A DNA stretch of 64,000 nucleotides from contig OZ252100.1 in assembly GCA_965248435.1 (NCBI GenBank), forward strand, positions 2,144,001-2,208,000, written 5' to 3'. The position numbers and the translations under genes were made by a program. Source of the DNA: Candidatus Latescibacterota bacterium. Its GTDB lineage: Bacteria; Latescibacterota; UBA2968; GCA-2709665. Below are positions 1-64,000 of this stretch, one piece after another (the stretch's first letter is position 1; every line of letters starts with the position of its first letter). The notes beneath the pieces were generated by a model. The model searched no databases. It had not been told where the DNA came from and worked only from the letters and a program-made list of their open reading frames with translations.

Positions 1-618
1 TTCAGGTCTGTTGTCTCCATCCACGTCCCCCACGGCCAGATCCCCCACGTGTTTAGGCACCTGGAGGATTTCAGATGCCTCTAGGGACCCTGCCCGCCAC
101 CTGTAATTGACCACCTCCGTCGAACCCAGTTCCGACTCGCTTTCAATCTGGTAGAGCGTCGCTATCACCTCGGCTCGGCCATCCCCGTCCAGGTCCTCCG
201 CTTCAATGCGATCGGTCCACTGTGAAGGCAGGTCCACGACCTGAGTTACCTCCAGCCGATCCCCTCTCAAGCCCAGTAGCATTATGCGACCGGAGCCGAC
301 TGCCACCACTTCCGCGTGTCCATCTCCATCCAGATCTCCGGCCGCCACATCCTTCACGACGTGCAGCTCCGGGCTTCGCCACAGAAGCTCCAGAAGCCAT
401 CCATTCTGTCTGTAGACTTCCACCCTGGCCTGGCTCGCGAGAACCGGATCCGTCGCACGCCGAAAAGGGCCGACGCGTCCCCCGACGATCACCTCATCGA
501 TCCCGTCACCGTCCACATCTCCCCTGGCGAATCTGGGTTTGGTTATCGTCTGCTCGAAGTCGAAGGCAAGGACGTTCAGGGAAGCAAAGAAAATCAGGCA
601 GATAAAGAACAAACCCAA
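1..618 (-). CDS. FG-GAP/VCBS repeat protein, secreted, 3' end runs off window
   Basis: Manually translated minus frame gives four GDxDGDGxxE-type motifs (GDVDGDGIDEV, GDLDGDGHAEV, EDLDGDGRAEV, GDVDGDNRPE) after a hydrophobic N-terminus. Start uncertain: TTG 618 follows GGAGG, but the frame is open further upstream. Absent from the ORF track. Confidence 0.75.
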   Translation of the reverse strand, partial: MGLFFICLIFFASLNVLAFDFEQTITKPRFARGDVDGDGIDEVIVGGRVGPFRRATDPVLASQARVEVYRQNGWLLELLWRSPELHVVKDVAAGDLDGDGHAEVVAVGSGRIMLLGLRGDRLEVTQVVDLPSQWTDRIEAEDLDGDGRAEVIATLYQIESESELGSTEVVNYRWRAGSLEASEILQVPKHVGDLAVGDVDGDNRPE

Positions 619-745
619 CCAGCGTGCACCTCCTGCTCCACCTCGAGCAGACGGCTCATTGTTCAGAACGAACGACGATCCACGATCGACGATCCACGAG
701 ATCGGCAAAATACAAGCGCCTTCTATCTGGGGCCGACAGATCACC

Positions 746-1471
746 TCAAAACCCCCTATCATCGATGTGGACCCACGACACGCGCTGCTGGCCGCTGACC
801 GAGACTGAAGTCTCGGTCAGCGGAAGAATAAAATCAACCCCCACGTCTCGCGATTCATTAAAGATTTCTTGCGCCCGCACGTCTGCATCCACGCGACTTT
901 GATCTACGTCTACGTCCACAGCGTCTCCGTAAATGTGCCGGCTGTAGGTGGCCCCTCCGACTTCCCGATTGTGTTCGGGGGTGCGGAAGTTGCTTGTGAT
1001 AACCAGGGGTCGGCCCAGGCCGGAGCGAATCAGCTGAACATGATCCACGATCTGGGGGTCCACGTAGGCGCGGGTACCACCCCTTCGCATCGTCGGTGAG
1101 ACATACTCCGCGAGCCGGAAATTGGGTGTGACCAACTCGGACGCGTCTGTTCTTGCGAGATCGATAAAGTAGGCCACCGCGTTATAATGCTTCATTCGCG
1201 TCGTTCCGAAACTGTTCGATCCGGGAGCCGGATAGGTCGCGGTGAGATTTCGGTCCTGGATCAGGCTCAGGCGAAGCCCGTTGGGAAACGTCACAGTCCC
1301 GGAATACGGAGGATCCGAAGCTCCCGGGGAGCTCCCGATTCGAATCTCGGCAGACATCGACGTCTCGCGACCGCAGCCGGCCAACACGCCGACAGCGAAA
1401 CAGAGCATCCCACCTAAGAAATGTCTACTATTCACGGTGGCAAGGTGCATCCAGATTCTTTCCTTCATCAT
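746..1471 (-). CDS. Peptidase M15A (D-Ala-D-Ala carboxypeptidase/YcbK-like) lipoprotein
   Basis: Lipobox LAGC; motifs TPNFRLAEY, ITSNFRTPEHNREVGGA..SRHIYGDAVD, WVHIDDRG. Confidence 0.85.
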   Translation of the reverse strand: MMKERIWMHLATVNSRHFLGGMLCFAVGVLAGCGRETSMSAEIRIGSSPGASDPPYSGTVTFPNGLRLSLIQDRNLTATYPAPGSNSFGTTRMKHYNAVAYFIDLARTDASELVTPNFRLAEYVSPTMRRGGTRAYVDPQIVDHVQLIRSGLGRPLVITSNFRTPEHNREVGGATYSRHIYGDAVDVDVDQSRVDADVRAQEIFNESRDVGVDFILPLTETSVSVSGQQRVSWVHIDDRGF

Positions 1472-1504
1472 TCGTTTTTCTATGCGCCTTCTGCGACCAC
1501 GCCG

Positions 1505-1745
1505 TGATTCCCCGGTACCGGTGTTCTGATTCCCCGGTACCCGTGTTCTGATTCCCCGGTACCCGTGTTCTGATTCCCCGGTACCGGTGTTCTGATTCCC
1601 CGGTACCCGTGTTCTGATTCCCCGGTACCCGTGTTCTGATTCCCCGGTACCCGTGTTCTGATTTCCCCGGTACCCGTGTTCTGATTCCCCGGTACCCGTG
1701 TTCTGATTCCCCGGTACCCGTGTTCTGATTCCCCGGTACCCGGTT
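1505..1745. repeat. Tandem array of 22-bp unit GGTACCCGTGTTCTGATTCCCC (11 GGTACC cores)
   Basis: Read directly; no spacers between units. Confidence 0.97.
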
Positions 1746-1747
1746 CT

Positions 1748-2578
1748 TCATCTTTTAATCGCCCTGAGTGCACGACCCACCTTAAAGCGCACCCCCTCGT
1801 CCGGATCTTCAAGCATTCCATTCAAGCGGATCTCGGCCTCCCTCCCGCCGAGCCTCCCGAGCGCGGAGACCGCGCTTCCCCTCACGCGCGGATTCGGATG
1901 CGCGAGGTAGGCTATGCAAGGTGACAGGACGCGCTCATCGCCAGTTCGACCCAGGCCGACCAGGACGGCCGCGATCACTGTATCCGAAGTATCATTCAGG
2001 GCCGCAGTCAGGAGCTGCGCCGCGTCACTGTGCCCGACCTCCCCGAGCGCGTGCGCCGCCGCCATCCTCACCCAGGTATTCGAATCGGTGAGCCGAGCTG
2101 CAATGACCTCCACGCTGGCAGCAGCCCTCAGCTTTCCCAGCGCCTCCAGTGCAGTGACAACCGACTGCCAGTCTCCGCTTTCCGCCGCCAGGCGGGTAAG
2201 CGGACCCACAGCATCATCGCCTTGTCTCAGAAGGACCGCCACGAACTCCAGTTTCTCTTCCCCGGGGGCAACCTCCATCAACCTCACGGCCAGCCGAGAG
2301 GCCTGAACCCCGTCCTTCTGGACGGCGCTCTGGAGCAACCTGCCCAGTAGGCGCTGGTCCCCCATCTTATAACGTGAGGCCAGAAAGACGCCCCCACCCT
2401 CCACTTCGAGCAGCCGCGTGCCTGCCGCGAGCCTCTCATCAGGGGGCAAATTCACGTCCGCGAAACGCCGCTTTAGGGTTTCCTTGGGGACGTTGCTTTC
2501 AGCATCCTGTGGCGACGGCTTCTCATCGCACGCCTGAAATAGCACAGTAAACAGGAGGATCCAGCACAGAAGGATCAC
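1748..2578 (-). CDS. HEAT-repeat protein, probable lipoprotein
   Basis: Repeated WVRMAAAHALGEVG / VRGSAVSALGRLG motifs; hydrophobic N-terminus ending FQAC; GTG at 2578 overlaps the upstream stop (GTGA). Confidence 0.85.
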   Translation of the reverse strand: MILLCWILLFTVLFQACDEKPSPQDAESNVPKETLKRRFADVNLPPDERLAAGTRLLEVEGGGVFLASRYKMGDQRLLGRLLQSAVQKDGVQASRLAVRLMEVAPGEEKLEFVAVLLRQGDDAVGPLTRLAAESGDWQSVVTALEALGKLRAAASVEVIAARLTDSNTWVRMAAAHALGEVGHSDAAQLLTAALNDTSDTVIAAVLVGLGRTGDERVLSPCIAYLAHPNPRVRGSAVSALGRLGGREAEIRLNGMLEDPDEGVRFKVGRALRAIKR

Positions 2579-2745
2579 GCGCCCTCCACTCGCTTCTGGA
2601 TCCACCAACCCACAAAAAAGAGCCCCCCTCCGATGGCTGTCAGCTTCAACTCGCCGGCGATATCTCCTTCAACGAGCCCGAGCGCAAGAGCATATCCGAC
2701 TCCGATCAAACCGATAAGCTGAAGGGCCCTTGCAAGATGTCTCAT
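2575..2745 (-). CDS. Small two-TM membrane protein (56 aa)
   Basis: Manual translation MRHLARALQLIGLIGVGYALALGLVEGDIAGELKLTAIGGGLFFVGWWIQKRVEGA*; GAGG 5 nt before ATG; stop overlaps next start; below ORF-track cutoff. Confidence 0.7.
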   Translation of the reverse strand: MRHLARALQLIGLIGVGYALALGLVEGDIAGELKLTAIGGGLFFVGWWIQKRVEGA

Positions 2746-2755
2746 GTGCGCCTCG

Positions 2756-2783
2756 AAAAAAGGCCCCTCGCATGCAAGGGGCC
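2756..2783 (-). terminator. Intrinsic terminator
   Basis: Minus strand GGCCCCT-tgcatgcg-AGGGGCC-TTTTTT. Confidence 0.8.
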
Positions 2784-2826
2784 GTGCACTCAGTCAGGAT
2801 TGGGTAGTCAAGACAACACCAGCGGC
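2756..2826 (-). ncRNA. Candidate ~70-nt small RNA or terminated 5' leader
   Basis: Bounded by a perfect sigma70 promoter and an intrinsic terminator; family not recognised. Confidence 0.45.
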
Positions 2827-2831
2827 ACAAA

Positions 2832-2860
2832 ATTATAGGTCATGCGGCATATTTTGTCAA
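2832..2860 (-). promoter_or_regulatory. Sigma70-type promoter, perfect consensus
   Basis: Minus strand TTGACA-aaatatgccgcatgacc (17 bp)-TATAAT. Confidence 0.85.
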
Positions 2861-3013
2861 CGCAGGGGCCCTGGTAGGTGCCTTCGAGGCCTGAAAGTCC
2901 CCCCAGGCAAGGTGAAAGGCGGATCGCCCCTATCTGGTATGCTTTTCGCTTAATGCTATCCGGTTGAGAGGCCCACGATCTAGGACCGACGAACCACGAT
3001 TCACGGTTTCTTC

Positions 3014-3042
3014 TTGACCGGGTCATCTAAATTCTCTATCTT
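3014..3042 (+). promoter_or_regulatory. Sigma70-type promoter for flgM-like gene
   Basis: TTGACC-17 bp-TATCTT, about 30 nt before ATG 3072. Confidence 0.55.
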
Positions 3043-3071
3043 AAGGTATCCTTTTTTAAGGTACTTCGACA

Positions 3072-3386
3072 ATGGCAAGAATAGACGACATCCCTCAGTC
3101 AGAAGACCCCCGGCGCACAGAGCGGGCCCAGGCCCGGCGTCAGACGGAGGCTGCCAAACAGTCGGCGGCGAGTCCAGCCGCTCCAGCCGATCGGGTAGAA
3201 GTATCCAATACGGCCCGTGAGGCGCAGGCCCTGCAGGATCGGCTTGTGGATGGGGTACGAAACCAACCTGACGTCCGTCAGGACAAGGTGGCCCAGGCTC
3301 GAGCCCGTATGGAATCCGGGGAGCTCGACAGCCCCGAAGCTCGCCAGGCCATCGCAGACAAGCTTCTGGAATCGTTCGACCTTTAG
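3072..3386 (+). CDS. flgM: Anti-sigma-28 factor FlgM family protein
   Basis: DRVEVS...PDVRQDKV...IADKLL signature; 104 aa with low-complexity N-terminus. Confidence 0.8.
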   Translation: MARIDDIPQSEDPRRTERAQARRQTEAAKQSAASPAAPADRVEVSNTAREAQALQDRLVDGVRNQPDVRQDKVAQARARMESGELDSPEARQAIADKLLESFDL

Positions 3387-3410
3387 ATCTGAATCTACTC
3401 GCTGTGAATT

Positions 3411-3451
3411 AAAGGCGGCCGGCATCGAAGAGATGCCGGCCGCTTCTGTTT
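3411..3451. terminator. Likely bidirectional terminator between convergent flgM and TolC genes
   Basis: 12-bp stem GCGGCCGGCATC-gaaga-GATGCCGGCCGC with A-rich and T-rich flanks. Confidence 0.7.
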
Positions 3452-3460
3452 GTCATCTAA

Positions 3461-3487
3461 AGAGACGCCCCACCGGGGCGTCTCTAC
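3461..3487 (-). repeat. GTAG-type REP-like palindrome
   Basis: Minus strand GTAGAGACGCCCCGGTGGGGCGTCTCT; related copies at 14056, 28908, 32126, 44098. Confidence 0.8.
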
Positions 3488-3503
3488 ACGATTTACTGGT
3501 TTT

Positions 3504-3540
3504 GCGGTACCCGGTACCCGTGTTTTTGGTCCCGGTACCC
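3504..3540. repeat. Single-unit copy of the GGTACC repeat family
   Basis: GCGGTACCCGGTACCCGTGTTTTTGGTCCCGGTACCC; same left end as the 39371 array. Confidence 0.8.
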
Positions 3541-3544
3541 GATT

Positions 3545-4921
3545 CTAGCCGCCTTCCTCCTCGCCTCTGCCGCCCATCGCCTGATCCAGCCTTGCCAGCG
3601 CTGTCTGATAGTCATAGATCGCCTGAACGAGCTCGCTTCGAGCCTCGAAAAGGGTTACCTGCGCCGTTTGACGTTCCAGGAAGGTCCCCGCCCCCAGCTT
3701 GTATCGTTCGTCCTGCAGCTTGAAATCCTCTTCTGCAGCCTGAACTGCGGCCTGGTTCGCTTCCGTGAGGAGCCGAAGGCGCTCGAGGCTGAGAAACGTC
3801 TGCTGAATGTCCAGCGCTGTCTCCCTTCTTGCCTGCTCCAGCATTTCTTCGCTTCGCAGCAGCTGGAGCTTCCGACTTTTCACCTGATACTCCGTGCTCA
3901 ACCGGTCAAAGACCGGCAGGCTGACCCGCATGTTGAAACTGTAGTTGTAGTTCCTGTCGAACAGGTCTCCGAGCCCCCCGAAATCTTCATCCTTTGCCAG
4001 CGTCCAGTTGTATCCAGCGTTCATGCTGACGGTGGGATGACGCAGGCGAAACTGCGTCGCCCGCAGATTGTCGCGGTCCCGCATCATGAAATATTCTTGC
4101 GAAAGCAGGCTCGGATGTCGTTCCATCGCTCGATTCAGGGCCTCTTCGTAGGTCACCTTCGGAGGTTCGACCTCGAACTGCTCATCAGCCAGTACGACGC
4201 GGACGTCGGTTCCCAATCCCAGGCGGAAGCCCAGGTTGGACCGGGCGACCTCAACGTCGTTTTCCCGACTGATCAGATTACTGCGGTCTCGCTGGAGCTG
4301 CGACTTCGCACTGTACACCTGTGCGATATGCGCCGATCCAATCTCATAAAGGGTCTCGCTACGTCGATGTGTCTCCTCCGAGACCTGGATCTGTTCCTGC
4401 TGTACCTCCAGCAGTTTGATCGCCTTCAACAACCCGAAGTAAGCCTCCTTCGTCTGAAAAACTACCTGCTGCCGGCTCCGGCTCAGATTCATCTCCGCAG
4501 CCATCTTACCGTTCTTGCTGGACGAGAGATCTGCAAATTTGCTCAGGTCCAGAATCGGCACGTTGAAGCTGGCCCCCACGTTCTGCGAGCCGCTCGTGCG
4601 GCTGTTGCCCACTGTCGTGATCAGCCGTCCGGTCGTCTCATCGAGCTGCGCCCCTTCCCGCGGCCCGATAAGAGAGCGATTAAAGGTATAGTTCGTGCTC
4701 ACGCTCGGCAGGAAGGCCCCTTTTGCCCTGGCGACCTCTGTCCCGGCCATATCCAGATCATAACCACCCTGGACGACCAGGGAGTTGGTCTTGAGGGCTG
4801 TCTCCAGGCACTCAGCGAGGGTCAGCTTGACTTTTTTGACCTCTGGCCCTTGACCAAAAGAGACAAGCGGCCCGACGAAGAAACCGACGCTGAGCAAGAG
4901 GGTGTAGACGAATCTCGCCAT
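3545..4921 (-). CDS. TolC-family outer membrane efflux protein
   Basis: Signal peptide; LTLAECLETAL, AKGAFLPSVS, RYKLGAGTFLE, YDYQTALARLDQAMG; ATG 4921 follows GAGG. Confidence 0.92.
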   Translation of the reverse strand: MARFVYTLLLSVGFFVGPLVSFGQGPEVKKVKLTLAECLETALKTNSLVVQGGYDLDMAGTEVARAKGAFLPSVSTNYTFNRSLIGPREGAQLDETTGRLITTVGNSRTSGSQNVGASFNVPILDLSKFADLSSSKNGKMAAEMNLSRSRQQVVFQTKEAYFGLLKAIKLLEVQQEQIQVSEETHRRSETLYEIGSAHIAQVYSAKSQLQRDRSNLISRENDVEVARSNLGFRLGLGTDVRVVLADEQFEVEPPKVTYEEALNRAMERHPSLLSQEYFMMRDRDNLRATQFRLRHPTVSMNAGYNWTLAKDEDFGGLGDLFDRNYNYSFNMRVSLPVFDRLSTEYQVKSRKLQLLRSEEMLEQARRETALDIQQTFLSLERLRLLTEANQAAVQAAEEDFKLQDERYKLGAGTFLERQTAQVTLFEARSELVQAIYDYQTALARLDQAMGGRGEEEGG

Positions 4922-4975
4922 AGGTTCCTCACTCGGAAAACGGTTTTGGATTGCGGGATGTCTGTTCAATCCGTG

Positions 4976-7900
4976 TCAATCCCCCCGATCCACGAGGGAA
5001 TAAACGGTAGGAATGATCACAAGCGTAAGTACCGTAGCGCTGATTAATCCAGCTACGACGGCGATGGCCATCGGCGTTCGAATCTCCGCACCTTCTCCGA
5101 GACCCAGGGCCATCGGCAGCAGACCGAGCACCGTTGTAGACGTCGTCATCACGATCGGCCGAAACCTGACAGAGGCCGCTTGTGCGATCGCGTCGAACTT
5201 GGCCATCCCGCCTCGCCGAAGGCGGTTGATGTAGTCGACCATAACGATGGCGTTGTTCACCACGATCCCGGCCAGCATAATCAGCCCCAGGAAGACCACG
5301 ACGCTCAAAGAGATACCCAGGAGATAAAGAACCAGGATAACGCCGATGAGTGCAAGCGGGATCGTGAAAATAATGATCAACGGGTGACTAAACGATTCGA
5401 ACTGAGAGGCCATCACGATGTAGACCAGAAAAATGGCCAGCCCAAGCGCAAACGCAAGGCTGTCCAGAGAGGTCTGCATCTCGCGATTCTGGCCGCCGAT
5501 CAATATATTGACGTCCTGCGGGACGTCCATCCCCTCGAGCGCCCGCTGGATCTTCCCCGTAACGGTCCCCAAATCGAACCCGCTCACATTGGCCGAAACC
5601 TTCACAGCCCGCTGCTGATCGATGCGACGAATCTCGCTGGGCCCTTCTTTAACGTGGATATCCGCGACGGCCGAAAGGGGGATGGGTACCTCCCCATCCG
5701 GATTCACGATCAGCCGCCTCAGGTCAGCCACGCTTGCTCGGTCCGCCTCGTTCACGCGAACCAGCATATCGATCCGTCGCTCCGCCTCACGGAATCGGGT
5801 GGCCACCTCCCCCTGGACCTTTTCTCTCACCAGGGAGGCGACCGAGCGCAGGTTCAACCCGAATTTCGCCAGCAGATCTCGCTGGTAGACGATCTGTACT
5901 TCCGGGCTGCCGCGCTGGAGGCTGGACTTGACGTCGTAGAGCCCTGGAATCCCTGACAATGCGACCTCCGCATCCCTTCCCAGCTGCCCCAGGCTCTGCA
6001 GGTCGTTGCCCCGAATCTCTACTTCGATAGGGGTCTTGGTCGTAAACAGATCCGTCCTCGAAAAATCAATCTTCACCTGAGGCAGATCCCTTAGCGCGCT
6101 ACGAAGCCGATCCATAAGCGCCTGCTCTCTCTGCGCGAGAAGGCTCTCGCCCGTGACTCCCCCCCAGATTTCTGCCGGCAGGGAACCCAGACGCCGCAGG
6201 ACGCGCGAGGCGCTACTCTTTTCTAGACCGTCCTCTTCCAGTGCGACAGTCACCTTCGCGGTATGTTCGCCCTGATTCTCAGATGTAATCGCGAGCCGGT
6301 CCACGCCCACGACGGATGCGACGCGTGCGATACCCTGTTCGGCGTTAACCCTGGACTCCAGTCGCTGAGCCATCTCGTTCGTCGCGCGGAGCGGCGTGCC
6401 GACCGGCATGGCCATCTCCAGGTTGAACTCACCCTGATGCACTTGTGGGATCAACTCGCTGCCGATCCTCGGAAGCAGCAGGAACCAGCAGGCCGCGAAC
6501 AGGGCCAGCGCGGTCAGGAGGACCCGCGCAGGGTTCTGAAGCGCCCATCGGAGGCCGGTCGGATAGCTCCGGCTCAGCGGGTCGAACCCGCGCTCGAAAA
6601 GGAACAGAATCGGCGCCAGGATGGGCAGGATCAACAGCCCCAGTAGGATAAGGCTTGCCATACCGGCCAGAAAGACCAGCAGCAGGGCCAGGACCAGGAC
6701 CTTGCCGGCAGAAGCGACGGCAAGGAAGATCACGAATCGTGCGAACAGATAGAAAGGCGTCAGGACGAAGAGCGCCGCCAGAAGCACAAGGGTGAGCAGT
6801 GTGGGCAAACTCCTGAGCGATCGTGCCCCGAGCCCCCCCTGGAGGGCCCACCTCACGACGCGCCGCATCGATCCCAGCGACCACCTGAGGGCGGGGCCGA
6901 TGTCGCTTCCAAGAGACTCAGGGGCTGTGAACGAAAGGAGATCGTCCCAGATCGTCCTAGCAAACCGGCGCTTGAACAGATCGCGATCTGTCCCCCACGA
7001 GCAGATCGCATCCCAAATCGGACCGGGTCCGCCCCGTTTCCGCAATCGTTGAACGCCGGCGGCCGCTGGAAAGTACGGAACGACTGCCAGGACCACGAAG
7101 ACCATCTTCAACAGGACGATGACCGCGGCCACCAGAATCCAAAGCGCCCGAACGACGAACTCCACAATGACGCATAAAATCAGTAGCAGGATCCACGCCA
7201 GGAACGTGGCGAAATCGCCTCCTCTCTCCCTTTCGGTTCGTACAGATCTTAACTTCTCGAGTGACCAGAGTTGCAACACCTCCGACCGCGTCATCTCGCC
7301 TACACGGCCACTTGACAAGCCTGGTCCAGCACTGCCTCCCATTTGAATTCTGCGGGAGGCCAGCATCGGGATGAAAAAGAGCGCAACGCCCAGCGACGCA
7401 ATCAGAGAAAAGACTACGGTCAGGGCCATGTCGCCGAACACCTGTCCTGCAACCCCCTCCACGAAGACGATCGGGAAGAACACGGCTACAGTCGTCAGGG
7501 TAGACGCAAAAACCGCGCCGCCCACCTCTCCGGTGCCTCGAATCGCGGCCGAAACGATGTCATCCCCCTCTTCCCGGCATCTGAAGATACTTTCCAGCAC
7601 CACGATCGAGTTGTCCACGAGCATCCCGATCCCCAGCGCCAGTCCACCGAGGGACATGATGTTCAGCGAAACGTCGAATATTTTCATCGGGGCGAACGTT
7701 GCCACGACGGAGATGGGGATGGCCAGGCCGACGATGGCGGTGTTGATTGGATTCCGGAGGAAGACGTAGAGCACCAGGATCGCGAGAAGTCCCCCGATCA
7801 CCGCGGTCCGCTTCACCTCATTCACGGACCCTTCGATAAACCTGGATTGGTCAGAAAGGACCTCCATCTCCATGCCGGCCGGCAATGAATACTGAATGAA

Positions 7901-8974
7901 GCTCGTCATCTCCTTCAGCTGCACGAACCGACGCACCTGGGCACCTCGATCCCCTTTCTTGGCCGCTTCGATCTGACCCACCTTCAGTTTGGCCACATAT
8001 TCGAGCTGCTCGGGAGACCCGAACAGTCGGCTGCGAACGCGGTTTGCGGTGGAGACGATGTTGGCATCCGCCTCCTTGAAAATCTCGATCTCGACGCTCT
8101 CCACGCCGTTCACCCGGGTAATCACCTCACGCTCTTTGTGAGCGCGCGAGACGTTCGCCACGTCCTTGAGCCGGATCTCGACTCCCTCCCGCTCACCGAC
8201 CACCAGGGCGCCGACCTCGTCCAACGACTGAAATTCGTTCAGCGTACGGACCAGGTACTGGGTCTGGGCGTCAAGCAGGCTGCCCCCTGCCAGGTTTACG
8301 TTCTCTTCGCGCAGCCGCCGGCTGATGTCGGCGATTCCGAGGCCCAGCAGGGCCAGCTGGCCTTCATCCACATCCACGCGAATCTCTTCCTCGAGGCCTC
8401 CGTGGACGCGTGCGGCCGCCACTCCTTTTAGGGCCTCCAGCTCCTGCCTGATTTCATCTTCTGCGATCTGCCTGAGGGAGTAGAGGTCCCCGCCGCTGTA
8501 AAGGCCCACGCGCATAATGGGGTCCTGTGTGGGATCGTATCGCAGGATCAGCGGTCGGTTGACCCCTTCGGGGAGGCGCAGGCGATCCAGGTTCTCCCTC
8601 GCCGTCTGCACGGCGTCGTTCATATCCGTGTCCCAGCCGAACTCCAGGATCACGTCGGAGACGCCGGCCCGAGAAATGGAGACGATGCTGACCAGGTTGT
8701 TCAACACGCCGAGGCGCTGCTCGATCGGGCGGGAAATCAGGTTCTCCACCTCCTCGGGCGCAGTGTCCGGGTACTCTGTGCGGATCGTCACTGTCGGGTA
8801 GGAGAGTTCAGGCATCAGAGTGAGGGCAAGCTGCTGATAGGAGATGTAGCCGAACACGGCCACGGCGACCACAACCATGAAAATGGCCACGGGCCTGCGG
8901 GTCGTGATTTCGAAGGTTCTCGAAATCTCCGACGGGCGGTCCTCTACCGGTCGACTTTCAGGCGATTCGTTCAT
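4976..8974 (-). CDS. RND permease (AcrB/AcrD/AcrF family), 1332 aa, with large hydrophobic insertion
   Basis: RRPVAIFM, GMLVDNSIVVLE, GIVVNNAIVMVD, RFRPIVMTT, MAIAVVAGL motifs. Confidence 0.95.
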   Translation of the reverse strand: MNESPESRPVEDRPSEISRTFEITTRRPVAIFMVVVAVAVFGYISYQQLALTLMPELSYPTVTIRTEYPDTAPEEVENLISRPIEQRLGVLNNLVSIVSISRAGVSDVILEFGWDTDMNDAVQTARENLDRLRLPEGVNRPLILRYDPTQDPIMRVGLYSGGDLYSLRQIAEDEIRQELEALKGVAAARVHGGLEEEIRVDVDEGQLALLGLGIADISRRLREENVNLAGGSLLDAQTQYLVRTLNEFQSLDEVGALVVGEREGVEIRLKDVANVSRAHKEREVITRVNGVESVEIEIFKEADANIVSTANRVRSRLFGSPEQLEYVAKLKVGQIEAAKKGDRGAQVRRFVQLKEMTSFIQYSLPAGMEMEVLSDQSRFIEGSVNEVKRTAVIGGLLAILVLYVFLRNPINTAIVGLAIPISVVATFAPMKIFDVSLNIMSLGGLALGIGMLVDNSIVVLESIFRCREEGDDIVSAAIRGTGEVGGAVFASTLTTVAVFFPIVFVEGVAGQVFGDMALTVVFSLIASLGVALFFIPMLASRRIQMGGSAGPGLSSGRVGEMTRSEVLQLWSLEKLRSVRTERERGGDFATFLAWILLLILCVIVEFVVRALWILVAAVIVLLKMVFVVLAVVPYFPAAAGVQRLRKRGGPGPIWDAICSWGTDRDLFKRRFARTIWDDLLSFTAPESLGSDIGPALRWSLGSMRRVVRWALQGGLGARSLRSLPTLLTLVLLAALFVLTPFYLFARFVIFLAVASAGKVLVLALLLVFLAGMASLILLGLLILPILAPILFLFERGFDPLSRSYPTGLRWALQNPARVLLTALALFAACWFLLLPRIGSELIPQVHQGEFNLEMAMPVGTPLRATNEMAQRLESRVNAEQGIARVASVVGVDRLAITSENQGEHTAKVTVALEEDGLEKSSASRVLRRLGSLPAEIWGGVTGESLLAQREQALMDRLRSALRDLPQVKIDFSRTDLFTTKTPIEVEIRGNDLQSLGQLGRDAEVALSGIPGLYDVKSSLQRGSPEVQIVYQRDLLAKFGLNLRSVASLVREKVQGEVATRFREAERRIDMLVRVNEADRASVADLRRLIVNPDGEVPIPLSAVADIHVKEGPSEIRRIDQQRAVKVSANVSGFDLGTVTGKIQRALEGMDVPQDVNILIGGQNREMQTSLDSLAFALGLAIFLVYIVMASQFESFSHPLIIIFTIPLALIGVILVLYLLGISLSVVVFLGLIMLAGIVVNNAIVMVDYINRLRRGGMAKFDAIAQAASVRFRPIVMTTSTTVLGLLPMALGLGEGAEIRTPMAIAVVAGLISATVLTLVIIPTVYSLVDRGD

Positions 8975-8979
8975 GTCTG

Positions 8980-10242
8980 CTACTCCTCTTGCGTCGTATC
9001 TGCCTCGGCCGGGATTCGGAGGCCCTCGCCCTCGATAACCCGAATCCGGGCCTGGTCCTTCAATCCGTTCTGTCCGACCACGACGATCCGCTCATCGTGA
9101 GACAGGCCCGAAACCACTTCCAGGTGTTCGCTGTCTTCGAATCCTATCTCCAGCTTGACCTGCTTGGCAATCGTATCATCAACCACGAACACGTGCGGCA
9201 ATCCGTCGTCGTAAACAACGGCACGCTTCGGGACGAGCACGGCTTGATCGTGGGTGGCGGTGATGATATGGGCGTTCACGAACATTCCAGGCCGAAGCTG
9301 TCCATCCTCATCTTCCAGCCCCAGCGTAACCTTGAACGTCCCGCTGCTCGGGTCCACGACCGGACTGATCCGGATAACGCTCGCGGCGAACGCCGCTCCG
9401 GGGAGGAAATCGGTCGTCACCTGAGCGCGCTGCCCGGCGCGCACCTTCATCATCTCTCTCCCGGGGACGAACACGCGAGAGATCAAGTTCTCCATGTTGA
9501 CCATGGCGTAGAGCTTTTCGCTCGGACCGATTCGATCCCCGATCTTGACGATCCGCTCCGCGATCACGCCACCCACAGGTGCGCGCACGCTTGCGTGGGC
9601 CAGCGCCAGCCTGGCCCGCTCCCACACGACCCGGGCCTGGTCCAGGTCGTAGCGCTGCTGTTCATACTCCTCGTTCGAGAGCAGTTTCCGGCTGAACATC
9701 TCTTCCTTTCGCCGGAACTGGCTCTCCAGCTTTTGGAATTTGATCCTGGCCTCGGCCGCGGACAGCTTCAGATCGTCGTCCACGAGCTTGACCAGCACCT
9801 GCCCCCGATCTACGACGTCCCCTTCCTCGACGAGTACGACGCTCACCAGCCCGGTCGCCCGGGCGTAGACGTCCACGGCCTCCTCCGCCTCCACTGTGGC
9901 GCTGAAGAGCAGATAGTCCGAGATCTCGCCAATCGTCACGGGGGACACCTTCACCGGTACCCCTTCGGGCGCCTTTTTGTCCTCTTTTTCCGCAGTCGTG
10001 TCGACCTGAGTCGTATCGGTCTTGGCATCACCCTCCTTCTTCTCCTCTCCCGCCTCCCCCCCACAGGCCGTAAACATCAAGGAGATCAAGAGCAATGCCA
10101 CCAAATGGTTGTCAATCAGCGTGTCCACGCCACGCACGGCCCATCTGATACCCCGCAGGCTTCCCATACTGCGCCTCCTGTCAAAATGTCTTGCTTCCAT
10201 CCCGACTCCCCGGCTTGCGCTTCTCATCTTTGTACCTTTCAA
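8980..10242 (-). CDS. RND periplasmic adaptor (membrane fusion protein)
   Basis: VEEGDVVDRGQVL lipoyl motif, VRAPVGG, PVVDPSSGTF, LRPGMF; lipobox FTAC; true start may be ATG 10227 or 10167. Confidence 0.93.
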   Translation of the reverse strand: MKGTKMRSASRGVGMEARHFDRRRSMGSLRGIRWAVRGVDTLIDNHLVALLLISLMFTACGGEAGEEKKEGDAKTDTTQVDTTAEKEDKKAPEGVPVKVSPVTIGEISDYLLFSATVEAEEAVDVYARATGLVSVVLVEEGDVVDRGQVLVKLVDDDLKLSAAEARIKFQKLESQFRRKEEMFSRKLLSNEEYEQQRYDLDQARVVWERARLALAHASVRAPVGGVIAERIVKIGDRIGPSEKLYAMVNMENLISRVFVPGREMMKVRAGQRAQVTTDFLPGAAFAASVIRISPVVDPSSGTFKVTLGLEDEDGQLRPGMFVNAHIITATHDQAVLVPKRAVVYDDGLPHVFVVDDTIAKQVKLEIGFEDSEHLEVVSGLSHDERIVVVGQNGLKDQARIRVIEGEGLRIPAEADTTQEE

Positions 10243-10348
10243 GAACCAGCCTCTTTGATCTTTTTTCGTGCTGAATTGTTTCAGGACTCATCGGTCCTCG
10301 AACACAACAAAATAGCAACAATCTTGTAGTGGGTGTTCGACTACAACG

Positions 10349-10376
10349 AAAAACGCCATCCAGAAAAGGATGGCGT
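10349..10376 (-). terminator. Intrinsic terminator within leader A
   Basis: Minus strand ACGCCATCC-ttttct-GGATGGCGT-TTTT; identical hairpin at 36433-36456. Confidence 0.85.
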
Positions 10377-10614
10377 CGAACAAACGTCATATCCACCTTC
10401 CCCAGACACGGTTCGGCTCAGCAAAAGCCGAGCCCCGGTGCCCTGGAGAAGGGGTTGCGCAATCTCAAGCGAGGAAAGTCCCACTGGTACTCCGTAATCG
10501 CGGCAAGTATCTCCTCCAGTGCTAGCCGATATGCCAGCGCAGAAGCATCTGATTCAACTTACATACCTCCATTTAACGGTTCCTTTTTCGTGGTCCAGGG
10601 GTCTCAATTTGATG
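10349..10614 (-). promoter_or_regulatory. Structured 5' leader / candidate attenuator (copy A) of the MFP-RND-TolC operon
   Basis: Collinear conserved blocks shared with 36429-36680; uORF 10522-10557; alternative pairings. Confidence 0.65.
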
Positions 10615-10618
10615 GTCT

Positions 10619-10647
10619 AACATACAATCTATCGGGAGCGAAGTCAA
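10619..10647 (-). promoter_or_regulatory. Sigma70-type promoter of leader A
   Basis: TTGACT-17 bp-TATGTT; same hexamers and spacing as 36685-36713. Confidence 0.8.
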
Positions 10648-10851
10648 TATGAATTTCATCCGCTCGGCTACAATTGGAGATAATAAACCATTTGTGTACT
10701 CGGGTCCTCTTCAACGTCGTGAAATTTGTCGGACAACGTTCCTTGCGAGCCTCGCGATCTAGATTATGTGATGAATATATCTTAAAATTAGGAAGCAGAA
10801 CTATTAGAATTGTTTTACATCGGTCGGTCCATACCGTGGACCCTTGCCAGT

Positions 10852-13800
10852 TCAGTCCGCGGGCTCAGGGCCGGGATAGGAGATCACGGCTGGACGCGAA
10901 AAGGCCGTCGCCACGATCCTGCGAAGGTGGCCCCGCAGGTCGTCGAGGTAGGTATAGAAGAGCGGTACCACGAACAGTGTCAGGAACGTCGAGCACAGCA
11001 GCCCTCCGATCATCGCCCGTCCCATCGAAGAATATGGGACGCCCATCAGCGTGCTGGAGCTGAGGGCCATCGGCAGCAGCCCGAACACCGTCGTAAACGT
11101 GGTCATCAGGATGGGGCGAAAGCGGTTGGCGCCCGCCTCGAGTATCGCCTCCATCCTTCCGTGCCCTTCAGCCCTCAGCTGATTGACCCTGTCGATCAGC
11201 ACGATCGCGTTGTTGACGACCAAGCCGATCAGCACGATGATCCCGACCTGAGCCATTCTGTCCATTACTGTATCCGTCAGGAAGAGCGTCCAGTAGACGC
11301 CGAGGAAGGCGAATGGAATGCACAAGAGGACCGAAAACGGCAATATCAAGGATTCAAAGAGCACGCCCATCAGGAGAAACACGCAGACCACCGCCATCAT
11401 CACCGCAAACTTCATGGTTTCTTCCGATTCGATGTACTGCTGAAACCTTTCGCCCTTGTTCCAGCTGTACCCGCGTGGCATGTTAAATCCATCCATCGCG
11501 AGGTCGATTTGACCAAACAGGCGCCTCAAGTCTTTCATTCTGGTATACATCTTCAACGAGGATTGCAACTTCCCGTTTTTTCGCTTGATCCTCTGGTCAC
11601 CCTCTACGACTCTGAGTGACGCAATAGCCGACAAGGGGATCTCTTCGCCGGATCTCGATTGAAAGGTAAATCCTTTGAGCTGCTGAACAGTCTGTATGTC
11701 CATATTTCCCAGGTACAGACGCACGTCAAACTCCCCATTTCCAGATCGGTAGAGAGGGAGCTCCGCACCCAGGAGTTGATAAGCAATACTGCTGGCCACA
11801 ACCCGCGGGGAAACCTCATACCGATGCGCCCTCTCTCTGTCGATCCGGACCTGGATCTCGTCATCCCCGCGCTCCTCGTCGCTATCGATGCCGGTGATCG
11901 CGGGAATACCCCGCATCCGCATCTCGATCTCGCCTCGCAAGCGTTCCAGGGTTTCAAGATCATCTCCCAAAAGTCGAATATGTAAATACTCCCGCGTCTC
12001 AAACTGTCCGCCCAGACTTCCGGCCTCGATCAGTACATCGTGTCCTACGTGCCTAGGAAACGTGCTCATCATGTCCTGGATGAGGTCATTCCTGTTCACG
12101 GGGCTCTCCAGGGGGAAGCCGATCTTGCTTCTGAGACCCCTGTAGATCGGATCCCACCAGGCGTGATTCTCTTCCTTATTTAGATAAAGATAGTAGAACA
12201 GGCGTCGTAATCCCCTTCTTTGATACCGAAACCGCACCGTTCGAATGCCATAGGTTTCCCGCTTGCTGTCCAGGTACTCCTCCACTTCTGCGCCCACCTC
12301 GCTCAGTTCCTCCCACGTGAGAAACTTCGGTGCCGTGCTCCTGACATACACCGTGTTGACGACACCTTGCAGGGCGTCAGACTTTCTCACCCTATCCATC
12401 GGATAGAACGCAGTCGCGAACAGCCCCAGAAGAATCAGTGTGGTGTCCTTCCGGTGGGTAAGCGACCATCCCAGCGCCCCTGCATACGCTCTTCTAGTCC
12501 ATCGAATCGCCCTTGGTTCTTTCTTTACGACCGGTCCGCCGAACCGCTTGGCGGCCATCGGGATGAAAATCAAGGCGACGAGCAACGATCCGACCAAGGC
12601 GGCAACGATCGGCACCCCGATCTTCGACAGGAAGAATGAGAGATCCACGTCCCCGCTCATCACCATCAAGGGCAGAAAGACCACGACGGTCGTCAGCGTG
12701 GCCATAGATATCGCCAATCCCACTTCACTCGCTCCTCGGATAGAGGCCTCGTGCGCGCGCGCTCCTTTCTGACGCATTCTGAAAACGTTCTCGACGATCA
12801 CCGTCGCATTATCAACGACCATCCCGATCGCGACCATCAGCCCCATCATCGTCAACAGGTTCATTGACCAACCCAAGAAATACATCATGGTTACGGCGAT
12901 CATCACCGAGACCGGAATCGCCAGCGCGATCAGCGCGGTTGTTCTGAACGAGCGCAGGAAGAAAAACAGCACGAGCACTGCGAACAACCCGCCCCACAAC
13001 CCTGTGTTTCGCAGATTCCGTATCGATTCCCGGATCAGGTCACCCTGGCTGAAAAGGGTTTCGAACTTGAAATCGCTCCCGTCCTCGATCTGGCTCAGCT
13101 CCGCCTCTACGCGATCACAGACCTCCACGATGTTCGCGCCGGCGTCCCGCAGGATGCCGAGAGTCAGCGCGGGCTGCCCATCTATTCGCTGTCTGCGCTG
13201 GGCCAATGGCACATCATAGAAAACGTCGGCCACTTCCCTCAGCCTCACCGTTCCATTGCGCGCGGGAACAGGGATCTCCCAAAACGCTTCCAGGCTCCGG
13301 TAGCGAGCCAGCGACCGAACATAGAGCTTCTTTCCGCCCTCCAGCACGGTTCCGCCCGCCATCTCGAAGTTGTCCGCCCGGAGCGCCTCTACAAGGCCAT
13401 ACGGATCTACACCACGGGCCCGCATGCGATCCCGGTCAACCTCTATGGCAATCTCCTTTTGCGAGGCCCCCTGGATTCTAACCTGGGCTACGCCGTCGAT
13501 CCGCTCCAACCGATGTTGCACCTGAGACTCTACTGCGTAGTACGGGTCTGTCACACGATCGGGTAGGGAGACACCAACCGAAATGATCTCGCGGTCCGTA
13601 TCTGGATTAAACTTAAAGACCCTGACATTATCCCGATATCGTTCCGGCAGCACCGTCTTCAAGAGTTCGATGCGTTCCACCAGCCTGTTGTACGCCTCCG
13701 ACATATCCGTGCCTTTTTGGAAGGGCAGATACGAATAGGTTCTTCCTTTATCGCTGGCAACCTCGAAGTCGCGAAGGCCCTTTAACGTCCGAAAATGCTC

Positions 13801-14049
13801 CGCCATCGGTCTTCCGATGAGTTCGTCATTTTGATGGGGTGAGGTATTCTGGGGAGTGGAAACCAAGACAAAGAGCCCGGAAGGATCCAGACCCGTAGCG
13901 AAGGCCTGCATCGGGATGCGAACGTATGAGACCAGTCCAACCACCAGCACGGCCACGAGGCACATCGTGACCGTGACTGGGCGCGTCACAGAGATGCGGG
14001 GCAGTAGCGACCCGCTCTCTTTCGGATTGCTATTTGGCATGCGTATCAT
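10852..14049 (-). CDS. RND permease, array paralog 1
   Basis: LLPRISVTRPVTVTMCL, GMVVDNATV, VVNNAIVLID, RFRPILMTT, C-terminal PEPAD. Confidence 0.95.
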   Translation of the reverse strand: MIRMPNSNPKESGSLLPRISVTRPVTVTMCLVAVLVVGLVSYVRIPMQAFATGLDPSGLFVLVSTPQNTSPHQNDELIGRPMAEHFRTLKGLRDFEVASDKGRTYSYLPFQKGTDMSEAYNRLVERIELLKTVLPERYRDNVRVFKFNPDTDREIISVGVSLPDRVTDPYYAVESQVQHRLERIDGVAQVRIQGASQKEIAIEVDRDRMRARGVDPYGLVEALRADNFEMAGGTVLEGGKKLYVRSLARYRSLEAFWEIPVPARNGTVRLREVADVFYDVPLAQRRQRIDGQPALTLGILRDAGANIVEVCDRVEAELSQIEDGSDFKFETLFSQGDLIRESIRNLRNTGLWGGLFAVLVLFFFLRSFRTTALIALAIPVSVMIAVTMMYFLGWSMNLLTMMGLMVAIGMVVDNATVIVENVFRMRQKGARAHEASIRGASEVGLAISMATLTTVVVFLPLMVMSGDVDLSFFLSKIGVPIVAALVGSLLVALIFIPMAAKRFGGPVVKKEPRAIRWTRRAYAGALGWSLTHRKDTTLILLGLFATAFYPMDRVRKSDALQGVVNTVYVRSTAPKFLTWEELSEVGAEVEEYLDSKRETYGIRTVRFRYQRRGLRRLFYYLYLNKEENHAWWDPIYRGLRSKIGFPLESPVNRNDLIQDMMSTFPRHVGHDVLIEAGSLGGQFETREYLHIRLLGDDLETLERLRGEIEMRMRGIPAITGIDSDEERGDDEIQVRIDRERAHRYEVSPRVVASSIAYQLLGAELPLYRSGNGEFDVRLYLGNMDIQTVQQLKGFTFQSRSGEEIPLSAIASLRVVEGDQRIKRKNGKLQSSLKMYTRMKDLRRLFGQIDLAMDGFNMPRGYSWNKGERFQQYIESEETMKFAVMMAVVCVFLLMGVLFESLILPFSVLLCIPFAFLGVYWTLFLTDTVMDRMAQVGIIVLIGLVVNNAIVLIDRVNQLRAEGHGRMEAILEAGANRFRPILMTTFTTVFGLLPMALSSSTLMGVPYSSMGRAMIGGLLCSTFLTLFVVPLFYTYLDDLRGHLRRIVATAFSRPAVISYPGPEPAD

Positions 14050-14055
14050 TTACCT

Positions 14056-14102
14056 GTAGAGACGTCCCGGCGGGGCGTCTCACCCCGGTGGGCCGTTTCT
14101 AC
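14056..14102. repeat. GTAG-type REP-like palindrome (compound)
   Basis: GTAGAGACGTCCCGGCGGGGCGTCTC followed by a partial second copy ending TCTAC. Confidence 0.7.
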
Positions 14103-14105
14103 ACA

Positions 14106-17100
14106 TCAATCCGCCGGCTCAGGGCCGGGATAGGAGATCGCCCCGGGACGCGAAAAGGCCGTCGTCACGATCCTGCGAAGGTGGCCCCGCAGGTCGTCTA
14201 GATAGGTATAGAAGAGCGGCACCACGAACAGCGTTAGAAACGTCGCGCAGAGCAGTCCGCCCATCATCACCCTTCCCATCGAGGAGTAGGGGACACCCAT
14301 CAGCGTGCTTGAAGCGACCGACATCGGCAGCAGGCCGAAGACTGTCGTAAAGGTCGTCATCAGGATCGGCCTGAAACGGTTAGCACCCGCCTCGCGGATC
14401 GCCTCGCCCCTGTCCATGCCCTCCGCCCGCAGGCGGTTGACCATGTCGACGAGCACGATCGCGTTGTTGACAACGACGCCGATCAGCACGATGATCCCTA
14501 CTTGAGCCATCCGGTCCATCACCGTATCCGTCAGGAAGAGCGTCCAGTAGACGCCGAGGAAGGCGAACGGAATGCAGAAGAGGACGGAGAACGGCAGGAT
14601 CAGTGATTCGAAGAGCACGCCCATCAGGAGGAACACACAGGTAATGGCCAGGATGACCGCGAACCGCATCGTCTCCTCCGATTCCTTGAACCTTTCGTAC
14701 CGCTCCCCTTTGTCCCAACTGTAACCGTGCGGCATTTCGAACCCTTCCATCGCCCGATCGATCTCTTCGTAGAAGCGCTTCAGGTCCTCCTTGGTTGTGT
14801 ACATCTTCAGCAGCAGTCGAATCTTCCCGTTCCTCCTTCTGAGGGTCAGGTCTCCCTTCGTCACCTTGAACGACGCAAAGGCAGACAGAGGCACCTCCCT
14901 GCCCGATTCAGACGGAAACGTGAATCCCTTGAGCTGCTTCAGCGTCTGTCGATCCAGCCTCCCCAGGTAGAGCCGAACGTCCACCTCGTGGGCCTCCGAT
15001 CGGTAGCGAGGCAGGTCGACGCCGCCGAGCTGGTAACCAAGGCTCCGCCCCACCACGCGGGGCGAAACGCCGTACTCTCGCGCCCTTACTCGATCGATGA
15101 TTACGTGGACCTCGTCGTCCCCACGCTCCACGTCGCTCGTGATGCCGGTGATCGAGGGGATGCCCTGCATCCGCAGTTCCACTTCACTTCGCAGCTCTGC
15201 CAATGTTTCGAGGTCATCTCCCCACAGGTTGATGTGTGTGTAGGGATCTCCCACGCTGCCTGAGGCAATCGTGTAGTCGATGCCCACGAATTCAGGGAAT
15301 TGCTTGTTCAAATCCTCTATCACCGTCCGCCTGTCCATGCGACTGTCCAATGGGTGCCCGATCATCTCCGCGAGGCCCCGGTAGACCTGATACCACCAGG
15401 CGCGATTGGGCGATTCCTCCAGGTGGAGACGGAAGCGCAGGCGCCCTTTTGAGCTGCGGTTGTAGCGGAATTGCACGTTCCGGATGCCGTAGATCTCCTT
15501 CTTGCTCTCCAGGAACGCCTCGACCTCGGACCCGATGTCGCTCAATTCCTCCCACGACAGGAACTTAGGTGGGTATCCATAGATATAAACCGTGTTGACA
15601 ACACCTCGAAGGGAGTCAGACCGCTTTACATTCTGAACGGGGTAGAACACGGTCAGGAACAGGGCCAGTACGAGGAGGGTGGTGTCCTTTCGGTGGTTCA
15701 GACTCCAATTCAGGGCCCTCGAATACCCGCTTCGTGCCCTCCGGAGGAGACCCGGCTCAAGCTTGACCAGAGATCCACCGAACCGGTTGGCGGCCAGAGG
15801 GATGAAGAGCAGGGCAACGAGGAGAGAGCCGAGAAGGGCGGCCACGATCGGCACACCGATCCTTGCCAGAAAGAAGGAGAGATCGACGTCTCCGCTCATC
15901 ACCATGAGCGGCAAAAAGACCACGACCGTCGTCAGTGTCGCCATCGTGATTGCGAGTCCCACCTCGGTCGCGCCACGCGCCGAGGATTCGTGAGGATCCT
16001 TCCCCCTATCCCGCATTCGGTAAATGTTCTCCACGACGACGATCGCGTTGTCCACGACCATGCCGATCGCGACCATCAGCCCCATCATCGTCAGCAGGTT
16101 CAACGACCAGTCCATGAAATAGAGCGCTGTTACCGCAACCATCACGGAGACCGGAATGGCCAGGGTGATCAGCGCCGTCATCTGCAGGGCGCGCAGGAAG
16201 AACACCAGGACAAGCGCCGCGAAGAGGCCGCCCCAGAGCCCCGTATCCCTCAGGTTTTCAATCGACTCCCGGATCAGTTTTCCCTGGCTGTAGAAGGTGT
16301 TGAATCTGAAATCGGTCTCCGCCTCGATCTGCCTCAATTCGGCCTCGACCCGGTCGCATACATCCACGATATTGGCCCCCGACTCCCGGAATATTCCGAA
16401 CGACAGACTGGGCCTCCCGTCGAGTCGGTAGCGGGAGATGCGTTGTGGCAGATCGTAGAACAGCTTCGCGACCTCACCCAGACGCACCGGACCGCTGCGA
16501 CCGTGGACCAGAATCTGCTCGAACGCTTCCAGGCTCTCGTAGCGGGCCATCGACCGAACAAACAGCCGCTTCTCTCCCTCGAGAACGCTTCCGCCGGCCA
16601 TCTCGAAATTGTCCGCACGGAGGGCCTGCACGAGGTCATAGGAACTGACCCCCCGCATCTGCATACGCTCCCGGTCCACCTCCACGACAAGCACCTTTTG
16701 ACTTGCGCCCCAGATGTACGCCTGTGCCACGCCGTCGATCCGCTCCAACCGGGGCTGCACCAGGAACTGCGCAGCAGCATACCGGTCCTTGACGTGCGGA
16801 GGGACGGTCACCCCCACCCAGAGCACCTCCTCGTCCGAGTCGGGATTGTGCTTCCAGATCCGGATGTCATCCCTGTACCTCTCGGGCAGGACCGCCTTTA
16901 GACGTTCCAGCCGGTCGACCAGCCTGTTGTAGACGAGCGACATGTCCAGCCCTTTTCTGAAATCCAACCTTGCGTAGGTCCGCCAGGTGTCGCTCGTCAC
17001 CCAGAACTCCCGCAATCCCTTCAGCGTTCGCAGATGGGCGACCATGGGTTGACCGATCAGCTCGTCCTTTTCCTGTGGAGAAGTGTTCGGCTCGGTATAG

Positions 17101-17276
17101 ATGTTGACCCAGATCCTCGTCCCTTCCAGGCCGGTCGCGAACGCCTTCATCGGGATCCGCACATACGACACCACGCCGATCGCCAGCAGGGCCACCAGGC
17201 ACATCGTCACCGTGACCGGGCGGGTCACAGAGATGCGCGGCAGAAGAGAGCTTCTATGTTCTTTCTCTTTATTCAT
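14106..17276 (-). CDS. RND permease, array paralog 2
   Basis: Same conserved motifs; 1056 aa. Confidence 0.95.
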   Translation of the reverse strand: MNKEKEHRSSLLPRISVTRPVTVTMCLVALLAIGVVSYVRIPMKAFATGLEGTRIWVNIYTEPNTSPQEKDELIGQPMVAHLRTLKGLREFWVTSDTWRTYARLDFRKGLDMSLVYNRLVDRLERLKAVLPERYRDDIRIWKHNPDSDEEVLWVGVTVPPHVKDRYAAAQFLVQPRLERIDGVAQAYIWGASQKVLVVEVDRERMQMRGVSSYDLVQALRADNFEMAGGSVLEGEKRLFVRSMARYESLEAFEQILVHGRSGPVRLGEVAKLFYDLPQRISRYRLDGRPSLSFGIFRESGANIVDVCDRVEAELRQIEAETDFRFNTFYSQGKLIRESIENLRDTGLWGGLFAALVLVFFLRALQMTALITLAIPVSVMVAVTALYFMDWSLNLLTMMGLMVAIGMVVDNAIVVVENIYRMRDRGKDPHESSARGATEVGLAITMATLTTVVVFLPLMVMSGDVDLSFFLARIGVPIVAALLGSLLVALLFIPLAANRFGGSLVKLEPGLLRRARSGYSRALNWSLNHRKDTTLLVLALFLTVFYPVQNVKRSDSLRGVVNTVYIYGYPPKFLSWEELSDIGSEVEAFLESKKEIYGIRNVQFRYNRSSKGRLRFRLHLEESPNRAWWYQVYRGLAEMIGHPLDSRMDRRTVIEDLNKQFPEFVGIDYTIASGSVGDPYTHINLWGDDLETLAELRSEVELRMQGIPSITGITSDVERGDDEVHVIIDRVRAREYGVSPRVVGRSLGYQLGGVDLPRYRSEAHEVDVRLYLGRLDRQTLKQLKGFTFPSESGREVPLSAFASFKVTKGDLTLRRRNGKIRLLLKMYTTKEDLKRFYEEIDRAMEGFEMPHGYSWDKGERYERFKESEETMRFAVILAITCVFLLMGVLFESLILPFSVLFCIPFAFLGVYWTLFLTDTVMDRMAQVGIIVLIGVVVNNAIVLVDMVNRLRAEGMDRGEAIREAGANRFRPILMTTFTTVFGLLPMSVASSTLMGVPYSSMGRVMMGGLLCATFLTLFVVPLFYTYLDDLRGHLRRIVTTAFSRPGAISYPGPEPAD

Positions 17277-17296
17277 CGCCCTTGATTATTTGATAT

Positions 17297-18351
17297 CCCG
17301 AGTTCAATAAGGAAGTGCAACACTTAGGGTAGCAACTGTCCTATCCTAAGTGTATGGGAAACAATTACAAGCATCTTACGATAGACGAACGCGAGCAGAT
17401 TGCGCTTTGTCGAGCCACTGGTGCAAGCCTTAGAGATATTGCCAAGGCCCTTGACCGGAGCGCCAGCACGATTTCAAGAGAGTTGAAACGTAATCCGTCC
17501 CCGATAGCTGAGAGTTACTCGGGCCTCCAGGCTCACAGAAGGGCTGAGAAACGTAAGCGGGAGGCCGGCAAGCGGAAACGGCTGAAGAATCCGGTTATCC
17601 GGCGATATGTCGAGACCAAACTCAAGCAAGGATGGTCTCCCGAGTTGATCGCTGGGAGGCTTCCCGAGGAGCGTCCGAGCGCGGGTATCAGCCACGAAGC
17701 CATCTACCAGTATATCTACGATCCAAAGGTGCACAAGCAGCGGGATCTGGTTGCTTGCTTATCCCGAGCTCACAAAAAACGAAAGCCGCGGTGGCATACC
17801 CGAAAACACCGGGAAAGCCACATTCCAGGCCGTATTTCGATCGATCGACGTCCCCGTTACATCGAAAAACGGAAACAACCTGGCCACTGGGAATCCGACA
17901 CCATCATCTCTCGTGAGAGCAAACAGGCCGTTGGCGCTTGTCTTGAGCGATCGTCGAGATACCTACACCTGGCTAAGCTGGCAAAGAACGGACCCTCGGA
18001 GGTCGCCGAAGCGATTAATCGACGCCTTGGGCGACATCCTCCCCACATGAGGAAGAGCATCACATATGACAACGGATCCGAAAACGGCCAACATCAACGG
18101 GTCAACGAGGTGCTTGGCACCAAATCCTATTTCTGCAAACCGTTCCACAGCTGGGAGCGAGGCGCTGTGGAAAACGCTATCGGTCTGGTCCGCAGATACC
18201 TCCCCAAGAAGACAGACTTCTCAAAGGTCAGCAAACACGAGTTAAAGAAAATTCAGAACCGGATCAACAACCGACCAAGAAAATGTCTTAACTTCAAAAC
18301 ACCAGCTGAAGTCTTCAAGTCCAAGTGTTGCACTTAGTCATTGAATCCAGC
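17297..18351 (+). mobile_element. IS30-family insertion sequence
   Basis: Imperfect terminal inverted repeats sharing TTCAAT-N4-AAGTGCAACACTT; TAT on both flanks (3-bp target duplication); lower GC. Confidence 0.88.
17354..18337 (+). CDS. IS30-family transposase
   Basis: YKHLTIDER..IA..LDRSASTISRELKRN HTH; WSPELIAG; GHWESDT, ITYDNGSE, WERGAVEN, INNRPRKCL. Confidence 0.95.
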   Translation: MGNNYKHLTIDEREQIALCRATGASLRDIAKALDRSASTISRELKRNPSPIAESYSGLQAHRRAEKRKREAGKRKRLKNPVIRRYVETKLKQGWSPELIAGRLPEERPSAGISHEAIYQYIYDPKVHKQRDLVACLSRAHKKRKPRWHTRKHRESHIPGRISIDRRPRYIEKRKQPGHWESDTIISRESKQAVGACLERSSRYLHLAKLAKNGPSEVAEAINRRLGRHPPHMRKSITYDNGSENGQHQRVNEVLGTKSYFCKPFHSWERGAVENAIGLVRRYLPKKTDFSKVSKHELKKIQNRINNRPRKCLNFKTPAEVFKSKCCT

Positions 18352-18370
18352 TATTGGATATTGCTTCAAG

Positions 18371-18438
18371 GCCCTCACCACCGGCCCCTCTCCCATATAT
18401 GGGAGAGGGATGCCGAGCGAAGCGAGGCAGGGTGAGGG
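18371..18438. repeat. REP-like palindrome of CCCTCACC..CCCTCTCCC..GGGAGAGGG..GGTGAGGG type
   Basis: Nested inverted repeats read directly. Confidence 0.6.
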
Positions 18439-18447
18439 CCCCTCCTT

Positions 18448-21400
18448 TCAATCAGCCGGCTCGGGGCTCCTGAAGGAGACCGTTTCGGCTCGAGAAAAGG
18501 CCGAAGACACGATCCGCCGCAATGCCACGCGTAGATCGTCCAGGTAAGTATAGAAGACCGGCACCACGAACAGCGTCAGGAACGTCGCGCAGAGCAGACC
18601 CCCAATCATCGCTCGCCCCATCGAGGAATATGGGACGCCCATCAACGTGCTGGAGCTGAGGGACAGCGGCACCAGCCCGAAGATCGTCGTGAAGCTGGTC
18701 ATCAAAATCGGTCGGAAGCGGTTGGTCCCCGCCTCCAGGATCGCCACCAGCCTGCCCTTGCCCCCGGCCCTAAGTCGGTTCACCCGATCCACGAGCACGA
18801 TCGCGTTGTTCACTACCACTCCAATCAGCACGACGATACCAACCTGCGCCATGCGGTCCATCACCGTATCGGTCAGGTAGAGCGTCCAGTAGACCCCAAG
18901 GAAGGCGAATGGAATGCAGAGGAGGACCGAAAACGGCAGGATCAGGGATTCGAACAGTATGCCCATCAGCAGGAAAACGAAAGTAATCGCCAACACGATC
19001 GCGAACACCATGGTCTCCTCTGATTCCTTAAACTTGGCATACCGTTCTCCTTTGTCCCACCGGTAGCCGGGCGGAACCTCGAACCCTTCCATCACGCCGT
19101 CCATGTCTGCATACAACCCTGCCAGGTCGGCCCTCGTCGTAAAAATCTTCAACCGCAGTCTAATCTTCCCGTCCCCACGATAGATGCTCCCCAAGCCTGG
19201 AGCGACCTCAAGAGAGGCGAATGCAGACAAGGGGATTTGCTCACCCGACTTTGAAGTAAAGGTGAAGTTCTTAAGCTGATGCAAAGTTTGGCGATCAAAG
19301 CGGCTCATGAAAAGCCTTACATCGATCTCCCGCTCATCGGACCGGTAGCGCGGAAGATTGACGCCACCCAACTGGTAGGCAATGCTCCTTGCCACGAACT
19401 GTGAGGAGATCCCATATTTCTGTGCCTTTTCTCGTTTGATGTGCACTTGGATCTCGTTGTCCCCTCTTTGCAGATCACTGATCATCCCAACGACCGAGGG
19501 AAGCTTCTCTGCACGTCGCTCTACTTCTTCAAGCATTTCTGTAAGCGTCTCGAGATCATCTCCCCAAAGGGTGAAGTATACAAATGGGTTCGACCTCCCT
19601 CCCGACTCGATCTCCAATTCGTGGCCCACAAACCGGGGTATGTTCATCCTCATGTCCTTGATCACGGCCGTTCGATCCATCCGACCGTCTACCGGGTACC
19701 CGACCGCTCTTCTCACATTCTTGTAAACCTGATACCACCAGGTTTGGTTTGGTTCTTCCTCCAGGAAAACCTGAAAGAAGAGGCGGTACTTACCAGCTGT
19801 CCGATAGCGAAACTGAACGGTCAGAATGCCATAGATCTCCTTCTTGCCTTCAAGGAACGCCTCGACGTCTGCCCCGAGGTTGCTAATCTCCTCCCTCGTG
19901 AAGAAGGGTGGCGGTCTCATCTTGATCCGGATGTCGTTGACGATCCCGTGCATCGAATCCGATCTCTTGATTTTCTCCATCGGATAAGCCATCGTGGCAA
20001 CCAGCGCCAGCACGATCAAAACCACATCCTTCCGATGAGTAAGTGCCCAGGCCAGTCCCCTTTCGTATTGCTTTCTTGCCCGACGGATGGAACTCGGCTC
20101 CTGTTTCAACGTGTTGCTACCGAATGTCCTTGCGGCAAGGGGAATGAACAACAGGGCCAAGAGGAGAGATCCAAGCAGGGCCGCGATGACCGGTACCCCG
20201 ATCTTAGAAAGGAAAAACGAAAGGTCAACTTCGCTGCCCATCAGCATGAGCGGGAGGAACACCACAATCGTCGTCAGCGTCGCTATGGTGATCGCCAGCC
20301 CGACTTCGCTCGCGCCGTGAATCGACGCTTCGCGCGGATTCTCCTCTTTGACCCTCATTCGATAGATATTCTCTACGACCACGATCGCGTTGTCCACGAC
20401 CATCCCGATTGCGACCATCAGCCCCATCATTGTCAAGAGATTCAGCGTCCAGCCCATGAAATAGAGGGCTCCAACCGCGATCATCATGCAAAACGGGATG
20501 GCCAGGGTGATCAGTGCTGTCATCCGCACGGCACGCAGGAAGAATAGCAGCACCAGGGCAGCGAAAAGACCACCCCAGAGACCTGTGTCTTCCAGGTTTT
20601 TGACCGACTCACGGATGAGGTTCCCCTGGTCAAGGTAGGTCTTGAATTTGATATCGGTCTCAGCCTCAATGCGCCTCAGCTCCGTCTCGATGCGCCGGCA
20701 AAGCTCCACGATGTTGGTACGCGGCTCCCGGAAAATCCCGAGCGCGACCCCCGACTGGCCGTCCGTTCGGAGAGTCCAGTAGGTATAAGGTGCGTCATAA
20801 AACACATCGGCGACTTCATTTACCCTTACCGTGCCTTTGTGGTTCAGGATTGGAATGGCTCCGAATTCTCCCAGGCTTCCGTACCGAGCGAGCGAGCGCA
20901 CGTAGAGTTTCTTTCCTCCCTCGTGCACGGTGCCTCCGCCCATCTCAAAGTTGTCTCTCCGGAGCGCCTGAACAAGCTCGTATGCGCCTACGCCTCGCGT
21001 TCGGAGACGCTCCTGGTCGACCACGATCACGACTTCCCTTTCGTTGGCCCCCCATACGCTGACACCAGAGACGCCGTCTAGCCGCTCCAATCGCCCAAGG
21101 ACATGCGTCTTCATATAATCGTGACGATCTTCGACGTGAGCCGGCAGGGAGACGCCCGTCCAGATGATCTCCGTATCGGAGTCCGGGTTGTGTTTGATAA
21201 TTGAGATGTCGTCCCTAACTTCCTCGGGCAGTGCAGGTTTTAACCGCTCCAATGCCTCGACCACGCGGCCATAGGCCAGGGCCATGTCGGCGTCCGTCTT
21301 GAAGTCGAGCGTCGTGAAAACGCCCCAGGTCGAGCAATTCGTCCAAATTCTTTGTATCCCCTTGACGGTCTGCAGGTATGCGACCTTGGGTCGCGCGATC

Positions 21401-21621
21401 TGCTGATCCTTTTCCTTCGTGGGTGTATTCCGCTGAGTGGGGATCCAAACCCAAAGCGTCCTGCCCTCCAGACCGGACGCAAAGGCCTGTATAGGGATCC
21501 GCGTGTATGCCACGGCGCCGACCACCAGCAACGCCACCAGGCACATCGTCACCGTCACTGGGCGAGTCACAGAAATGCGGGGGAGTAATGCCCCCTTGTC
21601 TTTTGTGGATTCGTTGGTCAT
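18448..21621 (-). CDS. RND permease, array paralog 3
   Basis: Same conserved motifs; likely start ATG 21621 (MTNEST). Confidence 0.95.
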   Translation of the reverse strand: MTNESTKDKGALLPRISVTRPVTVTMCLVALLVVGAVAYTRIPIQAFASGLEGRTLWVWIPTQRNTPTKEKDQQIARPKVAYLQTVKGIQRIWTNCSTWGVFTTLDFKTDADMALAYGRVVEALERLKPALPEEVRDDISIIKHNPDSDTEIIWTGVSLPAHVEDRHDYMKTHVLGRLERLDGVSGVSVWGANEREVVIVVDQERLRTRGVGAYELVQALRRDNFEMGGGTVHEGGKKLYVRSLARYGSLGEFGAIPILNHKGTVRVNEVADVFYDAPYTYWTLRTDGQSGVALGIFREPRTNIVELCRRIETELRRIEAETDIKFKTYLDQGNLIRESVKNLEDTGLWGGLFAALVLLFFLRAVRMTALITLAIPFCMMIAVGALYFMGWTLNLLTMMGLMVAIGMVVDNAIVVVENIYRMRVKEENPREASIHGASEVGLAITIATLTTIVVFLPLMLMGSEVDLSFFLSKIGVPVIAALLGSLLLALLFIPLAARTFGSNTLKQEPSSIRRARKQYERGLAWALTHRKDVVLIVLALVATMAYPMEKIKRSDSMHGIVNDIRIKMRPPPFFTREEISNLGADVEAFLEGKKEIYGILTVQFRYRTAGKYRLFFQVFLEEEPNQTWWYQVYKNVRRAVGYPVDGRMDRTAVIKDMRMNIPRFVGHELEIESGGRSNPFVYFTLWGDDLETLTEMLEEVERRAEKLPSVVGMISDLQRGDNEIQVHIKREKAQKYGISSQFVARSIAYQLGGVNLPRYRSDEREIDVRLFMSRFDRQTLHQLKNFTFTSKSGEQIPLSAFASLEVAPGLGSIYRGDGKIRLRLKIFTTRADLAGLYADMDGVMEGFEVPPGYRWDKGERYAKFKESEETMVFAIVLAITFVFLLMGILFESLILPFSVLLCIPFAFLGVYWTLYLTDTVMDRMAQVGIVVLIGVVVNNAIVLVDRVNRLRAGGKGRLVAILEAGTNRFRPILMTSFTTIFGLVPLSLSSSTLMGVPYSSMGRAMIGGLLCATFLTLFVVPVFYTYLDDLRVALRRIVSSAFSRAETVSFRSPEPAD

Positions 21622-21642
21622 GGCAACTGATAAGGTTCCCAA

Positions 21643-24600
21643 TTAGTCAGCCGGCTCTGGACTCCGGTAGGCAATCGGCCTGGTGCGCGACAGTGCACCT
21701 GACACGATCCGGCGCAGGGCCAAACGCAGATCGTCCAGGTAGGTATAGAAGAGCGGTACGACGAACAGCGTCAGAAATGTCGCGCAGAGCAGTCCGCCGA
21801 TCATCGTCCGGCCCATGGGTGCGTAGGGAATGCCCATCATCGTGCTCGTTCCAAGCGCCATCGGGAGCAGCCCGAACACCGTCGTGAAGGTCGTCATCAG
21901 GATCGGCCGGAACCGGTTGGCGCCCGCTTCCAGAATCGCCTCCGTCCGAGTCCTGCCTTCTGTCCGCAGCCGGTTGACCATGTCGACAAGCACGATCGCG
22001 TTGTTCACGACAACACCGATCAACACGATGATCCCCACCTGGGCCATCTGCCCCATCACCGTACCGGTGAGGTAGAGCATCCAGTAGACACCCAGGAACG
22101 CGAACGGGATGCAGAAGAGAACGGAAAAGGGCAGGAGAAACGACTCGAACAGGACGCCCATTAACAGAAATACGCATGTGATGGCCATCATCACGGCGAA
22201 TCCCATCGTCTCCTCCGATTCCTTGAACTTGGTAAACCGCTCGCCCCGGTCCCACGAATAGCCGTGCGGCAGTTCGAAACCTTCCATCGCGCGACCGATC
22301 TCTTCATACAGGCCTTTCAGGTCGTCTTCCGTCGTAAAAATCTTCAACACCAGCCGGATCTTCCCGTTTGCTCGATAGATTTTCCACGCGCCTTTAGCGA
22401 CTTCGAACGAGGCGAAAGCCGACAGGGGAACCAGCTCACCCGATTTCGAGGGGAAGGTGAAGTTTTTCAGCTGTTCCAAAGTCTGGCGATCCAACTTCCT
22501 CAGATAGAGTCGCACGCCGACTTCCCGCTCGTCGGAACGGTATCGAGGCAGCTTTACGCCACCGAGCTGGTAGGTAATGCTCTTTGCCACGACCTGTGAC
22601 GCAATCCCGTGCTTGCGGGCGAGCCCTCGGTCGATGTGTACCTGCACCTCGTTCTCCCCTCGCTCCATATCGCTCAGAATCCCGACGACCGAAGGGAGGC
22701 TCTCCAGGCGAAGCTCGATCTCATCGAGCAGTTCGGCCCCCATCTCCAGATCATCTCCCCACAGCATGAGGTTTATGTAGGGGTTGCTTCCACCTCCCGA
22801 CTCGACGACGACCTGGTTTCCCACAAACCGTGGCATGTTCTTTCTCAAATCTTCGATCACGGCCTTTCGATCCATCCGGCCGTCGATCGTGGCGCCGGCA
22901 CGGTTTCTCACCTCTCTGTACACCTGATACCACCACGCGCGGTTCTCATCCTCTTCTAAGAAGACGCGAAAGTAGAGACGCGACCCGCCGGTGACCCTGT
23001 AGCGAAGCTGCACGGTCCGTATGCTGTAGACCTCTCTCTTGCTGTCCAGGAAGGCCTCGATTTCAGCCCCGAGATCGCTGATATCCTTTCTGGTGAAAAA
23101 CGGCGGCGTTGCGACCCGGATTCTGATGTCGTTGAGGTTTCCGCGCATCGAATCCGATCGTTTGATCTGCCCCATCGGATAGACCATCGTCGCAGACAGG
23201 AGCAGCACGATCAGAACGGCATCCTTCCGATGGGCAAGCGACCAGGCCAGCCCCCTTCCGTAACCCCTTCGGGCCCAGCCGATTGAACTTTGCTCTCCTT
23301 TCGTCGTGGTACCTCCGAATCGCTTCGCCGCGAGGGGAATGAAGAACATCGCCACGAAGAGAGACGCCAGCAGAGCCACGATGATCGGCATGCCGATCCT
23401 GGAAAGAAAGAAGGAGAGCTCAACTTCGCTGCTCATCAGCATGAGCGGGAGAAACACGACCACGGTCGTCAGCGTCGCAATCGCGATCGCAAGACCAACC
23501 TCGCTCGCGCCGCGGATCGACGCTTCGTGCGGGTCTCCCCCTTTGACGCGCATTCGGTGGATATTTTCTACGACAACGATCGCATTATCGACCACCATCC
23601 CGATCGCTACCATAAGTCCCATCATCGTCAAAAGATTCAGGGTCCAACCCACGAAGTAGAGGGTGGCAACTGCGGTCATCACACAGAACGGGATGGCCAG
23701 TGTGATCAGCGCCGTCATGCGCACACCGCGAAGGAAAAAGAGAAGCACCAGACCCGCGAACAGCCCGCCCACAAACCGGTGTCTCCGAGATTTTCGATGG
23801 ATTCGCTGATGAGCTGACCCTGGTCGAAGTAGGTCCTGAATTTGACGTCGGTCCGGGCCTCGATCCGCCTCAACTCCGTCTCTACTTTCCGAGAAACTAG
23901 ATGTTCGTGCCCGGCTCTCGATGGACCCCAAGCCCGACGCCCGACCGGCCGTCCATCCTGAGGTTCCAGTAAGTGAAAGGCACGTCATAAAACACATTAG
24001 CGACTTCCTCTACCCTTACCGTGCCCTTCCGGTTTCGAATCGGGATACGCTCGAACTCGTCCAGGCTGCCGTACCGGGCCACAGATCTCACGTAGAACTT
24101 CTTGCCCCCTTCGTGCACGGCACCGCCGCCCATCTCGAAGTTGTCCTCCCGCAGGGTTTGCACGAGATCGTAAGCACCCACACCTCGTGTCTGAAGCCGC
24201 TCCTGGTCGAGCTCGACCACGACTTCCTTCTCAGGGGCCCCCCAGATCCGAACACCAGCGACCCCATCGATCCGCTCCAAGGAACGCTGGACGTTCGTCT
24301 GAACGAATGCGTGAGGGTGTTCGACCTCATCTGGAATCGAAACCCCGATCCAGAGGATGTTTTCGTCCGTGTCTTTGTTGTACTTCCAGATTCCGACGTT
24401 GTCGCGGGTTTCCCGAGGCAGCACAAGTTTCAAGCGCTCCACCGCGTCCACAACCTGGTTATAGGCAATGGTCATGTCCACGTCGTTCCGAAATTCAAGG
24501 CGCGCGTTCGCACCCCAGATTCCACAGCTCGACCACAGCAGCCGCAACCCTTTTACCGTCTGCAAGTGCTCGACCATAGGCTGCGAGATCTGCTCGTCAT

Positions 24601-24811
24601 TCTCTCTCGGGGAGCTGTTCTCCTGCGAACCCGCCCACACCCAGAGCTGCTTCCGCTCTAGCCCGGAGGGGAACGCCTCCATCTGAATTCGAGTCAGCGC
24701 CACGATGCCCACCACAAGCAGCGCCGCGAGACACATCGTCACCGTCACGGGGCGGCTCACTGAAATGCGCGGCAGAAGAGAGCCTCTATGTTCTTTGACT
24801 TGCTTATTCAT
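21643..24811 (-). pseudogene. RND permease, array paralog 4, frameshifted (or assembly indels)
   Basis: Split into ORFs 23897-24811 and 21643-23997; homology continues in a third frame between lesions near 23897 and 23768. Confidence 0.8.
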
Positions 24812-24902
24812 TTGTGAGTGATGCAGATAGAATTCATTGCGTTATAGATAGAGTTATTTTGGTCCCGAGATACGAGATACCAGATACGAGATACGTTCAT
24901 TT

Positions 24903-27900
24903 TCAATCTGCCGGCTCCGGACTTCTTTGTGAAATCGCCCGACCCCAAGTGAACGCGCCTGACACGATCCGCTTCATAGCGACTCGCAGGTCGTCCAGGT
25001 AGGTGTAGAATAGAGGAACAACGAACAACGTCAGGAACGTCGCGCAGAGCAGGCCTCCCATCATCGCCCTGCCCATCGAGGAGTAGGGCACGCCCATCAG
25101 CGTGTTTGAGGCGAGCGACACCGGCACCAGCCCGAACACGGTCGTGAAGGTCGTCATCAGGATCGGACGAAACCGGTTGTTCCCTGCCACCAGGATCGCC
25201 TCCGTTCGGTCCTTGCCCTCGGTCCTTAGCCTGTTGACCACATCTACGAGCACGATCGCGTTGTTCACCACCACGCCGATCAGCACGATGATCCCCACCT
25301 GCGCCATCTGGTCCATCACCGTATCGGTCAGGTAGAGCGTCCAGTAGACGCCCATGAAGGCGAACGGGATGCAAAAGAGGACTGAAAACGGGAGAAGGAA
25401 CGACTCGAACAGCACGCCCATCAACAGGTAGACGCAGGTGATCGCAAGGATCACCGCGAAGGTCATCGTCTGCTCGGTCTCCTTGAAATTCGAATACCGT
25501 TCCCCCTTGTTCCAGGAGTAACCCGTCGGCATCCTGAAGCCGACCATCGCCCTGTCCACCTCCTCATAGAGACCTTTCAAATCCTCTTTGGTCGTTTGGA
25601 TTTCAACTTGCAGTTGGATCTTTCCGTCATACCGCCAGACGCGCATGTCACCCTTCTGCGCCCGGAACGAGGCGAACGCGGACAGGGGGATCTTCTCTCC
25701 CGATTTCGAACGGAAGGTGAAGTTCTTGAGCTGAAACAGAGTCTGTCGATCCAGTCTGTTGAGGTAGAGCCGAAGATCGGTCTCCCGCTCGTCAGAGCGA
25801 TACCGGGGCAGGTCCACGCCCCCAACCTGATAGGCGATGCTCCGTCCTACGGCGTCGGGTTGAATCCCATACTTGCTCATTCGTTCCCGATTCAGGAGCA
25901 CGAGGAGCTCGTTCTCGGATCGTTCGGTGTTGACCTGGACGCCGGTCACCGAAGGGATGCTCTTGACTCGAAACGCCACTTCCTCGGCAAGTCGTTGCAG
26001 CGTCTCAACATCGTTGCCCCTCAAGTTCACGTGGACGTACGGGGTGACTGGGAGCCTCGATTCCACGACGAAATGGTGACCCACGAACGCTGGCAGCGTT
26101 TCATTCAAATCCTCGATCACCGCCTCCCGATCCATCCGACGTTCTACCGGATGACCCAAGACGTTCCTGAGGCCCTTGTAGGCCTGGTACCACCACGCCC
26201 GATTATCCTCCTCTTCCAGGAAGATCCTGAAAAAAAGGCGGCTGCCCCCGGTAACTCGATACGAAAACCTCACGTTCCGAATGCCGTAGGCTTCCCGTTT
26301 GGTGTCCAGGAACGCCTCCATTTCAGCACCGATGTCGCTCAGCTCCTCCCCGTCCAGGAACCTGGGCGGGTAGCCTCTAATACGCACACTGTTCACCTCT
26401 CCCCGCAACGAATCCGACTTTTTTACCTTCTCCATCGGGTAGAGCATCGTGGCAAACAGGGCTACGGCGATCAGAACGGCATCACGTCTGTGGGTCATCG
26501 CCCAGGCAAGCGCACGATGATATCCCGTCCGGACCCATCGGATCGACTTCGGATCCGGCTTCACCTCCGACCCGCCGAACCGTTCGGCCGCCAGAGGGAT
26601 AAAGATCAGGGCGACGAACAGGGACCCAAGCAGGGCCGCGATAAAGGAGACTCCGATTTTGGTTAGGAAGAACGAGAGGTCCACATCTCCGCTCATCACC
26701 ATCAGGGGCAGAAAGACGACCACCGTCGTCAGCGTGGCCGTCGTGATCGCCAGCCCCACCTCGCCCGCCCCCCTAACCGACGCCTCGCGAGCGCCTGTGT
26801 CTTTAGACCGGATCCGGTAGATGTTCTCGACGATCACGATCGCGTTGTCCACGACCATACCCACGGCGATCATCAGCCCCATCATCGTCAGAAGGTTCAG
26901 GGACCAGTCGATAAAGTAGAGGACGGTCACGGCGATCATCACGCAGACCGGAATGGCCAGCGTGATCAGCGCCGTCATTCGCGCTGCCCGGAGAAAAAAG
27001 AGTAGGACCAGCGCCGCGAACAGGCCGCCCCAGAGCGCCGTATTCCTCAGATTTTCCATCGATTCCCGGATCTGCTTTCCCTGATTGTAGAGGATGTCCA
27101 GATGGACCCCTGTCTCGGCCTTGATCTCCTTCAGCTCCACCTCCACCCGGTCACACAATTCCGCGATATTGGCCCCGGGCGTGCGAAACACACCCAAAGA
27201 CACAAAGGGTCGGCCGTCGATCCGATACGTCAAGTACCGTCGCGGCAAATCATAAAACACATCCGCGACCTCCTTGATTCGCACGATGCCGTTCTGCGTG
27301 TGGATGGGAATCTCCTCGATCTCCCCCAGGCTTGTGTAGCGGGCTACGGACCTCACGTAGAATCTCTTCCCGCCTTCGAAAACTGTGCCCCCGGACATGT
27401 CGAAGTTGTCGTCCCTGAGTGTCCTTGCGAGCTCATAGGCGCTCACGCCCCGTGCCCGGAGCCGCTCCTGGTCGACGGAGATGGCGACGAGCATCGGGGA
27501 TGCACCCCAGATCGTTATCCGGCCCACGCCGTCGAGCCGCTCCAGCCTCGGCTGAATGCGGGACTGGATGAAGTAATACGGGTCTTCGATCTGCGGAGGC
27601 AGACCTACGCCGACCCAGAGGATCTCCTGGTCTGTATCCGGGTTGTATTTGTAGATGCGGAACCTGGCCTGCGCCTCCTCCGGAATCGCGACCTTCAGCC
27701 TTTCCAACCGGTCAGTGACTCGATTGTAGACCTCCGTCATATCCGCGTCTTTTTTGAACATCAGGTAGACCGAGAGGTGTGACTTTCGACTGCCCACCGT
27801 CAACGAATGGAGGTCCTTCAGGGTGCGAAAGTGCTCCATAACGGGTCGGCCGATCTGTTCATCCCTTTCCCGCGCCGAAGAGTTCGGGAGGGTATCGATC

Positions 27901-28061
27901 CGCATAGAGATCCCGGGCCAATCGCGCCCCGAGGGAAAGGCCTGTATCCGGATCCGGGCGTAGGAAACCAGACCGACGGCCAGTATAGCCACGAGGCACA
28001 TCGTCACCGTCACGGGGCGCGTCACGGAGATGCGAGGCAACAATGAGGACTTCTCATCCAT
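24903..28061 (-). CDS. RND permease, array paralog 5
   Basis: Same conserved motifs; ATG 28061 (MDEKSSLLPR) overlaps the upstream gene end. Confidence 0.95.
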   Translation of the reverse strand: MDEKSSLLPRISVTRPVTVTMCLVAILAVGLVSYARIRIQAFPSGRDWPGISMRIDTLPNSSARERDEQIGRPVMEHFRTLKDLHSLTVGSRKSHLSVYLMFKKDADMTEVYNRVTDRLERLKVAIPEEAQARFRIYKYNPDTDQEILWVGVGLPPQIEDPYYFIQSRIQPRLERLDGVGRITIWGASPMLVAISVDQERLRARGVSAYELARTLRDDNFDMSGGTVFEGGKRFYVRSVARYTSLGEIEEIPIHTQNGIVRIKEVADVFYDLPRRYLTYRIDGRPFVSLGVFRTPGANIAELCDRVEVELKEIKAETGVHLDILYNQGKQIRESMENLRNTALWGGLFAALVLLFFLRAARMTALITLAIPVCVMIAVTVLYFIDWSLNLLTMMGLMIAVGMVVDNAIVIVENIYRIRSKDTGAREASVRGAGEVGLAITTATLTTVVVFLPLMVMSGDVDLSFFLTKIGVSFIAALLGSLFVALIFIPLAAERFGGSEVKPDPKSIRWVRTGYHRALAWAMTHRRDAVLIAVALFATMLYPMEKVKKSDSLRGEVNSVRIRGYPPRFLDGEELSDIGAEMEAFLDTKREAYGIRNVRFSYRVTGGSRLFFRIFLEEEDNRAWWYQAYKGLRNVLGHPVERRMDREAVIEDLNETLPAFVGHHFVVESRLPVTPYVHVNLRGNDVETLQRLAEEVAFRVKSIPSVTGVQVNTERSENELLVLLNRERMSKYGIQPDAVGRSIAYQVGGVDLPRYRSDERETDLRLYLNRLDRQTLFQLKNFTFRSKSGEKIPLSAFASFRAQKGDMRVWRYDGKIQLQVEIQTTKEDLKGLYEEVDRAMVGFRMPTGYSWNKGERYSNFKETEQTMTFAVILAITCVYLLMGVLFESFLLPFSVLFCIPFAFMGVYWTLYLTDTVMDQMAQVGIIVLIGVVVNNAIVLVDVVNRLRTEGKDRTEAILVAGNNRFRPILMTTFTTVFGLVPVSLASNTLMGVPYSSMGRAMMGGLLCATFLTLFVVPLFYTYLDDLRVAMKRIVSGAFTWGRAISQRSPEPAD

Positions 28062-28893
28062 CTTTTGTCTCGTCCAGACATTCGCGAACGAATTCCAGAT
28101 TCCGATAGCTGTTCGAATCCAGCTCGCTGAAATTCGGGTCGGTGATCTCGAACGCATCGGGGCTGAGCGCCAGGTGCGTCTCGATCACGACGAACCCGTC
28201 GTAGCCATCCCCCCGTAGCGCCCGGAATTGACCCGGCCAGTCCACCACCCCCTGCTCAGCCAGAGCCCACTGGCCGGCCGCGGGATCGTAATTCTTCACG
28301 TGCACGTGGGCGACCAGCTCCTTGAGGGTCTCGTACTCGTCCGGAAAAGGGATTTTCGATCCAGCGCGAGCGGAGTTTCCCGGGTCCCAGCAGAGCCCGA
28401 TCCGATCGGCGCCGACCTGGCGAATGATCTCCGCCGCCTCGAGACCCGTTGCGCCCCAGCAGGCCGCCTCGTTCTCCAGGATGGGGCGACAGCCCTCGCG
28501 CCTGATGATATCAACCATCTCACCTACGCGGTCGATCACCTCGGCGGGAACTTGCCCGGTGTCATCCCTATCGAAGGCGAAGCAGGAGACCAAGTCCGTC
28601 CCCCATCGCTTTGCCCACGCACAGGCGCGCTGCAGCCCCTCGGCGAATCCGGCTTCCACCGACGGGTCGTCCACTGGACGCTTGAAGAAGCCGGGTGAAA
28701 CCGCGGAAATCGCCAGCCCCGCGTCGCGCACCCGCCTGTAGAATGTCTCCAACTCATCGTCCGCCACGGCAGGGAACCGGCCCCCCGCCAGGGACCGCAC
28801 CTCGACGTGGGTCACATCCCACTCCGACGCCAGCGCGATCGCCCGTTCTGGACGCTTTCGGTCGATCTCATCGGTGAAAATCGAAATCTGCAT
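28054..28893 (-). CDS. Sugar phosphate isomerase/epimerase family TIM-barrel protein
   Basis: ISIFTDEI, ILENE, LCWDPGN, HVHVKN, GYDGFVVIETH metal-site pattern. Confidence 0.88.
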   Translation of the reverse strand: MQISIFTDEIDRKRPERAIALASEWDVTHVEVRSLAGGRFPAVADDELETFYRRVRDAGLAISAVSPGFFKRPVDDPSVEAGFAEGLQRACAWAKRWGTDLVSCFAFDRDDTGQVPAEVIDRVGEMVDIIRREGCRPILENEAACWGATGLEAAEIIRQVGADRIGLCWDPGNSARAGSKIPFPDEYETLKELVAHVHVKNYDPAAGQWALAEQGVVDWPGQFRALRGDGYDGFVVIETHLALSPDAFEITDPNFSELDSNSYRNLEFVRECLDETKDG

Positions 28894-28907
28894 ACATCGA
28901 TCTCCTT

Positions 28908-28937
28908 GTAGAGACGCCCCGGTAGGGCGTCTCCTAC
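28908..28937 (+). repeat. GTAG-type REP-like palindrome
   Basis: GTAGAGACGCCCCGGTAGGGCGTCTCCTAC. Confidence 0.8.
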
Positions 28938-31900
28938 TTAATCCGCCGGTTCTGGTCCCCTGAAGGAAATTGTTTTTGTTCGTAAGAAGGCCGAAGACAA
29001 GATCCTGCGTAGAGCGAACCGCAGGTCATCCAAATACGTGTAGAAGAGCGGCACCACGAACAGCGTTAATAGCGTCGCACACAGAAGCCCCCCCATCATC
29101 GCCCGCCCCATAGAGGAATAAGGCACACCCATCAGCGTCCCCGAAGCGGCAGACAGCGGCACCAACCCGAAGATCGTCGTGAACGTCGTCATCAGAATTG
29201 GCCGGAATCGGTTTGCGGCTGCCTCCATAATCGCCTCGGTCCGATCCTTCCCCTCCGCCCTCACCCGATTCACCATATCCACGAGCACGATCGCGTTGTT
29301 TACGACCACCCCGATCAGCACGATGATCCCCACCTGTGCCATCCGGTCCATCACCGTATCGGTCAGGTAGAGCGTCCAGTAGACTCCCAGAAAGGCGAAC
29401 GGGATACAGAACAGGACGGAAAACGGCAGGATTAAAGACTCGAACAGCACACCCATCAGCAGGAAGACGAACGTGATGGCCAGCATCACAGCAAAATGCA
29501 TCGTCTCTTCCGATTCCTTGAATTTCTCGAAACGCTCCCCCTTGTTCCATCTGTAGCCAGGCGGCATCTCAAACCCTGCCATCGCCCGATCGATCTGTCC
29601 ATACAGGCCGGCCAGATCATCCTTCCTGGCAAACACCAGGCATCCAAGGGCGAGCTTTGATTCTCTCCTCAATATCGTTTGCTGTCCCTCCTTCACCCGA
29701 AGGCTTGCGAAGGCAGAGAGCGGAATCTCCTCTCCAGATTCGGACCGGAAGGCCAGGCCTTTGAGATGCAGCAAGGACTGACGGTCCAGTCTGCTCAGGA
29801 GGATCCGCACATCTTTCTCCTTGCCTCCAGACACGTAGCTCGGCAGCGCCACCCCTGCAAGCTGATAGTAGATGCTCGTCGCCACCCGGTGAGGAGAAAT
29901 CCCAAACTGCTGCGCCGCCTCTCGATCGATCCTGACCTGGACCTCATCCTCCCCGCGGTCCCCCTCCGCGAAGATCCCGGTGACCGAGGGGATCTCCGTC
30001 AACCGCCGCACTACTTCGATCCTGAGTCTGTCCAGGACCTCGCGCTCGTCTCCTAACAGCTCGACGGCGACGTGCGGATCTCCGACCCTTCCTTGCTCGA
30101 CGAGAAGTTGATGTCCGACGAAGGTCGGAACCTTTGCTCGAATATCCTCGATGATCGCCTTTCGATCCATACGGTCGTCCAGAGGGTACCCAGCCCATTT
30201 CCTCAATCCCCTGTAGGCTTGATGCCACCAGGGCACGGCCCCTTCCTCTTCCAGGATGATTCTGAAGTGAATCCTCCACTTGCTCTGGGGAGAATAGTGG
30301 AACCGAATATTCCGAATCCCGTAGACATCACGCTTACTTTCCAGAAAACCCTCGACCTGAGACGCGATGCCCTCGAGCTCCGCCCAGCCGAGAAATTTAG
30401 GAGGACGGTAACTTACCCGAATCGTATTGACCGATCCCTTCAACGAGTCCGACCGCTTGACCTTTTCCATCGGGTAGAACATCGTCGCAGAGAGGGCCAG
30501 AACGATCAGCACGGCATCTTTCCGACGGCTCAGCGCCCAGGAGAGCCCCCTCAGATAGGCCCTTCGAGGCATGGCAATGTAGGCTGCGTCCGGCCTTACC
30601 CGACTTCCGCCGAACCGCTTCGAAGCAAGCGGGATGAAGAGCAATGCCACGAAAAGCGAGCCGATCAGCGCGAGAATGATCGGGACGCCGACTTTGGACA
30701 GAAAGAATGAGAGATCCACGTCACCACTCATTGCCATAAGCGGCAGGAAGACGACCACGGTCGTGAGCGTGGCCGTCGTGATTGCGAGAGAGACTTCGCT
30801 CGCCCCTTTTACGGACGCATCGTGCGCGTTCTCACCCTTTACGCGCATTCGATAAATGTTTTCCACGACCACGATCGCGTTGTCCACAACCATTCCGACA
30901 GCGACCATCAGACCCATCATCGTCAGAAGGTTGAGAGACCAGTCCGCAAAGTAGAGTACCGTCACCGCGATCATTATGCAGAGAGGAATGGCCAGTGTGA
31001 TCAACGCCGTCATCCGCATGGCGCGCAGAAAGACGAACAGGATAACAGCTGCGAAGATCGCGCCCCATAGCCCCGTGTTCCGAAGATTCTGCATCGATTC
31101 CCGGATCAGTCTTCCCTGGCTGAAAAACACCGCGAACTTAAATCCAGTCTCGGCCTCGATCCTCTCCAGTTCCGCCTCGACCCTGTCATTCAATGAAACG
31201 ATATCCGCTCCTGATTCCTTGTAGACCCCGATAGAGACGGTTGGACGACCATCCAGTCGATTGATTCGAAACCTGAGAGGTGCGTCCCGTGACACCGTGG
31301 CCACTTCCTTGAGTGGCACGCTGCCGTTCGGTGCGGGGATAGGCAGGTTTTCCAGCTCGTCCAGGCTTTCATAACGTGCAAGCGAGCGCACGAAGAACCG
31401 CTTTCCTCCTTCACGAACCGTGCCGCCCCCCATCGCAAAGTTGTCGCCCTGGAGGTTCCGCACGAGTTCGAAGGGATCTACGCCGCGTGTCCGGAGTCTC
31501 TCCTGATCCAGCTCGATCATCACGGCCTTTTCGGGCGCACCCCAGATCTCCACCTTGGCCACACCCCGGATCCTTTCCAGCCTGGGCTGCACCATCCTTT
31601 CCAGCTCGGAGCGCGCGTCCTTGATCTCTTCCGGCATGGCAATGCCTGCCCAGAGAATCTCATTGTCCGTTTCAGGATTGTACTTCCAGATCCAGAAGTT
31701 CCTCGTGTATTCCTCGGGAATGACCCGCTTCAGCCGCTCCACCCGGTCCATCAGCCGGTTGTAGATCTCGGACATATCCAGACCTTTACGGAAGACCAGC
31801 TTTGTATAGGTACCTTGCCGGTGACTCTTGATCTCGTAGTATACCAGCCCCTTGAGCGTTCGGAGATGCTCCACCATCGGCCGGGCAATGTCCGCATCCT

Positions 31901-32123
31901 TTTCGTGCGGCGTGGTGTTTGTGCGCGTGTAGGTCCCCAGGTAGAGACGTGGGGAATCCAGCCCGGTCGCAAACGCCTGGATCCGAATCCGCGAATAGGA
32001 CACCACGCCTACTGCGAGCAGAGCCACGAGGCACATCGTCACCGTCACGGGCCGGGTCACCGAAATGCGTGGCAGCAACGATGCGGTCTCTTTCGGAATT
32101 CTATTTGGCATGCTATTATTCAC
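28938..32123 (-). CDS. RND permease, array paralog 6
   Basis: Same conserved motifs; 1061 aa. Confidence 0.95.
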   Translation of the reverse strand: MNNSMPNRIPKETASLLPRISVTRPVTVTMCLVALLAVGVVSYSRIRIQAFATGLDSPRLYLGTYTRTNTTPHEKDADIARPMVEHLRTLKGLVYYEIKSHRQGTYTKLVFRKGLDMSEIYNRLMDRVERLKRVIPEEYTRNFWIWKYNPETDNEILWAGIAMPEEIKDARSELERMVQPRLERIRGVAKVEIWGAPEKAVMIELDQERLRTRGVDPFELVRNLQGDNFAMGGGTVREGGKRFFVRSLARYESLDELENLPIPAPNGSVPLKEVATVSRDAPLRFRINRLDGRPTVSIGVYKESGADIVSLNDRVEAELERIEAETGFKFAVFFSQGRLIRESMQNLRNTGLWGAIFAAVILFVFLRAMRMTALITLAIPLCIMIAVTVLYFADWSLNLLTMMGLMVAVGMVVDNAIVVVENIYRMRVKGENAHDASVKGASEVSLAITTATLTTVVVFLPLMAMSGDVDLSFFLSKVGVPIILALIGSLFVALLFIPLASKRFGGSRVRPDAAYIAMPRRAYLRGLSWALSRRKDAVLIVLALSATMFYPMEKVKRSDSLKGSVNTIRVSYRPPKFLGWAELEGIASQVEGFLESKRDVYGIRNIRFHYSPQSKWRIHFRIILEEEGAVPWWHQAYRGLRKWAGYPLDDRMDRKAIIEDIRAKVPTFVGHQLLVEQGRVGDPHVAVELLGDEREVLDRLRIEVVRRLTEIPSVTGIFAEGDRGEDEVQVRIDREAAQQFGISPHRVATSIYYQLAGVALPSYVSGGKEKDVRILLSRLDRQSLLHLKGLAFRSESGEEIPLSAFASLRVKEGQQTILRRESKLALGCLVFARKDDLAGLYGQIDRAMAGFEMPPGYRWNKGERFEKFKESEETMHFAVMLAITFVFLLMGVLFESLILPFSVLFCIPFAFLGVYWTLYLTDTVMDRMAQVGIIVLIGVVVNNAIVLVDMVNRVRAEGKDRTEAIMEAAANRFRPILMTTFTTIFGLVPLSAASGTLMGVPYSSMGRAMMGGLLCATLLTLFVVPLFYTYLDDLRFALRRILSSAFLRTKTISFRGPEPAD

Positions 32124-32125
32124 CC

Positions 32126-32151
32126 GTAGAGACGCCCCGGTGGGGCGTCTC
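32126..32151 (+). repeat. GTAG-type REP-like palindrome
   Basis: GTAGAGACGCCCCGGTGGGGCGTCTC. Confidence 0.8.
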
Positions 32152-32155
32152 CTGA

Positions 32156-35100
32156 TTAATCCGCCGGTTCTGGACCCCCGAGCGAAACCGTTCTGGTTCG
32201 TAAAAAGGCCGTGGACACGATCCTGCGAAGAGCCAACCGCAGATCATCCAAATACGTATAGAACAGCGGCACGACGAACAGCGTCAACAGCGTCGCGCAT
32301 AGCAGTCCCCCCATCATCGCCCGACCCATCGACGAATACGGCACCCCCATCAGCGTCCCCGAAGCGGCCGACAGCGGTACCAAGCCGAATATCGTCGTGA
32401 ACGTCGTCATCAGGATCGGCCGAAAACGATTCGCGGCAGCCTCCATAATCGCCTCCATCCGACCCTTCCCCTCCGCCCTCACCCGGTTCACCATATCCAC
32501 GAGAACGATCGCGTTGTTCACCACCACCCCGATCAGCACGATGATCCCTACCTGCGCCATCTGGTCCATCACCGTACCGGTCAGGTAGAGCGTCCAGTAT
32601 ACCCCCAGAAAGGCGAACGGGATGCAGAACAGGACCGAAAAAGGAATGATCAGCGACTCGAACAGCACGCCCATCAGGAGGAACACGAACGTGATGGCCA
32701 ACACCACGGCGAACTGCATCGTCTCCTCCGATTCCTTGAACCTCTCGAACCGCTCTCCCTTGGTCCATTTGTATCCCGGCGGCATCTCGAACCCGGTCAT
32801 CGCCCGATCGATCTCTCCGTAGAGCGCATCCAGGTCCTCCTGATTTGTGAACAACTGGCATCCTAGGAGGATCTTTCCTTCACTCCTGAATATGGTCCTC
32901 AACCCCCCGGTGATTCGAAACGAGGCGAAGGCAGAGAGCGGGATTTCCTCTCCGGACCCGGACCGAAACTTGAGGCCCTTGAGCTGTTGGATCGACTGGC
33001 GATCCAACTTGCTCAGGTGAAGACGTATGACCTTCTCTTCGTTCTCGGAGACGTAGCCGGCAAGCTCCACGCCCGCCAGCTGATAATGGAGGCTTCTGGC
33101 CACCCGGCTCGTTGAGATCTCATACTTCCGGGCTGCCTCTCGATCAATCTCGACGCGAACCTCGTCAGATCCGCTGTGTCCCTGCCCGGAGATCCCCGTG
33201 ACCGAGGGGATTGTCGCCAATCTTCGCTCCACCTCGGTGAGGAGCTTGGCCAGGACCTCACGATCATCCCCCGATAACTCGACAAAGAGGTGCGGAATCC
33301 CCACGTTGTCCCCATCGAGGTACATCTGGTGCCCCACAAATTTGGGCACGTGCTTTCGTATGTCTTCAATGACGGTCTTGCGATCCATTCGGTCGTCAAT
33401 CGGGGTTCCGATCTTTTTCCTGAAATCCCGGTAGGCCTGGAACCACCAGGCGACACTCCCCTCATCCTCCAGGATGATCCAAAACCGCAATTTCCCCCTC
33501 GATCCGGGCCAGTAGGAAAACCGGACATTTCGAATACCGTAGGCAGCCCGCCTGCTGTCCAGGAAGGCCTCGACCTCCCGCGCGACCTCACTCAACTCCT
33601 CCCACGGAAGCCACCTCGGTGGACTCAGATTCATGTGGATGCTGTTGATCGACCCCCGCAGGGAATCCGACCGTTTGACCTTTTCCATCGGGTAAAACAT
33701 CGTCGCGAACAGGGCGAGTGTGATCAAAACGGCATCTCTCCGGTGACGCAACGCCCAGGAAAGCCCTCCGAGATAGATCCCTCGCAGCCTCTCGATGCTC
33801 TTTGGATCTCCGTGTACTCGGGCCTCGGAAAACCGCTTTGCCGCCAGGGGGATGAGGAAAAGGGCCACGAAGAGCGAACCGATCAGCGCGACGATCACAG
33901 GCACCCCCACCCTGGAAAGAAAGAATGAGAGATCCACGTCGCCGCTCATCAACATCAGCGGAAGGAACACGACCACTGTCGTGAGCGTGGCCGTCGTGAT
34001 CGCAAGACCGACCTCGCTCGCGCCAGTTATGGAGGCATCCTGAGGATTCACGCCTTTCACGCGCATTCGGTAGATATTCTCCACGACGACGATCGCGTTG
34101 TCCACCACCATCCCGATCGCGACCATCAGACCCATCATCGTCAGCAGATTGAGAGACCAGTCCATGAAATAGAGCACGGCGACTGAAATCGTCACGCAGA
34201 GGGGAATAGCCAGCGTGATCAACGCGGTCATCCGAAACGTGCGAAGGAAGAAGAACAGGACCATGGCCGCGAAAAGCGCCCCCCAAAGTCCGGTGTTCTG
34301 AAGGTTCTGCATCGATTCTCGGATCAGTCTTCCCTGGCTGAAAAAGACTTCGAAATCGAACCCGATTTCCGTTTCGATCCTTTCCAGCTCGCGCTCGACG
34401 TTATCACACAATTCCACGATGTTTTGCCCAGAATCCTTGTAGACTCCGATCGCCATCGCCGGACGCCCGTCGAGAGTGCTGAACCAGTGCCGAATAGGCA
34501 CGTTCGGCGTTACGCTGGCGACCTCGCTCAGGAGCACGTTGCCCTGGCGCGTGGAGATTGGCACGTCCTCGATATCTTCCAGGCTTTCAAAGCGCGCCAG
34601 GGAGCGGACGTAGAATTTCTTCTCCCCTTCACGAACCGTGCCGCCCCCCATGACAAAGTTGTCGCCCTGGAGCGTCCTCACGAGTTCATACGGATTCACC
34701 CCGCGCGCTCGAAGTCGATCTTGATCCAGCTCGATCATCACCACCGTTTGAGGCGTTCCCCATATCCCGACCCCGGCCACACCGGGAATCCGCTCCAGCC
34801 TTGGCTGCACAAGCCGCTCCAACTCGTGCCGTGGGTCCTCGAACGCCCTCGGAAGGGCCACACCCGCCCAGAGCACCACCCTGTCCGACTCCGGATTGTG
34901 TTTGTGGACCCTGACTGTTTCTCTATACTCCTCCGGCAGCTCGCGCTTCAACTGCTCCACCCGATCAACGAGTCGGTTGTAGACCTCGGACATGTCGAGG
35001 CCTCTGCGGAAGTAGAGTCTGGAAGAGGTATTGGTTTCCGTGCTCTTGATATCGAACTTCCTCAACCCTTTCAGCGTACCGAAGTGTTCCCACATCGGGC

Positions 35101-35332
35101 GAGCAACCTGCTGGTCTTTTTCGTGCGGCGATGTGTCTGACGGGGTGTAGGTACTGACGTAGATAAAGGACGACTCCAGCCCGGTCGCGAAGGCCTGGAT
35201 CCGGATCCGGGAATAGGCAACCACCCCGACCGCGAGAATGGCCACCAGGCACATCGTGACCGTCACCGGACGGGTCACCGAAATGCGCGGAAGCAGGGAA
35301 CCCGCAGATGTTTTCGTTTCACGATTCATCAC
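32156..35332 (-). CDS. RND permease, array paralog 7
   Basis: Same conserved motifs; start overlaps the oxidoreductase stop. Confidence 0.95.
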   Translation of the reverse strand: MMNRETKTSAGSLLPRISVTRPVTVTMCLVAILAVGVVAYSRIRIQAFATGLESSFIYVSTYTPSDTSPHEKDQQVARPMWEHFGTLKGLRKFDIKSTETNTSSRLYFRRGLDMSEVYNRLVDRVEQLKRELPEEYRETVRVHKHNPESDRVVLWAGVALPRAFEDPRHELERLVQPRLERIPGVAGVGIWGTPQTVVMIELDQDRLRARGVNPYELVRTLQGDNFVMGGGTVREGEKKFYVRSLARFESLEDIEDVPISTRQGNVLLSEVASVTPNVPIRHWFSTLDGRPAMAIGVYKDSGQNIVELCDNVERELERIETEIGFDFEVFFSQGRLIRESMQNLQNTGLWGALFAAMVLFFFLRTFRMTALITLAIPLCVTISVAVLYFMDWSLNLLTMMGLMVAIGMVVDNAIVVVENIYRMRVKGVNPQDASITGASEVGLAITTATLTTVVVFLPLMLMSGDVDLSFFLSRVGVPVIVALIGSLFVALFLIPLAAKRFSEARVHGDPKSIERLRGIYLGGLSWALRHRRDAVLITLALFATMFYPMEKVKRSDSLRGSINSIHMNLSPPRWLPWEELSEVAREVEAFLDSRRAAYGIRNVRFSYWPGSRGKLRFWIILEDEGSVAWWFQAYRDFRKKIGTPIDDRMDRKTVIEDIRKHVPKFVGHQMYLDGDNVGIPHLFVELSGDDREVLAKLLTEVERRLATIPSVTGISGQGHSGSDEVRVEIDREAARKYEISTSRVARSLHYQLAGVELAGYVSENEEKVIRLHLSKLDRQSIQQLKGLKFRSGSGEEIPLSAFASFRITGGLRTIFRSEGKILLGCQLFTNQEDLDALYGEIDRAMTGFEMPPGYKWTKGERFERFKESEETMQFAVVLAITFVFLLMGVLFESLIIPFSVLFCIPFAFLGVYWTLYLTGTVMDQMAQVGIIVLIGVVVNNAIVLVDMVNRVRAEGKGRMEAIMEAAANRFRPILMTTFTTIFGLVPLSAASGTLMGVPYSSMGRAMMGGLLCATLLTLFVVPLFYTYLDDLRLALRRIVSTAFLRTRTVSLGGPEPAD

Positions 35333-36360
35333 GGATAAGTCCCCAAATCGACATCGCGGATCTCTTCATCTGCCGCCTTCTGAATGACCAGCGCGATGCG
35401 GGAAGCCTGGATGACCGATTCGGTACAAAGCTCATCCTCACCTGTCTCGCCCCGAATATCCCGCACGAAAGACTTCAGGTGTCCCCCGGGGTTGCCCTCC
35501 GGCAGCACGCGCCTGCTCACCGCCTTGTCGTGATCCAGCGCAAGCACGATCTCATTCAGATTCTGGGAAACCTCCAGGACGCCCCTCCGTCCCCAGAAGG
35601 TCATGCGCCAGTAGAAGGGTAGTCCGTATCCTCCGCCAAAAGGCGAGAAGTAAGACACATCTCCCATCACGCCGCACCCGTTCTCCATCGTCAGCATCAT
35701 CTGTGCGCCGTCCTTGAAGTGGGGATGCTCGCGTGCGAACGCGTTCCAGCACCGCGCGACGTTCACGGTCGAGAACTTCAGACCCGTCATCCACGGAATA
35801 CAGTCGAGCGCGTGGACGCCGACGTCGGCGATCGTCCCGCCGTGTTTCCCGGGCTCGAAGTACCACGCCGGACGAGAGCCAAGATTCAAGGGGTGCTGCC
35901 CGCCGAACGCGATCGCGTGAATCGGCCCGATATCTCCGTCTCGAATCACGTTTCTCGCCCCGATCACGTTGGGCTGATCTCGAAGGGTCAGCATACAGCC
36001 GACCTTCAGGTCGTGCGCACGGGCGAGCCGTTCGATCTCATCCAGCTCGTTCAGATCCGTACAGATCGGCTTGTCCGAAATCACGTGCTTCCCTTTCGAG
36101 AGCGCCTGAATCGCGAGGCTCCCTCGCCGGCCGAACCAATCTCCGATCGCGACCACGTCGCACGCCACATCCGCCAGCATTTTCTCGAACTCGGAATGCG
36201 TGATCTGGACCCCTTTACTCTCGGCTTCCCCCCGAGCCGCTTCATCTTCTTCGCAGGCGGCCGACAGCTCGATCCCCTCCACCTCCTGCTCCAGGACCCG
36301 TTTGTAAAGTGTCCGGATGTGACCGTGACGAAAACCCATAAATGCAAACTTGAGCGGCAT
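35329..36360 (-). CDS. Gfo/Idh/MocA family oxidoreductase
   Basis: KFAFMGFRHGH Rossmann start, GKHVISDKP, GGTIADVGVHALD; likely start ATG 36360, downstream of the leader terminator. Confidence 0.9.
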   Translation of the reverse strand: MPLKFAFMGFRHGHIRTLYKRVLEQEVEGIELSAACEEDEAARGEAESKGVQITHSEFEKMLADVACDVVAIGDWFGRRGSLAIQALSKGKHVISDKPICTDLNELDEIERLARAHDLKVGCMLTLRDQPNVIGARNVIRDGDIGPIHAIAFGGQHPLNLGSRPAWYFEPGKHGGTIADVGVHALDCIPWMTGLKFSTVNVARCWNAFAREHPHFKDGAQMMLTMENGCGVMGDVSYFSPFGGGYGLPFYWRMTFWGRRGVLEVSQNLNEIVLALDHDKAVSRRVLPEGNPGGHLKSFVRDIRGETGEDELCTESVIQASRIALVIQKAADEEIRDVDLGTYP

Positions 36361-36428
36361 ATGCTTTAACCTACCTGCAAGAATAGCCACAGCATCCGCG
36401 TCGTGCCGTGGCTTGGGGGGTATAAAAC

Positions 36429-36457
36429 AAAAACGCCATCCAGAAAAGGATGGCGTT
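36429..36457 (-). terminator. Intrinsic terminator within leader B
   Basis: Minus strand AACGCCATCC-ttttct-GGATGGCGTT-TTTGTTTT. Confidence 0.85.
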
Positions 36458-36680
36458 AAACGCAATCGCTCCCCCAGACACGAGTCGGTTCAGTAAGAAC
36501 CGGGACCTGGCGTCCTGGAGAAGCGGGTGTATTGACTTGACCGAAGAATGTCGCATCGGAGTTGACAAACGCGGGTCGTGTGTTCTCCAGAACTACGGCT
36601 GATGACAGCGCATAAACTTCATAAGTGCTTGAACGCCTCCGTTTTTGCGTAGCTAGAGTGCTAGGGGTCTCATTTCGATG
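36429..36680 (-). promoter_or_regulatory. Structured 5' leader / candidate attenuator (copy B) of the RND array
   Basis: Homologous to 10349-10614; uORF 36593-36622 MKFMRCHQP*. Confidence 0.65.
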
Positions 36681-36684
36681 AATT

Positions 36685-36713
36685 AACATACAATTTGCGA
36701 CCCGTTAAGTCAA
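36685..36713 (-). promoter_or_regulatory. Sigma70-type promoter of leader B
   Basis: TTGACT-17 bp-TATGTT. Confidence 0.8.
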
Positions 36714-36755
36714 CCCGTATCTCCCCCGATAGCGCTTCGGGCGATCGAACCAGCG

Positions 36756-38012
36756 TTAGGTCTTTACTTCCTCAACTTTTAGCGAATCTCTCCGCTCTCT
36801 CCACCCGAACCCGAGCAGGATCACCATCACGCTGGCCAAAAGCGACAGCGCCCCGACACGAAACGTGAGGACGTAACCCGCTTCAAGAATCGTCCTTCCG
36901 GCCCACACACTGCCTGCTGCAGACAAAAGCTGGAAGCTCGTCACCTTCAGGCTCTGTGCCCTTCCCCAGTACCGCCGGTCCACGAAGTCGGTTGCAAGTG
37001 CCATTTCTATCGGCACGTTCGCATTCTCGAAGGAGCTGAAAAGCACGTAGAGGATTGCTCCAAGCAGAAGGCTCTCGATGCCGCCAAACCAGGCCAGGGA
37101 GAGCGCCGCCAGGAAGCGAACCGGGACCAGCGATCGAACTTTGCCGTATCGTCTTGAAATCGCTGGCAGCGCCATCGTACTCGCGAGCGCCGCGCTCTGC
37201 GCACAGAAGAAGATCACGCCGATCGTCGCTGCCGATGCGAGGAGTCCTTCCTGGAAGAACACGTTGAAGAAGGGGAAGCAGGTTCCCAAGGCCAGTCCCT
37301 TGAAGCCGTTGTTGAGCGTCAGCAGGGCCAGAACATTCCTGACTTCTGCTCTCTCCGAGGTCGTGGATGGGCTACTGGTCGGCTCAGGGACCTGAGGTCC
37401 CTGAGCCCGTGTACCTAAGAGTGGAATGGCGGCCAGCAGGGTCATACCGGCCCCGAGGAGCAGTGCATACCGGAACGGTTCTGGCCGTTCCGTCGTCAAT
37501 CCCGACAACGCGGCCATCAGGGCAGGCAGTGACCCCCCGACCAGGCTGACGATCATGCGCGTGAATACCTGGGTCGAATACCCGATGGCGAGGACGCGCC
37601 CTCGATTGCGGGGCGAACTGTTTTCTGCCAGGAACGGGACGTGATTGACGAAGACCAGCGAAGAGGAGATACCGCCCAGGAAGGCGAAAACGAGAAGCAG
37701 AGTAGAAGACGTGCTCAGGCAGAGGACGAGCTGAGCCAGAAACAGGATGATGGCGGCCGCCAGGAGAAACGGCCCCCGGCCGATTCGGTCGCTCCATAGC
37801 CCGATCGGGATCGCGAACAGACCGCTCGCCAACGGACCCATGCTCGCGATCTGCCCGATGAAATCCTCGCGGTAGCCCAGACGGAGGAGGTAGAGATTAT
37901 AGAGGAGAAAGAAAAGACCGAAGCCGGAAAAATAGAAGATACCGAACAGGATGTAACGTCGCACATTCCTGTCGTATCTTCTGGGGTCCATCCCCCGAAA
38001 CAGACCAATCAC
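36756..38012 (-). CDS. MFS transporter
   Basis: About 12 hydrophobic segments; motif A GLWSDRIGRG. Confidence 0.9.
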   Translation of the reverse strand: MIGLFRGMDPRRYDRNVRRYILFGIFYFSGFGLFFLLYNLYLLRLGYREDFIGQIASMGPLASGLFAIPIGLWSDRIGRGPFLLAAAIILFLAQLVLCLSTSSTLLLVFAFLGGISSSLVFVNHVPFLAENSSPRNRGRVLAIGYSTQVFTRMIVSLVGGSLPALMAALSGLTTERPEPFRYALLLGAGMTLLAAIPLLGTRAQGPQVPEPTSSPSTTSERAEVRNVLALLTLNNGFKGLALGTCFPFFNVFFQEGLLASAATIGVIFFCAQSAALASTMALPAISRRYGKVRSLVPVRFLAALSLAWFGGIESLLLGAILYVLFSSFENANVPIEMALATDFVDRRYWGRAQSLKVTSFQLLSAAGSVWAGRTILEAGYVLTFRVGALSLLASVMVILLGFGWRERRDSLKVEEVKT

Positions 38013-38048
38013 ACCCCGCCTCCCCGGGCCACCGGTTCTTCCGGCCGG

Positions 38049-39053
38049 CTAGCCCTTCAGAGACGTCGCATACTTCAGCTCAAGGTCGGGCCGGCCGTCG
38101 TCAAACTCCAGAACAACCGACGGCGTGATATTGGGATACTCACGCTTCAGGAGATCGAACGTCTCCTGGAGAACCTCCACCTTTTCTTGTGCATCAAGAT
38201 GATCCCACGTCCGAGACCGAATCCGAAACCTTCGGATCCTGGCCTGGTCCATCAGAACCTGGTGCGCTTCCCGCCCTCTCAATTCTACGTCGACGGAAAG
38301 ATAGACTTCCGGATTGATCTCTCGAAGGTCACGGTTGAAGGCCTTGACTTCCGGCCATCTCCGAGCGATCTGTTGCCGAGGGTCTTCCTCGCGCTGCCAC
38401 CCGTCGTTCCAGTCGCCTCGAAGATCGATCTTCCCGACCACCGGATCCCTGCCCGGTACGAGCGCCAGCGACTGACCCACCGAAACGGTTCTCGCACCTT
38501 TCCAACCCTGCTCCGCACCCCCGTTGCCGGGGAAGGTCACCTTTGCCAGCCCATCATAGACGGACACGACGGATGAATCTGATTTCGGAATATGAATCCG
38601 GAAAACGGCGTCCTCTGCGAACCCCGAAGCAACGGAACTCTCCAGAACAATCCCGCCCTGTTCGTCATTCCACGGACTCACTTCTGCCCAGACAGATCCC
38701 TGCTCTACCCGACCACCCCGGCGTCCCCCTTCCAGCAGCGTGAGCCCGGTCTCGCGATCCAGCCGGAAGCGTCCCCGGCCGTCCCATAGAAGGAGCTCGG
38801 CTCGGCCCTCGGCGGTCCGGATCGCGTCCCCCGGCACCAGCACCTCTCCCAATCGCGCGTCCTGCCAGGTTCCCTCCTGTTTCTGCACTTCTACCTTTCC
38901 CTGAATAAACGAAATGGATGCCGAGCCGGGTAAAGGTTTCTTCTCAGCAGTCCGGGCCCTCGTCTGCCCCGGACGCAGCGGCAGGTAGGCGCAAAAACCA
39001 AGCAGAAAAAGGGAAAACAGGAAGGTTGGAAGCAGAAATTGTCTGGATCTCAT
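38049..39053 (-). CDS. FecR-domain protein
   Basis: N-terminal membrane segment; GKVEV..W..A..G..L.PGDAIRTAEGRAELL, VSVYDG motifs. Confidence 0.7.
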   Translation of the reverse strand: MRSRQFLLPTFLFSLFLLGFCAYLPLRPGQTRARTAEKKPLPGSASISFIQGKVEVQKQEGTWQDARLGEVLVPGDAIRTAEGRAELLLWDGRGRFRLDRETGLTLLEGGRRGGRVEQGSVWAEVSPWNDEQGGIVLESSVASGFAEDAVFRIHIPKSDSSVVSVYDGLAKVTFPGNGGAEQGWKGARTVSVGQSLALVPGRDPVVGKIDLRGDWNDGWQREEDPRQQIARRWPEVKAFNRDLREINPEVYLSVDVELRGREAHQVLMDQARIRRFRIRSRTWDHLDAQEKVEVLQETFDLLKREYPNITPSVVLEFDDGRPDLELKYATSLKG

Positions 39054-39370
39054 TTGACCATCCGATTGATTTCAGAGGGCTTACCCCTCTCTTCTTTCTA
39101 TCGGCGGCCGGGTCTGTAGCCTTTACTCACACGCGAGTAATGTATCTCGTATTATGTATCTCGTATCTCTTGTAACTATAACCCCTTAGAGTCAAAATAA
39201 TCCCTGGCCTGCGGTCCAGTCTGCCCAACGGGCAGACTTTCCATTCAAAAAGCGCGGGAATTTATTCCCGCGCGGTGGGGATTCAGGGTCGCGCCATCAA
39301 TCTGGGCGAACACAATGTTCGCCCTACGCCCTGTTTCGGCGTCCTCTACCCCAATCCCCAATTTGATTCT

Positions 39371-39590
39371 GCGGTACCCGGTACCCGTGTGTTGGTTCCC
39401 CGGTACCCGTGTGTTGGTTCCCTCGGTACCCGCGTGTGTTGGTTCCCCGGTACCCGTGTGTTGGTTCCCTCGGTACCCGTGTGTGTTGGTTTCCCGGAAC
39501 CCGTGTGTTGGTTCCCCGGTACCCGTGTGTTGGTTCCCCGGTACCCGTGTGTTGGTTCCCCGGTACCCGTGTGTTGGTTTCCCGGTACCC
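39371..39590. repeat. Tandem array, 9 units of 22-24 bp, consensus GGTACCCGTGTGTTGGTTCCCC
   Basis: Read directly; related to the 1505-1745 array. Confidence 0.97.
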
Positions 39591-39675
39591 TTTTTTTCCC
39601 GGCCTTCCTTGATACAAAAAAGGCCCGATCCCTGAGGACCGAGCCCGCGAAATCCTTGGAAATCCCTGGTTGTTG

Positions 39676-40476
39676 CTAATCGGACCCATCCAGCGCCTCG
39701 ACGAGGCGGGAAGCAATCGATCGATATGCGCTTGCCGGCCCGGAATCCGGTTCTGCCAGGGTCACGGGCGTCCCCGAGTCTCCGCACGACCGTATATTGA
39801 TGTCCAGGGGGATCTCTCCGAGAAGCGGTACCTCGAACCGCTCCGCCACACGCGCCCCGCCACCGTGGCCGAAGATCTCCGTCGCCTTCCCACACTTTTT
39901 ACAGATGTAGGCGCTCATGTTCTCGATCACGCCCAGTACAGGCACCTCGACGGTCCGGAACATCTGGACGCCTCTCCGGACATCTTCCAGCGCGACGTCC
40001 TGCGGCGTGGTCACGATCACCGCGCCGTCCAGCGGTGCCGATTGGGTCAGCGTGAGCTGCACGTCTCCGGTCCCTGGCGGCAGGTCGACCAGAAGATAAT
40101 CCAGCGGCGCCCACACAACGTCGTGGAGGAACTGTATCACCATCTTGGTCAGCATCGGACCTCGCCAGATCACCGGCATCCCATCTCCGGCGATCAGTCC
40201 AAGCGAGATGAACTTCACCCCGTGCCGCTCCAGAGGAAGCATCTTGCCCGTCTCGCTCATTTCAGGGCGTTCTTTCAGCCCCATCATGATCGGCACGTTC
40301 GGCCCATAGATGTCCGCGTCCATCAGTCCAACCTGCGCACCCTGCTTCGCCAGCGCCACAGAGAGGTTTGCCGCTGTCGTGGACTTACCCACCCCCCCCT
40401 TGCCGCTTGCCACGGCCACGACGCGTTTGACCCCGGGAATCGGGGGACGTTGGACCGAACTCGCATCTGCGTTCAA
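39676..40476 (-). CDS. mrp: Mrp/NBP35 (ApbC) Fe-S cluster carrier ATPase
   Basis: ASGKGGVGKST, DADIYGP, WRGPM, VDLPPGTGD, ENMS..CKKC. Confidence 0.93.
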   Translation of the reverse strand: MNADASSVQRPPIPGVKRVVAVASGKGGVGKSTTAANLSVALAKQGAQVGLMDADIYGPNVPIMMGLKERPEMSETGKMLPLERHGVKFISLGLIAGDGMPVIWRGPMLTKMVIQFLHDVVWAPLDYLLVDLPPGTGDVQLTLTQSAPLDGAVIVTTPQDVALEDVRRGVQMFRTVEVPVLGVIENMSAYICKKCGKATEIFGHGGGARVAERFEVPLLGEIPLDINIRSCGDSGTPVTLAEPDSGPASAYRSIASRLVEALDGSD

Positions 40477-40646
40477 ATCATCAGTCCTTATGATCTAAGG
40501 TTCAGTTTCCAAGCGAGGCGAAATATACGGGAGACGCCCCAAAACGTCAACCCCTTCAAGTGCAATGGAAACAAAGTATTTGTGCCTGTCAAACCGAGCC
40601 TTCTATATTTGATCTCTCTCAGATTTCCACTGCGCAAGGACAGCTA

Positions 40647-42848
40647 ATGGTTCAGACCGTTTTCAAATATCGCCTCTTGCTGGCGGCTATCCTGCTGGCG
40701 GCCGCGGGCCTTCGCCTCTTCAACCTGGATTACGACCTCCCCGAGGTCTATGAAGAAGCTACGCCCATGATTCAGGCGCTCGAGATGTGGGCCTCGGAAG
40801 ATGAGCCATTCGACTTCAATCCTCACTTTTTCAATTATCCCTCCCTCTACTTCTACATCCAGTTCCTCGGCCAGGCGATCTACTACGGCGCAAACGTGCT
40901 GACCGGGCGGTTCTCCTCCACACACGACATGCTGGCGTTTCACGGGCAAGACCCCTCCGAGCTTGTTTTGTTGGCCAGGCTGATCACCGCCCTCTTCGGC
41001 GTGGGTGCCGTTTGGGCGGTCTATCTACTGGGCTGCCGGCTGTCGGGACCCAACACGGGCCTGATCGCTGCGGCGGCTCTAGCTGTACTGCCTACCCACG
41101 TCGCCGCCAGCCGGACCATTCTGGTCGATACGCCGCTCGTCTTCTTTGTTGCCCTGGCGCTTCGGGGCATTCTTCAGGTCCTTGATAGCGGCCGGCGGAC
41201 CCACGCCCTGTTGTCCGGCCTCTGGATCGGTCTGGCCGCCTCATCCAAGTACACGGGTGCCCTGCTCGTTTTGCCACTGGTCGTGGTCTTCGCGCTCCGG
41301 ATCCACCGGGCGGGCGCCAAGCCGTGGGCCACTCCAAGACTGATCGATCTGTGGATCGGAATCGGCACAGCGGCCTTCGCGTTTCTCGTGACCAGCCCCT
41401 ACTGCCTGCTCGACTTCAAGGCCTTCTGGGCGGATCTCTCATATGAACGCGCCCACATGACCATCGGGCATTTTGGCACGGACTCCGGGTCGAACCTCTG
41501 GCCCTATGCTGGGGTCTTTTGGGGGAATTTTGGGATTTGGCTTGGCCCGTTCGTGCTCGCGGGTGTGGTTTTACTCCTTCTGCGCCTGAGGGAACAAACC
41601 CGGTGGCAGCCTTTGCTGGCCTTCTGCTTTTTCTACACAGGCGTGATCCTCACCTGGTCTGCACAGGCCGGACACTATCTGCTTCCTGTCTTTCCCTGTC
41701 TTGCTCTGTTCGCTGCCGGGAGTATTTCTGCGCTCTCCAGGCATTTGAGCCGGCCCACCCGGCAAGCCAGGAGCCTGATGCAAGTGTCGCTTCTGCTTTC
41801 GCTGCCCATCGGAATCGGGACGGCCCTGGACGTGACGTCTTACACCGAGAGGGATCCGCGGACCGAAGCCAAGGCCTGGGTCGAAACACACCTTGCTCCC
41901 GGCACGATCTTCGCCATGGAGTTTCATACACCCAACCTATCGGAGCCGACCTACACGACCGTGCGCATTCCTATGTATGTGATTCAGCCTGACCTTTCAG
42001 CACCCTTCTATGATCTGAGATGGTACGCAGACATCGACTATATCGTTACCAGCAGTTCGGTCCGGCACCGGTACAAATCGGATCCAGAACGGTTCAACAG
42101 GCAGGCCTCGTTCTACGATTCCTTAGAAAAAGAAATGACCCTTGTTGCCGAATTCCCCGGCAGCGGTACGTTCGGTCCGACCATCAAGATTTTTCACAAC
42201 CCCAGGCGTGCTTCACGCTCCCCGGATGCCAGCATCGACTCAACGCTCTATTCTAGGCTCGATCAAAGTTCGAACTTGGGCGACACCAACGTCCCGATTT
42301 TTCTGCGTTCACTCAGAGATGCATTCGATCAAAAAGGGTGGTATGCAAAAGCGGCGGATGTGGGCAGGTGGCTGATCCGCCTCACGCCCGATCCCTCCAT
42401 TTATGACCTGGATAACCTGGCCCACATCGCCCTGAAACAGGGCGACATAAGCGGCGCCATCCAGAGCTGGAAACAGGCCATTCAATTCGACAGCACGGCT
42501 GCCAGCGCATACACGAACCTCGGTGTGGCGTATGCACGAAATGGGGAGTTCGACCGCGCTGTAGCAGTTTTAGAGCAAGGACTGGACCTGGCCTCTGAAT
42601 CTTCCAACCTCTTTATCAATCTGGCGAGGCTCTATAAACTCAAAGGTCGGTTCGAGGACGCAGAGACAGTCTTTTCCAGGGTGATCCGCCTGCAGCCGGA
42701 AAATGTCGAGGCCGCAATCGAACTGGCAGAGATCTATCGGAACCAGGACCGGCCTGAAAAGGCCGTGGAAGTACTCAACGCCGCACTCCGTGTAGCGCCC
42801 GATCGCGAGGAAGTTCGCAGCCAGCTCGAGGAGCTCTTGGGAAAATAG
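40647..42848 (+). CDS. GT-C (ArnT/PMT-like) glycosyltransferase with C-terminal TPR repeats
   Basis: YEE..., FNPHFFNYPSL, GLAASSKY, multiple TM segments; TPR motifs such as AYTNLGVAY; likely start ATG 40647. Confidence 0.85.
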   Translation: MVQTVFKYRLLLAAILLAAAGLRLFNLDYDLPEVYEEATPMIQALEMWASEDEPFDFNPHFFNYPSLYFYIQFLGQAIYYGANVLTGRFSSTHDMLAFHGQDPSELVLLARLITALFGVGAVWAVYLLGCRLSGPNTGLIAAAALAVLPTHVAASRTILVDTPLVFFVALALRGILQVLDSGRRTHALLSGLWIGLAASSKYTGALLVLPLVVVFALRIHRAGAKPWATPRLIDLWIGIGTAAFAFLVTSPYCLLDFKAFWADLSYERAHMTIGHFGTDSGSNLWPYAGVFWGNFGIWLGPFVLAGVVLLLLRLREQTRWQPLLAFCFFYTGVILTWSAQAGHYLLPVFPCLALFAAGSISALSRHLSRPTRQARSLMQVSLLLSLPIGIGTALDVTSYTERDPRTEAKAWVETHLAPGTIFAMEFHTPNLSEPTYTTVRIPMYVIQPDLSAPFYDLRWYADIDYIVTSSSVRHRYKSDPERFNRQASFYDSLEKEMTLVAEFPGSGTFGPTIKIFHNPRRASRSPDASIDSTLYSRLDQSSNLGDTNVPIFLRSLRDAFDQKGWYAKAADVGRWLIRLTPDPSIYDLDNLAHIALKQGDISGAIQSWKQAIQFDSTAASAYTNLGVAYARNGEFDRAVAVLEQGLDLASESSNLFINLARLYKLKGRFEDAETVFSRVIRLQPENVEAAIELAEIYRNQDRPEKAVEVLNAALRVAPDREEVRSQLEELLGK

Positions 42849-42885
42849 AGAGGGTGTGGTGACGGGCGGCAGAAGAAAAGGAGGA

Positions 42886-44004
42886 TCAGCTTCTTTTCGT
42901 CTCGCTGACGCACTCGGCCAGGAGAGGAATGCCTTCCTTAATCTCATCCAGTGTAGCGAACGCGAAGGCAAGCCGTATGTAAGGAACGGGTCGTTCGTAG
43001 ACGTGGAAGTCACTGCCCAGACCGTATTCGACACCTTTCGTCTCGGCCAGCGCCTCGCACGCTTTCGGTTCAACGTCGTCAGGAATCTTTACCCAGATGA
43101 ACAGCCCGCCCTTGGGTCGGCTGAACCATTCGAAACAATCCGGAAACGCCCCTAGCATCGCGAACATCAGGTCCCGTTTCTCCTTCACGACCGCGTTGAT
43201 CTCCTTCAGATGTTCCCGCATCTCCTCTCGAAGATACTCATAGACGATCGCGGAGCTCAGGGCACTGGTTCCACCGTCTCGTCGGTAGTTCAGAATCTTA
43301 TCGAGCAGCGGCTGCGGGGCACAAAAGTATCCGAGCCTGACGCCCGGACCCAGGATCTTGGAAAGCGATTCGATGTGAACCACCGGGGTTTCGTGTTCCA
43401 GGGTACAGAGCGCCGGCACGTGGCTGGGTTCATAGACCGTGTCGGCGTAGCAGTGATCCTCCACTACGGGAACCTCGAAACGATCTGCAATCGACAGCAG
43501 TTCGCGTCTGCGGTCGATCGGCATGATGCTTCCGGTTGGATTCTGATAGGTCGGGAGCGTATAGATGAATTTGGGTTTCTTGTCGCGCGCGCACAGGTCC
43601 TTCACCCGTTCCTCGAGGGCGTCCATCCGCATTCCATCCTCATCTTGCGGGATACCGACCAGCTCCGCCTTCTCCTTTCTGTAGGCATCCAGCGTGCCGG
43701 AGTAGCTGAACTCCTCCAGAATGACCACATCTCCCGGAGACTCGACGAAGGCCTGAACCATCAGCGTAAGCGCCTGAAAGGACCCGGTCGTGAGTGCGAT
43801 CTGATCCACCGGCAGGCTCACTCCCTCCCGTCTTCGAAAACGCTCCGACATCAACTCCCGAAGCGGCTCGTATCCAAGGCTGCCGGGATACATGGCCAGC
43901 TCGCCTCCCATCTCGGGGAGGATTCGCGCGGCCGCATCAGCCAGACCCCGGTTCGGGAACGTCTCCGGGTCTGGCCTTCCGCTGGAAAAGGGATATGTTT
44001 TCAT
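42886..44004 (-). CDS. PLP-dependent aminotransferase, class I/II (MocR/LysN-like)
   Basis: YTLPTYQNPTG, EDHCY, SLSKILGPGVRLG, PKGGLFIW. Confidence 0.9.
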   Translation of the reverse strand: MKTYPFSSGRPDPETFPNRGLADAAARILPEMGGELAMYPGSLGYEPLRELMSERFRRREGVSLPVDQIALTTGSFQALTLMVQAFVESPGDVVILEEFSYSGTLDAYRKEKAELVGIPQDEDGMRMDALEERVKDLCARDKKPKFIYTLPTYQNPTGSIMPIDRRRELLSIADRFEVPVVEDHCYADTVYEPSHVPALCTLEHETPVVHIESLSKILGPGVRLGYFCAPQPLLDKILNYRRDGGTSALSSAIVYEYLREEMREHLKEINAVVKEKRDLMFAMLGAFPDCFEWFSRPKGGLFIWVKIPDDVEPKACEALAETKGVEYGLGSDFHVYERPVPYIRLAFAFATLDEIKEGIPLLAECVSETKRS

Positions 44005-44097
44005 CGTTACGGCTTTCCCTCGTTCGTGGATCGTCCCCTCGACACATTCGACTCGCTTCGCTCGGGACAGGCGTTCGTTGTTCGCAAACAAAAAAGC

Positions 44098-44123
44098 GAG
44101 ACGCCCCGGTGGGGCGTCTCTAC
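44098..44123. repeat. GTAG-type REP-like palindrome
   Basis: GAGACGCCCCGGTGGGGCGTCTCTAC. Confidence 0.8.
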
Positions 44124-44208
44124 GGAAATGGTATGGCTTCATACGACGTCTTTTCAATCCGCAATCCCAAATCCGCAATCCACAATTGATTCACGATTCA
44201 CGCTCTTA

Positions 44209-45795
44209 CTAATAGCCTTTCTCGCGTCCCCCAAGCCGCGGATCGATCACGGCGTGGAGTTCCCCCGAATCTGTGACCTCGATCGCTCGCACCTTGGCGG
44301 CCGCCAGTCCCTTGCGGAGTTTATACCCGACCTCTTTGAGGTATGCCGGCGCCGTTTCGCCGAACTCCTCCTCCATGATCGCCCACTCATTCCCTTCCGC
44401 GTGGACTCTTGGCGCCGAAATCGCCCAGGCCAGGTCCTCCTCCATGCAGAGACACCGTGCCAGAACCTGAAGAAGGGACGTCGAGATTCGCGTTCCGCCG
44501 GAACCACCGATCGTCATCACGGGCTGTCCATCTCCAAGGATGATGACCGGGCACATGTTATTGATAGGAATCTTTCCGGGGGCAATGGAGTTGGGCAGGC
44601 CGGGTCCCGGATCGAACCGGGACATCCCGGAGTTCATCAGCAGGCCCATCCTCGGAATCGTGACGAAGGATCCATAGCCCGGTCCGTGCGTAAAGGTCAG
44701 CGAAACCATGTTTCGATCCGCATCCACCACCGAGATGTGGGTTGTACCTCCCGACCCCGGGGGTCTCATCAGACACTGTCCGCGCGTACCCTCGGATACG
44801 TGACCTGAAACTTCCTCTCCCGTGGCCTTCAAATGGGCGTCGGACAGCAGTCGCTCGCGAGGAACCTGGACCTTGCTGGGGTCGCCGAAGTGCCGATAGC
44901 GATCCAGCCACGAAGCACGTATCGCCTCGACCATCCCGTGGGCAAAGCGCCCCGTATCTCTCGCCCAATGCCCCAGGTCGGCCACCTCCGCGATGCGGAG
45001 CATCTGCAGCAGACTGAGGCCATTGTGGCAGAGCGGAGCTGCATAGAGGTCGTAGCCGGCGCAAGACCCGACTACCGACTCCACCACTCGGGGGCGATAT
45101 GCCTCGAAATCTTCCTTGGTAAGGATGCCCCCATTCTCCTGCAGATAGGTTGCGATTCGATCGGCAATTCTGCCCTTGTAGAACTCCTCGGTCCCTTTGT
45201 TGGAGATCTGCTCCAATACCTTCGCCAGATGGCTGTTCTTCACACGGTCGCCCGACTTCGGAAGCTCGTCCCCCACCTGAAGGAGTTTCTCTGTCTCAGG
45301 AAACATACGTATGCGCCGCTCGTATTCCTCAACGTGCCCCGCATAGGAGGCAGAGATCCTGAACCCGTTCTTGCACGCACGAATGGCCGGGGCCAGCGCG
45401 TCACTCATCGAAAGGGTGCCGAACCTCTCCAGGGCCAGATTCAGCCCGGCAAGCACACCCGGCACAGATATCGCAAGAGGGCCCACCTCATTTACACGGT
45501 CCTTCACAAACGATCCGGAACGGCCGTCAGAACTCACAACGGGGAACATGTTCGGCTTGGCAGCGAGCGGCGCTGCGGTATTGAAATCGATGCAGGTTAC
45601 TTCTCCGTTCATGTAGACCAGCATGACGCCGCCATAACCGCCAATACCGCACTGTGACGGCATCACCACGCTGGAGAGCAGGGCCGTGGTCACGGCGGCA
45701 TCGACCGCGTTTCCCCCCTTTTTCAGCACGCTGAGTCCTGCGCTGTCCGCCTCCGGCTGCCCCACAATCGCAGCCTGTTCAAACATCGCTGACAA
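44209..45795 (-). CDS. ggt: Gamma-glutamyltransferase family protein
   Basis: GGNAVDAAV, GIGGYG, catalytic TTHISVVD, GGSGG, APRVH. Confidence 0.9.
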   Translation of the reverse strand: MSAMFEQAAIVGQPEADSAGLSVLKKGGNAVDAAVTTALLSSVVMPSQCGIGGYGGVMLVYMNGEVTCIDFNTAAPLAAKPNMFPVVSSDGRSGSFVKDRVNEVGPLAISVPGVLAGLNLALERFGTLSMSDALAPAIRACKNGFRISASYAGHVEEYERRIRMFPETEKLLQVGDELPKSGDRVKNSHLAKVLEQISNKGTEEFYKGRIADRIATYLQENGGILTKEDFEAYRPRVVESVVGSCAGYDLYAAPLCHNGLSLLQMLRIAEVADLGHWARDTGRFAHGMVEAIRASWLDRYRHFGDPSKVQVPRERLLSDAHLKATGEEVSGHVSEGTRGQCLMRPPGSGGTTHISVVDADRNMVSLTFTHGPGYGSFVTIPRMGLLMNSGMSRFDPGPGLPNSIAPGKIPINNMCPVIILGDGQPVMTIGGSGGTRISTSLLQVLARCLCMEEDLAWAISAPRVHAEGNEWAIMEEEFGETAPAYLKEVGYKLRKGLAAAKVRAIEVTDSGELHAVIDPRLGGREKGY

Positions 45796-45816
45796 CGTCC
45801 AACGCCCCTCTCTTCA

Positions 45817-45851
45817 CAAAAAAAGGGGCCCCTGTAGAACGCACGGGGCCC
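45817..45851 (-). terminator. Intrinsic terminator upstream of ggt
   Basis: Minus strand GGGCCCC-gtgcgttctaca-GGGGCCC followed by a T tract. Confidence 0.7.
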
Positions 45852-46038
45852 AACTATCCCTTTAGCAAGGTTCCTGACCCGTAATGATGTTCTGACCTGC
45901 CCCCCGACCAGCCAGTAAGAATCACGCCGATGATCACCTGTTCTAAGAACTTACACGATTCGCCCCCGTTTCTGCGACCCGAAAGCGATTAGCGAGACTA
46001 AACCACAGTTTTCATGATATCCCCAGCCAATCGGGCGG

Positions 46039-47088
46039 TCAAGGACTTTCTCCGGTCAGGGAATCGTAGTCCAGCACGACCTTGACGGCCCCATCCTTTC
46101 GGTCTGCAAACAGTTCGTATGCCCTCTGCACCTCCTCAAATGGGAGGACATGTGTAACGATCGGAGAAACATCGATGCGACCTTGAACGATCATATCTCG
46201 AGCGAGCGAGAAATTGGGGATCACATCGGGCCCGACGCTTCCGATAAGAGTCAAATTTTTCCGGTAGAACTGGGCATACGGAAAGTTCTCGTAGACTGCG
46301 ACGTCCGGAACTCCGAACGCCACGAGCGTTCCCAGGTTCCGAACCAGTTTCATGCAGAGCCCGACCGTCTCGGTCTGGTGTCCCACCGCCTCGAACACGA
46401 TGTCCGCCATCTTTCCGTCCGTCATCTCTCGCACGGCCGTTACTGGATCCTCTTTGTCCGTGTTGATCGTGTGGGTGGTCCACATCTTCCGAGAGACATC
46501 TAATCGGTAGTCCAGCTTATCGACACCGATGATCGACCTCGCCCCAAGGTTGCTCAGCATGTGCGAGATCAACAGCCCCATCGGCCCCTGGCCGACAACG
46601 ACGGCATTCACGTCCACCAGAGATCCCAATTTCTGAAAGGCCCAGATCACGGTGCCCAACGGTTGAGCGATCACGATCTGCTCGGGGGGCACCCTGTCTC
46701 GAGGTAGGAGAATGGCGTCACCTTCGCCTGTGCAGAAGAACTGTGCGGCCCCGTCGAAGGCCGGGGGCTCCGCCAGAACAAAGTCCCCTTCCTTGAACTT
46801 GGACGAGGTGGACTCTACCACCGTCCCGACGCATTCGTGCATGGACTGCCCGGGCCGCAGGGGATAGGGGTTCGCGCCATCGAACTCGGCGAAGGGCCCA
46901 AGGAGATCGCCTCCGCTGGCGTTACTTTGTGCGGCAAGGTCGTATGAGAACAGGGGGATGTCAGACCCGCAGATCGCGGCGCGCACGAGGCGCACTTTGA
47001 TCATTCCGCGGGGGGCCCCGTTTAGCGTCGGTTCTTCCACATCAACGATCTCGAACGTCCTGGGGGCCACGATCTGGGCTGCCTTCAT
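46039..47088 (-). CDS. Zinc-binding medium-chain dehydrogenase
   Basis: ICGSD, HECVG, VVGQGPMG, VFEAVG; no four-Cys structural zinc loop. Confidence 0.88.
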   Translation of the reverse strand: MKAAQIVAPRTFEIVDVEEPTLNGAPRGMIKVRLVRAAICGSDIPLFSYDLAAQSNASGGDLLGPFAEFDGANPYPLRPGQSMHECVGTVVESTSSKFKEGDFVLAEPPAFDGAAQFFCTGEGDAILLPRDRVPPEQIVIAQPLGTVIWAFQKLGSLVDVNAVVVGQGPMGLLISHMLSNLGARSIIGVDKLDYRLDVSRKMWTTHTINTDKEDPVTAVREMTDGKMADIVFEAVGHQTETVGLCMKLVRNLGTLVAFGVPDVAVYENFPYAQFYRKNLTLIGSVGPDVIPNFSLARDMIVQGRIDVSPIVTHVLPFEEVQRAYELFADRKDGAVKVVLDYDSLTGESP

Positions 47089-47097
47089 CGTCCCTCC

Positions 47098-47964
47098 CTA
47101 TCCTTTCACCGCCGGCTCGTCCAGGCTCTTTGCGAGGCACTCGATCATCTCCTCCAGATTCCCAGTCGGTACATCCGCACCGCTCACCATCCGGTAGATA
47201 TCCGCCGCGCCGTGATAGATCCGCGGTGTCATCCCCAGGTCCCCGAACGTCTTCGCGATCTCTTCCATCTCCCCGATCCAGCGTCCCGCCTTGCTCGGCA
47301 TCCCCGTCAGGCCCTCGATCGACTTATAGCGTCCCGATTGGCTCAGCTTGAATTCTGCGACCAGATCATCGTAAAGCCCCATCCGCTTCGCCGCCACCAT
47401 CAACTCGGTGCACAGCGCGGCGGTCCCCTTGGTGAGCGCGGCATACGTCATCTTGAGCCCGGAGGCCTGGCCGATCTGATTCCCCACGGGGCGAATGTCC
47501 AGCCCATGTTCAGAGAGCGACGCAAACGCCGTTACGTCCGGTCCGGAGGTGTAGAATCGTGTCTTACCCTCCTGTCTCGGCGGCGGGCCGATGATGCCCG
47601 CATCGACGAAAATGCTCCCTGCCGCGGTGATGATCTCTCCCATCTGTCTCGCCGTCGCGGGGGCCACCGCGTTGCAGTCGACGTAGACGACGCTCTCGTT
47701 GGCTTGAGTCAGGACCTCCGCGACTTCACGGGTGACGCCGATCGCCTCTGACGGGACCATGATGGACAGGATCAGGCCCGCCTCTTTGACGAGCTCGCGG
47801 GTGTCCGAAACCGCTTCGATCCCCGCCGCTTCGGCGCGTTCGCGAGTGCGGTCGCTTCGTCCTTCCAGACAGGTGAGCACCGGCATCCCGTGATCGATCA
47901 GCACCTTGCCGACCACGTGTCCCATCTCTCCGGGGCTCAACAGTCCGACTCGCTCTAAGGTCAT
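47098..47964 (-). CDS. NAD(P)-dependent oxidoreductase (6PGD/3-HIBADH-like, DUF1932)
   Basis: GLLSPGEMG, YVDCNAVAP, DAGIIGPPP, ASGLKMTYAALTKG, RWIGEMEEIA. Confidence 0.88.
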   Translation of the reverse strand: MTLERVGLLSPGEMGHVVGKVLIDHGMPVLTCLEGRSDRTRERAEAAGIEAVSDTRELVKEAGLILSIMVPSEAIGVTREVAEVLTQANESVVYVDCNAVAPATARQMGEIITAAGSIFVDAGIIGPPPRQEGKTRFYTSGPDVTAFASLSEHGLDIRPVGNQIGQASGLKMTYAALTKGTAALCTELMVAAKRMGLYDDLVAEFKLSQSGRYKSIEGLTGMPSKAGRWIGEMEEIAKTFGDLGMTPRIYHGAADIYRMVSGADVPTGNLEEMIECLAKSLDEPAVKG

Positions 47965-48095
47965 TGCATCCGCTCCTTCAGGCTAATCAGTCTTCGCTGA
48001 CATCTGAAATCCCCCTCAATCCCCCTTTTTCAAAGGGGGAAGAATTTGTTCATGGATGGGTACTCTTTCAGAAGGTAATCTCCCCCCTTTAGCAA

Positions 48096-49418
48096 GGTTC
48101 ATCACCGATTTCCGGGGAAGGCGTGGCGGATTCTAAGAAAGAAATAATTATCATCCCTGAAGCCATATGCCATCCGCTTGATGACCTTGATTTTGTTGTT
48201 AATTCCCTCAATCAGGCTTGTCCCGATGGGATAGTCACAGTGAGCTAGGATTCCTGGCATATACGTCTTCAGATTGCGTGCGAATTTCTTGAGTGGCTCG
48301 ATCTTGCTGTAGATGGCGCGTCGATACCACTGATTCCAGAATCTGTTGGCCGCAGCTCTGGATCGATAAGACCAGAGATGATTGAGATCCTCTTTGAGGA
48401 GGTATACCGTGTAGAGGCGTTTGTTTGCAGAAAGCAATTCTCTTAGCGACACTCTGTCTTCTTTGCTCGTGACATTTGCTTTGCTGCGCAGGAGCAACCA
48501 CCGTTGGTTCTGAGTCACTTTGCGATCGGGTCGGCCACCGCGCACCCGACCCAGTTCGTCGATGCGTACTCGCTCGACGACGTCGCGGTTGTACTTGGCT
48601 TTAACGTGATACAGGTCATAGATGATGTCCACATCCGGACAATGGGATCGCACCTCCTCTTCGTAGGCACCGTTCATGTCCATCGCCACGGCCTCAAGTT
48701 GCTTGCAGCCTTCTTCTCCAAGGAGGTGGAAAAACGGGCGGATGTCCTCTCGACTTCGGCCGCGACCCACCCATAGGACACGCTTGGTCTCCATGTCAAC
48801 AATCACTGTGGCGTAGCGATGGCCCTTTTGGATCGCAAATTCGTCCATGCCGATCACCGTGACCCTGGCAAAATCCGGCGGTTCCAGCTCTTGCTGGAGA
48901 TGGGTCTTGTGAATGCGCTTCACGGTATTCCAGCTCATCCCATAGGTGCTGTGCCACGTGCTGGATGGGCAGGACTTCGCACAATCGAACAACACTTTCA
49001 GCCAGGCGTTGAGTGACCCGTGAATACCGATCCAGCCAGTCAATCTGCTCCGTCCGGCAGCCACATCGGGGACATAGGACGCGCCGGGAGTGCACGATCA
49101 GCCTGGTTCGAGACCCCCAGATCGGCAAATCCTGAGCAAATCGCACTGCCCAATCATGAACCCGGTACGCCTTCTTCCCGCAACCACCACACCGAGGAAG
49201 GCGGCCTGTCTTGGGACGTAACTCGACTCCAACAACGTCTGCTTCCTGACGTTGAATGCCAACTACCACAAACCCTTGCCACCTACCCAGTAAGGATATA
49301 CTTTGCACCTGAGACAACGCGCTCTCCTTTCTACCTTCAGGTTTATAGAGGATACTCTGAAGATAGGTCGGATGCCGTTGTCTCGTCTATTTTCTACCCC
49401 AACATTTGACGAAGAACC
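48096..49418 (-). mobile_element. ISL3-family insertion sequence
   Basis: Imperfect inverted repeats GGTTCATCACC.. / GGTTCTTCGTC..; flanks TTTAGCAA and TTTA-CAA. Confidence 0.85.
48102..49317 (-). pseudogene. ISL3 transposase, frameshifted
   Basis: N-terminal CxxC zinc finger in ORF 48796-49317; GMDEFA, MDMNGAY, EGINNKIKVIKRMAYGFR in ORF 48102-49064; frame change near 48945. Confidence 0.85.
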
Positions 49419-49561
49419 TTTACAAAGGGGGGCAGGGGGGATTTGAATTTCGAGAAATCAAAGACTGAACTGAATTTCATCCGACAGGACGCTCGAACCT
49501 TCCCTCCTTCAGGGAGGCCGCGCCCCGCTGCTTCTTCGATGCTCGGGGGATAGGCCCACAA

Positions 49562-50749
49562 CTATTCCAGCCCGATCGCGCCGTCGTGCTCGACGATGAC
49601 AGCCCTGTCGTACGGCTTCCCCGGGTACCCGGCCACGTCCTCTTCGTTGAGTTCGATCCCCAGCCCAGGGCTCTCCGGGAGCTCCAGGTGGCCATCCTTG
49701 ATCCGAGGCGTGGGCGAGAACAGATCCTTCACGAACGGGTCCTCAGGGTTTATGTGACATTCCTGAATCAGAAAGTTGGGGATGCTGGCGTCGATGTGTG
49801 CGCAAACAAGGAGCGACACGGGTCCGCAGGCCTGATGGGGCGCCACCGTCACATGATAAAGCTCGCACAGGAAGGCCCACTTGACGGTCTCGAAAATGCC
49901 GCCGTTGACCAAGGGCTCGGGTTGCAGGATATGCAAGGCGCGCTTCTCCAGGAGCCCGCGCAGTTGCTCACGGTTGACACACCGTTCGCCCCCGGCGATG
50001 GGGATGGAGGTCTTCATCTTCGCCTCAACCAGGGCATCGGGGTTCTCCGTGAGGGTGGGTTCCTCCAGGAACAAGGGATGATAAGGCTCGATTGCCTGCG
50101 CCAGACGCACAGCCTCGGTGACCGAGAAGCTGCGGCCGTGGTAATCAAGGCAGATGTCTATGTCGTCGCCAACGGCCTCGCGAACGGATCGCACCCGTTC
50201 CACCGCGTCCCGGTGGATCTCTTCCGGGCCCTTGGCCTTGTAGTCAATCGGTTGGGGTGTAAATTTGACTGCTGTAAAGCCCTCATCCACACGCGCCTGG
50301 CACGCTCCGACGAGGTCATCACCTCCCAGGTCGAAATGCCGCGGCTCGCACAAGGGGCCGCTGGCGTACAACCGGATGCGGTCGCGCGTCGGGCCGCCCA
50401 GCATCTTGTAAACCGGCAGACCGCACGCCTTGCCCGCGATATCCCACAATGCCTGCTCCACCGCGCTGAGCGCGGACAAAGTCGCCGTGCCGAGGGGGTA
50501 GCGCAGGCCCCGGTAGATCGCCTGCCAGTTGTGCAGAATGCGAGTGGGGTCCTTGCCCACCAGCCATCGCTCGAATTTCCGCAACGCGCCTTCGATCGGT
50601 TCGTCGAGGCCGTGGAACGCTTCTCCCAGGCCCTCGATCCCTTCGTCGGTGTAGACCTTCACCAAGACCGTATTCTTCGCCCAGCCCGTGCCCCAGCTCA
50701 CCTTGCGACCGGGGTTGACGGTGAAAACGTTCAAGTGTGTGATTTTCAC
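49562..50749 (-). CDS. Mandelate racemase/enolase superfamily acid-sugar dehydratase (DgoD-like)
   Basis: TDEGIEGLGE, ALWDIAGK..GLPVYKMLGG, DYHGR, FLEEP, AGGE, APH, PGLGIE. Confidence 0.88.
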   Translation of the reverse strand: MKITHLNVFTVNPGRKVSWGTGWAKNTVLVKVYTDEGIEGLGEAFHGLDEPIEGALRKFERWLVGKDPTRILHNWQAIYRGLRYPLGTATLSALSAVEQALWDIAGKACGLPVYKMLGGPTRDRIRLYASGPLCEPRHFDLGGDDLVGACQARVDEGFTAVKFTPQPIDYKAKGPEEIHRDAVERVRSVREAVGDDIDICLDYHGRSFSVTEAVRLAQAIEPYHPLFLEEPTLTENPDALVEAKMKTSIPIAGGERCVNREQLRGLLEKRALHILQPEPLVNGGIFETVKWAFLCELYHVTVAPHQACGPVSLLVCAHIDASIPNFLIQECHINPEDPFVKDLFSPTPRIKDGHLELPESPGLGIELNEEDVAGYPGKPYDRAVIVEHDGAIGLE

Positions 50750-50853
50750 GTGTGTGCTCCGTAGACACGCATCAGTTCAGTGGCCCTCACCGCTTCTGCC
50801 TTTTCAATCCGCACTCCGCAATCCGCATTCCGCAATCTCCTGCCTTTCCCGAT

Positions 50854-50888
50854 CCCCGGTACCCGTGTTCTGGTTTCCCGGTACCCGG
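50854..50888. repeat. Single-unit copy of the GGTACC repeat family
   Basis: CCCCGGTACCCGTGTTCTGGTTTCCCGGTACCCGG. Confidence 0.8.
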
Positions 50889-50891
50889 TCT

Positions 50892-53048
50892 TCACATTTC
50901 CACATATATCGGACTCGACCAGGCCCTTCCGCCATCGGTCTGCAGCACGCGGACCCAATAGGGGTTACAACCCTGCGCCAGGTCCTTATCCTGAAACGTG
51001 AAGGCTGCTTCGTGCCCGACCCCGATCGGGAGCGATTCGAACACCACCTGAATATCCACGCCGCCGCACGCCACCTTCACGGGTCCATCGGCGATCTGAC
51101 CCAGTGAAACGGAATGGTTCACGACCTGGGTCCTGAAGTCGAGCACCGCATCCGCCCGTGCATCAAGGTTCAGGATCACCCCGTCCGCATCACCGGTCGT
51201 CACCGATTTCCACGTCACCTTTCGGTCGGATGAATCCTGAATCCCCTCAGCAGGCGTGTCGAAGGCATACCCTTCCACGTCGACGATCCGTCCTTGATCG
51301 AGTGAGACTGAACCGTCCCATCTCACCAGTCGATTCCGCGCCAGAATCCGCTGTCCCGACCACGCGATCCTCACCCGGTTCGGGTCGCGTTCGACCTGCT
51401 CGGGAAAACTGTAGATCTTGTCCAGCCCCCGGAAAAGATCTACCCGTTCGATCGGCGCCGTACCCTGAACCCGCACCGAGATCTCCGGCGGGGCAATGGC
51501 CTGGAATTCCGACCCCATCGGACTTCCGTCCGCCGTCACCTCAAGGAGGGTGCGCTGGCCAGACGTCCCGTAGCATCGTCGCGCCTTCAGGGCCTCCCAG
51601 ATCCCCTCCCTCGTCAGCGTCTCCGCGAAAACGCACGTCAACCCGCCGTAGACCCCGAAAGATCCACTGCCGGGATGGGCCGCGCCGGGGCGTCCCTTGT
51701 GGTCGTCGCTTCCGGCCGTGAACCCGACGCGATATCCTTTTGCAAGGGCGTCCCGGAGAAACCACTCGAACTCTCCCCACTCCGAGTAGACCTCGATCAC
51801 CGGCTCCAGGACCGGGTCGCGCCACGCCAGGTTTGCGTAGCGTCCCCCCACGTGCGGAACCACGAGGGCCTCCTCGCCCTTCAGCGCATTGTGTAAATCC
51901 GTCACGTGTGTGCAGTCTCCGCCCGTGTCCGACTTGTCCGGGACCAACACGTGGCTGGACCGGTAAAGCGGCCCGTCATCCGCCAGGTAGTAGACGTTGC
52001 GATCCCCCCCCAGCGGCGTATTGCCGGACCACTCGTAGCCCACGAACGCAACGAACGCGCCCGGCGCGTTCTGGGAGTTTGCCTGTTTTTTGATCTCCTC
52101 CCAGACCTCCCGGGTGATCTGAAAATCGTTCCCCTGATGTCCGGCGAAGTCGATCATCGCAGAATCACGTGCGAATCGAAAGTATGAGGAGACCGGATTC
52201 GTTCCCACGGTCTCTTCACTCTGTCCGTGCAGGTCCCCCCAGAAAGGTCGATAGCGGCCCGCAGCTTCCACACAGCGCAGCGGATTCCCTTCCGCGGTCA
52301 GACCGTTTTCGAGATCTTCCACCCGGACCCTGTAAACACCGTCACGAGGTGCTTTCACACCCTCGAATCTCTTCACACCCTCATCTCCCACCCCGAACCG
52401 ATGCTCATCAGGAAGGCCCTCCAGATCCCCCGCATCGATCCGCACAGCGCCTTCATACGCGCGGCTCGGATTCCCCCAAAGATCTTCCGCCTTCACCCCC
52501 ACCCACGTCCCTTCTCCGGGTGTCGTGTTGGAGGGACACACGACCACGAGCCTGTCCGCCGGGCCGCTCTTTATCTCTACGGTCGGAGAGGGCACTTCGG
52601 TGTAGACCCACGTGCCGCACCAATCCACCGCGACGCGAAACTCGAACGCCTCCTTGCAGAACGTCTGCGCCCGGCTGCCCGGACTCCCCTGCGACCTGTC
52701 GCCCAGGGTCAGCGTCACCGTGTCGCCTTCCGACAGCGAGTCGTCGAACACGTCGATCGTCACGCAGAGCCGCCAGGGACGGACGTAGCGCTGCTTCTCG
52801 AACGCCGCGCGCAGTGATACCGGACCGGTCGTCGCGACAGATGCGTATGCCGACGCCTCTGGATCCGTAAATTGAGGCGCCTTCCAGTCACTCACATCTC
52901 GCCACGCGATCTTGATCACCCCTCCATCGTCCACCCCGTACCTGCCTGCGTGGTACGTAATCCGCCAGGTCCCTGTCGATCCAGCTACGACCGGGCCATC
53001 CGGATCGATCTCCGCCCAGCCGTAATCTCTCCTGATGTCCGAGTCCAT
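50892..53048 (-). CDS. DUF3604 / PHP-like metallohydrolase domain protein
   Basis: FWGDLHGQS, GYEWS, GFTAGSDDH, RRCYGTSG, AWSSPI. Confidence 0.8.
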   Translation of the reverse strand: MDSDIRRDYGWAEIDPDGPVVAGSTGTWRITYHAGRYGVDDGGVIKIAWRDVSDWKAPQFTDPEASAYASVATTGPVSLRAAFEKQRYVRPWRLCVTIDVFDDSLSEGDTVTLTLGDRSQGSPGSRAQTFCKEAFEFRVAVDWCGTWVYTEVPSPTVEIKSGPADRLVVVCPSNTTPGEGTWVGVKAEDLWGNPSRAYEGAVRIDAGDLEGLPDEHRFGVGDEGVKRFEGVKAPRDGVYRVRVEDLENGLTAEGNPLRCVEAAGRYRPFWGDLHGQSEETVGTNPVSSYFRFARDSAMIDFAGHQGNDFQITREVWEEIKKQANSQNAPGAFVAFVGYEWSGNTPLGGDRNVYYLADDGPLYRSSHVLVPDKSDTGGDCTHVTDLHNALKGEEALVVPHVGGRYANLAWRDPVLEPVIEVYSEWGEFEWFLRDALAKGYRVGFTAGSDDHKGRPGAAHPGSGSFGVYGGLTCVFAETLTREGIWEALKARRCYGTSGQRTLLEVTADGSPMGSEFQAIAPPEISVRVQGTAPIERVDLFRGLDKIYSFPEQVERDPNRVRIAWSGQRILARNRLVRWDGSVSLDQGRIVDVEGYAFDTPAEGIQDSSDRKVTWKSVTTGDADGVILNLDARADAVLDFRTQVVNHSVSLGQIADGPVKVACGGVDIQVVFESLPIGVGHEAAFTFQDKDLAQGCNPYWVRVLQTDGGRAWSSPIYVEM

Positions 53049-53333
53049 TTCACTCCTTTTTCCGGCCTGAATCGATTTCGAAAGGATCTATGATACGTAT
53101 TATTGAGAGTGCTGGCAAAGTCATTCACCTTTCCTAAAGGCAGACCGCGGGACGACGGACGGCAGACCGCCGGATAGAATGCACTTGATTTTCAAGGTTT
53201 AAGCGGTCTGTGGTCAGCCGTCTGCGGTCAATTACTGCGTCTTCCTAAAAGAACCTTATGCTTGACCCCTTATTTCATCTGGGTTACCTTTTCCACCGAG
53301 TTGGATTTCTCACGTGCCCTTCTCTTCGCGCCT

Positions 53334-53582
53334 ATGACATCCAAGCCTCCGATCGTCAGAATATACTCAAAACCGGACTGCCATCTCTGCGACATCGCAA
53401 AGGAACGCGTCGTTAACGTGCGTCGACGGGTCGACTTCGATCTCCAGGTCGTGGACATCTCGACCGATCCGGAGCTCCTCGAGAAGTATGAACAGCGCAT
53501 CCCCGTCGTCACGATCGACGGTGAAGAGGCCTTCGTCTACCGCGTGAGCGAAAAGCAGCTCGAAAAGAGACTCTCCGGATGA
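53334..53582 (+). CDS. Glutaredoxin-like protein (DUF836)
   Basis: YSKPDCHLCD, VDI..D.EL..KY...IPVV. Confidence 0.88.
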   Translation: MTSKPPIVRIYSKPDCHLCDIAKERVVNVRRRVDFDLQVVDISTDPELLEKYEQRIPVVTIDGEEAFVYRVSEKQLEKRLSG

Positions 53583-53947
53583 ACCTCTCCGAACCCGAAA
53601 AAGTCGCCGTCCTCCTCATCGCCCTGGGGCGAGAGCGGGCAGAAAAGATCCTGAATCAGCTCGGCCCGGACGATCTGGTCACCATCATCGATGCGATGAA
53701 AAACGTAAAGAACGTTACGGCCGAAGTCCGCCGCGCCGTCCTGGAAGAGGTGAATGAGATCCTCCTCGATCCGGGCACTGCTTCAGAGACCGGCGGCGGG
53801 CCGTCCAAAAGGCGAGAGATCCTGGGACGCATCCAACCACTCCTCCCCGATCGAATCGAGCCTGACGGGATCGACTGGGATGCTGCGGGGTTCGACTTCG
53901 GGGATCCCTGGCCCCGGCGTCCCCCCCCTCCGGATGACGAATCATGA
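53579..53947 (+). CDS. Small protein with FliG N-terminal-like domain
   Basis: LSEPEKVAVLLIALGRERAEKIL..L...D...I...M......V..EV..AVLEE resembles the FliG N-terminus; only 122 aa. Confidence 0.65.
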   Translation: MNLSEPEKVAVLLIALGRERAEKILNQLGPDDLVTIIDAMKNVKNVTAEVRRAVLEEVNEILLDPGTASETGGGPSKRREILGRIQPLLPDRIEPDGIDWDAAGFDFGDPWPRRPPPPDDES

Positions 53948-55314
53948 GCTCGGAGGACCTCTTCTACCCGTCCCCGCCCGAAGCCCCTCTGGCGGACCGC
54001 ATGCGTCCCCGAACACTAGACGAAGTCTGGGGACAGGATCACCTCGTCGGTCCCTATGCACCGCTCCGACAGATGATCGAGTCCGATCACCTGCCCTCCA
54101 TCATCTTCTGGGGTCCGCCCGGGTCCGGGAAGACCACGCTTGCCCGTATCATGGCACACGTCACGAAGAGTCGCTTCGTCGCCTTCAGCGCTGTCACCTC
54201 CGGCGTGAAGGAGGTCAGGGGGATCGTCGCTGAGGCCAAGGAAGAGCGTCGTGTTGGACGACAGACCATCCTCTTCGTCGACGAGATCCACCGGTTCAAC
54301 CGCGCGCAGCAGGACGCCTTCCTGCCGCACGTGGAAGACGGCACGATCGTCCTGATCGGTGCCACGACCCTCAATCCCTCGTTCGAGATCAACGCCGCCC
54401 TCCTTTCGCGAACGCGTGTCTTCGTCTTGAACCCCCTCGAGCCGGATGCGATTCGAAAGGTTTTGGATCAGGCCCTTTCCGATTCCGAGCGTGGGTTGGC
54501 CCCCTTCAAAGCAGATCCGGACGCCCTCGACCTGATCGCGAATGTTGCCGAAGGGGACGCGCGCCGCGCCCTCAACACCCTCGAAGTGGCCACGACCTCG
54601 CTCGGACAGGAACCGGAGCGGAATGGAAAGGTCACCGTCCAGACCGTGGAAAGGATCCTGGGACACAAGTCCCTCCTCTACGACAAATCCGGCGAGGAAC
54701 ATTACAACCTGATCTCCGCCTTTCACAAAAGCCTGCGGGGCAGCGACCCGCAGGCCTCGCTCTACTGGCTGGCCCGGATGATGGAGGCTGGCGAAGACCC
54801 GCACTACATCCTGAGGCGGATGATTCGCTTCGCCTCCGAAGACGTCGGCAACGCCGATCCCCGCGCCCTTTCCGTCTCGATTGCGGCCAGGGAGTCCTAC
54901 GACTTCCTCGGCAGTCCGGAAGGGGACCTCGCCATCGCGCAGGCCACGGTATACCTGGCTACAGCCCACAAAAGTAATGCGGTCTACGCGGCCTATGGAG
55001 AGGCCCGTCACGACGTTCAGGAGCAACCCAACCTCCCCGTCCCACTCCACATCCGAAACGCGTCGACCTCGCTGATGAAGGAACTGGGCTACGGGGAAGG
55101 CTACCGCTACGCCCACGTTGACCCGGATGCCTACCTGCCTCAGGACTACCTCCCGGATAACCTCAGGGGCCGCAAGTACTACGCGCCGACGGACCGCGGC
55201 TACGAGCAGCGAATCGGGGAGTTGATGGCGTGGTGGGAGGGGCTCAGAAGACAGAAGTCAGGCCCCGGAATTCCGGATTCGGAAGAGGGCGGAAGTGCGC
55301 ATTCTCATGAATGA
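53944..55314 (+). CDS. rarA: Replication-associated recombination protein A (MgsA)
   Basis: PLADRMRP, WGPPGSGKTT, DEIHRFN..QQD, HYNLISAFHKSLRGSD, SEDVGNADP. Confidence 0.95.
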   Translation: MSSEDLFYPSPPEAPLADRMRPRTLDEVWGQDHLVGPYAPLRQMIESDHLPSIIFWGPPGSGKTTLARIMAHVTKSRFVAFSAVTSGVKEVRGIVAEAKEERRVGRQTILFVDEIHRFNRAQQDAFLPHVEDGTIVLIGATTLNPSFEINAALLSRTRVFVLNPLEPDAIRKVLDQALSDSERGLAPFKADPDALDLIANVAEGDARRALNTLEVATTSLGQEPERNGKVTVQTVERILGHKSLLYDKSGEEHYNLISAFHKSLRGSDPQASLYWLARMMEAGEDPHYILRRMIRFASEDVGNADPRALSVSIAARESYDFLGSPEGDLAIAQATVYLATAHKSNAVYAAYGEARHDVQEQPNLPVPLHIRNASTSLMKELGYGEGYRYAHVDPDAYLPQDYLPDNLRGRKYYAPTDRGYEQRIGELMAWWEGLRRQKSGPGIPDSEEGGSAHSHE

Positions 55315-55344
55315 CGAAATCCTCCGCTCTGTCTCCTGACCATC

Positions 55345-56220
55345 GTGGTCGCCCTTATCCTCATCGTAGGCGTCGCCTCCTCCTCTGCCGCGGCCATCCT
55401 CGTCAGACTCTGTGACGCACCCCCCCTCGTCATCGCGACCTACCGGCTGGGCATCTCCGCCTGTATTGTTCTTCCCCTGGCGATCCTGAAGTACCGAAAT
55501 CACCTCATCTCTACAACCCCTCGAGAGCGACTTACCCTGCTGCTCAGCGGCGGCTGCCTGGGCATCCACTTCGCGTTCTGGATCACCTCACTCTTCCATA
55601 CCTCGGTCGCCAGTGCGGTATTCCTCGTCTGCACGAACCCCATTTTCGTCGCCATCGGCGGCTGGCTTTTCCTCAAGGAGAAGATGAGCCCCGCTCAAGC
55701 CCTCGGTACGGCCGTTGCCCTCGCGGGCGTGGGCATCGTCGCGCGCAGCGATCTGGGTTCCGGCGAGCACGGCCTTTTTGGAGACCTGCTCGCGCTCGCG
55801 GGCGCGGCCTTAATGTCAGCTTACCTGCTGATCGGTCGCGCTCAGCGGCCCAACCTCGGCCTCGTCCCCTACATCACAGGCGTCTACTCGACCGCTGCGG
55901 TAGTGCTCATCCTCCTGACCTTGGCGGAGGGCCATCCGTTCACCGGTTACAGCCGCCAGACCTATCTGCTTTTCCTGCTGCTCGCACTCGTCCCCCAGAT
56001 CCTCGGCCACGGCTCCATCAACTATGCCCTGAGCCGAGTCTCTCCCTCCGTCATCGCACTCGCCTTTCTGGGCGAGCCGATCGGCAGTTCGGTCCTGGCC
56101 TACTTCGTGCTGGACGAGGCCCCGACCCTGCTGCTGATGGCCGGCTCCGTTGTCATCCTCTTCGGCATCGGACTGGCGACCTGGCCTCGGGCCAGTAAAC
56201 CCGTATTTCGTATCTCGTGA
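55345..56220 (+). CDS. DMT/EamA family transporter
   Basis: About 10 TM segments; HFAFW..SL..TSVA, GEPIGS. Confidence 0.9.
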   Translation: MVALILIVGVASSSAAAILVRLCDAPPLVIATYRLGISACIVLPLAILKYRNHLISTTPRERLTLLLSGGCLGIHFAFWITSLFHTSVASAVFLVCTNPIFVAIGGWLFLKEKMSPAQALGTAVALAGVGIVARSDLGSGEHGLFGDLLALAGAALMSAYLLIGRAQRPNLGLVPYITGVYSTAAVVLILLTLAEGHPFTGYSRQTYLLFLLLALVPQILGHGSINYALSRVSPSVIALAFLGEPIGSSVLAYFVLDEAPTLLLMAGSVVILFGIGLATWPRASKPVFRIS

Positions 56221-56474
56221 AGCGTATCTCGTAATTCCGTCGTTCGTCTCAGGTCGCGTCCTGTAGGACACGACCGACTCGTCTTTCGCAGACCCCTCCC
56301 TCGCTAGAGCAATCCACCCTGGCGAAATCAACGTCCTCCGATAATTCACTGTGACCCTCGCTGCGCCCCCTTCCCTTTAGGGAAGGGGGCCGGGGGATAT
56401 GTCCGAGATACGAAAAAATCGGGCGCCCAGTCCTGAGCGCCCGATCGACTTGCAACAACGATCCATTCGGCCGA

Positions 56475-56807
56475 TCACATAGGAGCGACCAGTTTCTCCC
56501 GTAAGACAAACAGCGAGATCGCAACGACCGCGCTGAGCACCAGGACGATCCCCGCCGGCATCACCTTGCGCGTCCGGATCAGTCTGCTCAAGAATACACC
56601 CGCCAAGAGCACGGCCAGCATCCCGCCGATCAGGAATCCCTGGGCCGGATCATTCTGGCTCGTCCGCAGGGCAAGAAGCGCCGCGAGCCCGCTGAGGCTT
56701 CCGGCAATAAGGGAGACCGTGCTGCCCGCCTTCAGTTTTCCCATGATCCCTCCCAGGATCAGCAGGAGGGCGTATACGCCCAGGATGATTTGCCCTGCCT
56801 CCAGCAT
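56475..56807 (-). CDS. TMEM14 family small membrane protein
   Basis: YALLLILGGIMG..KAGS..SLIAG...R...TRKVMPAG. Confidence 0.85.
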   Translation of the reverse strand: MLEAGQIILGVYALLLILGGIMGKLKAGSTVSLIAGSLSGLAALLALRTSQNDPAQGFLIGGMLAVLLAGVFLSRLIRTRKVMPAGIVLVLSAVVAISLFVLREKLVAPM

Positions 56808-56851
56808 ATTTTCCTCCTAACTCACGAAACGCTTCGCCAAGTCACCCCAGG

Positions 56852-58051
56852 CTACAAACCTGGGTCCTGTCTGATAACGCCGGCCTCGCTCAGCCGCTCG
56901 ATTTCCTGGGTCGAACACCCAAATGAGTCCAGCACCTCGTCTGTGTGTTGACCTAAGGTCGGCGCAGGCAGCCGGACGGTCGCAGGTGTCTCGGAAAGCT
57001 TCGTCGGAACGCCGATGTTCCGGACCGGACCGGCGATAGGGTGTTCCAGCTCCACGACCATCTCCCGTGCCTGGACGTGCGGGTCAGCGTAGACTTCCTC
57101 CATGTCACTGATCGGACCGCACGGCAGGCCGGAATCCCTGAGCAGATCCAGCCAGCGCTCCGTCGTGCTCGCCTTGAAGGTCTCTTCCAGGATTCTGGTC
57201 AGTTCCTTCACGTTTTTCATCCGGTCCGCGTTGCTCCCGAACCTGGGATCCTGAATCAGGTCCGTTCGCCCGATCGCCTTGCAGAGTCGCTCCCAGTTCG
57301 CCTGGTTGGGTGCGCCGAGCGTGATGTGTCCGTCACTCGTCGAAAACGCCTGGTAAGGGGCACCGAGTTGATGGGCGGAGCCCAATCGTTTCGGGGCGAC
57401 CCCGCTGGCAAAGAACATGGCCGATTCCCAAATCGTATACGCGATGCCCGCCTCCAGGAGCGACGTATCCACGTGCTGTCCCTGCCCGGTCTTCTGTCGA
57501 CTCACGAGGGCACAGACAATGCCGAAGGCTCCGTAGGCACCCGCGTTCAGATCGGTGATCGGTACACCCACCTTGGCCGGCGGTGAATCCGGATGCCCGG
57601 TTAAGCTCATCAGGCCGCTCATCCCCTGGGCAATCAAGTCGAATCCAGGACGATCCCGGTAGGGGCCCGTCATCCCGAACCCGGAAATCGAGCAGTAGAT
57701 CAGTGAACCGTTCACTTCTCTCAGATCGTCGTAGCCCAAACCCAGTCGGTCCAGCGCCCCCGGGCGCAGGTTCTGGACGAACACATCCGCCTGGGCTGCC
57801 ATGCGCCTCAGCAGTTCGGCACCCGCTCCCTGCTTCAGGTCGATCACGATGCTTCGCTTGTTGCGATTGATTCCCAGAAACGCCGCCGACTCCCCGTTCA
57901 CAAATGGAGGCCCAAAGCGTCTGATATCGTCGCCGTCGGGCTTTTCGATCTTCACGACATCTGCACCCATGTCTGCAAGCAGCATCGTGCAGAACGGCCC
58001 CGCCATCATCTGCGTGCAGTCCAGCACCCGTATGCCATCCAGCGGCCCCAT
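56852..58051 (-). CDS. Family III CoA-transferase (CaiB/BaiF)
   Basis: PLDGIRVLD, AGP, GADVVKIE, NRNKRS, SISGFG.TGP, DLIAQ. Confidence 0.93.
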   Translation of the reverse strand: MGPLDGIRVLDCTQMMAGPFCTMLLADMGADVVKIEKPDGDDIRRFGPPFVNGESAAFLGINRNKRSIVIDLKQGAGAELLRRMAAQADVFVQNLRPGALDRLGLGYDDLREVNGSLIYCSISGFGMTGPYRDRPGFDLIAQGMSGLMSLTGHPDSPPAKVGVPITDLNAGAYGAFGIVCALVSRQKTGQGQHVDTSLLEAGIAYTIWESAMFFASGVAPKRLGSAHQLGAPYQAFSTSDGHITLGAPNQANWERLCKAIGRTDLIQDPRFGSNADRMKNVKELTRILEETFKASTTERWLDLLRDSGLPCGPISDMEEVYADPHVQAREMVVELEHPIAGPVRNIGVPTKLSETPATVRLPAPTLGQHTDEVLDSFGCSTQEIERLSEAGVIRQDPGL

Positions 58052-58136
58052 AGGCGTCGTTCGTTGTTCGTCGTTCGTTGATCGTTCTGGAGAATCAGCC
58101 AATCCGCAATCCCCAATCCGCAATCCGCAATGCAAT

Positions 58137-58925
58137 TCACCTGCCTTTGAAATTCGCCTTCCGTCTTTCTTTGAACGCCCGTCTCCCCTCTTGATAATCT
58201 TCGGTATCCATGAAAAACAGGGGCAGACCCTCCTGGTCCGGCGTCAAACCCGAGAGACCGGGGTTTCGCAAGACCGTTCGAAGGATCTCCTTTTGATGCC
58301 GGTGCGACAGGGGGGCAAGGGAAGCGATTTCGCCAGCCAGCTCCGAAACGAACGCGTCGATCTCATCCAAAGGAAGCACCCTGTTCACGAGCCCGACCCG
58401 CAGCGCATCCTGCGCATCCAGCAGCCGCCCCGTCAACAGGATGTAAGAGGCGTTCGTCGAACCCACGATGTTCACGAGGCGCCGCATCTCATCGTAACCG
58501 ACAGCGATGCCCAGCTTCGCGGTCGGAATCCCGAACCGACTGCTATCGTCTGCGATCCGGATATCCCCCGCGACCGAAAGCTCGCATCCGCCGCCCAGAC
58601 AGTATCCTTTGATCGAACAGATCGAAGGTTTGGGCAGCGCCTCGATCGCATCCACGGCAGATCCGAACACATTTGCGTAATCTTTGGCTTGTTCGGGTGT
58701 GCTCCTGCGGCGATCGAAATCCACGATGTCAGCGCCGGCGGAAAACGCTTTGTCTCCCTTTCCTGTAAAGATCACCACACGCACGTCATCATCTACGGCC
58801 AGCGCGTTCGTCACCCGCGCGAGGTCAAGCCATCCCTCGTAATCGATCGCATTTCGTTTCTCCGGACTGTCGAACGTCACGGTCGCGACCCGATCCCGCT
58901 TTTCTACCAGAATACGGCTTTCCAT
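58137..58925 (-). CDS. Enoyl-CoA hydratase/isomerase family protein
   Basis: KRNA, FSAGADI, GYCLGGGCEL, EGRRAFKERR. Confidence 0.92.
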   Translation of the reverse strand: MESRILVEKRDRVATVTFDSPEKRNAIDYEGWLDLARVTNALAVDDDVRVVIFTGKGDKAFSAGADIVDFDRRRSTPEQAKDYANVFGSAVDAIEALPKPSICSIKGYCLGGGCELSVAGDIRIADDSSRFGIPTAKLGIAVGYDEMRRLVNIVGSTNASYILLTGRLLDAQDALRVGLVNRVLPLDEIDAFVSELAGEIASLAPLSHRHQKEILRTVLRNPGLSGLTPDQEGLPLFFMDTEDYQEGRRAFKERRKANFKGR

Positions 58926-58941
58926 ATCACACCTTTCATTG

Positions 58942-59742
58942 TCAGGCCTCTGCAAACGACCCCACCTGTGGGATCCTGTTGATCAATCCAAGCTCGAATG
59001 CATATTCGTAGAAAAGTCGGAGCCCTTCCCGTTCTCGTTCTCCAACGTCATAACTGATGCGACGCGTCAGGTAGGCTTCATAGAATTCCGATGAGTAGAG
59101 ATTGGACGCCGCCCACACCCTGGCGATCTCGGGGATCATTCCCACGCCCAGTGCTTTCGCCTCGGTCAGCCACTTCACCTCATCGGGCCCCGCAGAACCT
59201 GACCTCCCAGTCCAGCAGGCGTAAACGAACGGAAGCCCCGTGAGTTCCGACCACGCCTCACCCAGATCGAGCAAGCGATACTTACGTGGATCCAGCCCAA
59301 GGGCCGAGTCACCGATCAGGAGTGCGGCATCGCTTCTGTCCAGCATCTGTTTCAAGTCGGGAGGACTCTCAAAGACTTCGGGTCGATGCCCGTAGACCTT
59401 GTCGAAGACGATCTGGCAAAGCGCGGAGGAGGCCCGAGAGTTGGCGTCCAGTGCCAGGGTTCGAACCTCGGCTGGGTCCTTCTTCAGCACCAGGACAACA
59501 CTTTGCACCGGACCGAATGAAGCGATTCCGATGCCCGGAACCATGTTGTACGACTCGCGGGCGCGACCGATTTCAATCGAGGGGATCAGGGCGATATCTG
59601 TCTCGCCTCGATGAAGACGCTCTGCACAGCTGGAAGGGACATCGTAGATGAGGTCGAACGAATGGGAGACGTCACCCGACTCGAGGGCGTGCACTAGAGG
59701 CCGGGTGTTGAGGAAGGAGACGACGCCGAGACGCGGGGGCAT
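58942..59742 (-). CDS. mqnA: Chorismate dehydratase (futalosine pathway)
   Basis: VSFLNTRPL, G.V.SV, LLIGDSAL, DLGEAW..LTGLPFVYACW; adjacent to mqnC and mqnE. Confidence 0.9.
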   Translation of the reverse strand: MPPRLGVVSFLNTRPLVHALESGDVSHSFDLIYDVPSSCAERLHRGETDIALIPSIEIGRARESYNMVPGIGIASFGPVQSVVLVLKKDPAEVRTLALDANSRASSALCQIVFDKVYGHRPEVFESPPDLKQMLDRSDAALLIGDSALGLDPRKYRLLDLGEAWSELTGLPFVYACWTGRSGSAGPDEVKWLTEAKALGVGMIPEIARVWAASNLYSSEFYEAYLTRRISYDVGEREREGLRLFYEYAFELGLINRIPQVGSFAEA

Positions 59743-59752
59743 CCGGAGGCCT

Positions 59753-60853
59753 TTAGTTCAGCAGCTCGTAGCGGGTGTTCCTCCGAACCGGTTCATACCC
59801 GGCATCCCGGATGAGGCGCTGCATTTCCGGCAGCGTCATCTCGTTCGTATGACTCGTCCCGGCCGCGCTCACGACGTTCTCTTCCATCATTGTGCTGCCG
59901 AAGTCATTCACGCCATACCGCAGGGAGACCTGTGCGATCTTCGCGCCCTGAGTGACCCAGGAGGCCTGGATGCTCGGGATGTTGTCGAGGAAGATCCGGG
60001 AGACCGCGATCGTCCGGAGATAATCATAGCCCGTGGCCTTCCGCCCGTTCCAGCGACCGGGATCGGCGCCCAGATCGGTCTGGTCGGGCTGGAAGTTCCA
60101 GGCGATAAACGCCGTCATCCCGTCCGTCTCGTCCTGCAGGTCGCGAACCAGCTCGAGGTGCTCCATCCGCTGCTCTATGCTCTCGACGTGACCGTACATC
60201 ATCGTCGCGGTCGTGTGCAGGCCCAACTTGTGGGCGATTCGGTGAACGTCCAGCCACTCGTGAACCCGATCCTTGCGGAACCCGATGATATCACGGACTT
60301 CGTCGGAAAGAATCTCAGCACCGGCACCCGGGATCGAGTCCAGGCCCGCATCCCGCAGGCGCCCGATGCAGTCTTCCAGGGTCAGTTTCGAGATATGGGC
60401 GATGTAAACGATCTCCGTGGCAGACAGACAGTGCTGATGGACCTGGGGATATCGCTCTCGAATGGAGGCGTGCAGGTCTTCATAGTAGTCGATCTTCAGC
60501 TTGGGATTCAGGCCTCCCTGCATGAGAATCTCATTCGACTTCGGGGAATCGCCGCCGACTGCCACCATCTCATCGATCTTTTCGAAGATCTCCTCCATCG
60601 GCAGCACATACCCTTCCTCGGAACCGGGAGGACGATAAAACGCACAGAAATCGCACCGAACCCAGCAGACGTTCGTGTAGTTAATATTCCGCCCGATGTT
60701 GTAGGTCACCGAATCGTGCTGGTGTTTTCGCTCGCGAACCCGATCGGCGAGGCCTCCGAGTTCGGTCAGGTTCGGGTGCGCCATGAGTCTCAGTCCCTCC
60801 TCGACCGAGATCCGCTCCCCGTTTTGCACTTTTTCTGAGATGTCGTCGATCAT
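59753..60853 (-). CDS. mqnC: Cyclic dehypoxanthine futalosine synthase (radical SAM)
   Basis: RNINYTNVCWVRCDFCAF, LMQGG, PGAGAEIL, QASWVTQG, NDFGSTMMEENVVSAAG. Confidence 0.9.
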   Translation of the reverse strand: MIDDISEKVQNGERISVEEGLRLMAHPNLTELGGLADRVRERKHQHDSVTYNIGRNINYTNVCWVRCDFCAFYRPPGSEEGYVLPMEEIFEKIDEMVAVGGDSPKSNEILMQGGLNPKLKIDYYEDLHASIRERYPQVHQHCLSATEIVYIAHISKLTLEDCIGRLRDAGLDSIPGAGAEILSDEVRDIIGFRKDRVHEWLDVHRIAHKLGLHTTATMMYGHVESIEQRMEHLELVRDLQDETDGMTAFIAWNFQPDQTDLGADPGRWNGRKATGYDYLRTIAVSRIFLDNIPSIQASWVTQGAKIAQVSLRYGVNDFGSTMMEENVVSAAGTSHTNEMTLPEMQRLIRDAGYEPVRRNTRYELLN

Positions 60854-60878
60854 CACGTTCGCCTTCGCGCGTGACCCA

Positions 60879-62039
60879 TCAGGAAAGGACCGGAAGTTCG
60901 CCCGGTATCCCGACCGGCTCCGCCTCTTCAATTTCACGCTCCGTGGAAAGCACTCGATAAAGGTTGTCTCGCTCAACCGGGTCCCGGCCGGCCTCAACGA
61001 CCCGTTCCACGAGTTCCTTTCGGGTCAACACCTGACGCGTCTGCTCGTAGCTCGGCCGCGTGATCTCGTACTCCTGGATCGTCCCGTCAATGTCGTCCGC
61101 GCCGTACCAGAGCGCGACCTGAGAGATTTCGATCGTGTTCATGATCCAGAACGTCTTGATATGCGGAAAATTATCCAGCATCAGTCGCCCGACAGCGATC
61201 TCTCTCAGGTCCGCCATGCCGCTCGGTCCCGGGATGTGCTCGATTTCTGTCCGTTCCGGATGGAAAGAAAGTGGAATATAGGTCAGGAACCCCTCGGTTT
61301 CGTCCTGCAGCGCCCGAAGTGCCACCAGGTGTTCCACCTTCTCCTTGGGATTCTCGATGTGGCCGTAGAGCATCGTCGCGTTCGTGGGCAGTCCGACTTC
61401 ATGAGCCGTTCTGGCCACCTCCAGCCATTCCTCCGAATCCGACTTGGTCCAGAAAAGATCGTCCCTTACCCTGTCGCTGAAGACCTCGGCGCCCCCGCCG
61501 GGGATCGATGAGACCCCGGCCTCCTTCAGCTCCAGCATCACTTCTCTGAGTGGCTTCTTCGCCGCCTTTGCGATCTGTACCCATTCGATCGCCGTGAACG
61601 CCTTGACAGCAACATTAGGCCGGACCTGCTTCACTGCCTGCACGATGTCCAAATAGTATGAATAGGGAAGTTTTGGATTTACTCCTGCGACCATGTGGAC
61701 TTCTGCGATCGGAATGTGGAGGTAGGGTTCGAGTCGCGCCTTGATATCCTCCGGAGAAAGGACATAGCCTCGCGCGTCCTTTGGCGGTACATAGAAAGAG
61801 CAGAACTTGCAGAGCTTGTTGCAAACATTCGTGTAATTGATGTGCTGGTTCCTGACGTACCACGCCACGTTGCCGTTCTTTCGTTCCCGGGCGAGGTTCG
61901 CCATACGGCCGACCGCGTTGAGGTCCGGGTCGGCGTAGAGGCGCATCCCGTCCTCTGTGGACAGGCGAGTCCCGGCCTCAACCTTTTTGTAGATCTCTTG
62001 AAGCGCGTCAGGGATGTTCAGCGGCATTGACATCCTCAC
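60879..62039 (-). CDS. mqnE: Aminofutalosine synthase (radical SAM)
   Basis: HINYTNVCNKLCKFCSF, KAFTAIE, NATMLYGHIE, HIKTFWIM, GADDIDGT; true start may be ATG 62027 or 62033. Confidence 0.9.
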   Translation of the reverse strand: MRMSMPLNIPDALQEIYKKVEAGTRLSTEDGMRLYADPDLNAVGRMANLARERKNGNVAWYVRNQHINYTNVCNKLCKFCSFYVPPKDARGYVLSPEDIKARLEPYLHIPIAEVHMVAGVNPKLPYSYYLDIVQAVKQVRPNVAVKAFTAIEWVQIAKAAKKPLREVMLELKEAGVSSIPGGGAEVFSDRVRDDLFWTKSDSEEWLEVARTAHEVGLPTNATMLYGHIENPKEKVEHLVALRALQDETEGFLTYIPLSFHPERTEIEHIPGPSGMADLREIAVGRLMLDNFPHIKTFWIMNTIEISQVALWYGADDIDGTIQEYEITRPSYEQTRQVLTRKELVERVVEAGRDPVERDNLYRVLSTEREIEEAEPVGIPGELPVLS

Positions 62040-62425
62040 TCTCCGAGCGCTTGCGGGCGAAAGATGAGCTGAAGGATGTTCCCCTCTGGATCGGGGAAAA
62101 AGTCCATCTGCGTTCCATCGGGCAGGTCGACCTTCGGTCCGGCGAACGCGATCCCCCGCTCGGCCAGGTTTTGATAAACAGCGTCGAAGTCTTCTACGGT
62201 CAGGGCGATGTGCCGGATTCCAGCGTCGCGTGCATCCTGATCCGTTCGACTCGCCTTGTTCGAAGGCAGGATTTCCAGGACGCCGCCGCCGGACAGGCCG
62301 ATAAAATAGGTCTGGGAATCCTTCCTGGATTCGACCATCTCAAACCTGAGCGTCCCGCAGTACCACTCGGCGAGTGCTTTTGGGTCATCCGCCACGACAG
62401 CCACGTGTTCAATCGACTGAATCAA
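62036..62425 (-). CDS. VOC/glyoxalase family protein
   Basis: IEHVAV, GIRHIAL.V.D, FF.DPEGN. Confidence 0.88.
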   Translation of the reverse strand: MIQSIEHVAVVADDPKALAEWYCGTLRFEMVESRKDSQTYFIGLSGGGVLEILPSNKASRTDQDARDAGIRHIALTVEDFDAVYQNLAERGIAFAGPKVDLPDGTQMDFFPDPEGNILQLIFRPQALGE

Positions 62426-62727
62426 GCTATCCTCCCAGGCTTTAAAGGCACATCATGAATACACAAGGAAAGAGAATTCCTCAACAGATTCATCATATCT
62501 CTTGTTTCGGGCCAATACATAGTTTTCTGATTCTTGATCCAACAGGTGAGTCCGCCCCTGCGGCGGACTTTACGAATCCCCAGCGCGGGAATTCATTCCC
62601 GCGCGAAGGGCGAAGAATTTGTTTGGGCTGCAGATCCGAGATTCGTTGCCGTAGGGGCAGGCCCCCGTGCCTGCCCGGATTATTTATATATAGGCAGCCC
62701 CTGGGGCTTTGATTTCCCGGTGCTCGG

Positions 62728-64000
62728 TTACTCACTTCCCTCTAACATCTCCTGAGCGTGGCGCAACGTCAGTTCGGAGATCTCCTCACCGCCAAGCAGC
62801 TTCGCCAGGTCTTCGGTGCGGGCCTCTCCGGTCAGCTTTCGGACACGGGTGATCGTTCGCCCCTTTTCCGTACCTTTGGAGACAGAAAAATGCACATCGG
62901 CCATCTTAGCGATCTGAGGAAGGTGTGTGATCGAGATCGTTTGATGGGTCTTCGCGAGCCCCTTCAGCTTCTTGCCAACCGCCTCTGCGATCCGTCCGGA
63001 AATGCCGATGTCGATCTCGTCGAAGATGAGCACCTGCACGGAGTCCGCGTGAGAGATCACGGTCTTCATGGCCAGCATGATCCGCGAGATCTCCCCACCA
63101 GAGGCCACCTTCACGAGAGGGCGGATCGCCTCTCCGGGGTTCGTCGAAAGGAAAAACTCTGCCCGCTCCAGTCCCCGGGATCTCGGCGCGTAACTGCGCC
63201 CATCGACAACGACCCTCCCGTCGGGATTTTCCTCACGCGTCAGTTCCACACGGAACCGGACCTTGGGCATCCCCAGCTCGCGGAGCGCCTTTTCTATGGA
63301 AGAAGAAAGTCGCCCCGCCGCCTTGTCGCGCGCCTCTGACAGCCGCTGGGCAAATCCGGAGTACTCTTCGGCGCACGATGCGAGAGCTGCCCGGATCCCC
63401 TTCAAGTCGGCGTCCACTTCCTCAGATCGAGATAGCTCCCCTGCGGCGGTGTCCCTGAACGCAAGCACCTGGTCGAGCGATCCTCCATACTTCTTCTTCA
63501 GCCGCGCGAGCAGTTCCAGCCGCTCGATGACCTCCGCGAGCCGCTCCGGATTGTGCTCCACCCGTCCTGCGTAGTCTGCAAAGAATCGAGCCAGCTCCTC
63601 CGCACCGTATCGCAGAGACTCGAGCTCCTCCAGCTTCGCGTTGAGAGACCCGTCCATTCGTGCGGCCTCGGACAGGATCCGGCCCGCCGCACCCAACCGG
63701 TCACTCACAGACTCCTCACCCTGATAAAGGGCCGTCTCCAGTTCGGCGGCGGCCTGAGCCAGAGAGACCGCATTCGCAAGCTTCGACCGCTCCTCCTCCA
63801 ACCGGATGTCCTCCTCCGGTTCCGGGTCGGCCTCCGAAATTTCTCTCAGCTGAAACTCGAGGAGCTCACGCCGTTCCCGAAGTCGCTGGGCCTCCATCTC
63901 TCGACCGGCGATCGCTTCACTCAACCTCCCCAATTCCGCGTGGGTTGCTTCAATGGCCTCTCGAAGCTCCCCGAGGCCCGCGAATCCGTCCAAAAAGTCC
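62728..64000 (-). CDS. recN: DNA repair protein RecN, 5' part outside window
   Basis: NPGE..RPL.KVASGGEISR, IFDEIDIGISG, ITHLPQIA; coiled coil with RL..L..LKKKYG. Confidence 0.95.
   Translation of the reverse strand, partial: DFLDGFAGLGELREAIEATHAELGRLSEAIAGREMEAQRLRERRELLEFQLREISEADPEPEEDIRLEEERSKLANAVSLAQAAAELETALYQGEESVSDRLGAAGRILSEAARMDGSLNAKLEELESLRYGAEELARFFADYAGRVEHNPERLAEVIERLELLARLKKKYGGSLDQVLAFRDTAAGELSRSEEVDADLKGIRAALASCAEEYSGFAQRLSEARDKAAGRLSSSIEKALRELGMPKVRFRVELTREENPDGRVVVDGRSYAPRSRGLERAEFFLSTNPGEAIRPLVKVASGGEISRIMLAMKTVISHADSVQVLIFDEIDIGISGRIAEAVGKKLKGLAKTHQTISITHLPQIAKMADVHFSVSKGTEKGRTITRVRKLTGEARTEDLAKLLGGEEISELTLRHAQEMLEGSE

Follow-up and report, generated by a model that had tools for sequence, protein, structure and literature searches.

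A tandem array of seven genes for RND permeases, located directly upstream of an operon encoding a periplasmic adaptor (MFP), a longer RND permease and a TolC-like outer membrane factor (OMF), has with high confidence arisen by genus-specific multiplication of the 'short' member of an ancient efflux system with two RND permeases. The best explanation overall, to which we assign a probability of about 0.5, is that this tandem expansion is combined with a constant chassis consisting of the MFP, the long permease and TolC. The locus lies in a window of 64,000 nucleotides, the whole stretch of DNA that was analysed, from the genome of a Candidatus Latescibacterota bacterium (G000); G001 denotes a genome of another species of the same genus. 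Hereinafter, 'short' refers to the family of the array genes (about 1050 aa), with the array copies A1–A7 and the dispersed copies D1–D3, and 'long' to the family of the 1332-aa RND (about 1300 aa).

Organization of the locus

The order on the minus strand is TolC-like OEP protein, 1332-aa ACR_tran protein and MFP, then seven ACR_tran genes from A7 to A1 (Table 1). Gene calls and ACR_tran matches agree on the layout given in the preliminary description, namely, seven head-to-tail RND paralogs upstream of a single MFP/1332-aa RND/TolC operon, and the common N-terminus LLPRISV(T/S)RPVTVTMCL and PEPAD ending that it reported are present in all seven copies. The array genes and the long RND are members of the RND permease superfamily (PF00873 ACR_tran; HAE1-like): against a cut-off of 28 bits, the six intact array genes score 560–592 bits over profile positions 3–1020, and the two pieces of A4 score 421 and 125 bits. 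The operon in the window is of the MFP-long-TolC type, with 6 bp between the long and TolC genes, and the short genes form a separate unit upstream; an MFP gene followed immediately by two RND genes is not seen in the window's own operon. The array had been described as devoid of adaptor and outer membrane genes, and whole-genome searches with TIGR01730 and PF02321 bear this out: none is found among the array members, the regional matches being confined to the 3'-flanking operon, which contains the sole MFP match in the span 3545..36713. The MFP and OMF genes nearest to the array members are thus only those of the adjacent operon. The TolC-like gene, the last in the MFP-long RND-OMF operon, scores 159 bits with TIGR01844, which is under the cut-off, and has a 79% identical ortholog in the equivalent position in G001. 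In the long RND, TM6 and TM7 are separated by a hydrophobic insert of ~240 aa (residues 558–799), and another insert, of 42 aa, spans residues 318–359; the protein probably has 16 membrane helices.

Table 1. Features of the RND array and the adjoining core operon (positions in the window)
Feature	Position	Strand	Evidence
TolC-like outer membrane factor, 474 aa	3545..4969	-	PF02321 OEP 204 bits, two repeats
Long RND permease, 1332 aa	4976..8974	-	PF00873 776 bits
Periplasmic adaptor MFP, 420 aa	8980..10242	-	TIGR01730 221.6 bits (cut-off 94.9)
Leader copy 1, 5' of MFP gene	10321..10662	-	promoter, structured leader, terminator hairpin
A7 short RND, 1065 aa	10852..14049	-	PF00873 586 bits
A6 short RND, 1056 aa	14106..17276	-	PF00873 566 bits
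IS30-family insertion sequence, between A5 and A6	17303..18345	+	NF033563; transposase ORF 17354-18337
A5 short RND, 1064 aa	18448..21642	-	PF00873 574 bits
A4 short RND with two frameshifts	21643..24811	-	tblastn: pieces in three frames
A3 short RND, about 1052 aa	24903..28061	-	ACR_tran match; ATG at 28061
Xylose-isomerase-like TIM-barrel enzyme gene, within array	28054..28893	-	PF01261 99 bits
A2 short RND, 1061 aa	28938..32123	-	PF00873 560 bits
A1 short RND, 1058 aa	32156..35332	-	PF00873 572 bits
GFO/IDH/MocA-family oxidoreductase, first gene of array unit	35329..36465	-	PF01408 and PF22725
Leader copy 2, 5' of GFO-A1 unit	36416..36730	-	nhmmer E 4.7e-93

The array is broken up by an IS30 element and the gene for a TIM-barrel enzyme. 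The former is complete, with a transposase that scores 279.5 bits with NF033563 (cut-off 80) and 23-nt inverted repeats that are 87% complementary, and G000 contains 31 full-length copies of it, 22 of them identical, at about 30x contig depth. The TIM-barrel gene has an 88% identical ortholog (dN/dS 0.10) in the corresponding place in the G001 array. The end of the GFO/IDH/MocA gene and the start of A1 have 4 nt in common; the oxidoreductase gene, whose true start probably lies downstream of 36465, is weakly matched by models of sugar and glycoside 3-dehydrogenases, and no ortholog of it was found before the G001 array. The longest ORF of A3 extends to 28157, overlapping the TIM-barrel gene, and the ATG listed in Table 1 is the probable true start; P0008 (1052 aa) is a 100% match to A3. 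Seven copies are indeed present, but A4 is frameshifted near 23897–23900 and 23763–23769, leaving six intact. Because both frameshifts recur with 0 gaps in contigs from four runs of one sample, we consider the array to comprise six intact genes and one recent pseudogene. Given this pseudogene and the splitting of the array by IS30, not all seven copies need be in use.

Divergence and selection among the short permeases

The array proteins are 58–72% identical to each other, which implies that the duplications are old, and about 30% identical to the 1332-aa RND. G001 contains one-to-one orthologs of A1, A2, A4, A5 and A7 in a syntenic array adjoining its own MFP-long-TolC operon: G001_a1 (A1; 76% identity, dN/dS 0.17), G001_a5 (A2; 85% identity, but at a different array position), G001_a2 (A4; dN/dS 0.13–0.16), G001_a3 (A5; 84%, 0.14) and G001_a6 (A7; 82%, 0.18). 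Of A6, the closest relative of which in the tree is P0007, only an N-terminal fragment is present in G001, where the gene order is rearranged. Across the array genes, dN/dS is 0.11–0.18 (dS 0.6–0.9), compared with 0.14 for the long RND. The array is older than the split of the two species and evolves under purifying selection.

Conservation is uneven along the proteins. With the subdomain borders placed at what we take to be their AcrB numbering, mean pairwise identity among the paralogs is 0.40–0.54 in the porter subdomains, 0.56–0.59 in the docking subdomains and 0.76–0.83 in the main transmembrane blocks (0.62–0.67 in TM7 alone); the hairpin region, like the docking subdomains, is better conserved than the porter subdomains. 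As an argument, the divergence of the porter is weak, because RND paralogs usually diverge more in the periplasmic than in the membrane domains. Among the proton-relay residues, which we presume to be D407, D408, K940, R971 and T978 in AcrB numbering, D407, R971 and T978 are retained (D2 has M at the T978 position). Both D408 and K940 are replaced by N in all 10 short copies, in the four long RNDs aligned (G000, L008, L010 and L017) and in two other RNDs of G000, and the short permease from L008 (L008_short) has a D-D/K relay. Judging from these residues, the N-bearing relay is a variant and not obviously dead; as it is identical in long and short, it gives no sign of divided labour between them.

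Origin from a two-RND operon

Phylogenetic trees place the long RNDs in one clade (support 96–97), together with the first RND of MFP-RND-RND operons, and the short family in another (support 100), in which the operon-paired shorts are basal and the Latescibacterota orphans are nested; in Opitutaceae, the long and short subtrees agree. The trees, together with the operon order in relatives, substantiate the proposal that one member of a two-RND pair has expanded next to its constant partner. The predicted affinity of the array with the second member of such pairs is likewise recovered, but strict monophyly of the array is not, given that D1 and D2 nest inside the array clade. The long and short families are not orthologs of MdtB and MdtC: the two Escherichia coli proteins pair together (support 100) outside both clades, and the NCBIfam equivalog models for MdtB and MdtC yield 305–432 bits against cut-offs of 1584 and 1774. 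The closest solved structure for both long and short is MdtB (9lyq; E 5e-111 and 2e-78, respectively), and the best NCBIfam subfamily, RND_permease_2, is the same for long, short and MdtBC.

Short homologs directly follow long homologs in MFP-long-short operons of other Latescibacterota, KSB1 and Opitutaceae. The search for related loci returned 15, of which 13 were analysed (L007, a same-genus array, and L021, with 21% identity, were dropped), and 12 of these, all but L015, were scanned with Pfam. The order MFP, RND, short homolog was found in 10 of the 12 (L008, L010–L012, L014 and L016–L020), with an OEP gene also present in L008; in L009 and L013, the RND upstream is split into two ORFs lying directly before the short gene. 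In several operons of this ancestral type (L012, L024), the end of the long gene and the beginning of the short gene overlap or are contiguous, which suggests coupled synthesis, as in subunits of one complex. At the class level, a short gene lies directly downstream of a long gene in at least 18 genomes with both coordinates listed, and in five more by tblastn.

With the E-value cut-offs used, 96 of 140 genomes of the phylum contain both genes, 33 neither, four only long and seven only short. In all four long-only cases, the assembly is fragmented and the gene is located at the end of a contig, and all five of the seven short-only genomes that were re-examined show the MFP-long-short order, with a long homolog directly upstream. 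This co-occurrence is not independent evidence, because the genomes are related and joint loss of neighbouring genes is trivial. In the order with long and short at separate sites, both occur in 39 of 41 genomes and neither in G008 and G036, which are 94% and 82% complete, respectively; only these two joint absences involve unlinked long and short genes. Exactly one long gene (64–87% identity) is found in 39 of the 41 relatives, whereas the short query has 1–10 matches per genome in 39 relatives, at a cut-off that also lets in a few other RNDs of ~30% identity. Copy numbers in related genomes agree with an expansion of the short partner alone; in G000, three further copies, D1–D3, reside outside the array. 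Unlinked orphan shorts are the rule across the order, so adjacency to the core operon is special to this genus, the only one in which a tandem array adjoins it; in every other genome of the order that has both on one contig, the short copies and the long operon are separated by 144 kb or more.

A leader common to both units

A promoter-leader-terminator element of ~270 nt is located 5' of both the core operon and the GFO-A1 unit. Copy 1 has a sigma70-like promoter at 10647–10619 and an intrinsic terminator hairpin at 10377–10352; copy 2 has the same promoter boxes and structured leader, and an identical terminator hairpin. The element includes a tiny ORF after a GGAGG motif. The leader common to both units, as noted in the preliminary description, is thus present on both in G000, but there is no copy before the G001 array. 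Three copies are known, all from one genus, which accounts for the little covariation support for the structure (5 of 62 pairs); BLAST and covariance-model searches found none outside the genus. An Rfam search of the whole window at gathering thresholds gave 0 matches, and the two leader regions gave 0 family matches and, at E<=5, one sub-threshold match, anti-hemB on the copy 2 terminator. In having a promoter, a structured leader and an intrinsic terminator directly upstream of transporter genes, the locus resembles efflux operons controlled by attenuation or riboswitches, but its leader matches no Rfam family. Because the element is common to both, the array and the core operon would switch on together.

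Mixed trimers and the alternatives

The ancestral operon would have encoded an MFP, a long RND with extra membrane helices, a short RND and, often, an OMF. In this order, the short gene most likely quit the operon and multiplied as orphans, leaving one long gene together with those for the MFP and TolC; within this genus, tandem growth of the orphans would have produced a row of at least seven immediately upstream of the core operon. The MFP, long RND and TolC would then form a constant chassis, to which each short paralog may bring a different periplasmic porter, or substrate-binding, domain. RND pump substrate specificity is placed in the periplasmic domains in PMC8277102, and the short paralogs may differ in their substrates. 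They most likely join the long permease in mixed trimers, by analogy with MdtB2C, to which the pair is not orthologous, a step to which our analysis gives nearly even odds. More tentatively, the system could be a combinatorial RND machine, operating across the order, in which the chassis takes any of up to ten short permeases and the expressed shorts set the substrate range; it would be most extreme here, where seven copies adjoin the chassis genes and have in common with them an attenuator-type leader not described before.

The main rival to mixed trimers is that the shorts are independent homotrimeric pumps which borrow an MFP and an outer-membrane channel from the neighbouring or another operon, with the long permease forming a separate homotrimer; the ancestral operon would accordingly have encoded two pumps with one common adaptor. 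This is rather unlikely but has several points in its favour. Long and short share an identical, complete-looking relay and the full-length RND architecture, and the distance of the shorts from the long operon elsewhere in the order, in varied metabolic neighbourhoods, fits independent pumps equally well. Moreover, G000 contains at least eight MFP genes above the family cut-off and eight OMF genes, seven of them outside the locus, which could be borrowed by short pumps and thus count against the shared chassis. Orphan RNDs that use parts encoded elsewhere, such as AcrAD-TolC, are described in PMC8277102, and the section of PMC12802153 on MdtB has it forming homotrimers alone. Such pumps, however, would not require long and short to co-occur so nearly perfectly, the two unlinked joint absences included, nor would they predict a strictly single long gene against a variable number of shorts, and the start-stop overlaps speak for coupled synthesis.

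An improbable alternative is that the shorts act without adaptor or channel, delivering substrates only into the periplasm, whether from the cytoplasm or the inner membrane, or have a non-efflux role tied to their metabolic neighbours. It would be in line with the genomic surroundings: D1–D3 have no MFP or OMF gene within about 7 kb, and among 12 orphan shorts from five complete relatives, none has an MFP gene within 5 kb and one within 10 kb; the neighbouring genes are metabolic (DHDPS with amidohydrolase, and penicillin amidase, next to orphans; GFO and TIM-barrel in the array). By contrast, the descent of the family from tripartite-type operons with an MFP, the adjacency of the array to MFP and TolC genes in two species and the stronger conservation of the docking subdomains and hairpin region argue for partners. 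Least probable, and largely refuted by the contig and dN/dS results, is evolutionary clutter, that is, a decaying neutral tandem amplification or a mixed-strain assembly artefact: the A4 frameshifts, the insertion of the 31-copy IS30, the loss of most of the A6 ortholog and rearranged gene order in G001 and the signs of gene conversion at G001 3' ends would fit it, but the paralogs are old, five one-to-one ortholog pairs are under constraint in two species, and the strain-mixture misassembly that the preliminary description had considered unlikely is contradicted by contigs that bridge the A5/A4/A3, A3/TIM/A2 and A2/A1/GFO junctions with 0 differences and even depth; these contigs derive from four runs of a single sample, which may be the source of the assembly itself.

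Relation to known systems and implications

The two-RND pumps MdtABC of E. coli and MuxABC-OpmB of Pseudomonas, in which one MFP gene is followed by two paralogous RND genes, resemble the ancestral form seen here in relatives. They differ from the present system in several respects: one partner here exceeds the other by about 280 aa and has additional membrane helices; the partners are unlinked across the whole order; one of them occurs in 1–10 copies per genome, with seven in tandem; and the relay is D-N/N and not D-D/K. To our knowledge, mixed RND trimers come from essentially one system, MdtBC and its orthologs. AcrD, a close AcrB paralog that forms homotrimers, is matched by D1–D3 and the shorts outside the genus in being a stand-alone RND without an adjoining adaptor or channel gene, but the shorts derive from the downstream RND gene of a two-RND operon, are found together with a single conserved long permease and, here, stand seven in tandem. 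According to PMC12802153, the active form of MdtBC is a B2C heterotrimer, and why it needs two permeases is still called unclear there.

The locus, found in an uncultured lineage of a little-known phylum, is a natural experiment on this question: an independent long/short pair, with a constant partner and a diverging multi-copy partner, was unlinked and then expanded sevenfold. Further leads are the extra-helix long permease and the unclassified leader RNA. If the shorts are swapped on one chassis, substrate range would be gained combinatorially, without duplicating whole pumps, and such swapping would bear on the evolution of efflux repertoires and on the cooperation of protomers in RND trimers. 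If they are instead homotrimers borrowing one adaptor and channel, this would be the largest known AcrD-like set of orphans linked to one core. In both cases, the locus offers clear protein pairs for co-expression and cryo-EM.

Organization of the locus

The seven head-to-tail RND permease genes noted in the preliminary description (A1 to A7) are all present, but A4 is frameshifted and the array is interrupted by an IS30-family element and by a xylose-isomerase-like TIM-barrel (TIM) gene. The encoded proteins, of ~1050 aa and hereafter called short, display 58%–72% pairwise protein identity, versus ~30% to the 1332-aa (long) RND of the neighbouring operon. The N-terminus LLPRISV(T/S)RPVTVTMCL and the ending PEPAD, thought to be common to the array proteins, are indeed found in all seven. 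Likewise, the array had been described as devoid of adaptor and channel genes, and in genome-wide searches with the MFP (TIGR01730) and OEP (PF02321) profiles only the 3′ operon is matched at this locus. Apart from the IS-containing gap, the spacing of the array genes ranges from overlap to 91 bp, and a 609 bp gap separates A7 from the MFP gene. The GFO/IDH/MocA oxidoreductase (GFO) gene overlaps A1, and the TIM gene overlaps the probable start of A3 by 8 nt, an arrangement of translational coupling.

Coordinates of the features discussed (window positions unless another locus is named)
Feature	Position	Strand	Remarks
TolC-like outer-membrane factor	3545–4969	minus	Profile match
Long RND permease, 1332 aa	4976–8974	minus	Profile match
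MFP	8980–10242	minus	Profile match
Leader copy 1	~10662–10321	minus	Upstream of the MFP gene
Seven RND permease genes, A7 to A1	10852–35332	minus	Upstream of the MFP–long–TolC genes
IS30-family element, complete	17303–18345		Between A5 and A6; 23-nt inverted repeats
A4	21643–24811	minus	Three reading frames; shifts near 23897–23900 and 23763–23769
Xylose-isomerase-like TIM-barrel gene	28054–28893	minus	Between A2 and A3
GFO/IDH/MocA oxidoreductase gene	35329–36465	minus	4-nt overlap with the A1 start
Leader copy 2	~36730–36416	minus	Upstream of the GFO–A1 unit
MFS transporter gene	36756–38012	minus	Directly upstream of leader copy 2
Leader copy 3	L005:19507–19825		In the second species (G001), upstream of its MFP gene

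The array is real. This stretch is contained in four public runs, which derive from one sample, possibly the source of the genome. Their contigs match positions 17000–36900 without gaps, differing only by a C>G change at 34112 in one contig of run X4, and span the A5/A4/A3, A3/TIM/A2 and A2/A1/GFO junctions at even depth; a strain-mixture misassembly, raised in the preliminary description as one possible refutation, is not borne out. Both A4 frameshifts are present in the contigs of these runs, so that A4 is a genuine pseudogene of recent origin; relative to its ortholog, dN/dS is still 0.13–0.16. The contig depth of the IS element is ~30 times that of its surroundings. The genome contains 31 full-length copies of this element, 22 of them identical, which points to recent activity, and the copy within the array probably cuts A6 and A7 off from the upstream promoter.

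The array in a second species of the genus

The same-genus genome G001 carries a syntenic locus, in which an A1 ortholog (76% identity) is followed by the TIM-barrel gene (88%), then by four further complete copies and a fragment and, downstream, by MFP (84%), long RND (86%) and TolC (79%) genes. In the trees, A1, A2, A4, A5 and A7 have one-to-one orthologs in G001, and A3 and A6 are paired with database proteins, so that the array already numbered at least seven copies before these species split. Gene order differs between the two arrays, with the A2 ortholog occupying another place in G001. Across the species pair, the array genes have dN/dS values of 0.11–0.18 (at dS of 0.6–0.9), as compared with the long RND (0.14), the MFP (0.17) and TolC (0.21).

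The last ~375 nt of three genes of the G001 array (loci L005/L006; a2, a5 and a6) display 86%–93% DNA identity, as opposed to a baseline of 74%–80% in most other pairs, and their C-terminal tails are nearly alike; the similarity of these 3′ ends suggests gene conversion inside the G001 array.

Distribution of the long and short RND genes

Besides the array, the genome (5.67 Mb, two contigs) encodes three dispersed members of the short family (D1, D2 and D3; 55%–60% identity), and genome profile searches revealed no MFP or OMF gene within ~7 kb of any of them. Their neighbours are, in one case each, ABC-2 transporter genes and a nucleotidyltransferase gene, genes for a penicillin amidase and an NRPS-type protein, and DHDPS, amidohydrolase and peptidase genes. 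The genome further encodes seven other RND permeases (~25%–34% identity), of which six lie near an MFP match; no such match was found near the seventh, o404k. A second possible split pair is formed by an RND that adjoins an MFP at ~21 kb (L027, C1:20222–24930) and is sister to the long clade, and by an orphan RND at ~404 kb (L028, C1:404597–407860), lacking an MFP and located beside a 3-keto-disaccharide hydrolase gene and queC, which is sister to the whole short family.

Exactly one long homolog (64%–87% identity) was found in 39 of 41 close relatives, together with matches to the short query, which number 1–10 per genome at a cut-off that also lets in a few ~30%-identical other RNDs; the remaining two genomes, G008 (94% complete) and G036 (82% complete), have neither gene. 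Among these close relatives, short copies outside this genus are all distant from the long gene, the nearest on a shared contig being ~144 kb away, and the core operon of G002 consists of MFP, long and OEP genes without a short gene. The tandem array beside the core operon is confined to this genus. None of 12 orphan short copies from five complete relatives has an MFP within 5 kb (one MFP is found at 7.5 kb).

At the level of the phylum (140 genomes, completeness of at least 85%), E-value cut-offs yielded 96 genomes with both genes, 33 with neither, four with long only and seven with short only. All four long-only genomes are fragmented assemblies in which the gene lies at the end of a contig. 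Five of the seven short-only genomes were re-examined (G087, G088, G134, G135 and G137; the other two are G089 and G126), and all five carry MFP–long–short; in these, the long gene had only seemed absent, owing to the E-value cut-off and to a long match split across a divergent insert. Long and short are adjacent, with the short gene immediately downstream, in these five and in at least 18 further genomes with listed coordinates from the other families of the class. Tandem short pairs also occur in G069 and G070.

Ancestry of the long/short pair

A scan with one genome per species yielded 15 loci, of which 13 were analysed (L007, a same-genus array, and L021, at 21% identity, were left out) and 12 of the 13 were covered by a Pfam scan. 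Ten of the 12 encode an MFP, then an RND of 1141–1398 aa and then a short RND that is 37%–47% identical to A1. The L008 operon additionally includes an OEP gene, and in L009 and L013 the RND upstream of the short gene is split in two ORFs. The record titles of these loci name Latescibacterota, KSB1, Opitutaceae or Opitutales, and unclassified bacteria.

Two trees were built, one with FastTree (94 rows, retaining 49 of 120 database homologs after removal of near-duplicates and short sequences) and one as an IQ-TREE quick tree (62 rows, 14 database homologs); G000_o2489k, with an extracted ORF of only 564 aa, was not included. Both trees are quick or approximate, with SH-like support only, and their outgroups are subject to long-branch warnings. 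In both, the long RNDs group in a single clade (support 96–97) and the short family in another (support 100), with operon-paired short genes as its basal members and the L008 short gene as sister to all Latescibacterota orphans. A further clade with support of 100 unites A1–A7, their G001 orthologs, D1 and D2, with D3 just outside, and the Opitutaceae subtrees of long and short agree. The test proposed earlier, in which support would be an array that is monophyletic and sister to the second members of MFP–RND–RND operons, therefore gives a mostly favourable result: the operon-paired short genes are basal to the orphans, although D1 and D2 fall inside the array clade. The PEPAD tail is limited to the array clade, and D1–D3 lack it.

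The pair is not orthologous to MdtBC, one of the precedents named in the preliminary description. MdtB and MdtC of E. coli K-12 group together outside both the long and short clades in both trees, and the long/short pair is an independent invention. The duplication of MdtB and MdtC is ancient within Proteobacteria, according to one study (PMC7015380).

Protein features

The closest solved structure to both long and short proteins is that of MdtB (9lyq). The proton relay of both (D407, N408, N940, R971 and T978, in AcrB numbering) is the same and recurs in two other RNDs of this genome. A division of labour in the proton relay has been reported between MdtB and MdtC; residue alignment revealed none between long and short, the residues being identical. 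Seven of the eight aligned non-short RNDs of the genome, the long one included, lack the classical D408/K940 pair, and asparagine occupies both 408 and 940 in the long RND and in two other non-short RNDs; these pumps may use a relay chemistry other than that of AcrB.

With domain borders set by AcrB numbering, the mean pairwise identity of the ten short paralogs is 0.76–0.83 in the main membrane blocks (0.62–0.67 in TM7 alone), 0.56–0.59 in the docking subdomains and 0.40–0.54 in the porter subdomains, a pattern that fits a conserved engine with diversified substrate pockets but is also the one commonly seen among RND paralogs. Comparison of the hairpin and switch loop between long and short showed motifs conserved in each family and nothing decisive. 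The long RND is distinguished by a 42-aa periplasmic insert (residues 318–359) and by ~240 extra residues between TM6 and TM7 (558–799) with long hydrophobic runs, from which we infer about four additional membrane helices. Throughout the long clade (Latescibacterota, the unclassified relative L010 and Opitutaceae), both inserts keep much the same length, L014 being the exception with shorter ones.

A shared leader element

The leader that had been described on both transcription units is confirmed by nhmmer in two copies in this genome, with no further copies there, but in G001 it precedes the MFP gene only and is missing upstream of the array. It consists of promoter boxes (TTGACT-17-TATGTT), a leader of ~270 nt and a GC-rich terminator hairpin, identical in both window copies (10352–10377 and near 36432–36460), with a T run after it; reading by eye, a possible tiny leader ORF follows GGAGG and ends at a conserved TAG. 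The consensus fold comprises a long-range closing helix and a long inner helix, with compensatory changes in 5 of 62 pairs across only three sequences, which is thin support. Neither the window nor the two leader regions matched an Rfam family, a sub-threshold match of the terminator to anti-hemB being regarded as chance. Outside the genus, no leader was detected by BLAST or by a covariance model (R1) built from three sequences, and the age and structure of the element are accordingly weakly supported. We read it as a putative transcription-attenuation element, either riboswitch-like or of the leader-peptide type; as an RNA that would control efflux genes, it is a candidate for a new attenuator or riboswitch-like element.

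Discussion

The short partner of an ancient long+short RND system has, in this genus alone, expanded in tandem into an array that is old and under selection. The short genes lack an adaptor and a channel of their own, the single long gene keeps the MFP and TolC, and long and short co-occur. In the full-text literature searched, with subscription literature outside its scope, neither a one-long/many-short RND architecture nor tandem arrays of one partner nor a long RND of this type has been described.

The preliminary description envisaged a constant long subunit that, with a shared MFP and TolC, could pair with any of six to seven variable short subunits. Consistent with that proposal, the short proteins would use the MFP and TolC of the long operon, most likely as mixed trimers formed together with the long RND, by analogy with MdtB2C (PMC12802153; PMC8277102). 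A less favoured possibility is that the short proteins form AcrD-like homotrimers that borrow the adaptor and channel. It is improbable that the short proteins are adaptor-free pumps, as the isolation of the orphan copies from MFP genes might suggest, given the MFP–long–short operons of the relatives. That the array is decaying clutter or an artefact, the A4 pseudogene and the IS30 insertion notwithstanding, is very hard to reconcile with the bridging contigs and the low dN/dS of its genes.

The GFO oxidoreductase and the TIM-barrel enzyme, the latter retained in the G001 array, weakly resemble sugar and glycoside 3-dehydrogenase systems; one speculation is that these genes connect the oxidation of glycosides or sugars to export, for instance, of glycoside-breakdown products. 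In mixed long/short trimers, each short paralog would contribute a different porter domain, and in this genome the common leader would switch the array unit and the core operon together.

Follow-up and report, generated by a model that had tools for sequence, protein, structure and literature searches.

A duplicated sequence on the minus strand of the window (the whole 64,000-nt stretch of Candidatus Latescibacterota DNA that was analysed) is, judging from the comparison of its copies, a real, constrained and new RNA unit. The explanation that we prefer, if with slightly less than even confidence, is transcription attenuation in cis, by which the unit would control the genes downstream of it.

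Parts of the duplicated unit

The two copies, A (10349-10647) and B (36429-36713), both on the minus strand, carry in the same order a promoter-like site, a series of sequence blocks, a short open reading frame (ORF) and an intrinsic terminator. An earlier note on this DNA had described them as collinear leaders, and all of the blocks that it listed are indeed present, separated by spacers that have diverged. While the duplication thus holds, the extent of the leader, put there at about 290 nt, can be corrected: homology runs exactly from the -35 hexamer through the U run (212 of 269 aligned positions identical), with none further upstream or downstream. A BLAST search of the source genome with copy A returned copy B at E 3e-15, for a copy number of two in this genome. 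A short block (TGTKGCTAT...) that follows both terminators was dismissed as lying within chance on a rough estimate.

A promoter scan recovers the proposed site TTGACT-17-TATGTT once in each copy, at 10647-10619 in A and at 36713-36685 in B, in both cases as the sole minus-strand promoter-like site of the 600-800-nt region scanned, and its hexamers are invariant in all three known copies (A, B and an ortholog of A, see below). The genome uses sigma-70-type promoters and Shine-Dalgarno sites: the sigma-70-type motif is about 30 times denser in the 250-nt stretches ahead of long ORFs (2.33 per 10 kb) than inside these ORFs (0.08), and Shine-Dalgarno motifs start in the bins -15 and -10 in 37% and 25% of 2850 ORFs, respectively (background about 8%).

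Downstream of the promoter, the alignment of A and B contains a 5' block, GGAGG, TGCGCTGKCAT, TAG-NN-CTGGAG, CTTCTCCAGG, a small hairpin, GTGTCTGGGGRAG and the terminator, all read on the minus strand. In copy A, the 5' block (10595-10614) corresponds to the predicted 5' end of the RNA, and its 3' half can pair with the element termed segment 3; GGAGG occupies 10566-10570. Segment 1 (CTGGAGGAG; 10511-10519) has segment 2 (CTTCTCCAGG; 10442-10451) as its partner, and segment 2 can pair with either segment 1 or segment 3. The small hairpin P3 (10414-10430; six pairs, 100% paired) is followed by segment 3 with a 3' extension (10393-10409), which would form the 5' strand of an extended antiterminator, and by the intrinsic terminator (10347-10377; scan 10377-10352). 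The counterparts in copy B are the 5' block (36661-36680), segment 1 (36585-36590) and segment 2 (36514-36523), all three placed by alignment, P3 (36486-36502), which differs from that of A on both arms, segment 3 (36469-36481) and the terminator (36428-36457; scan 36457-36432). As the note had claimed, the two terminators consist of the same letters, loop included, with a 10-bp stem, a 6-nt loop and a U run; the hairpin energy is -17.3 to -17.7 kcal/mol (-17.7 in copy A). The U run comprises only 5 U before it is interrupted, and a run of this length suggests incomplete termination. Compared with dinucleotide shuffles (n=200 per copy), A and B each fold better than all of them (z -3.5 and -3.9, respectively).

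Gene neighbourhood and distribution

From 36360 down to 3545, all genes but one lie on the minus strand. The array begins at 36360 with a GFO/IDH/MocA oxidoreductase gene, followed by seven RND permease genes (one of them split in two frames) and then by copy A; its interruptions are a 279-codon ORF without family match, whose sequence on reading suggests a sugar-isomerase-like enzyme, and a plus-strand gene for an IS30-like transposase. Past copy A follow an RND adaptor gene (above the TIGR01730 cut-off), a gene for a 1332-residue RND permease and a TolC-like gene. Of the two copies, B stands at the head of this 26-kb array, directly after an MFS gene, and A separates the last adaptor-less RND gene from the adaptor gene.

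Each copy has the orientation of the operon that follows it and lies within about 120 nt of the next gene. For copy B, the terminator is 68 nt from the ATG (36360) of the oxidoreductase gene, and a scan of these 68 nt gave no other promoter-like site; behind copy A, in contrast, a conserved promoter-like motif intervenes. The earlier note had assigned the unit to RND operons. Its position upstream of such operons bears this out, but specificity for them does not follow: the array contains 8 of the roughly 18 RND genes of the genome, so that almost any minus-strand gap there would qualify, the other RND loci are without a copy, and A is followed by that separate motif.

The latter is a two-block motif, GAAAC-N18-ATCAAA (10254-10282, minus strand), which lies outside the duplicated unit, past terminator A, at a distance of 27 nt from the ATG of the adaptor gene (10227). 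Orthologs of the adaptor gene occur in 21 of 21 other family genomes (59-84% identity), and the arrangement GAAAC, 17-19 nt, [GA]TC[AG]AA precedes the adaptor gene at 21 of 21 family loci, source genome included, in many of the other-genus loci directly after a T run. Since 19 of these 21 motif-bearing loci, all from other genera, are without the unit, the adaptor operon does not need it. By this comparison, the unit is younger than the adaptor-RND-TolC operon, which very probably has a start site of its own. The layout of the two blocks presumably resembles that of promoters for ECF-type sigma factors; genome-wide, the loose pattern has 24 matches, which is about chance on a rough estimate.

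These surroundings bear on a second explanation, which we consider unlikely on balance yet the nearest competitor of cis-acting attenuation, namely that the unit is a stand-alone small RNA gene. Its transcript of about 265 nt would always end at the terminator and act in trans by base-pairing through its conserved 5' end or its C/U-rich blocks, and its proximity to pump genes would reflect nothing but the site of the duplication. With homology that breaks off at the U run and different genes behind the two copies, the unit does behave like a gene of its own, extending exactly from promoter to terminator ahead of unrelated genes. In the same direction point the invariance of the terminator, loop included, between A and B, the operon's own conserved promoter-like motif behind copy A, and the fact that no such unit lies upstream of the orthologous operons of other genera or of the sister species' oxidoreductase ortholog. 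The first ~17 nt of the predicted RNA are moreover conserved, about 12 of them unpaired in the consensus fold. Against a trans-acting RNA speak the 68 nt between terminator B and the first gene of the array, in which no other promoter is seen, and the orientation of both copies towards a nearby gene. Neither an Hfq nor a CsrA gene is found in the 97%-complete genome, which counts slightly against a small RNA even though neither is required. A sponge of the CsrB/RsmZ type was rejected, as the genome gives no CsrA match whereas control genomes do (GGA motifs number 10, 5, and 10 per ~290 nt in the three copies); an Hfq-dependent small RNA was likewise rejected on the missing Hfq match, with which an Hfq-independent type remains compatible. 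No target was identified, a crude whole-RNA duplex scan against 34 start regions, with huge loops in the duplexes, being uninformative.

A third and improbable scenario is constitutive punctuation of the array, in which a terminator plus a restart promoter would end upstream transcription (from the MFS gene at copy B, from the RND array at copy A) with fixed low read-through and without sensing any signal, the structured RNA being a by-product or serving stability only. The location of the copies at the head of a 26-kb same-strand array and near its end would suit such a role, as would the short U run. A bare promoter and terminator, however, need no ~200 nt of block-wise conserved sequence that has been kept since before a species split (see below), and the other gene junctions of the array carry a different, genome-wide hairpin repeat.

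With respect to distribution, the Rfam comparison proposed in the earlier note matched no family, in keeping with a new unit: Rfam 15 gave 0 matches across the whole window at gathering thresholds, and at E up to 10 only 3 chance-level matches around the copies (11-16 bits versus thresholds of 37-191). A BLAST search of 61 relatives yielded a single genuine further copy, an ortholog of A in one genome of the same genus, which is identical to A at 245 of 293 aligned positions and occupies the corresponding site, flanked by an RND gene and the adaptor gene. A further 16 short BLAST matches in relatives (28-35 nt, E ~0.005) were set aside; the 7 that were inspected lie in a stretch conserved like coding sequence. 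A covariance model built from A, B and the ortholog of A matches at full length in 2 of 22 genomes of the family and 2 of 151 of the phylum, namely the source genome and its congener, and finds nothing full-length in the 20 other family genomes or the 149 further phylum genomes sampled; the remaining matches cover the terminator only, apart from one local match of 23.5 bits. The 255 bits scored by copy B are expected and not independent, because B is one of the three training sequences. Searches by pattern agree with this narrow range, as the terminator pattern occurs at 8 loci in metagenome contigs, none with the rest of the unit, and a three-block pattern at 1 locus in genome contigs, that of the congener. 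Among contigs assembled from the sequencing reads of four runs, one of 1228 nt holds the sister-species form of the unit. No degenerate copies emerged from a search, with the filter off, of the window and 39 kb of the congener, and copy B is absent from the sister species in a search of the congener.

Copy B is as distant from the ortholog of A (211 of 271 positions identical) as it is from A itself, which indicates that the duplication is older than the species split and that B has been kept since. Across the two species, the alignment of A with its ortholog reaches a z of 30, whereas the adjacent upstream 200-nt spacer is not alignable (z 2.3), so that the unit appears to be under constraint. 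Conservation is concentrated in the 5' block, segments 1, 2, and 3, and the terminator arm and loop, which are mutually complementary; this is what alternative pairings would predict and what a single stable fold, as in the small-RNA explanation, does not require. The contrast with the neighbouring spacer also weighs against a coding or decaying sequence, that is, a gene for a small protein or a functionless relic of a mobile element, which we regard as very improbable. Copy A and, in a different register, its ortholog are each spanned by an open antisense frame of ~107-125 codons, and an IS30-like transposase gene does lie within the array. An antisense protein was nevertheless rejected on account of this register shift and of stops in all three frames of B; sense ORFs have at most 16 codons and their peptides are not conserved, only 2 copies exist in the genome, and no terminal repeats were noted.

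Alternative pairings and the short ORF

According to the preferred explanation, attenuation in cis, the unit would be a portable cassette in which a sigma-70-type promoter is followed by a structured leader of ~230 nt and by an intrinsic terminator, with the choice of segment 2 between segments 1 and 3 as its switch. Formation of 2:3, the lowest-energy state, would let the terminator hairpin form and the RNA end after ~265 nt. If segment 2 were instead held by segment 1, segment 3 would be free while the polymerase makes the terminator 5' arm and loop, could pair with these to give a 15-bp antiterminator, and transcription would run on, from copy B into the oxidoreductase gene and the RND array and from copy A into the adaptor-RND-outer-membrane operon, in addition to transcription from that operon's own promoter. 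The 5' block, as a third partner of segment 3, may serve as a lock favouring termination. The analysis itself shows sequence features, their conservation across the three copies and computed energies; transcript start and end, switching and read-through are inferred.

Both partners that the earlier note had given to segment 2 are recovered computationally. Recurrent helices are 1:2, P3 and the terminator. Helix 1:2 has 12 pairs, one of them (112:192) altered on both sides, and is lengthened by 7 more pairs that involve the 3' end of the short ORF; P3 has one compensatory pair (206:216). The consensus fold additionally contains a helix P1, between the 3' half of the 5' block and segment 3, in which 91.7% of cells are paired and one column pair (36:229) reads GU, GC, and AU across the three copies; the earlier reading had missed this third partner of segment 3. 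The collection of homologs and the covariation analysis that had been suggested thus brought together only three copies, in which P1, 1:2 and P3 show one both-sides change each, and 47 of 500 shuffles of the three sequences do as well. In the 2:3 pairing, 9 of 11 pairs are invariant and one is a mismatch in the ortholog.

The two states that the note had set against each other, 1:2 with 3:4 for read-through and 2:3 with 4:5 for termination (4 and 5 being the terminator arms), fared unequally. The termination state stands: 2:3 plus terminator is the minimum in A (-102.2 kcal/mol) and comes within 0.6 kcal/mol of it in B (-87.4 versus -88.0) and within 2.3 kcal/mol in the ortholog (-102.7 versus -105.0), and the minima of the latter two retain most of 2:3 and the terminator. 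P1 plus 1:2 plus terminator lies 5-9 kcal/mol higher than the minimum. The read-through state, taken as 1:2 with the 3:4 pairing of the note, finds no such backing, as it lies 7-14 kcal/mol above the minimum for the whole RNA in the three copies, and both states of lower energy keep the terminator. Retention of the terminator in all computed low-energy states would equally be expected from punctuation. The minimum fold, a looser 5' half followed by a long 2:3 hairpin capped by P3 and by the terminator, also suits a stand-alone RNA, a looser 5' half and then two hairpins being a common layout of small RNAs.

Measured against shuffled sequences, 2:3 is better than chance, its stability being reached by 13 (A), 42, and 2 per 1000 shuffles. 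Helix 1:2 is beyond chance only in B (19 per 1000, versus 170 in A and 420 in the ortholog), and P1 is marginal (81, 166, and 18 per 1000 in the three copies). As long as segment 3 has not been made, the nascent RNA at equilibrium adopts 1:2 in A (9 of 12 pairs) and B (11 of 12); in equilibrium folds, 2:3 displaces it once segment 3 is present. The minimum-energy fold of the ortholog contains 1:2 at no stage (0 of 12 pairs).

The pairing of segment 3 with the terminator, proposed in the note with 11 bp, extends to 15 bp when the stretch from segment 3 to the U run is folded locally, with three further pairs past a bulged U. It covers 6 of the 10 nt of the terminator 5' arm in A and the ortholog, and in copy B the whole arm is reached via a different small helix. 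All filled cells of the 15-bp pairing are paired in the three copies, and where the terminator carries its one substitution among these copies, A to G in the ortholog, the partner strand has changed from U to C, turning U-A into C-G. Local energies of the antiterminator are -17.9, -25.3, and -17.8 kcal/mol in the three copies, those of the terminator state -21.6 (A) and -20.9 kcal/mol (B); for the ortholog, the local minimum is the antiterminator. In folds that still lack the terminator 3' arm, the pairing of segment 3 with arm and loop already reaches -11.6 to -14.8 kcal/mol. The length of the pairing and its one compensatory change thus favour the proposal, but an excess over shuffles was not obtained: the best duplex of the terminator region with upstream RNA is no better than shuffled (fractions 0.37, 0.028, and 0.24), and the whole ON structure is reached by 27 of 500 shuffles of the three sequences. 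On these models, the 15-bp antiterminator is plausible, not established.

As for the signal, the earlier note had envisaged a ribosome that reaches the stop of the short ORF and masks segment 1. The ORF of copy A (10522-10572, minus strand) has 16 codons, or 11 from a TTG at 10557, and reads MEVCKLNQMLLRWHIG from the ATG at 10572; that of copy B (36593-36622) has 9 codons (MKFMRCHQP) and a GGAGG at 36636-36640, 13 nt before its ATG; and that of the ortholog has 16 codons and shares its stop with A. The position of the stop fits well, as segment 1 follows the TAG at a distance of 2 nt in each of the three copies, and a ribosome at this stop would, in the modelled structure, cover the 5' strand of the extended 1:2 helix. 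Peptide conservation and spacing do not fit: A and the ortholog differ in 9 of 16 codons, each time with a changed residue, and GGAGG is 13-14 nt from the ATG in B and the ortholog (the genome's usual window being -15 to -6), with only the TTG start of copy A having a well-spaced GGAGG. The simulated chance of an ATG-started ORF of at least 8 codons before a given stop is 0.17 at the composition of A and 0.11 at that of B. Moreover, the letters at the 3' end of the ORF are also a helix strand, so RNA structure explains their conservation as well as coding does. By eye, a second ORF of 13 codons with a well-spaced GGAGG can be seen in A and the ortholog; it is absent from B.

Ribosome sensing via the short ORF is hence possible but weakly supported. 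A ribosome that stops 2 nt before segment 1 would still be the likeliest input, itself a doubtful one; otherwise, a bound factor or a small molecule may act on the leader. Cis control as such is favoured by the position of B, the co-orientation, the complementary conserved blocks and the improved antiterminator. The proposal in its fullest form, a self-contained translation-sensing attenuator cassette with promoter, short ORF, four-segment switch and terminator, placed directly before RND pump operons at both the head and the tail of the array of adaptor-less RND paralogs, seems unlikely to be right in all its parts.

Known leaders and biological meaning

Several known systems resemble the unit in part. 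The bmrB-bmrCD leader of Bacillus subtilis controls a multidrug ABC transporter by ribosome-mediated transcription attenuation (PMC4191407). As that leader is portrayed there, the unit shares with it a short ORF before transporter genes and alternative stem-loops with an intrinsic terminator, with leader translation (here as a proposal) deciding on read-through. In the same account, however, the bmrB terminator lies inside the leader ORF, whereas the ORF described here ends ~150 nt before the terminator; and bmrCD is an ABC-type transporter for which drug induction by ribosome-targeting compounds was shown, whereas the unit precedes RND-type genes. In Pseudomonas aeruginosa, the leader peptide PA5471.1 before armZ exerts indirect control of the RND pump MexXY, an arrangement that a review calls apparently unique to MexXY (PMC12057347). 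Common to both, as far as that review describes the case, are a leader peptide, predicted downstream terminators and an RND pump as the final output, stalling on PA5471.1 being proposed to allow read-through; yet PA5471.1 controls an anti-repressor and not the pump genes, whereas the unit directly fronts pump operons, belongs to another phylum and has no homology to it. In Sinorhizobium meliloti, rnTrpL is an attenuator-derived small RNA that acts on an RND-pump operon (PMC7298713, PMC7968998). By analogy with rnTrpL as presented in these reports, the terminated leader may itself act in trans, which would reconcile the two leading explanations; attenuation and a stand-alone RNA are, in our analysis, not mutually exclusive.

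As in ribosome-mediated attenuators at large, an intrinsic terminator separates the leader ORF from the first structural gene. The logic of 1:2, 2:3 and terminator, with a stop codon just before a pairing segment, is that of trp-type attenuators. Unlike these, the unit lacks a run of regulatory codons in its ORF and has no biosynthetic genes downstream, and its terminator is a separate hairpin without a strand in common with 2:3. Terminator riboswitches offer a further parallel, with a leader of 200-300 nt, a closing helix (5' block with segment 3) around two helices, and a 3' strand of that helix which can pair with the terminator 5' arm instead. Unlike riboswitches, the unit matches no Rfam family, and its three sequences from one genus give no aptamer consensus and no ligand to propose. 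In the literature found on leader-peptide attenuation with RND efflux and on riboswitches in the phylum, no description of the unit was encountered. By sequence comparison, it is a new family, of a type of mechanism that is already known elsewhere and with which it shares no sequence.

With three copies in one genus and an uncultured host, the general importance of the unit is limited for now. If it acts in trans, it would be the first small-RNA candidate for the phylum. If it is an attenuator, an uncultured marine lineage would control an unusually large RND battery by an RNA switch and not by a repressor protein, and leader-based control would extend directly to RND pumps, for which the literature found holds only the indirect case of MexXY through armZ. 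If this attenuator senses translation, it would be the first regulatory RNA described in the candidate phylum and an RND counterpart of the ABC and MFS cases, and a drop in translation capacity, caused, for example, by natural ribosome inhibitors, would switch on the whole battery.

Composition and interruptions of the RND array

The window contains a 33-kb same-strand cluster (3545-36360, minus strand), whose upstream portion comprises a GFO/IDH/MocA oxidoreductase gene and seven adaptor-less RND permease genes in tandem. Its downstream portion consists of one adaptor gene, a gene for a 1332-residue RND permease in which a large insertion is present, and a TolC-like gene. Genome-wide, this cluster accounts for 8 of about 18 RND genes, and a similar RND array is also present in the sister species. 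One RND gene (21643-24811, minus strand) is split over two frames: one open frame matches 292 profile positions at the N-terminal end, and a separate one matches 679 at the C-terminal end. The gene is frameshifted or broken, or the assembly contains an error here. Additionally, two RND genes are separated by the insertion of an IS30-like transposase gene (17354-18337, plus strand), which encodes an HTH_38 domain and a weakly matching rve domain and lies in the opposite orientation to its neighbours.

Repeated sequences in and around the array

A GC-rich hairpin, that is, a 23-nt palindrome with 10-bp arms and a 3-nt loop, recurs in the intergenic gaps of the RND array. Copies are located at 3459-3486, 14057-14081, 28908-28934, 32126-32152 and 44098-44122, the last with a T run after the hairpin. 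A simple pattern for this hairpin matches 43 places in the genome, and it is therefore a REP-like repeat. The sister species has a different repeat, about 110 nt long, which occurs before the start of its RND array (locus L082, 8550-8660) and again before its oxidoreductase ortholog (locus L085, about 2960-3060); this repeat has no relation to the promoter-to-terminator unit of copies A and B.

Small frames within the unit and the region before the adaptor gene

Reading by eye revealed a second small frame of 13 codons in copy A (10468-10509, minus strand) and in its ortholog, the counterpart of copy A in the sister species (L011, about 1647-1688), which starts with a TTG 6 nt past the GGAGG of segment 1, the conserved pairing block behind the short ORF. 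By the same reading, the two versions differ by three silent and three replacing changes, and the frame is missing from copy B, where GAC occupies the start position and 1 nt is deleted. An ATG-TAA directly after the first GGAGG was likewise seen by eye in only two of the three copies, namely copy A and the ortholog.

Further downstream, a two-block promoter-like motif (10254-10282, minus strand) lies before the adaptor gene and is found at 21 of 21 family loci with adaptor-gene orthologs (L051-L071), in many of them immediately preceded by a T run. Its layout presumably resembles that of ECF-sigma promoters; a search with a loose pattern found no regulon for the motif.

Contigs from four other public runs match the start region of the adaptor gene at 95-99 % or better and then continue with 52-255 letters unlike the window. 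The divergence point, at 10320 in one contig and at 10333 in three that share one continuation, falls just downstream of terminator A, the intrinsic terminator of copy A (10347-10377, minus strand). To judge from these short contigs, the unit may therefore be missing or replaced at the place of copy A in close relatives.
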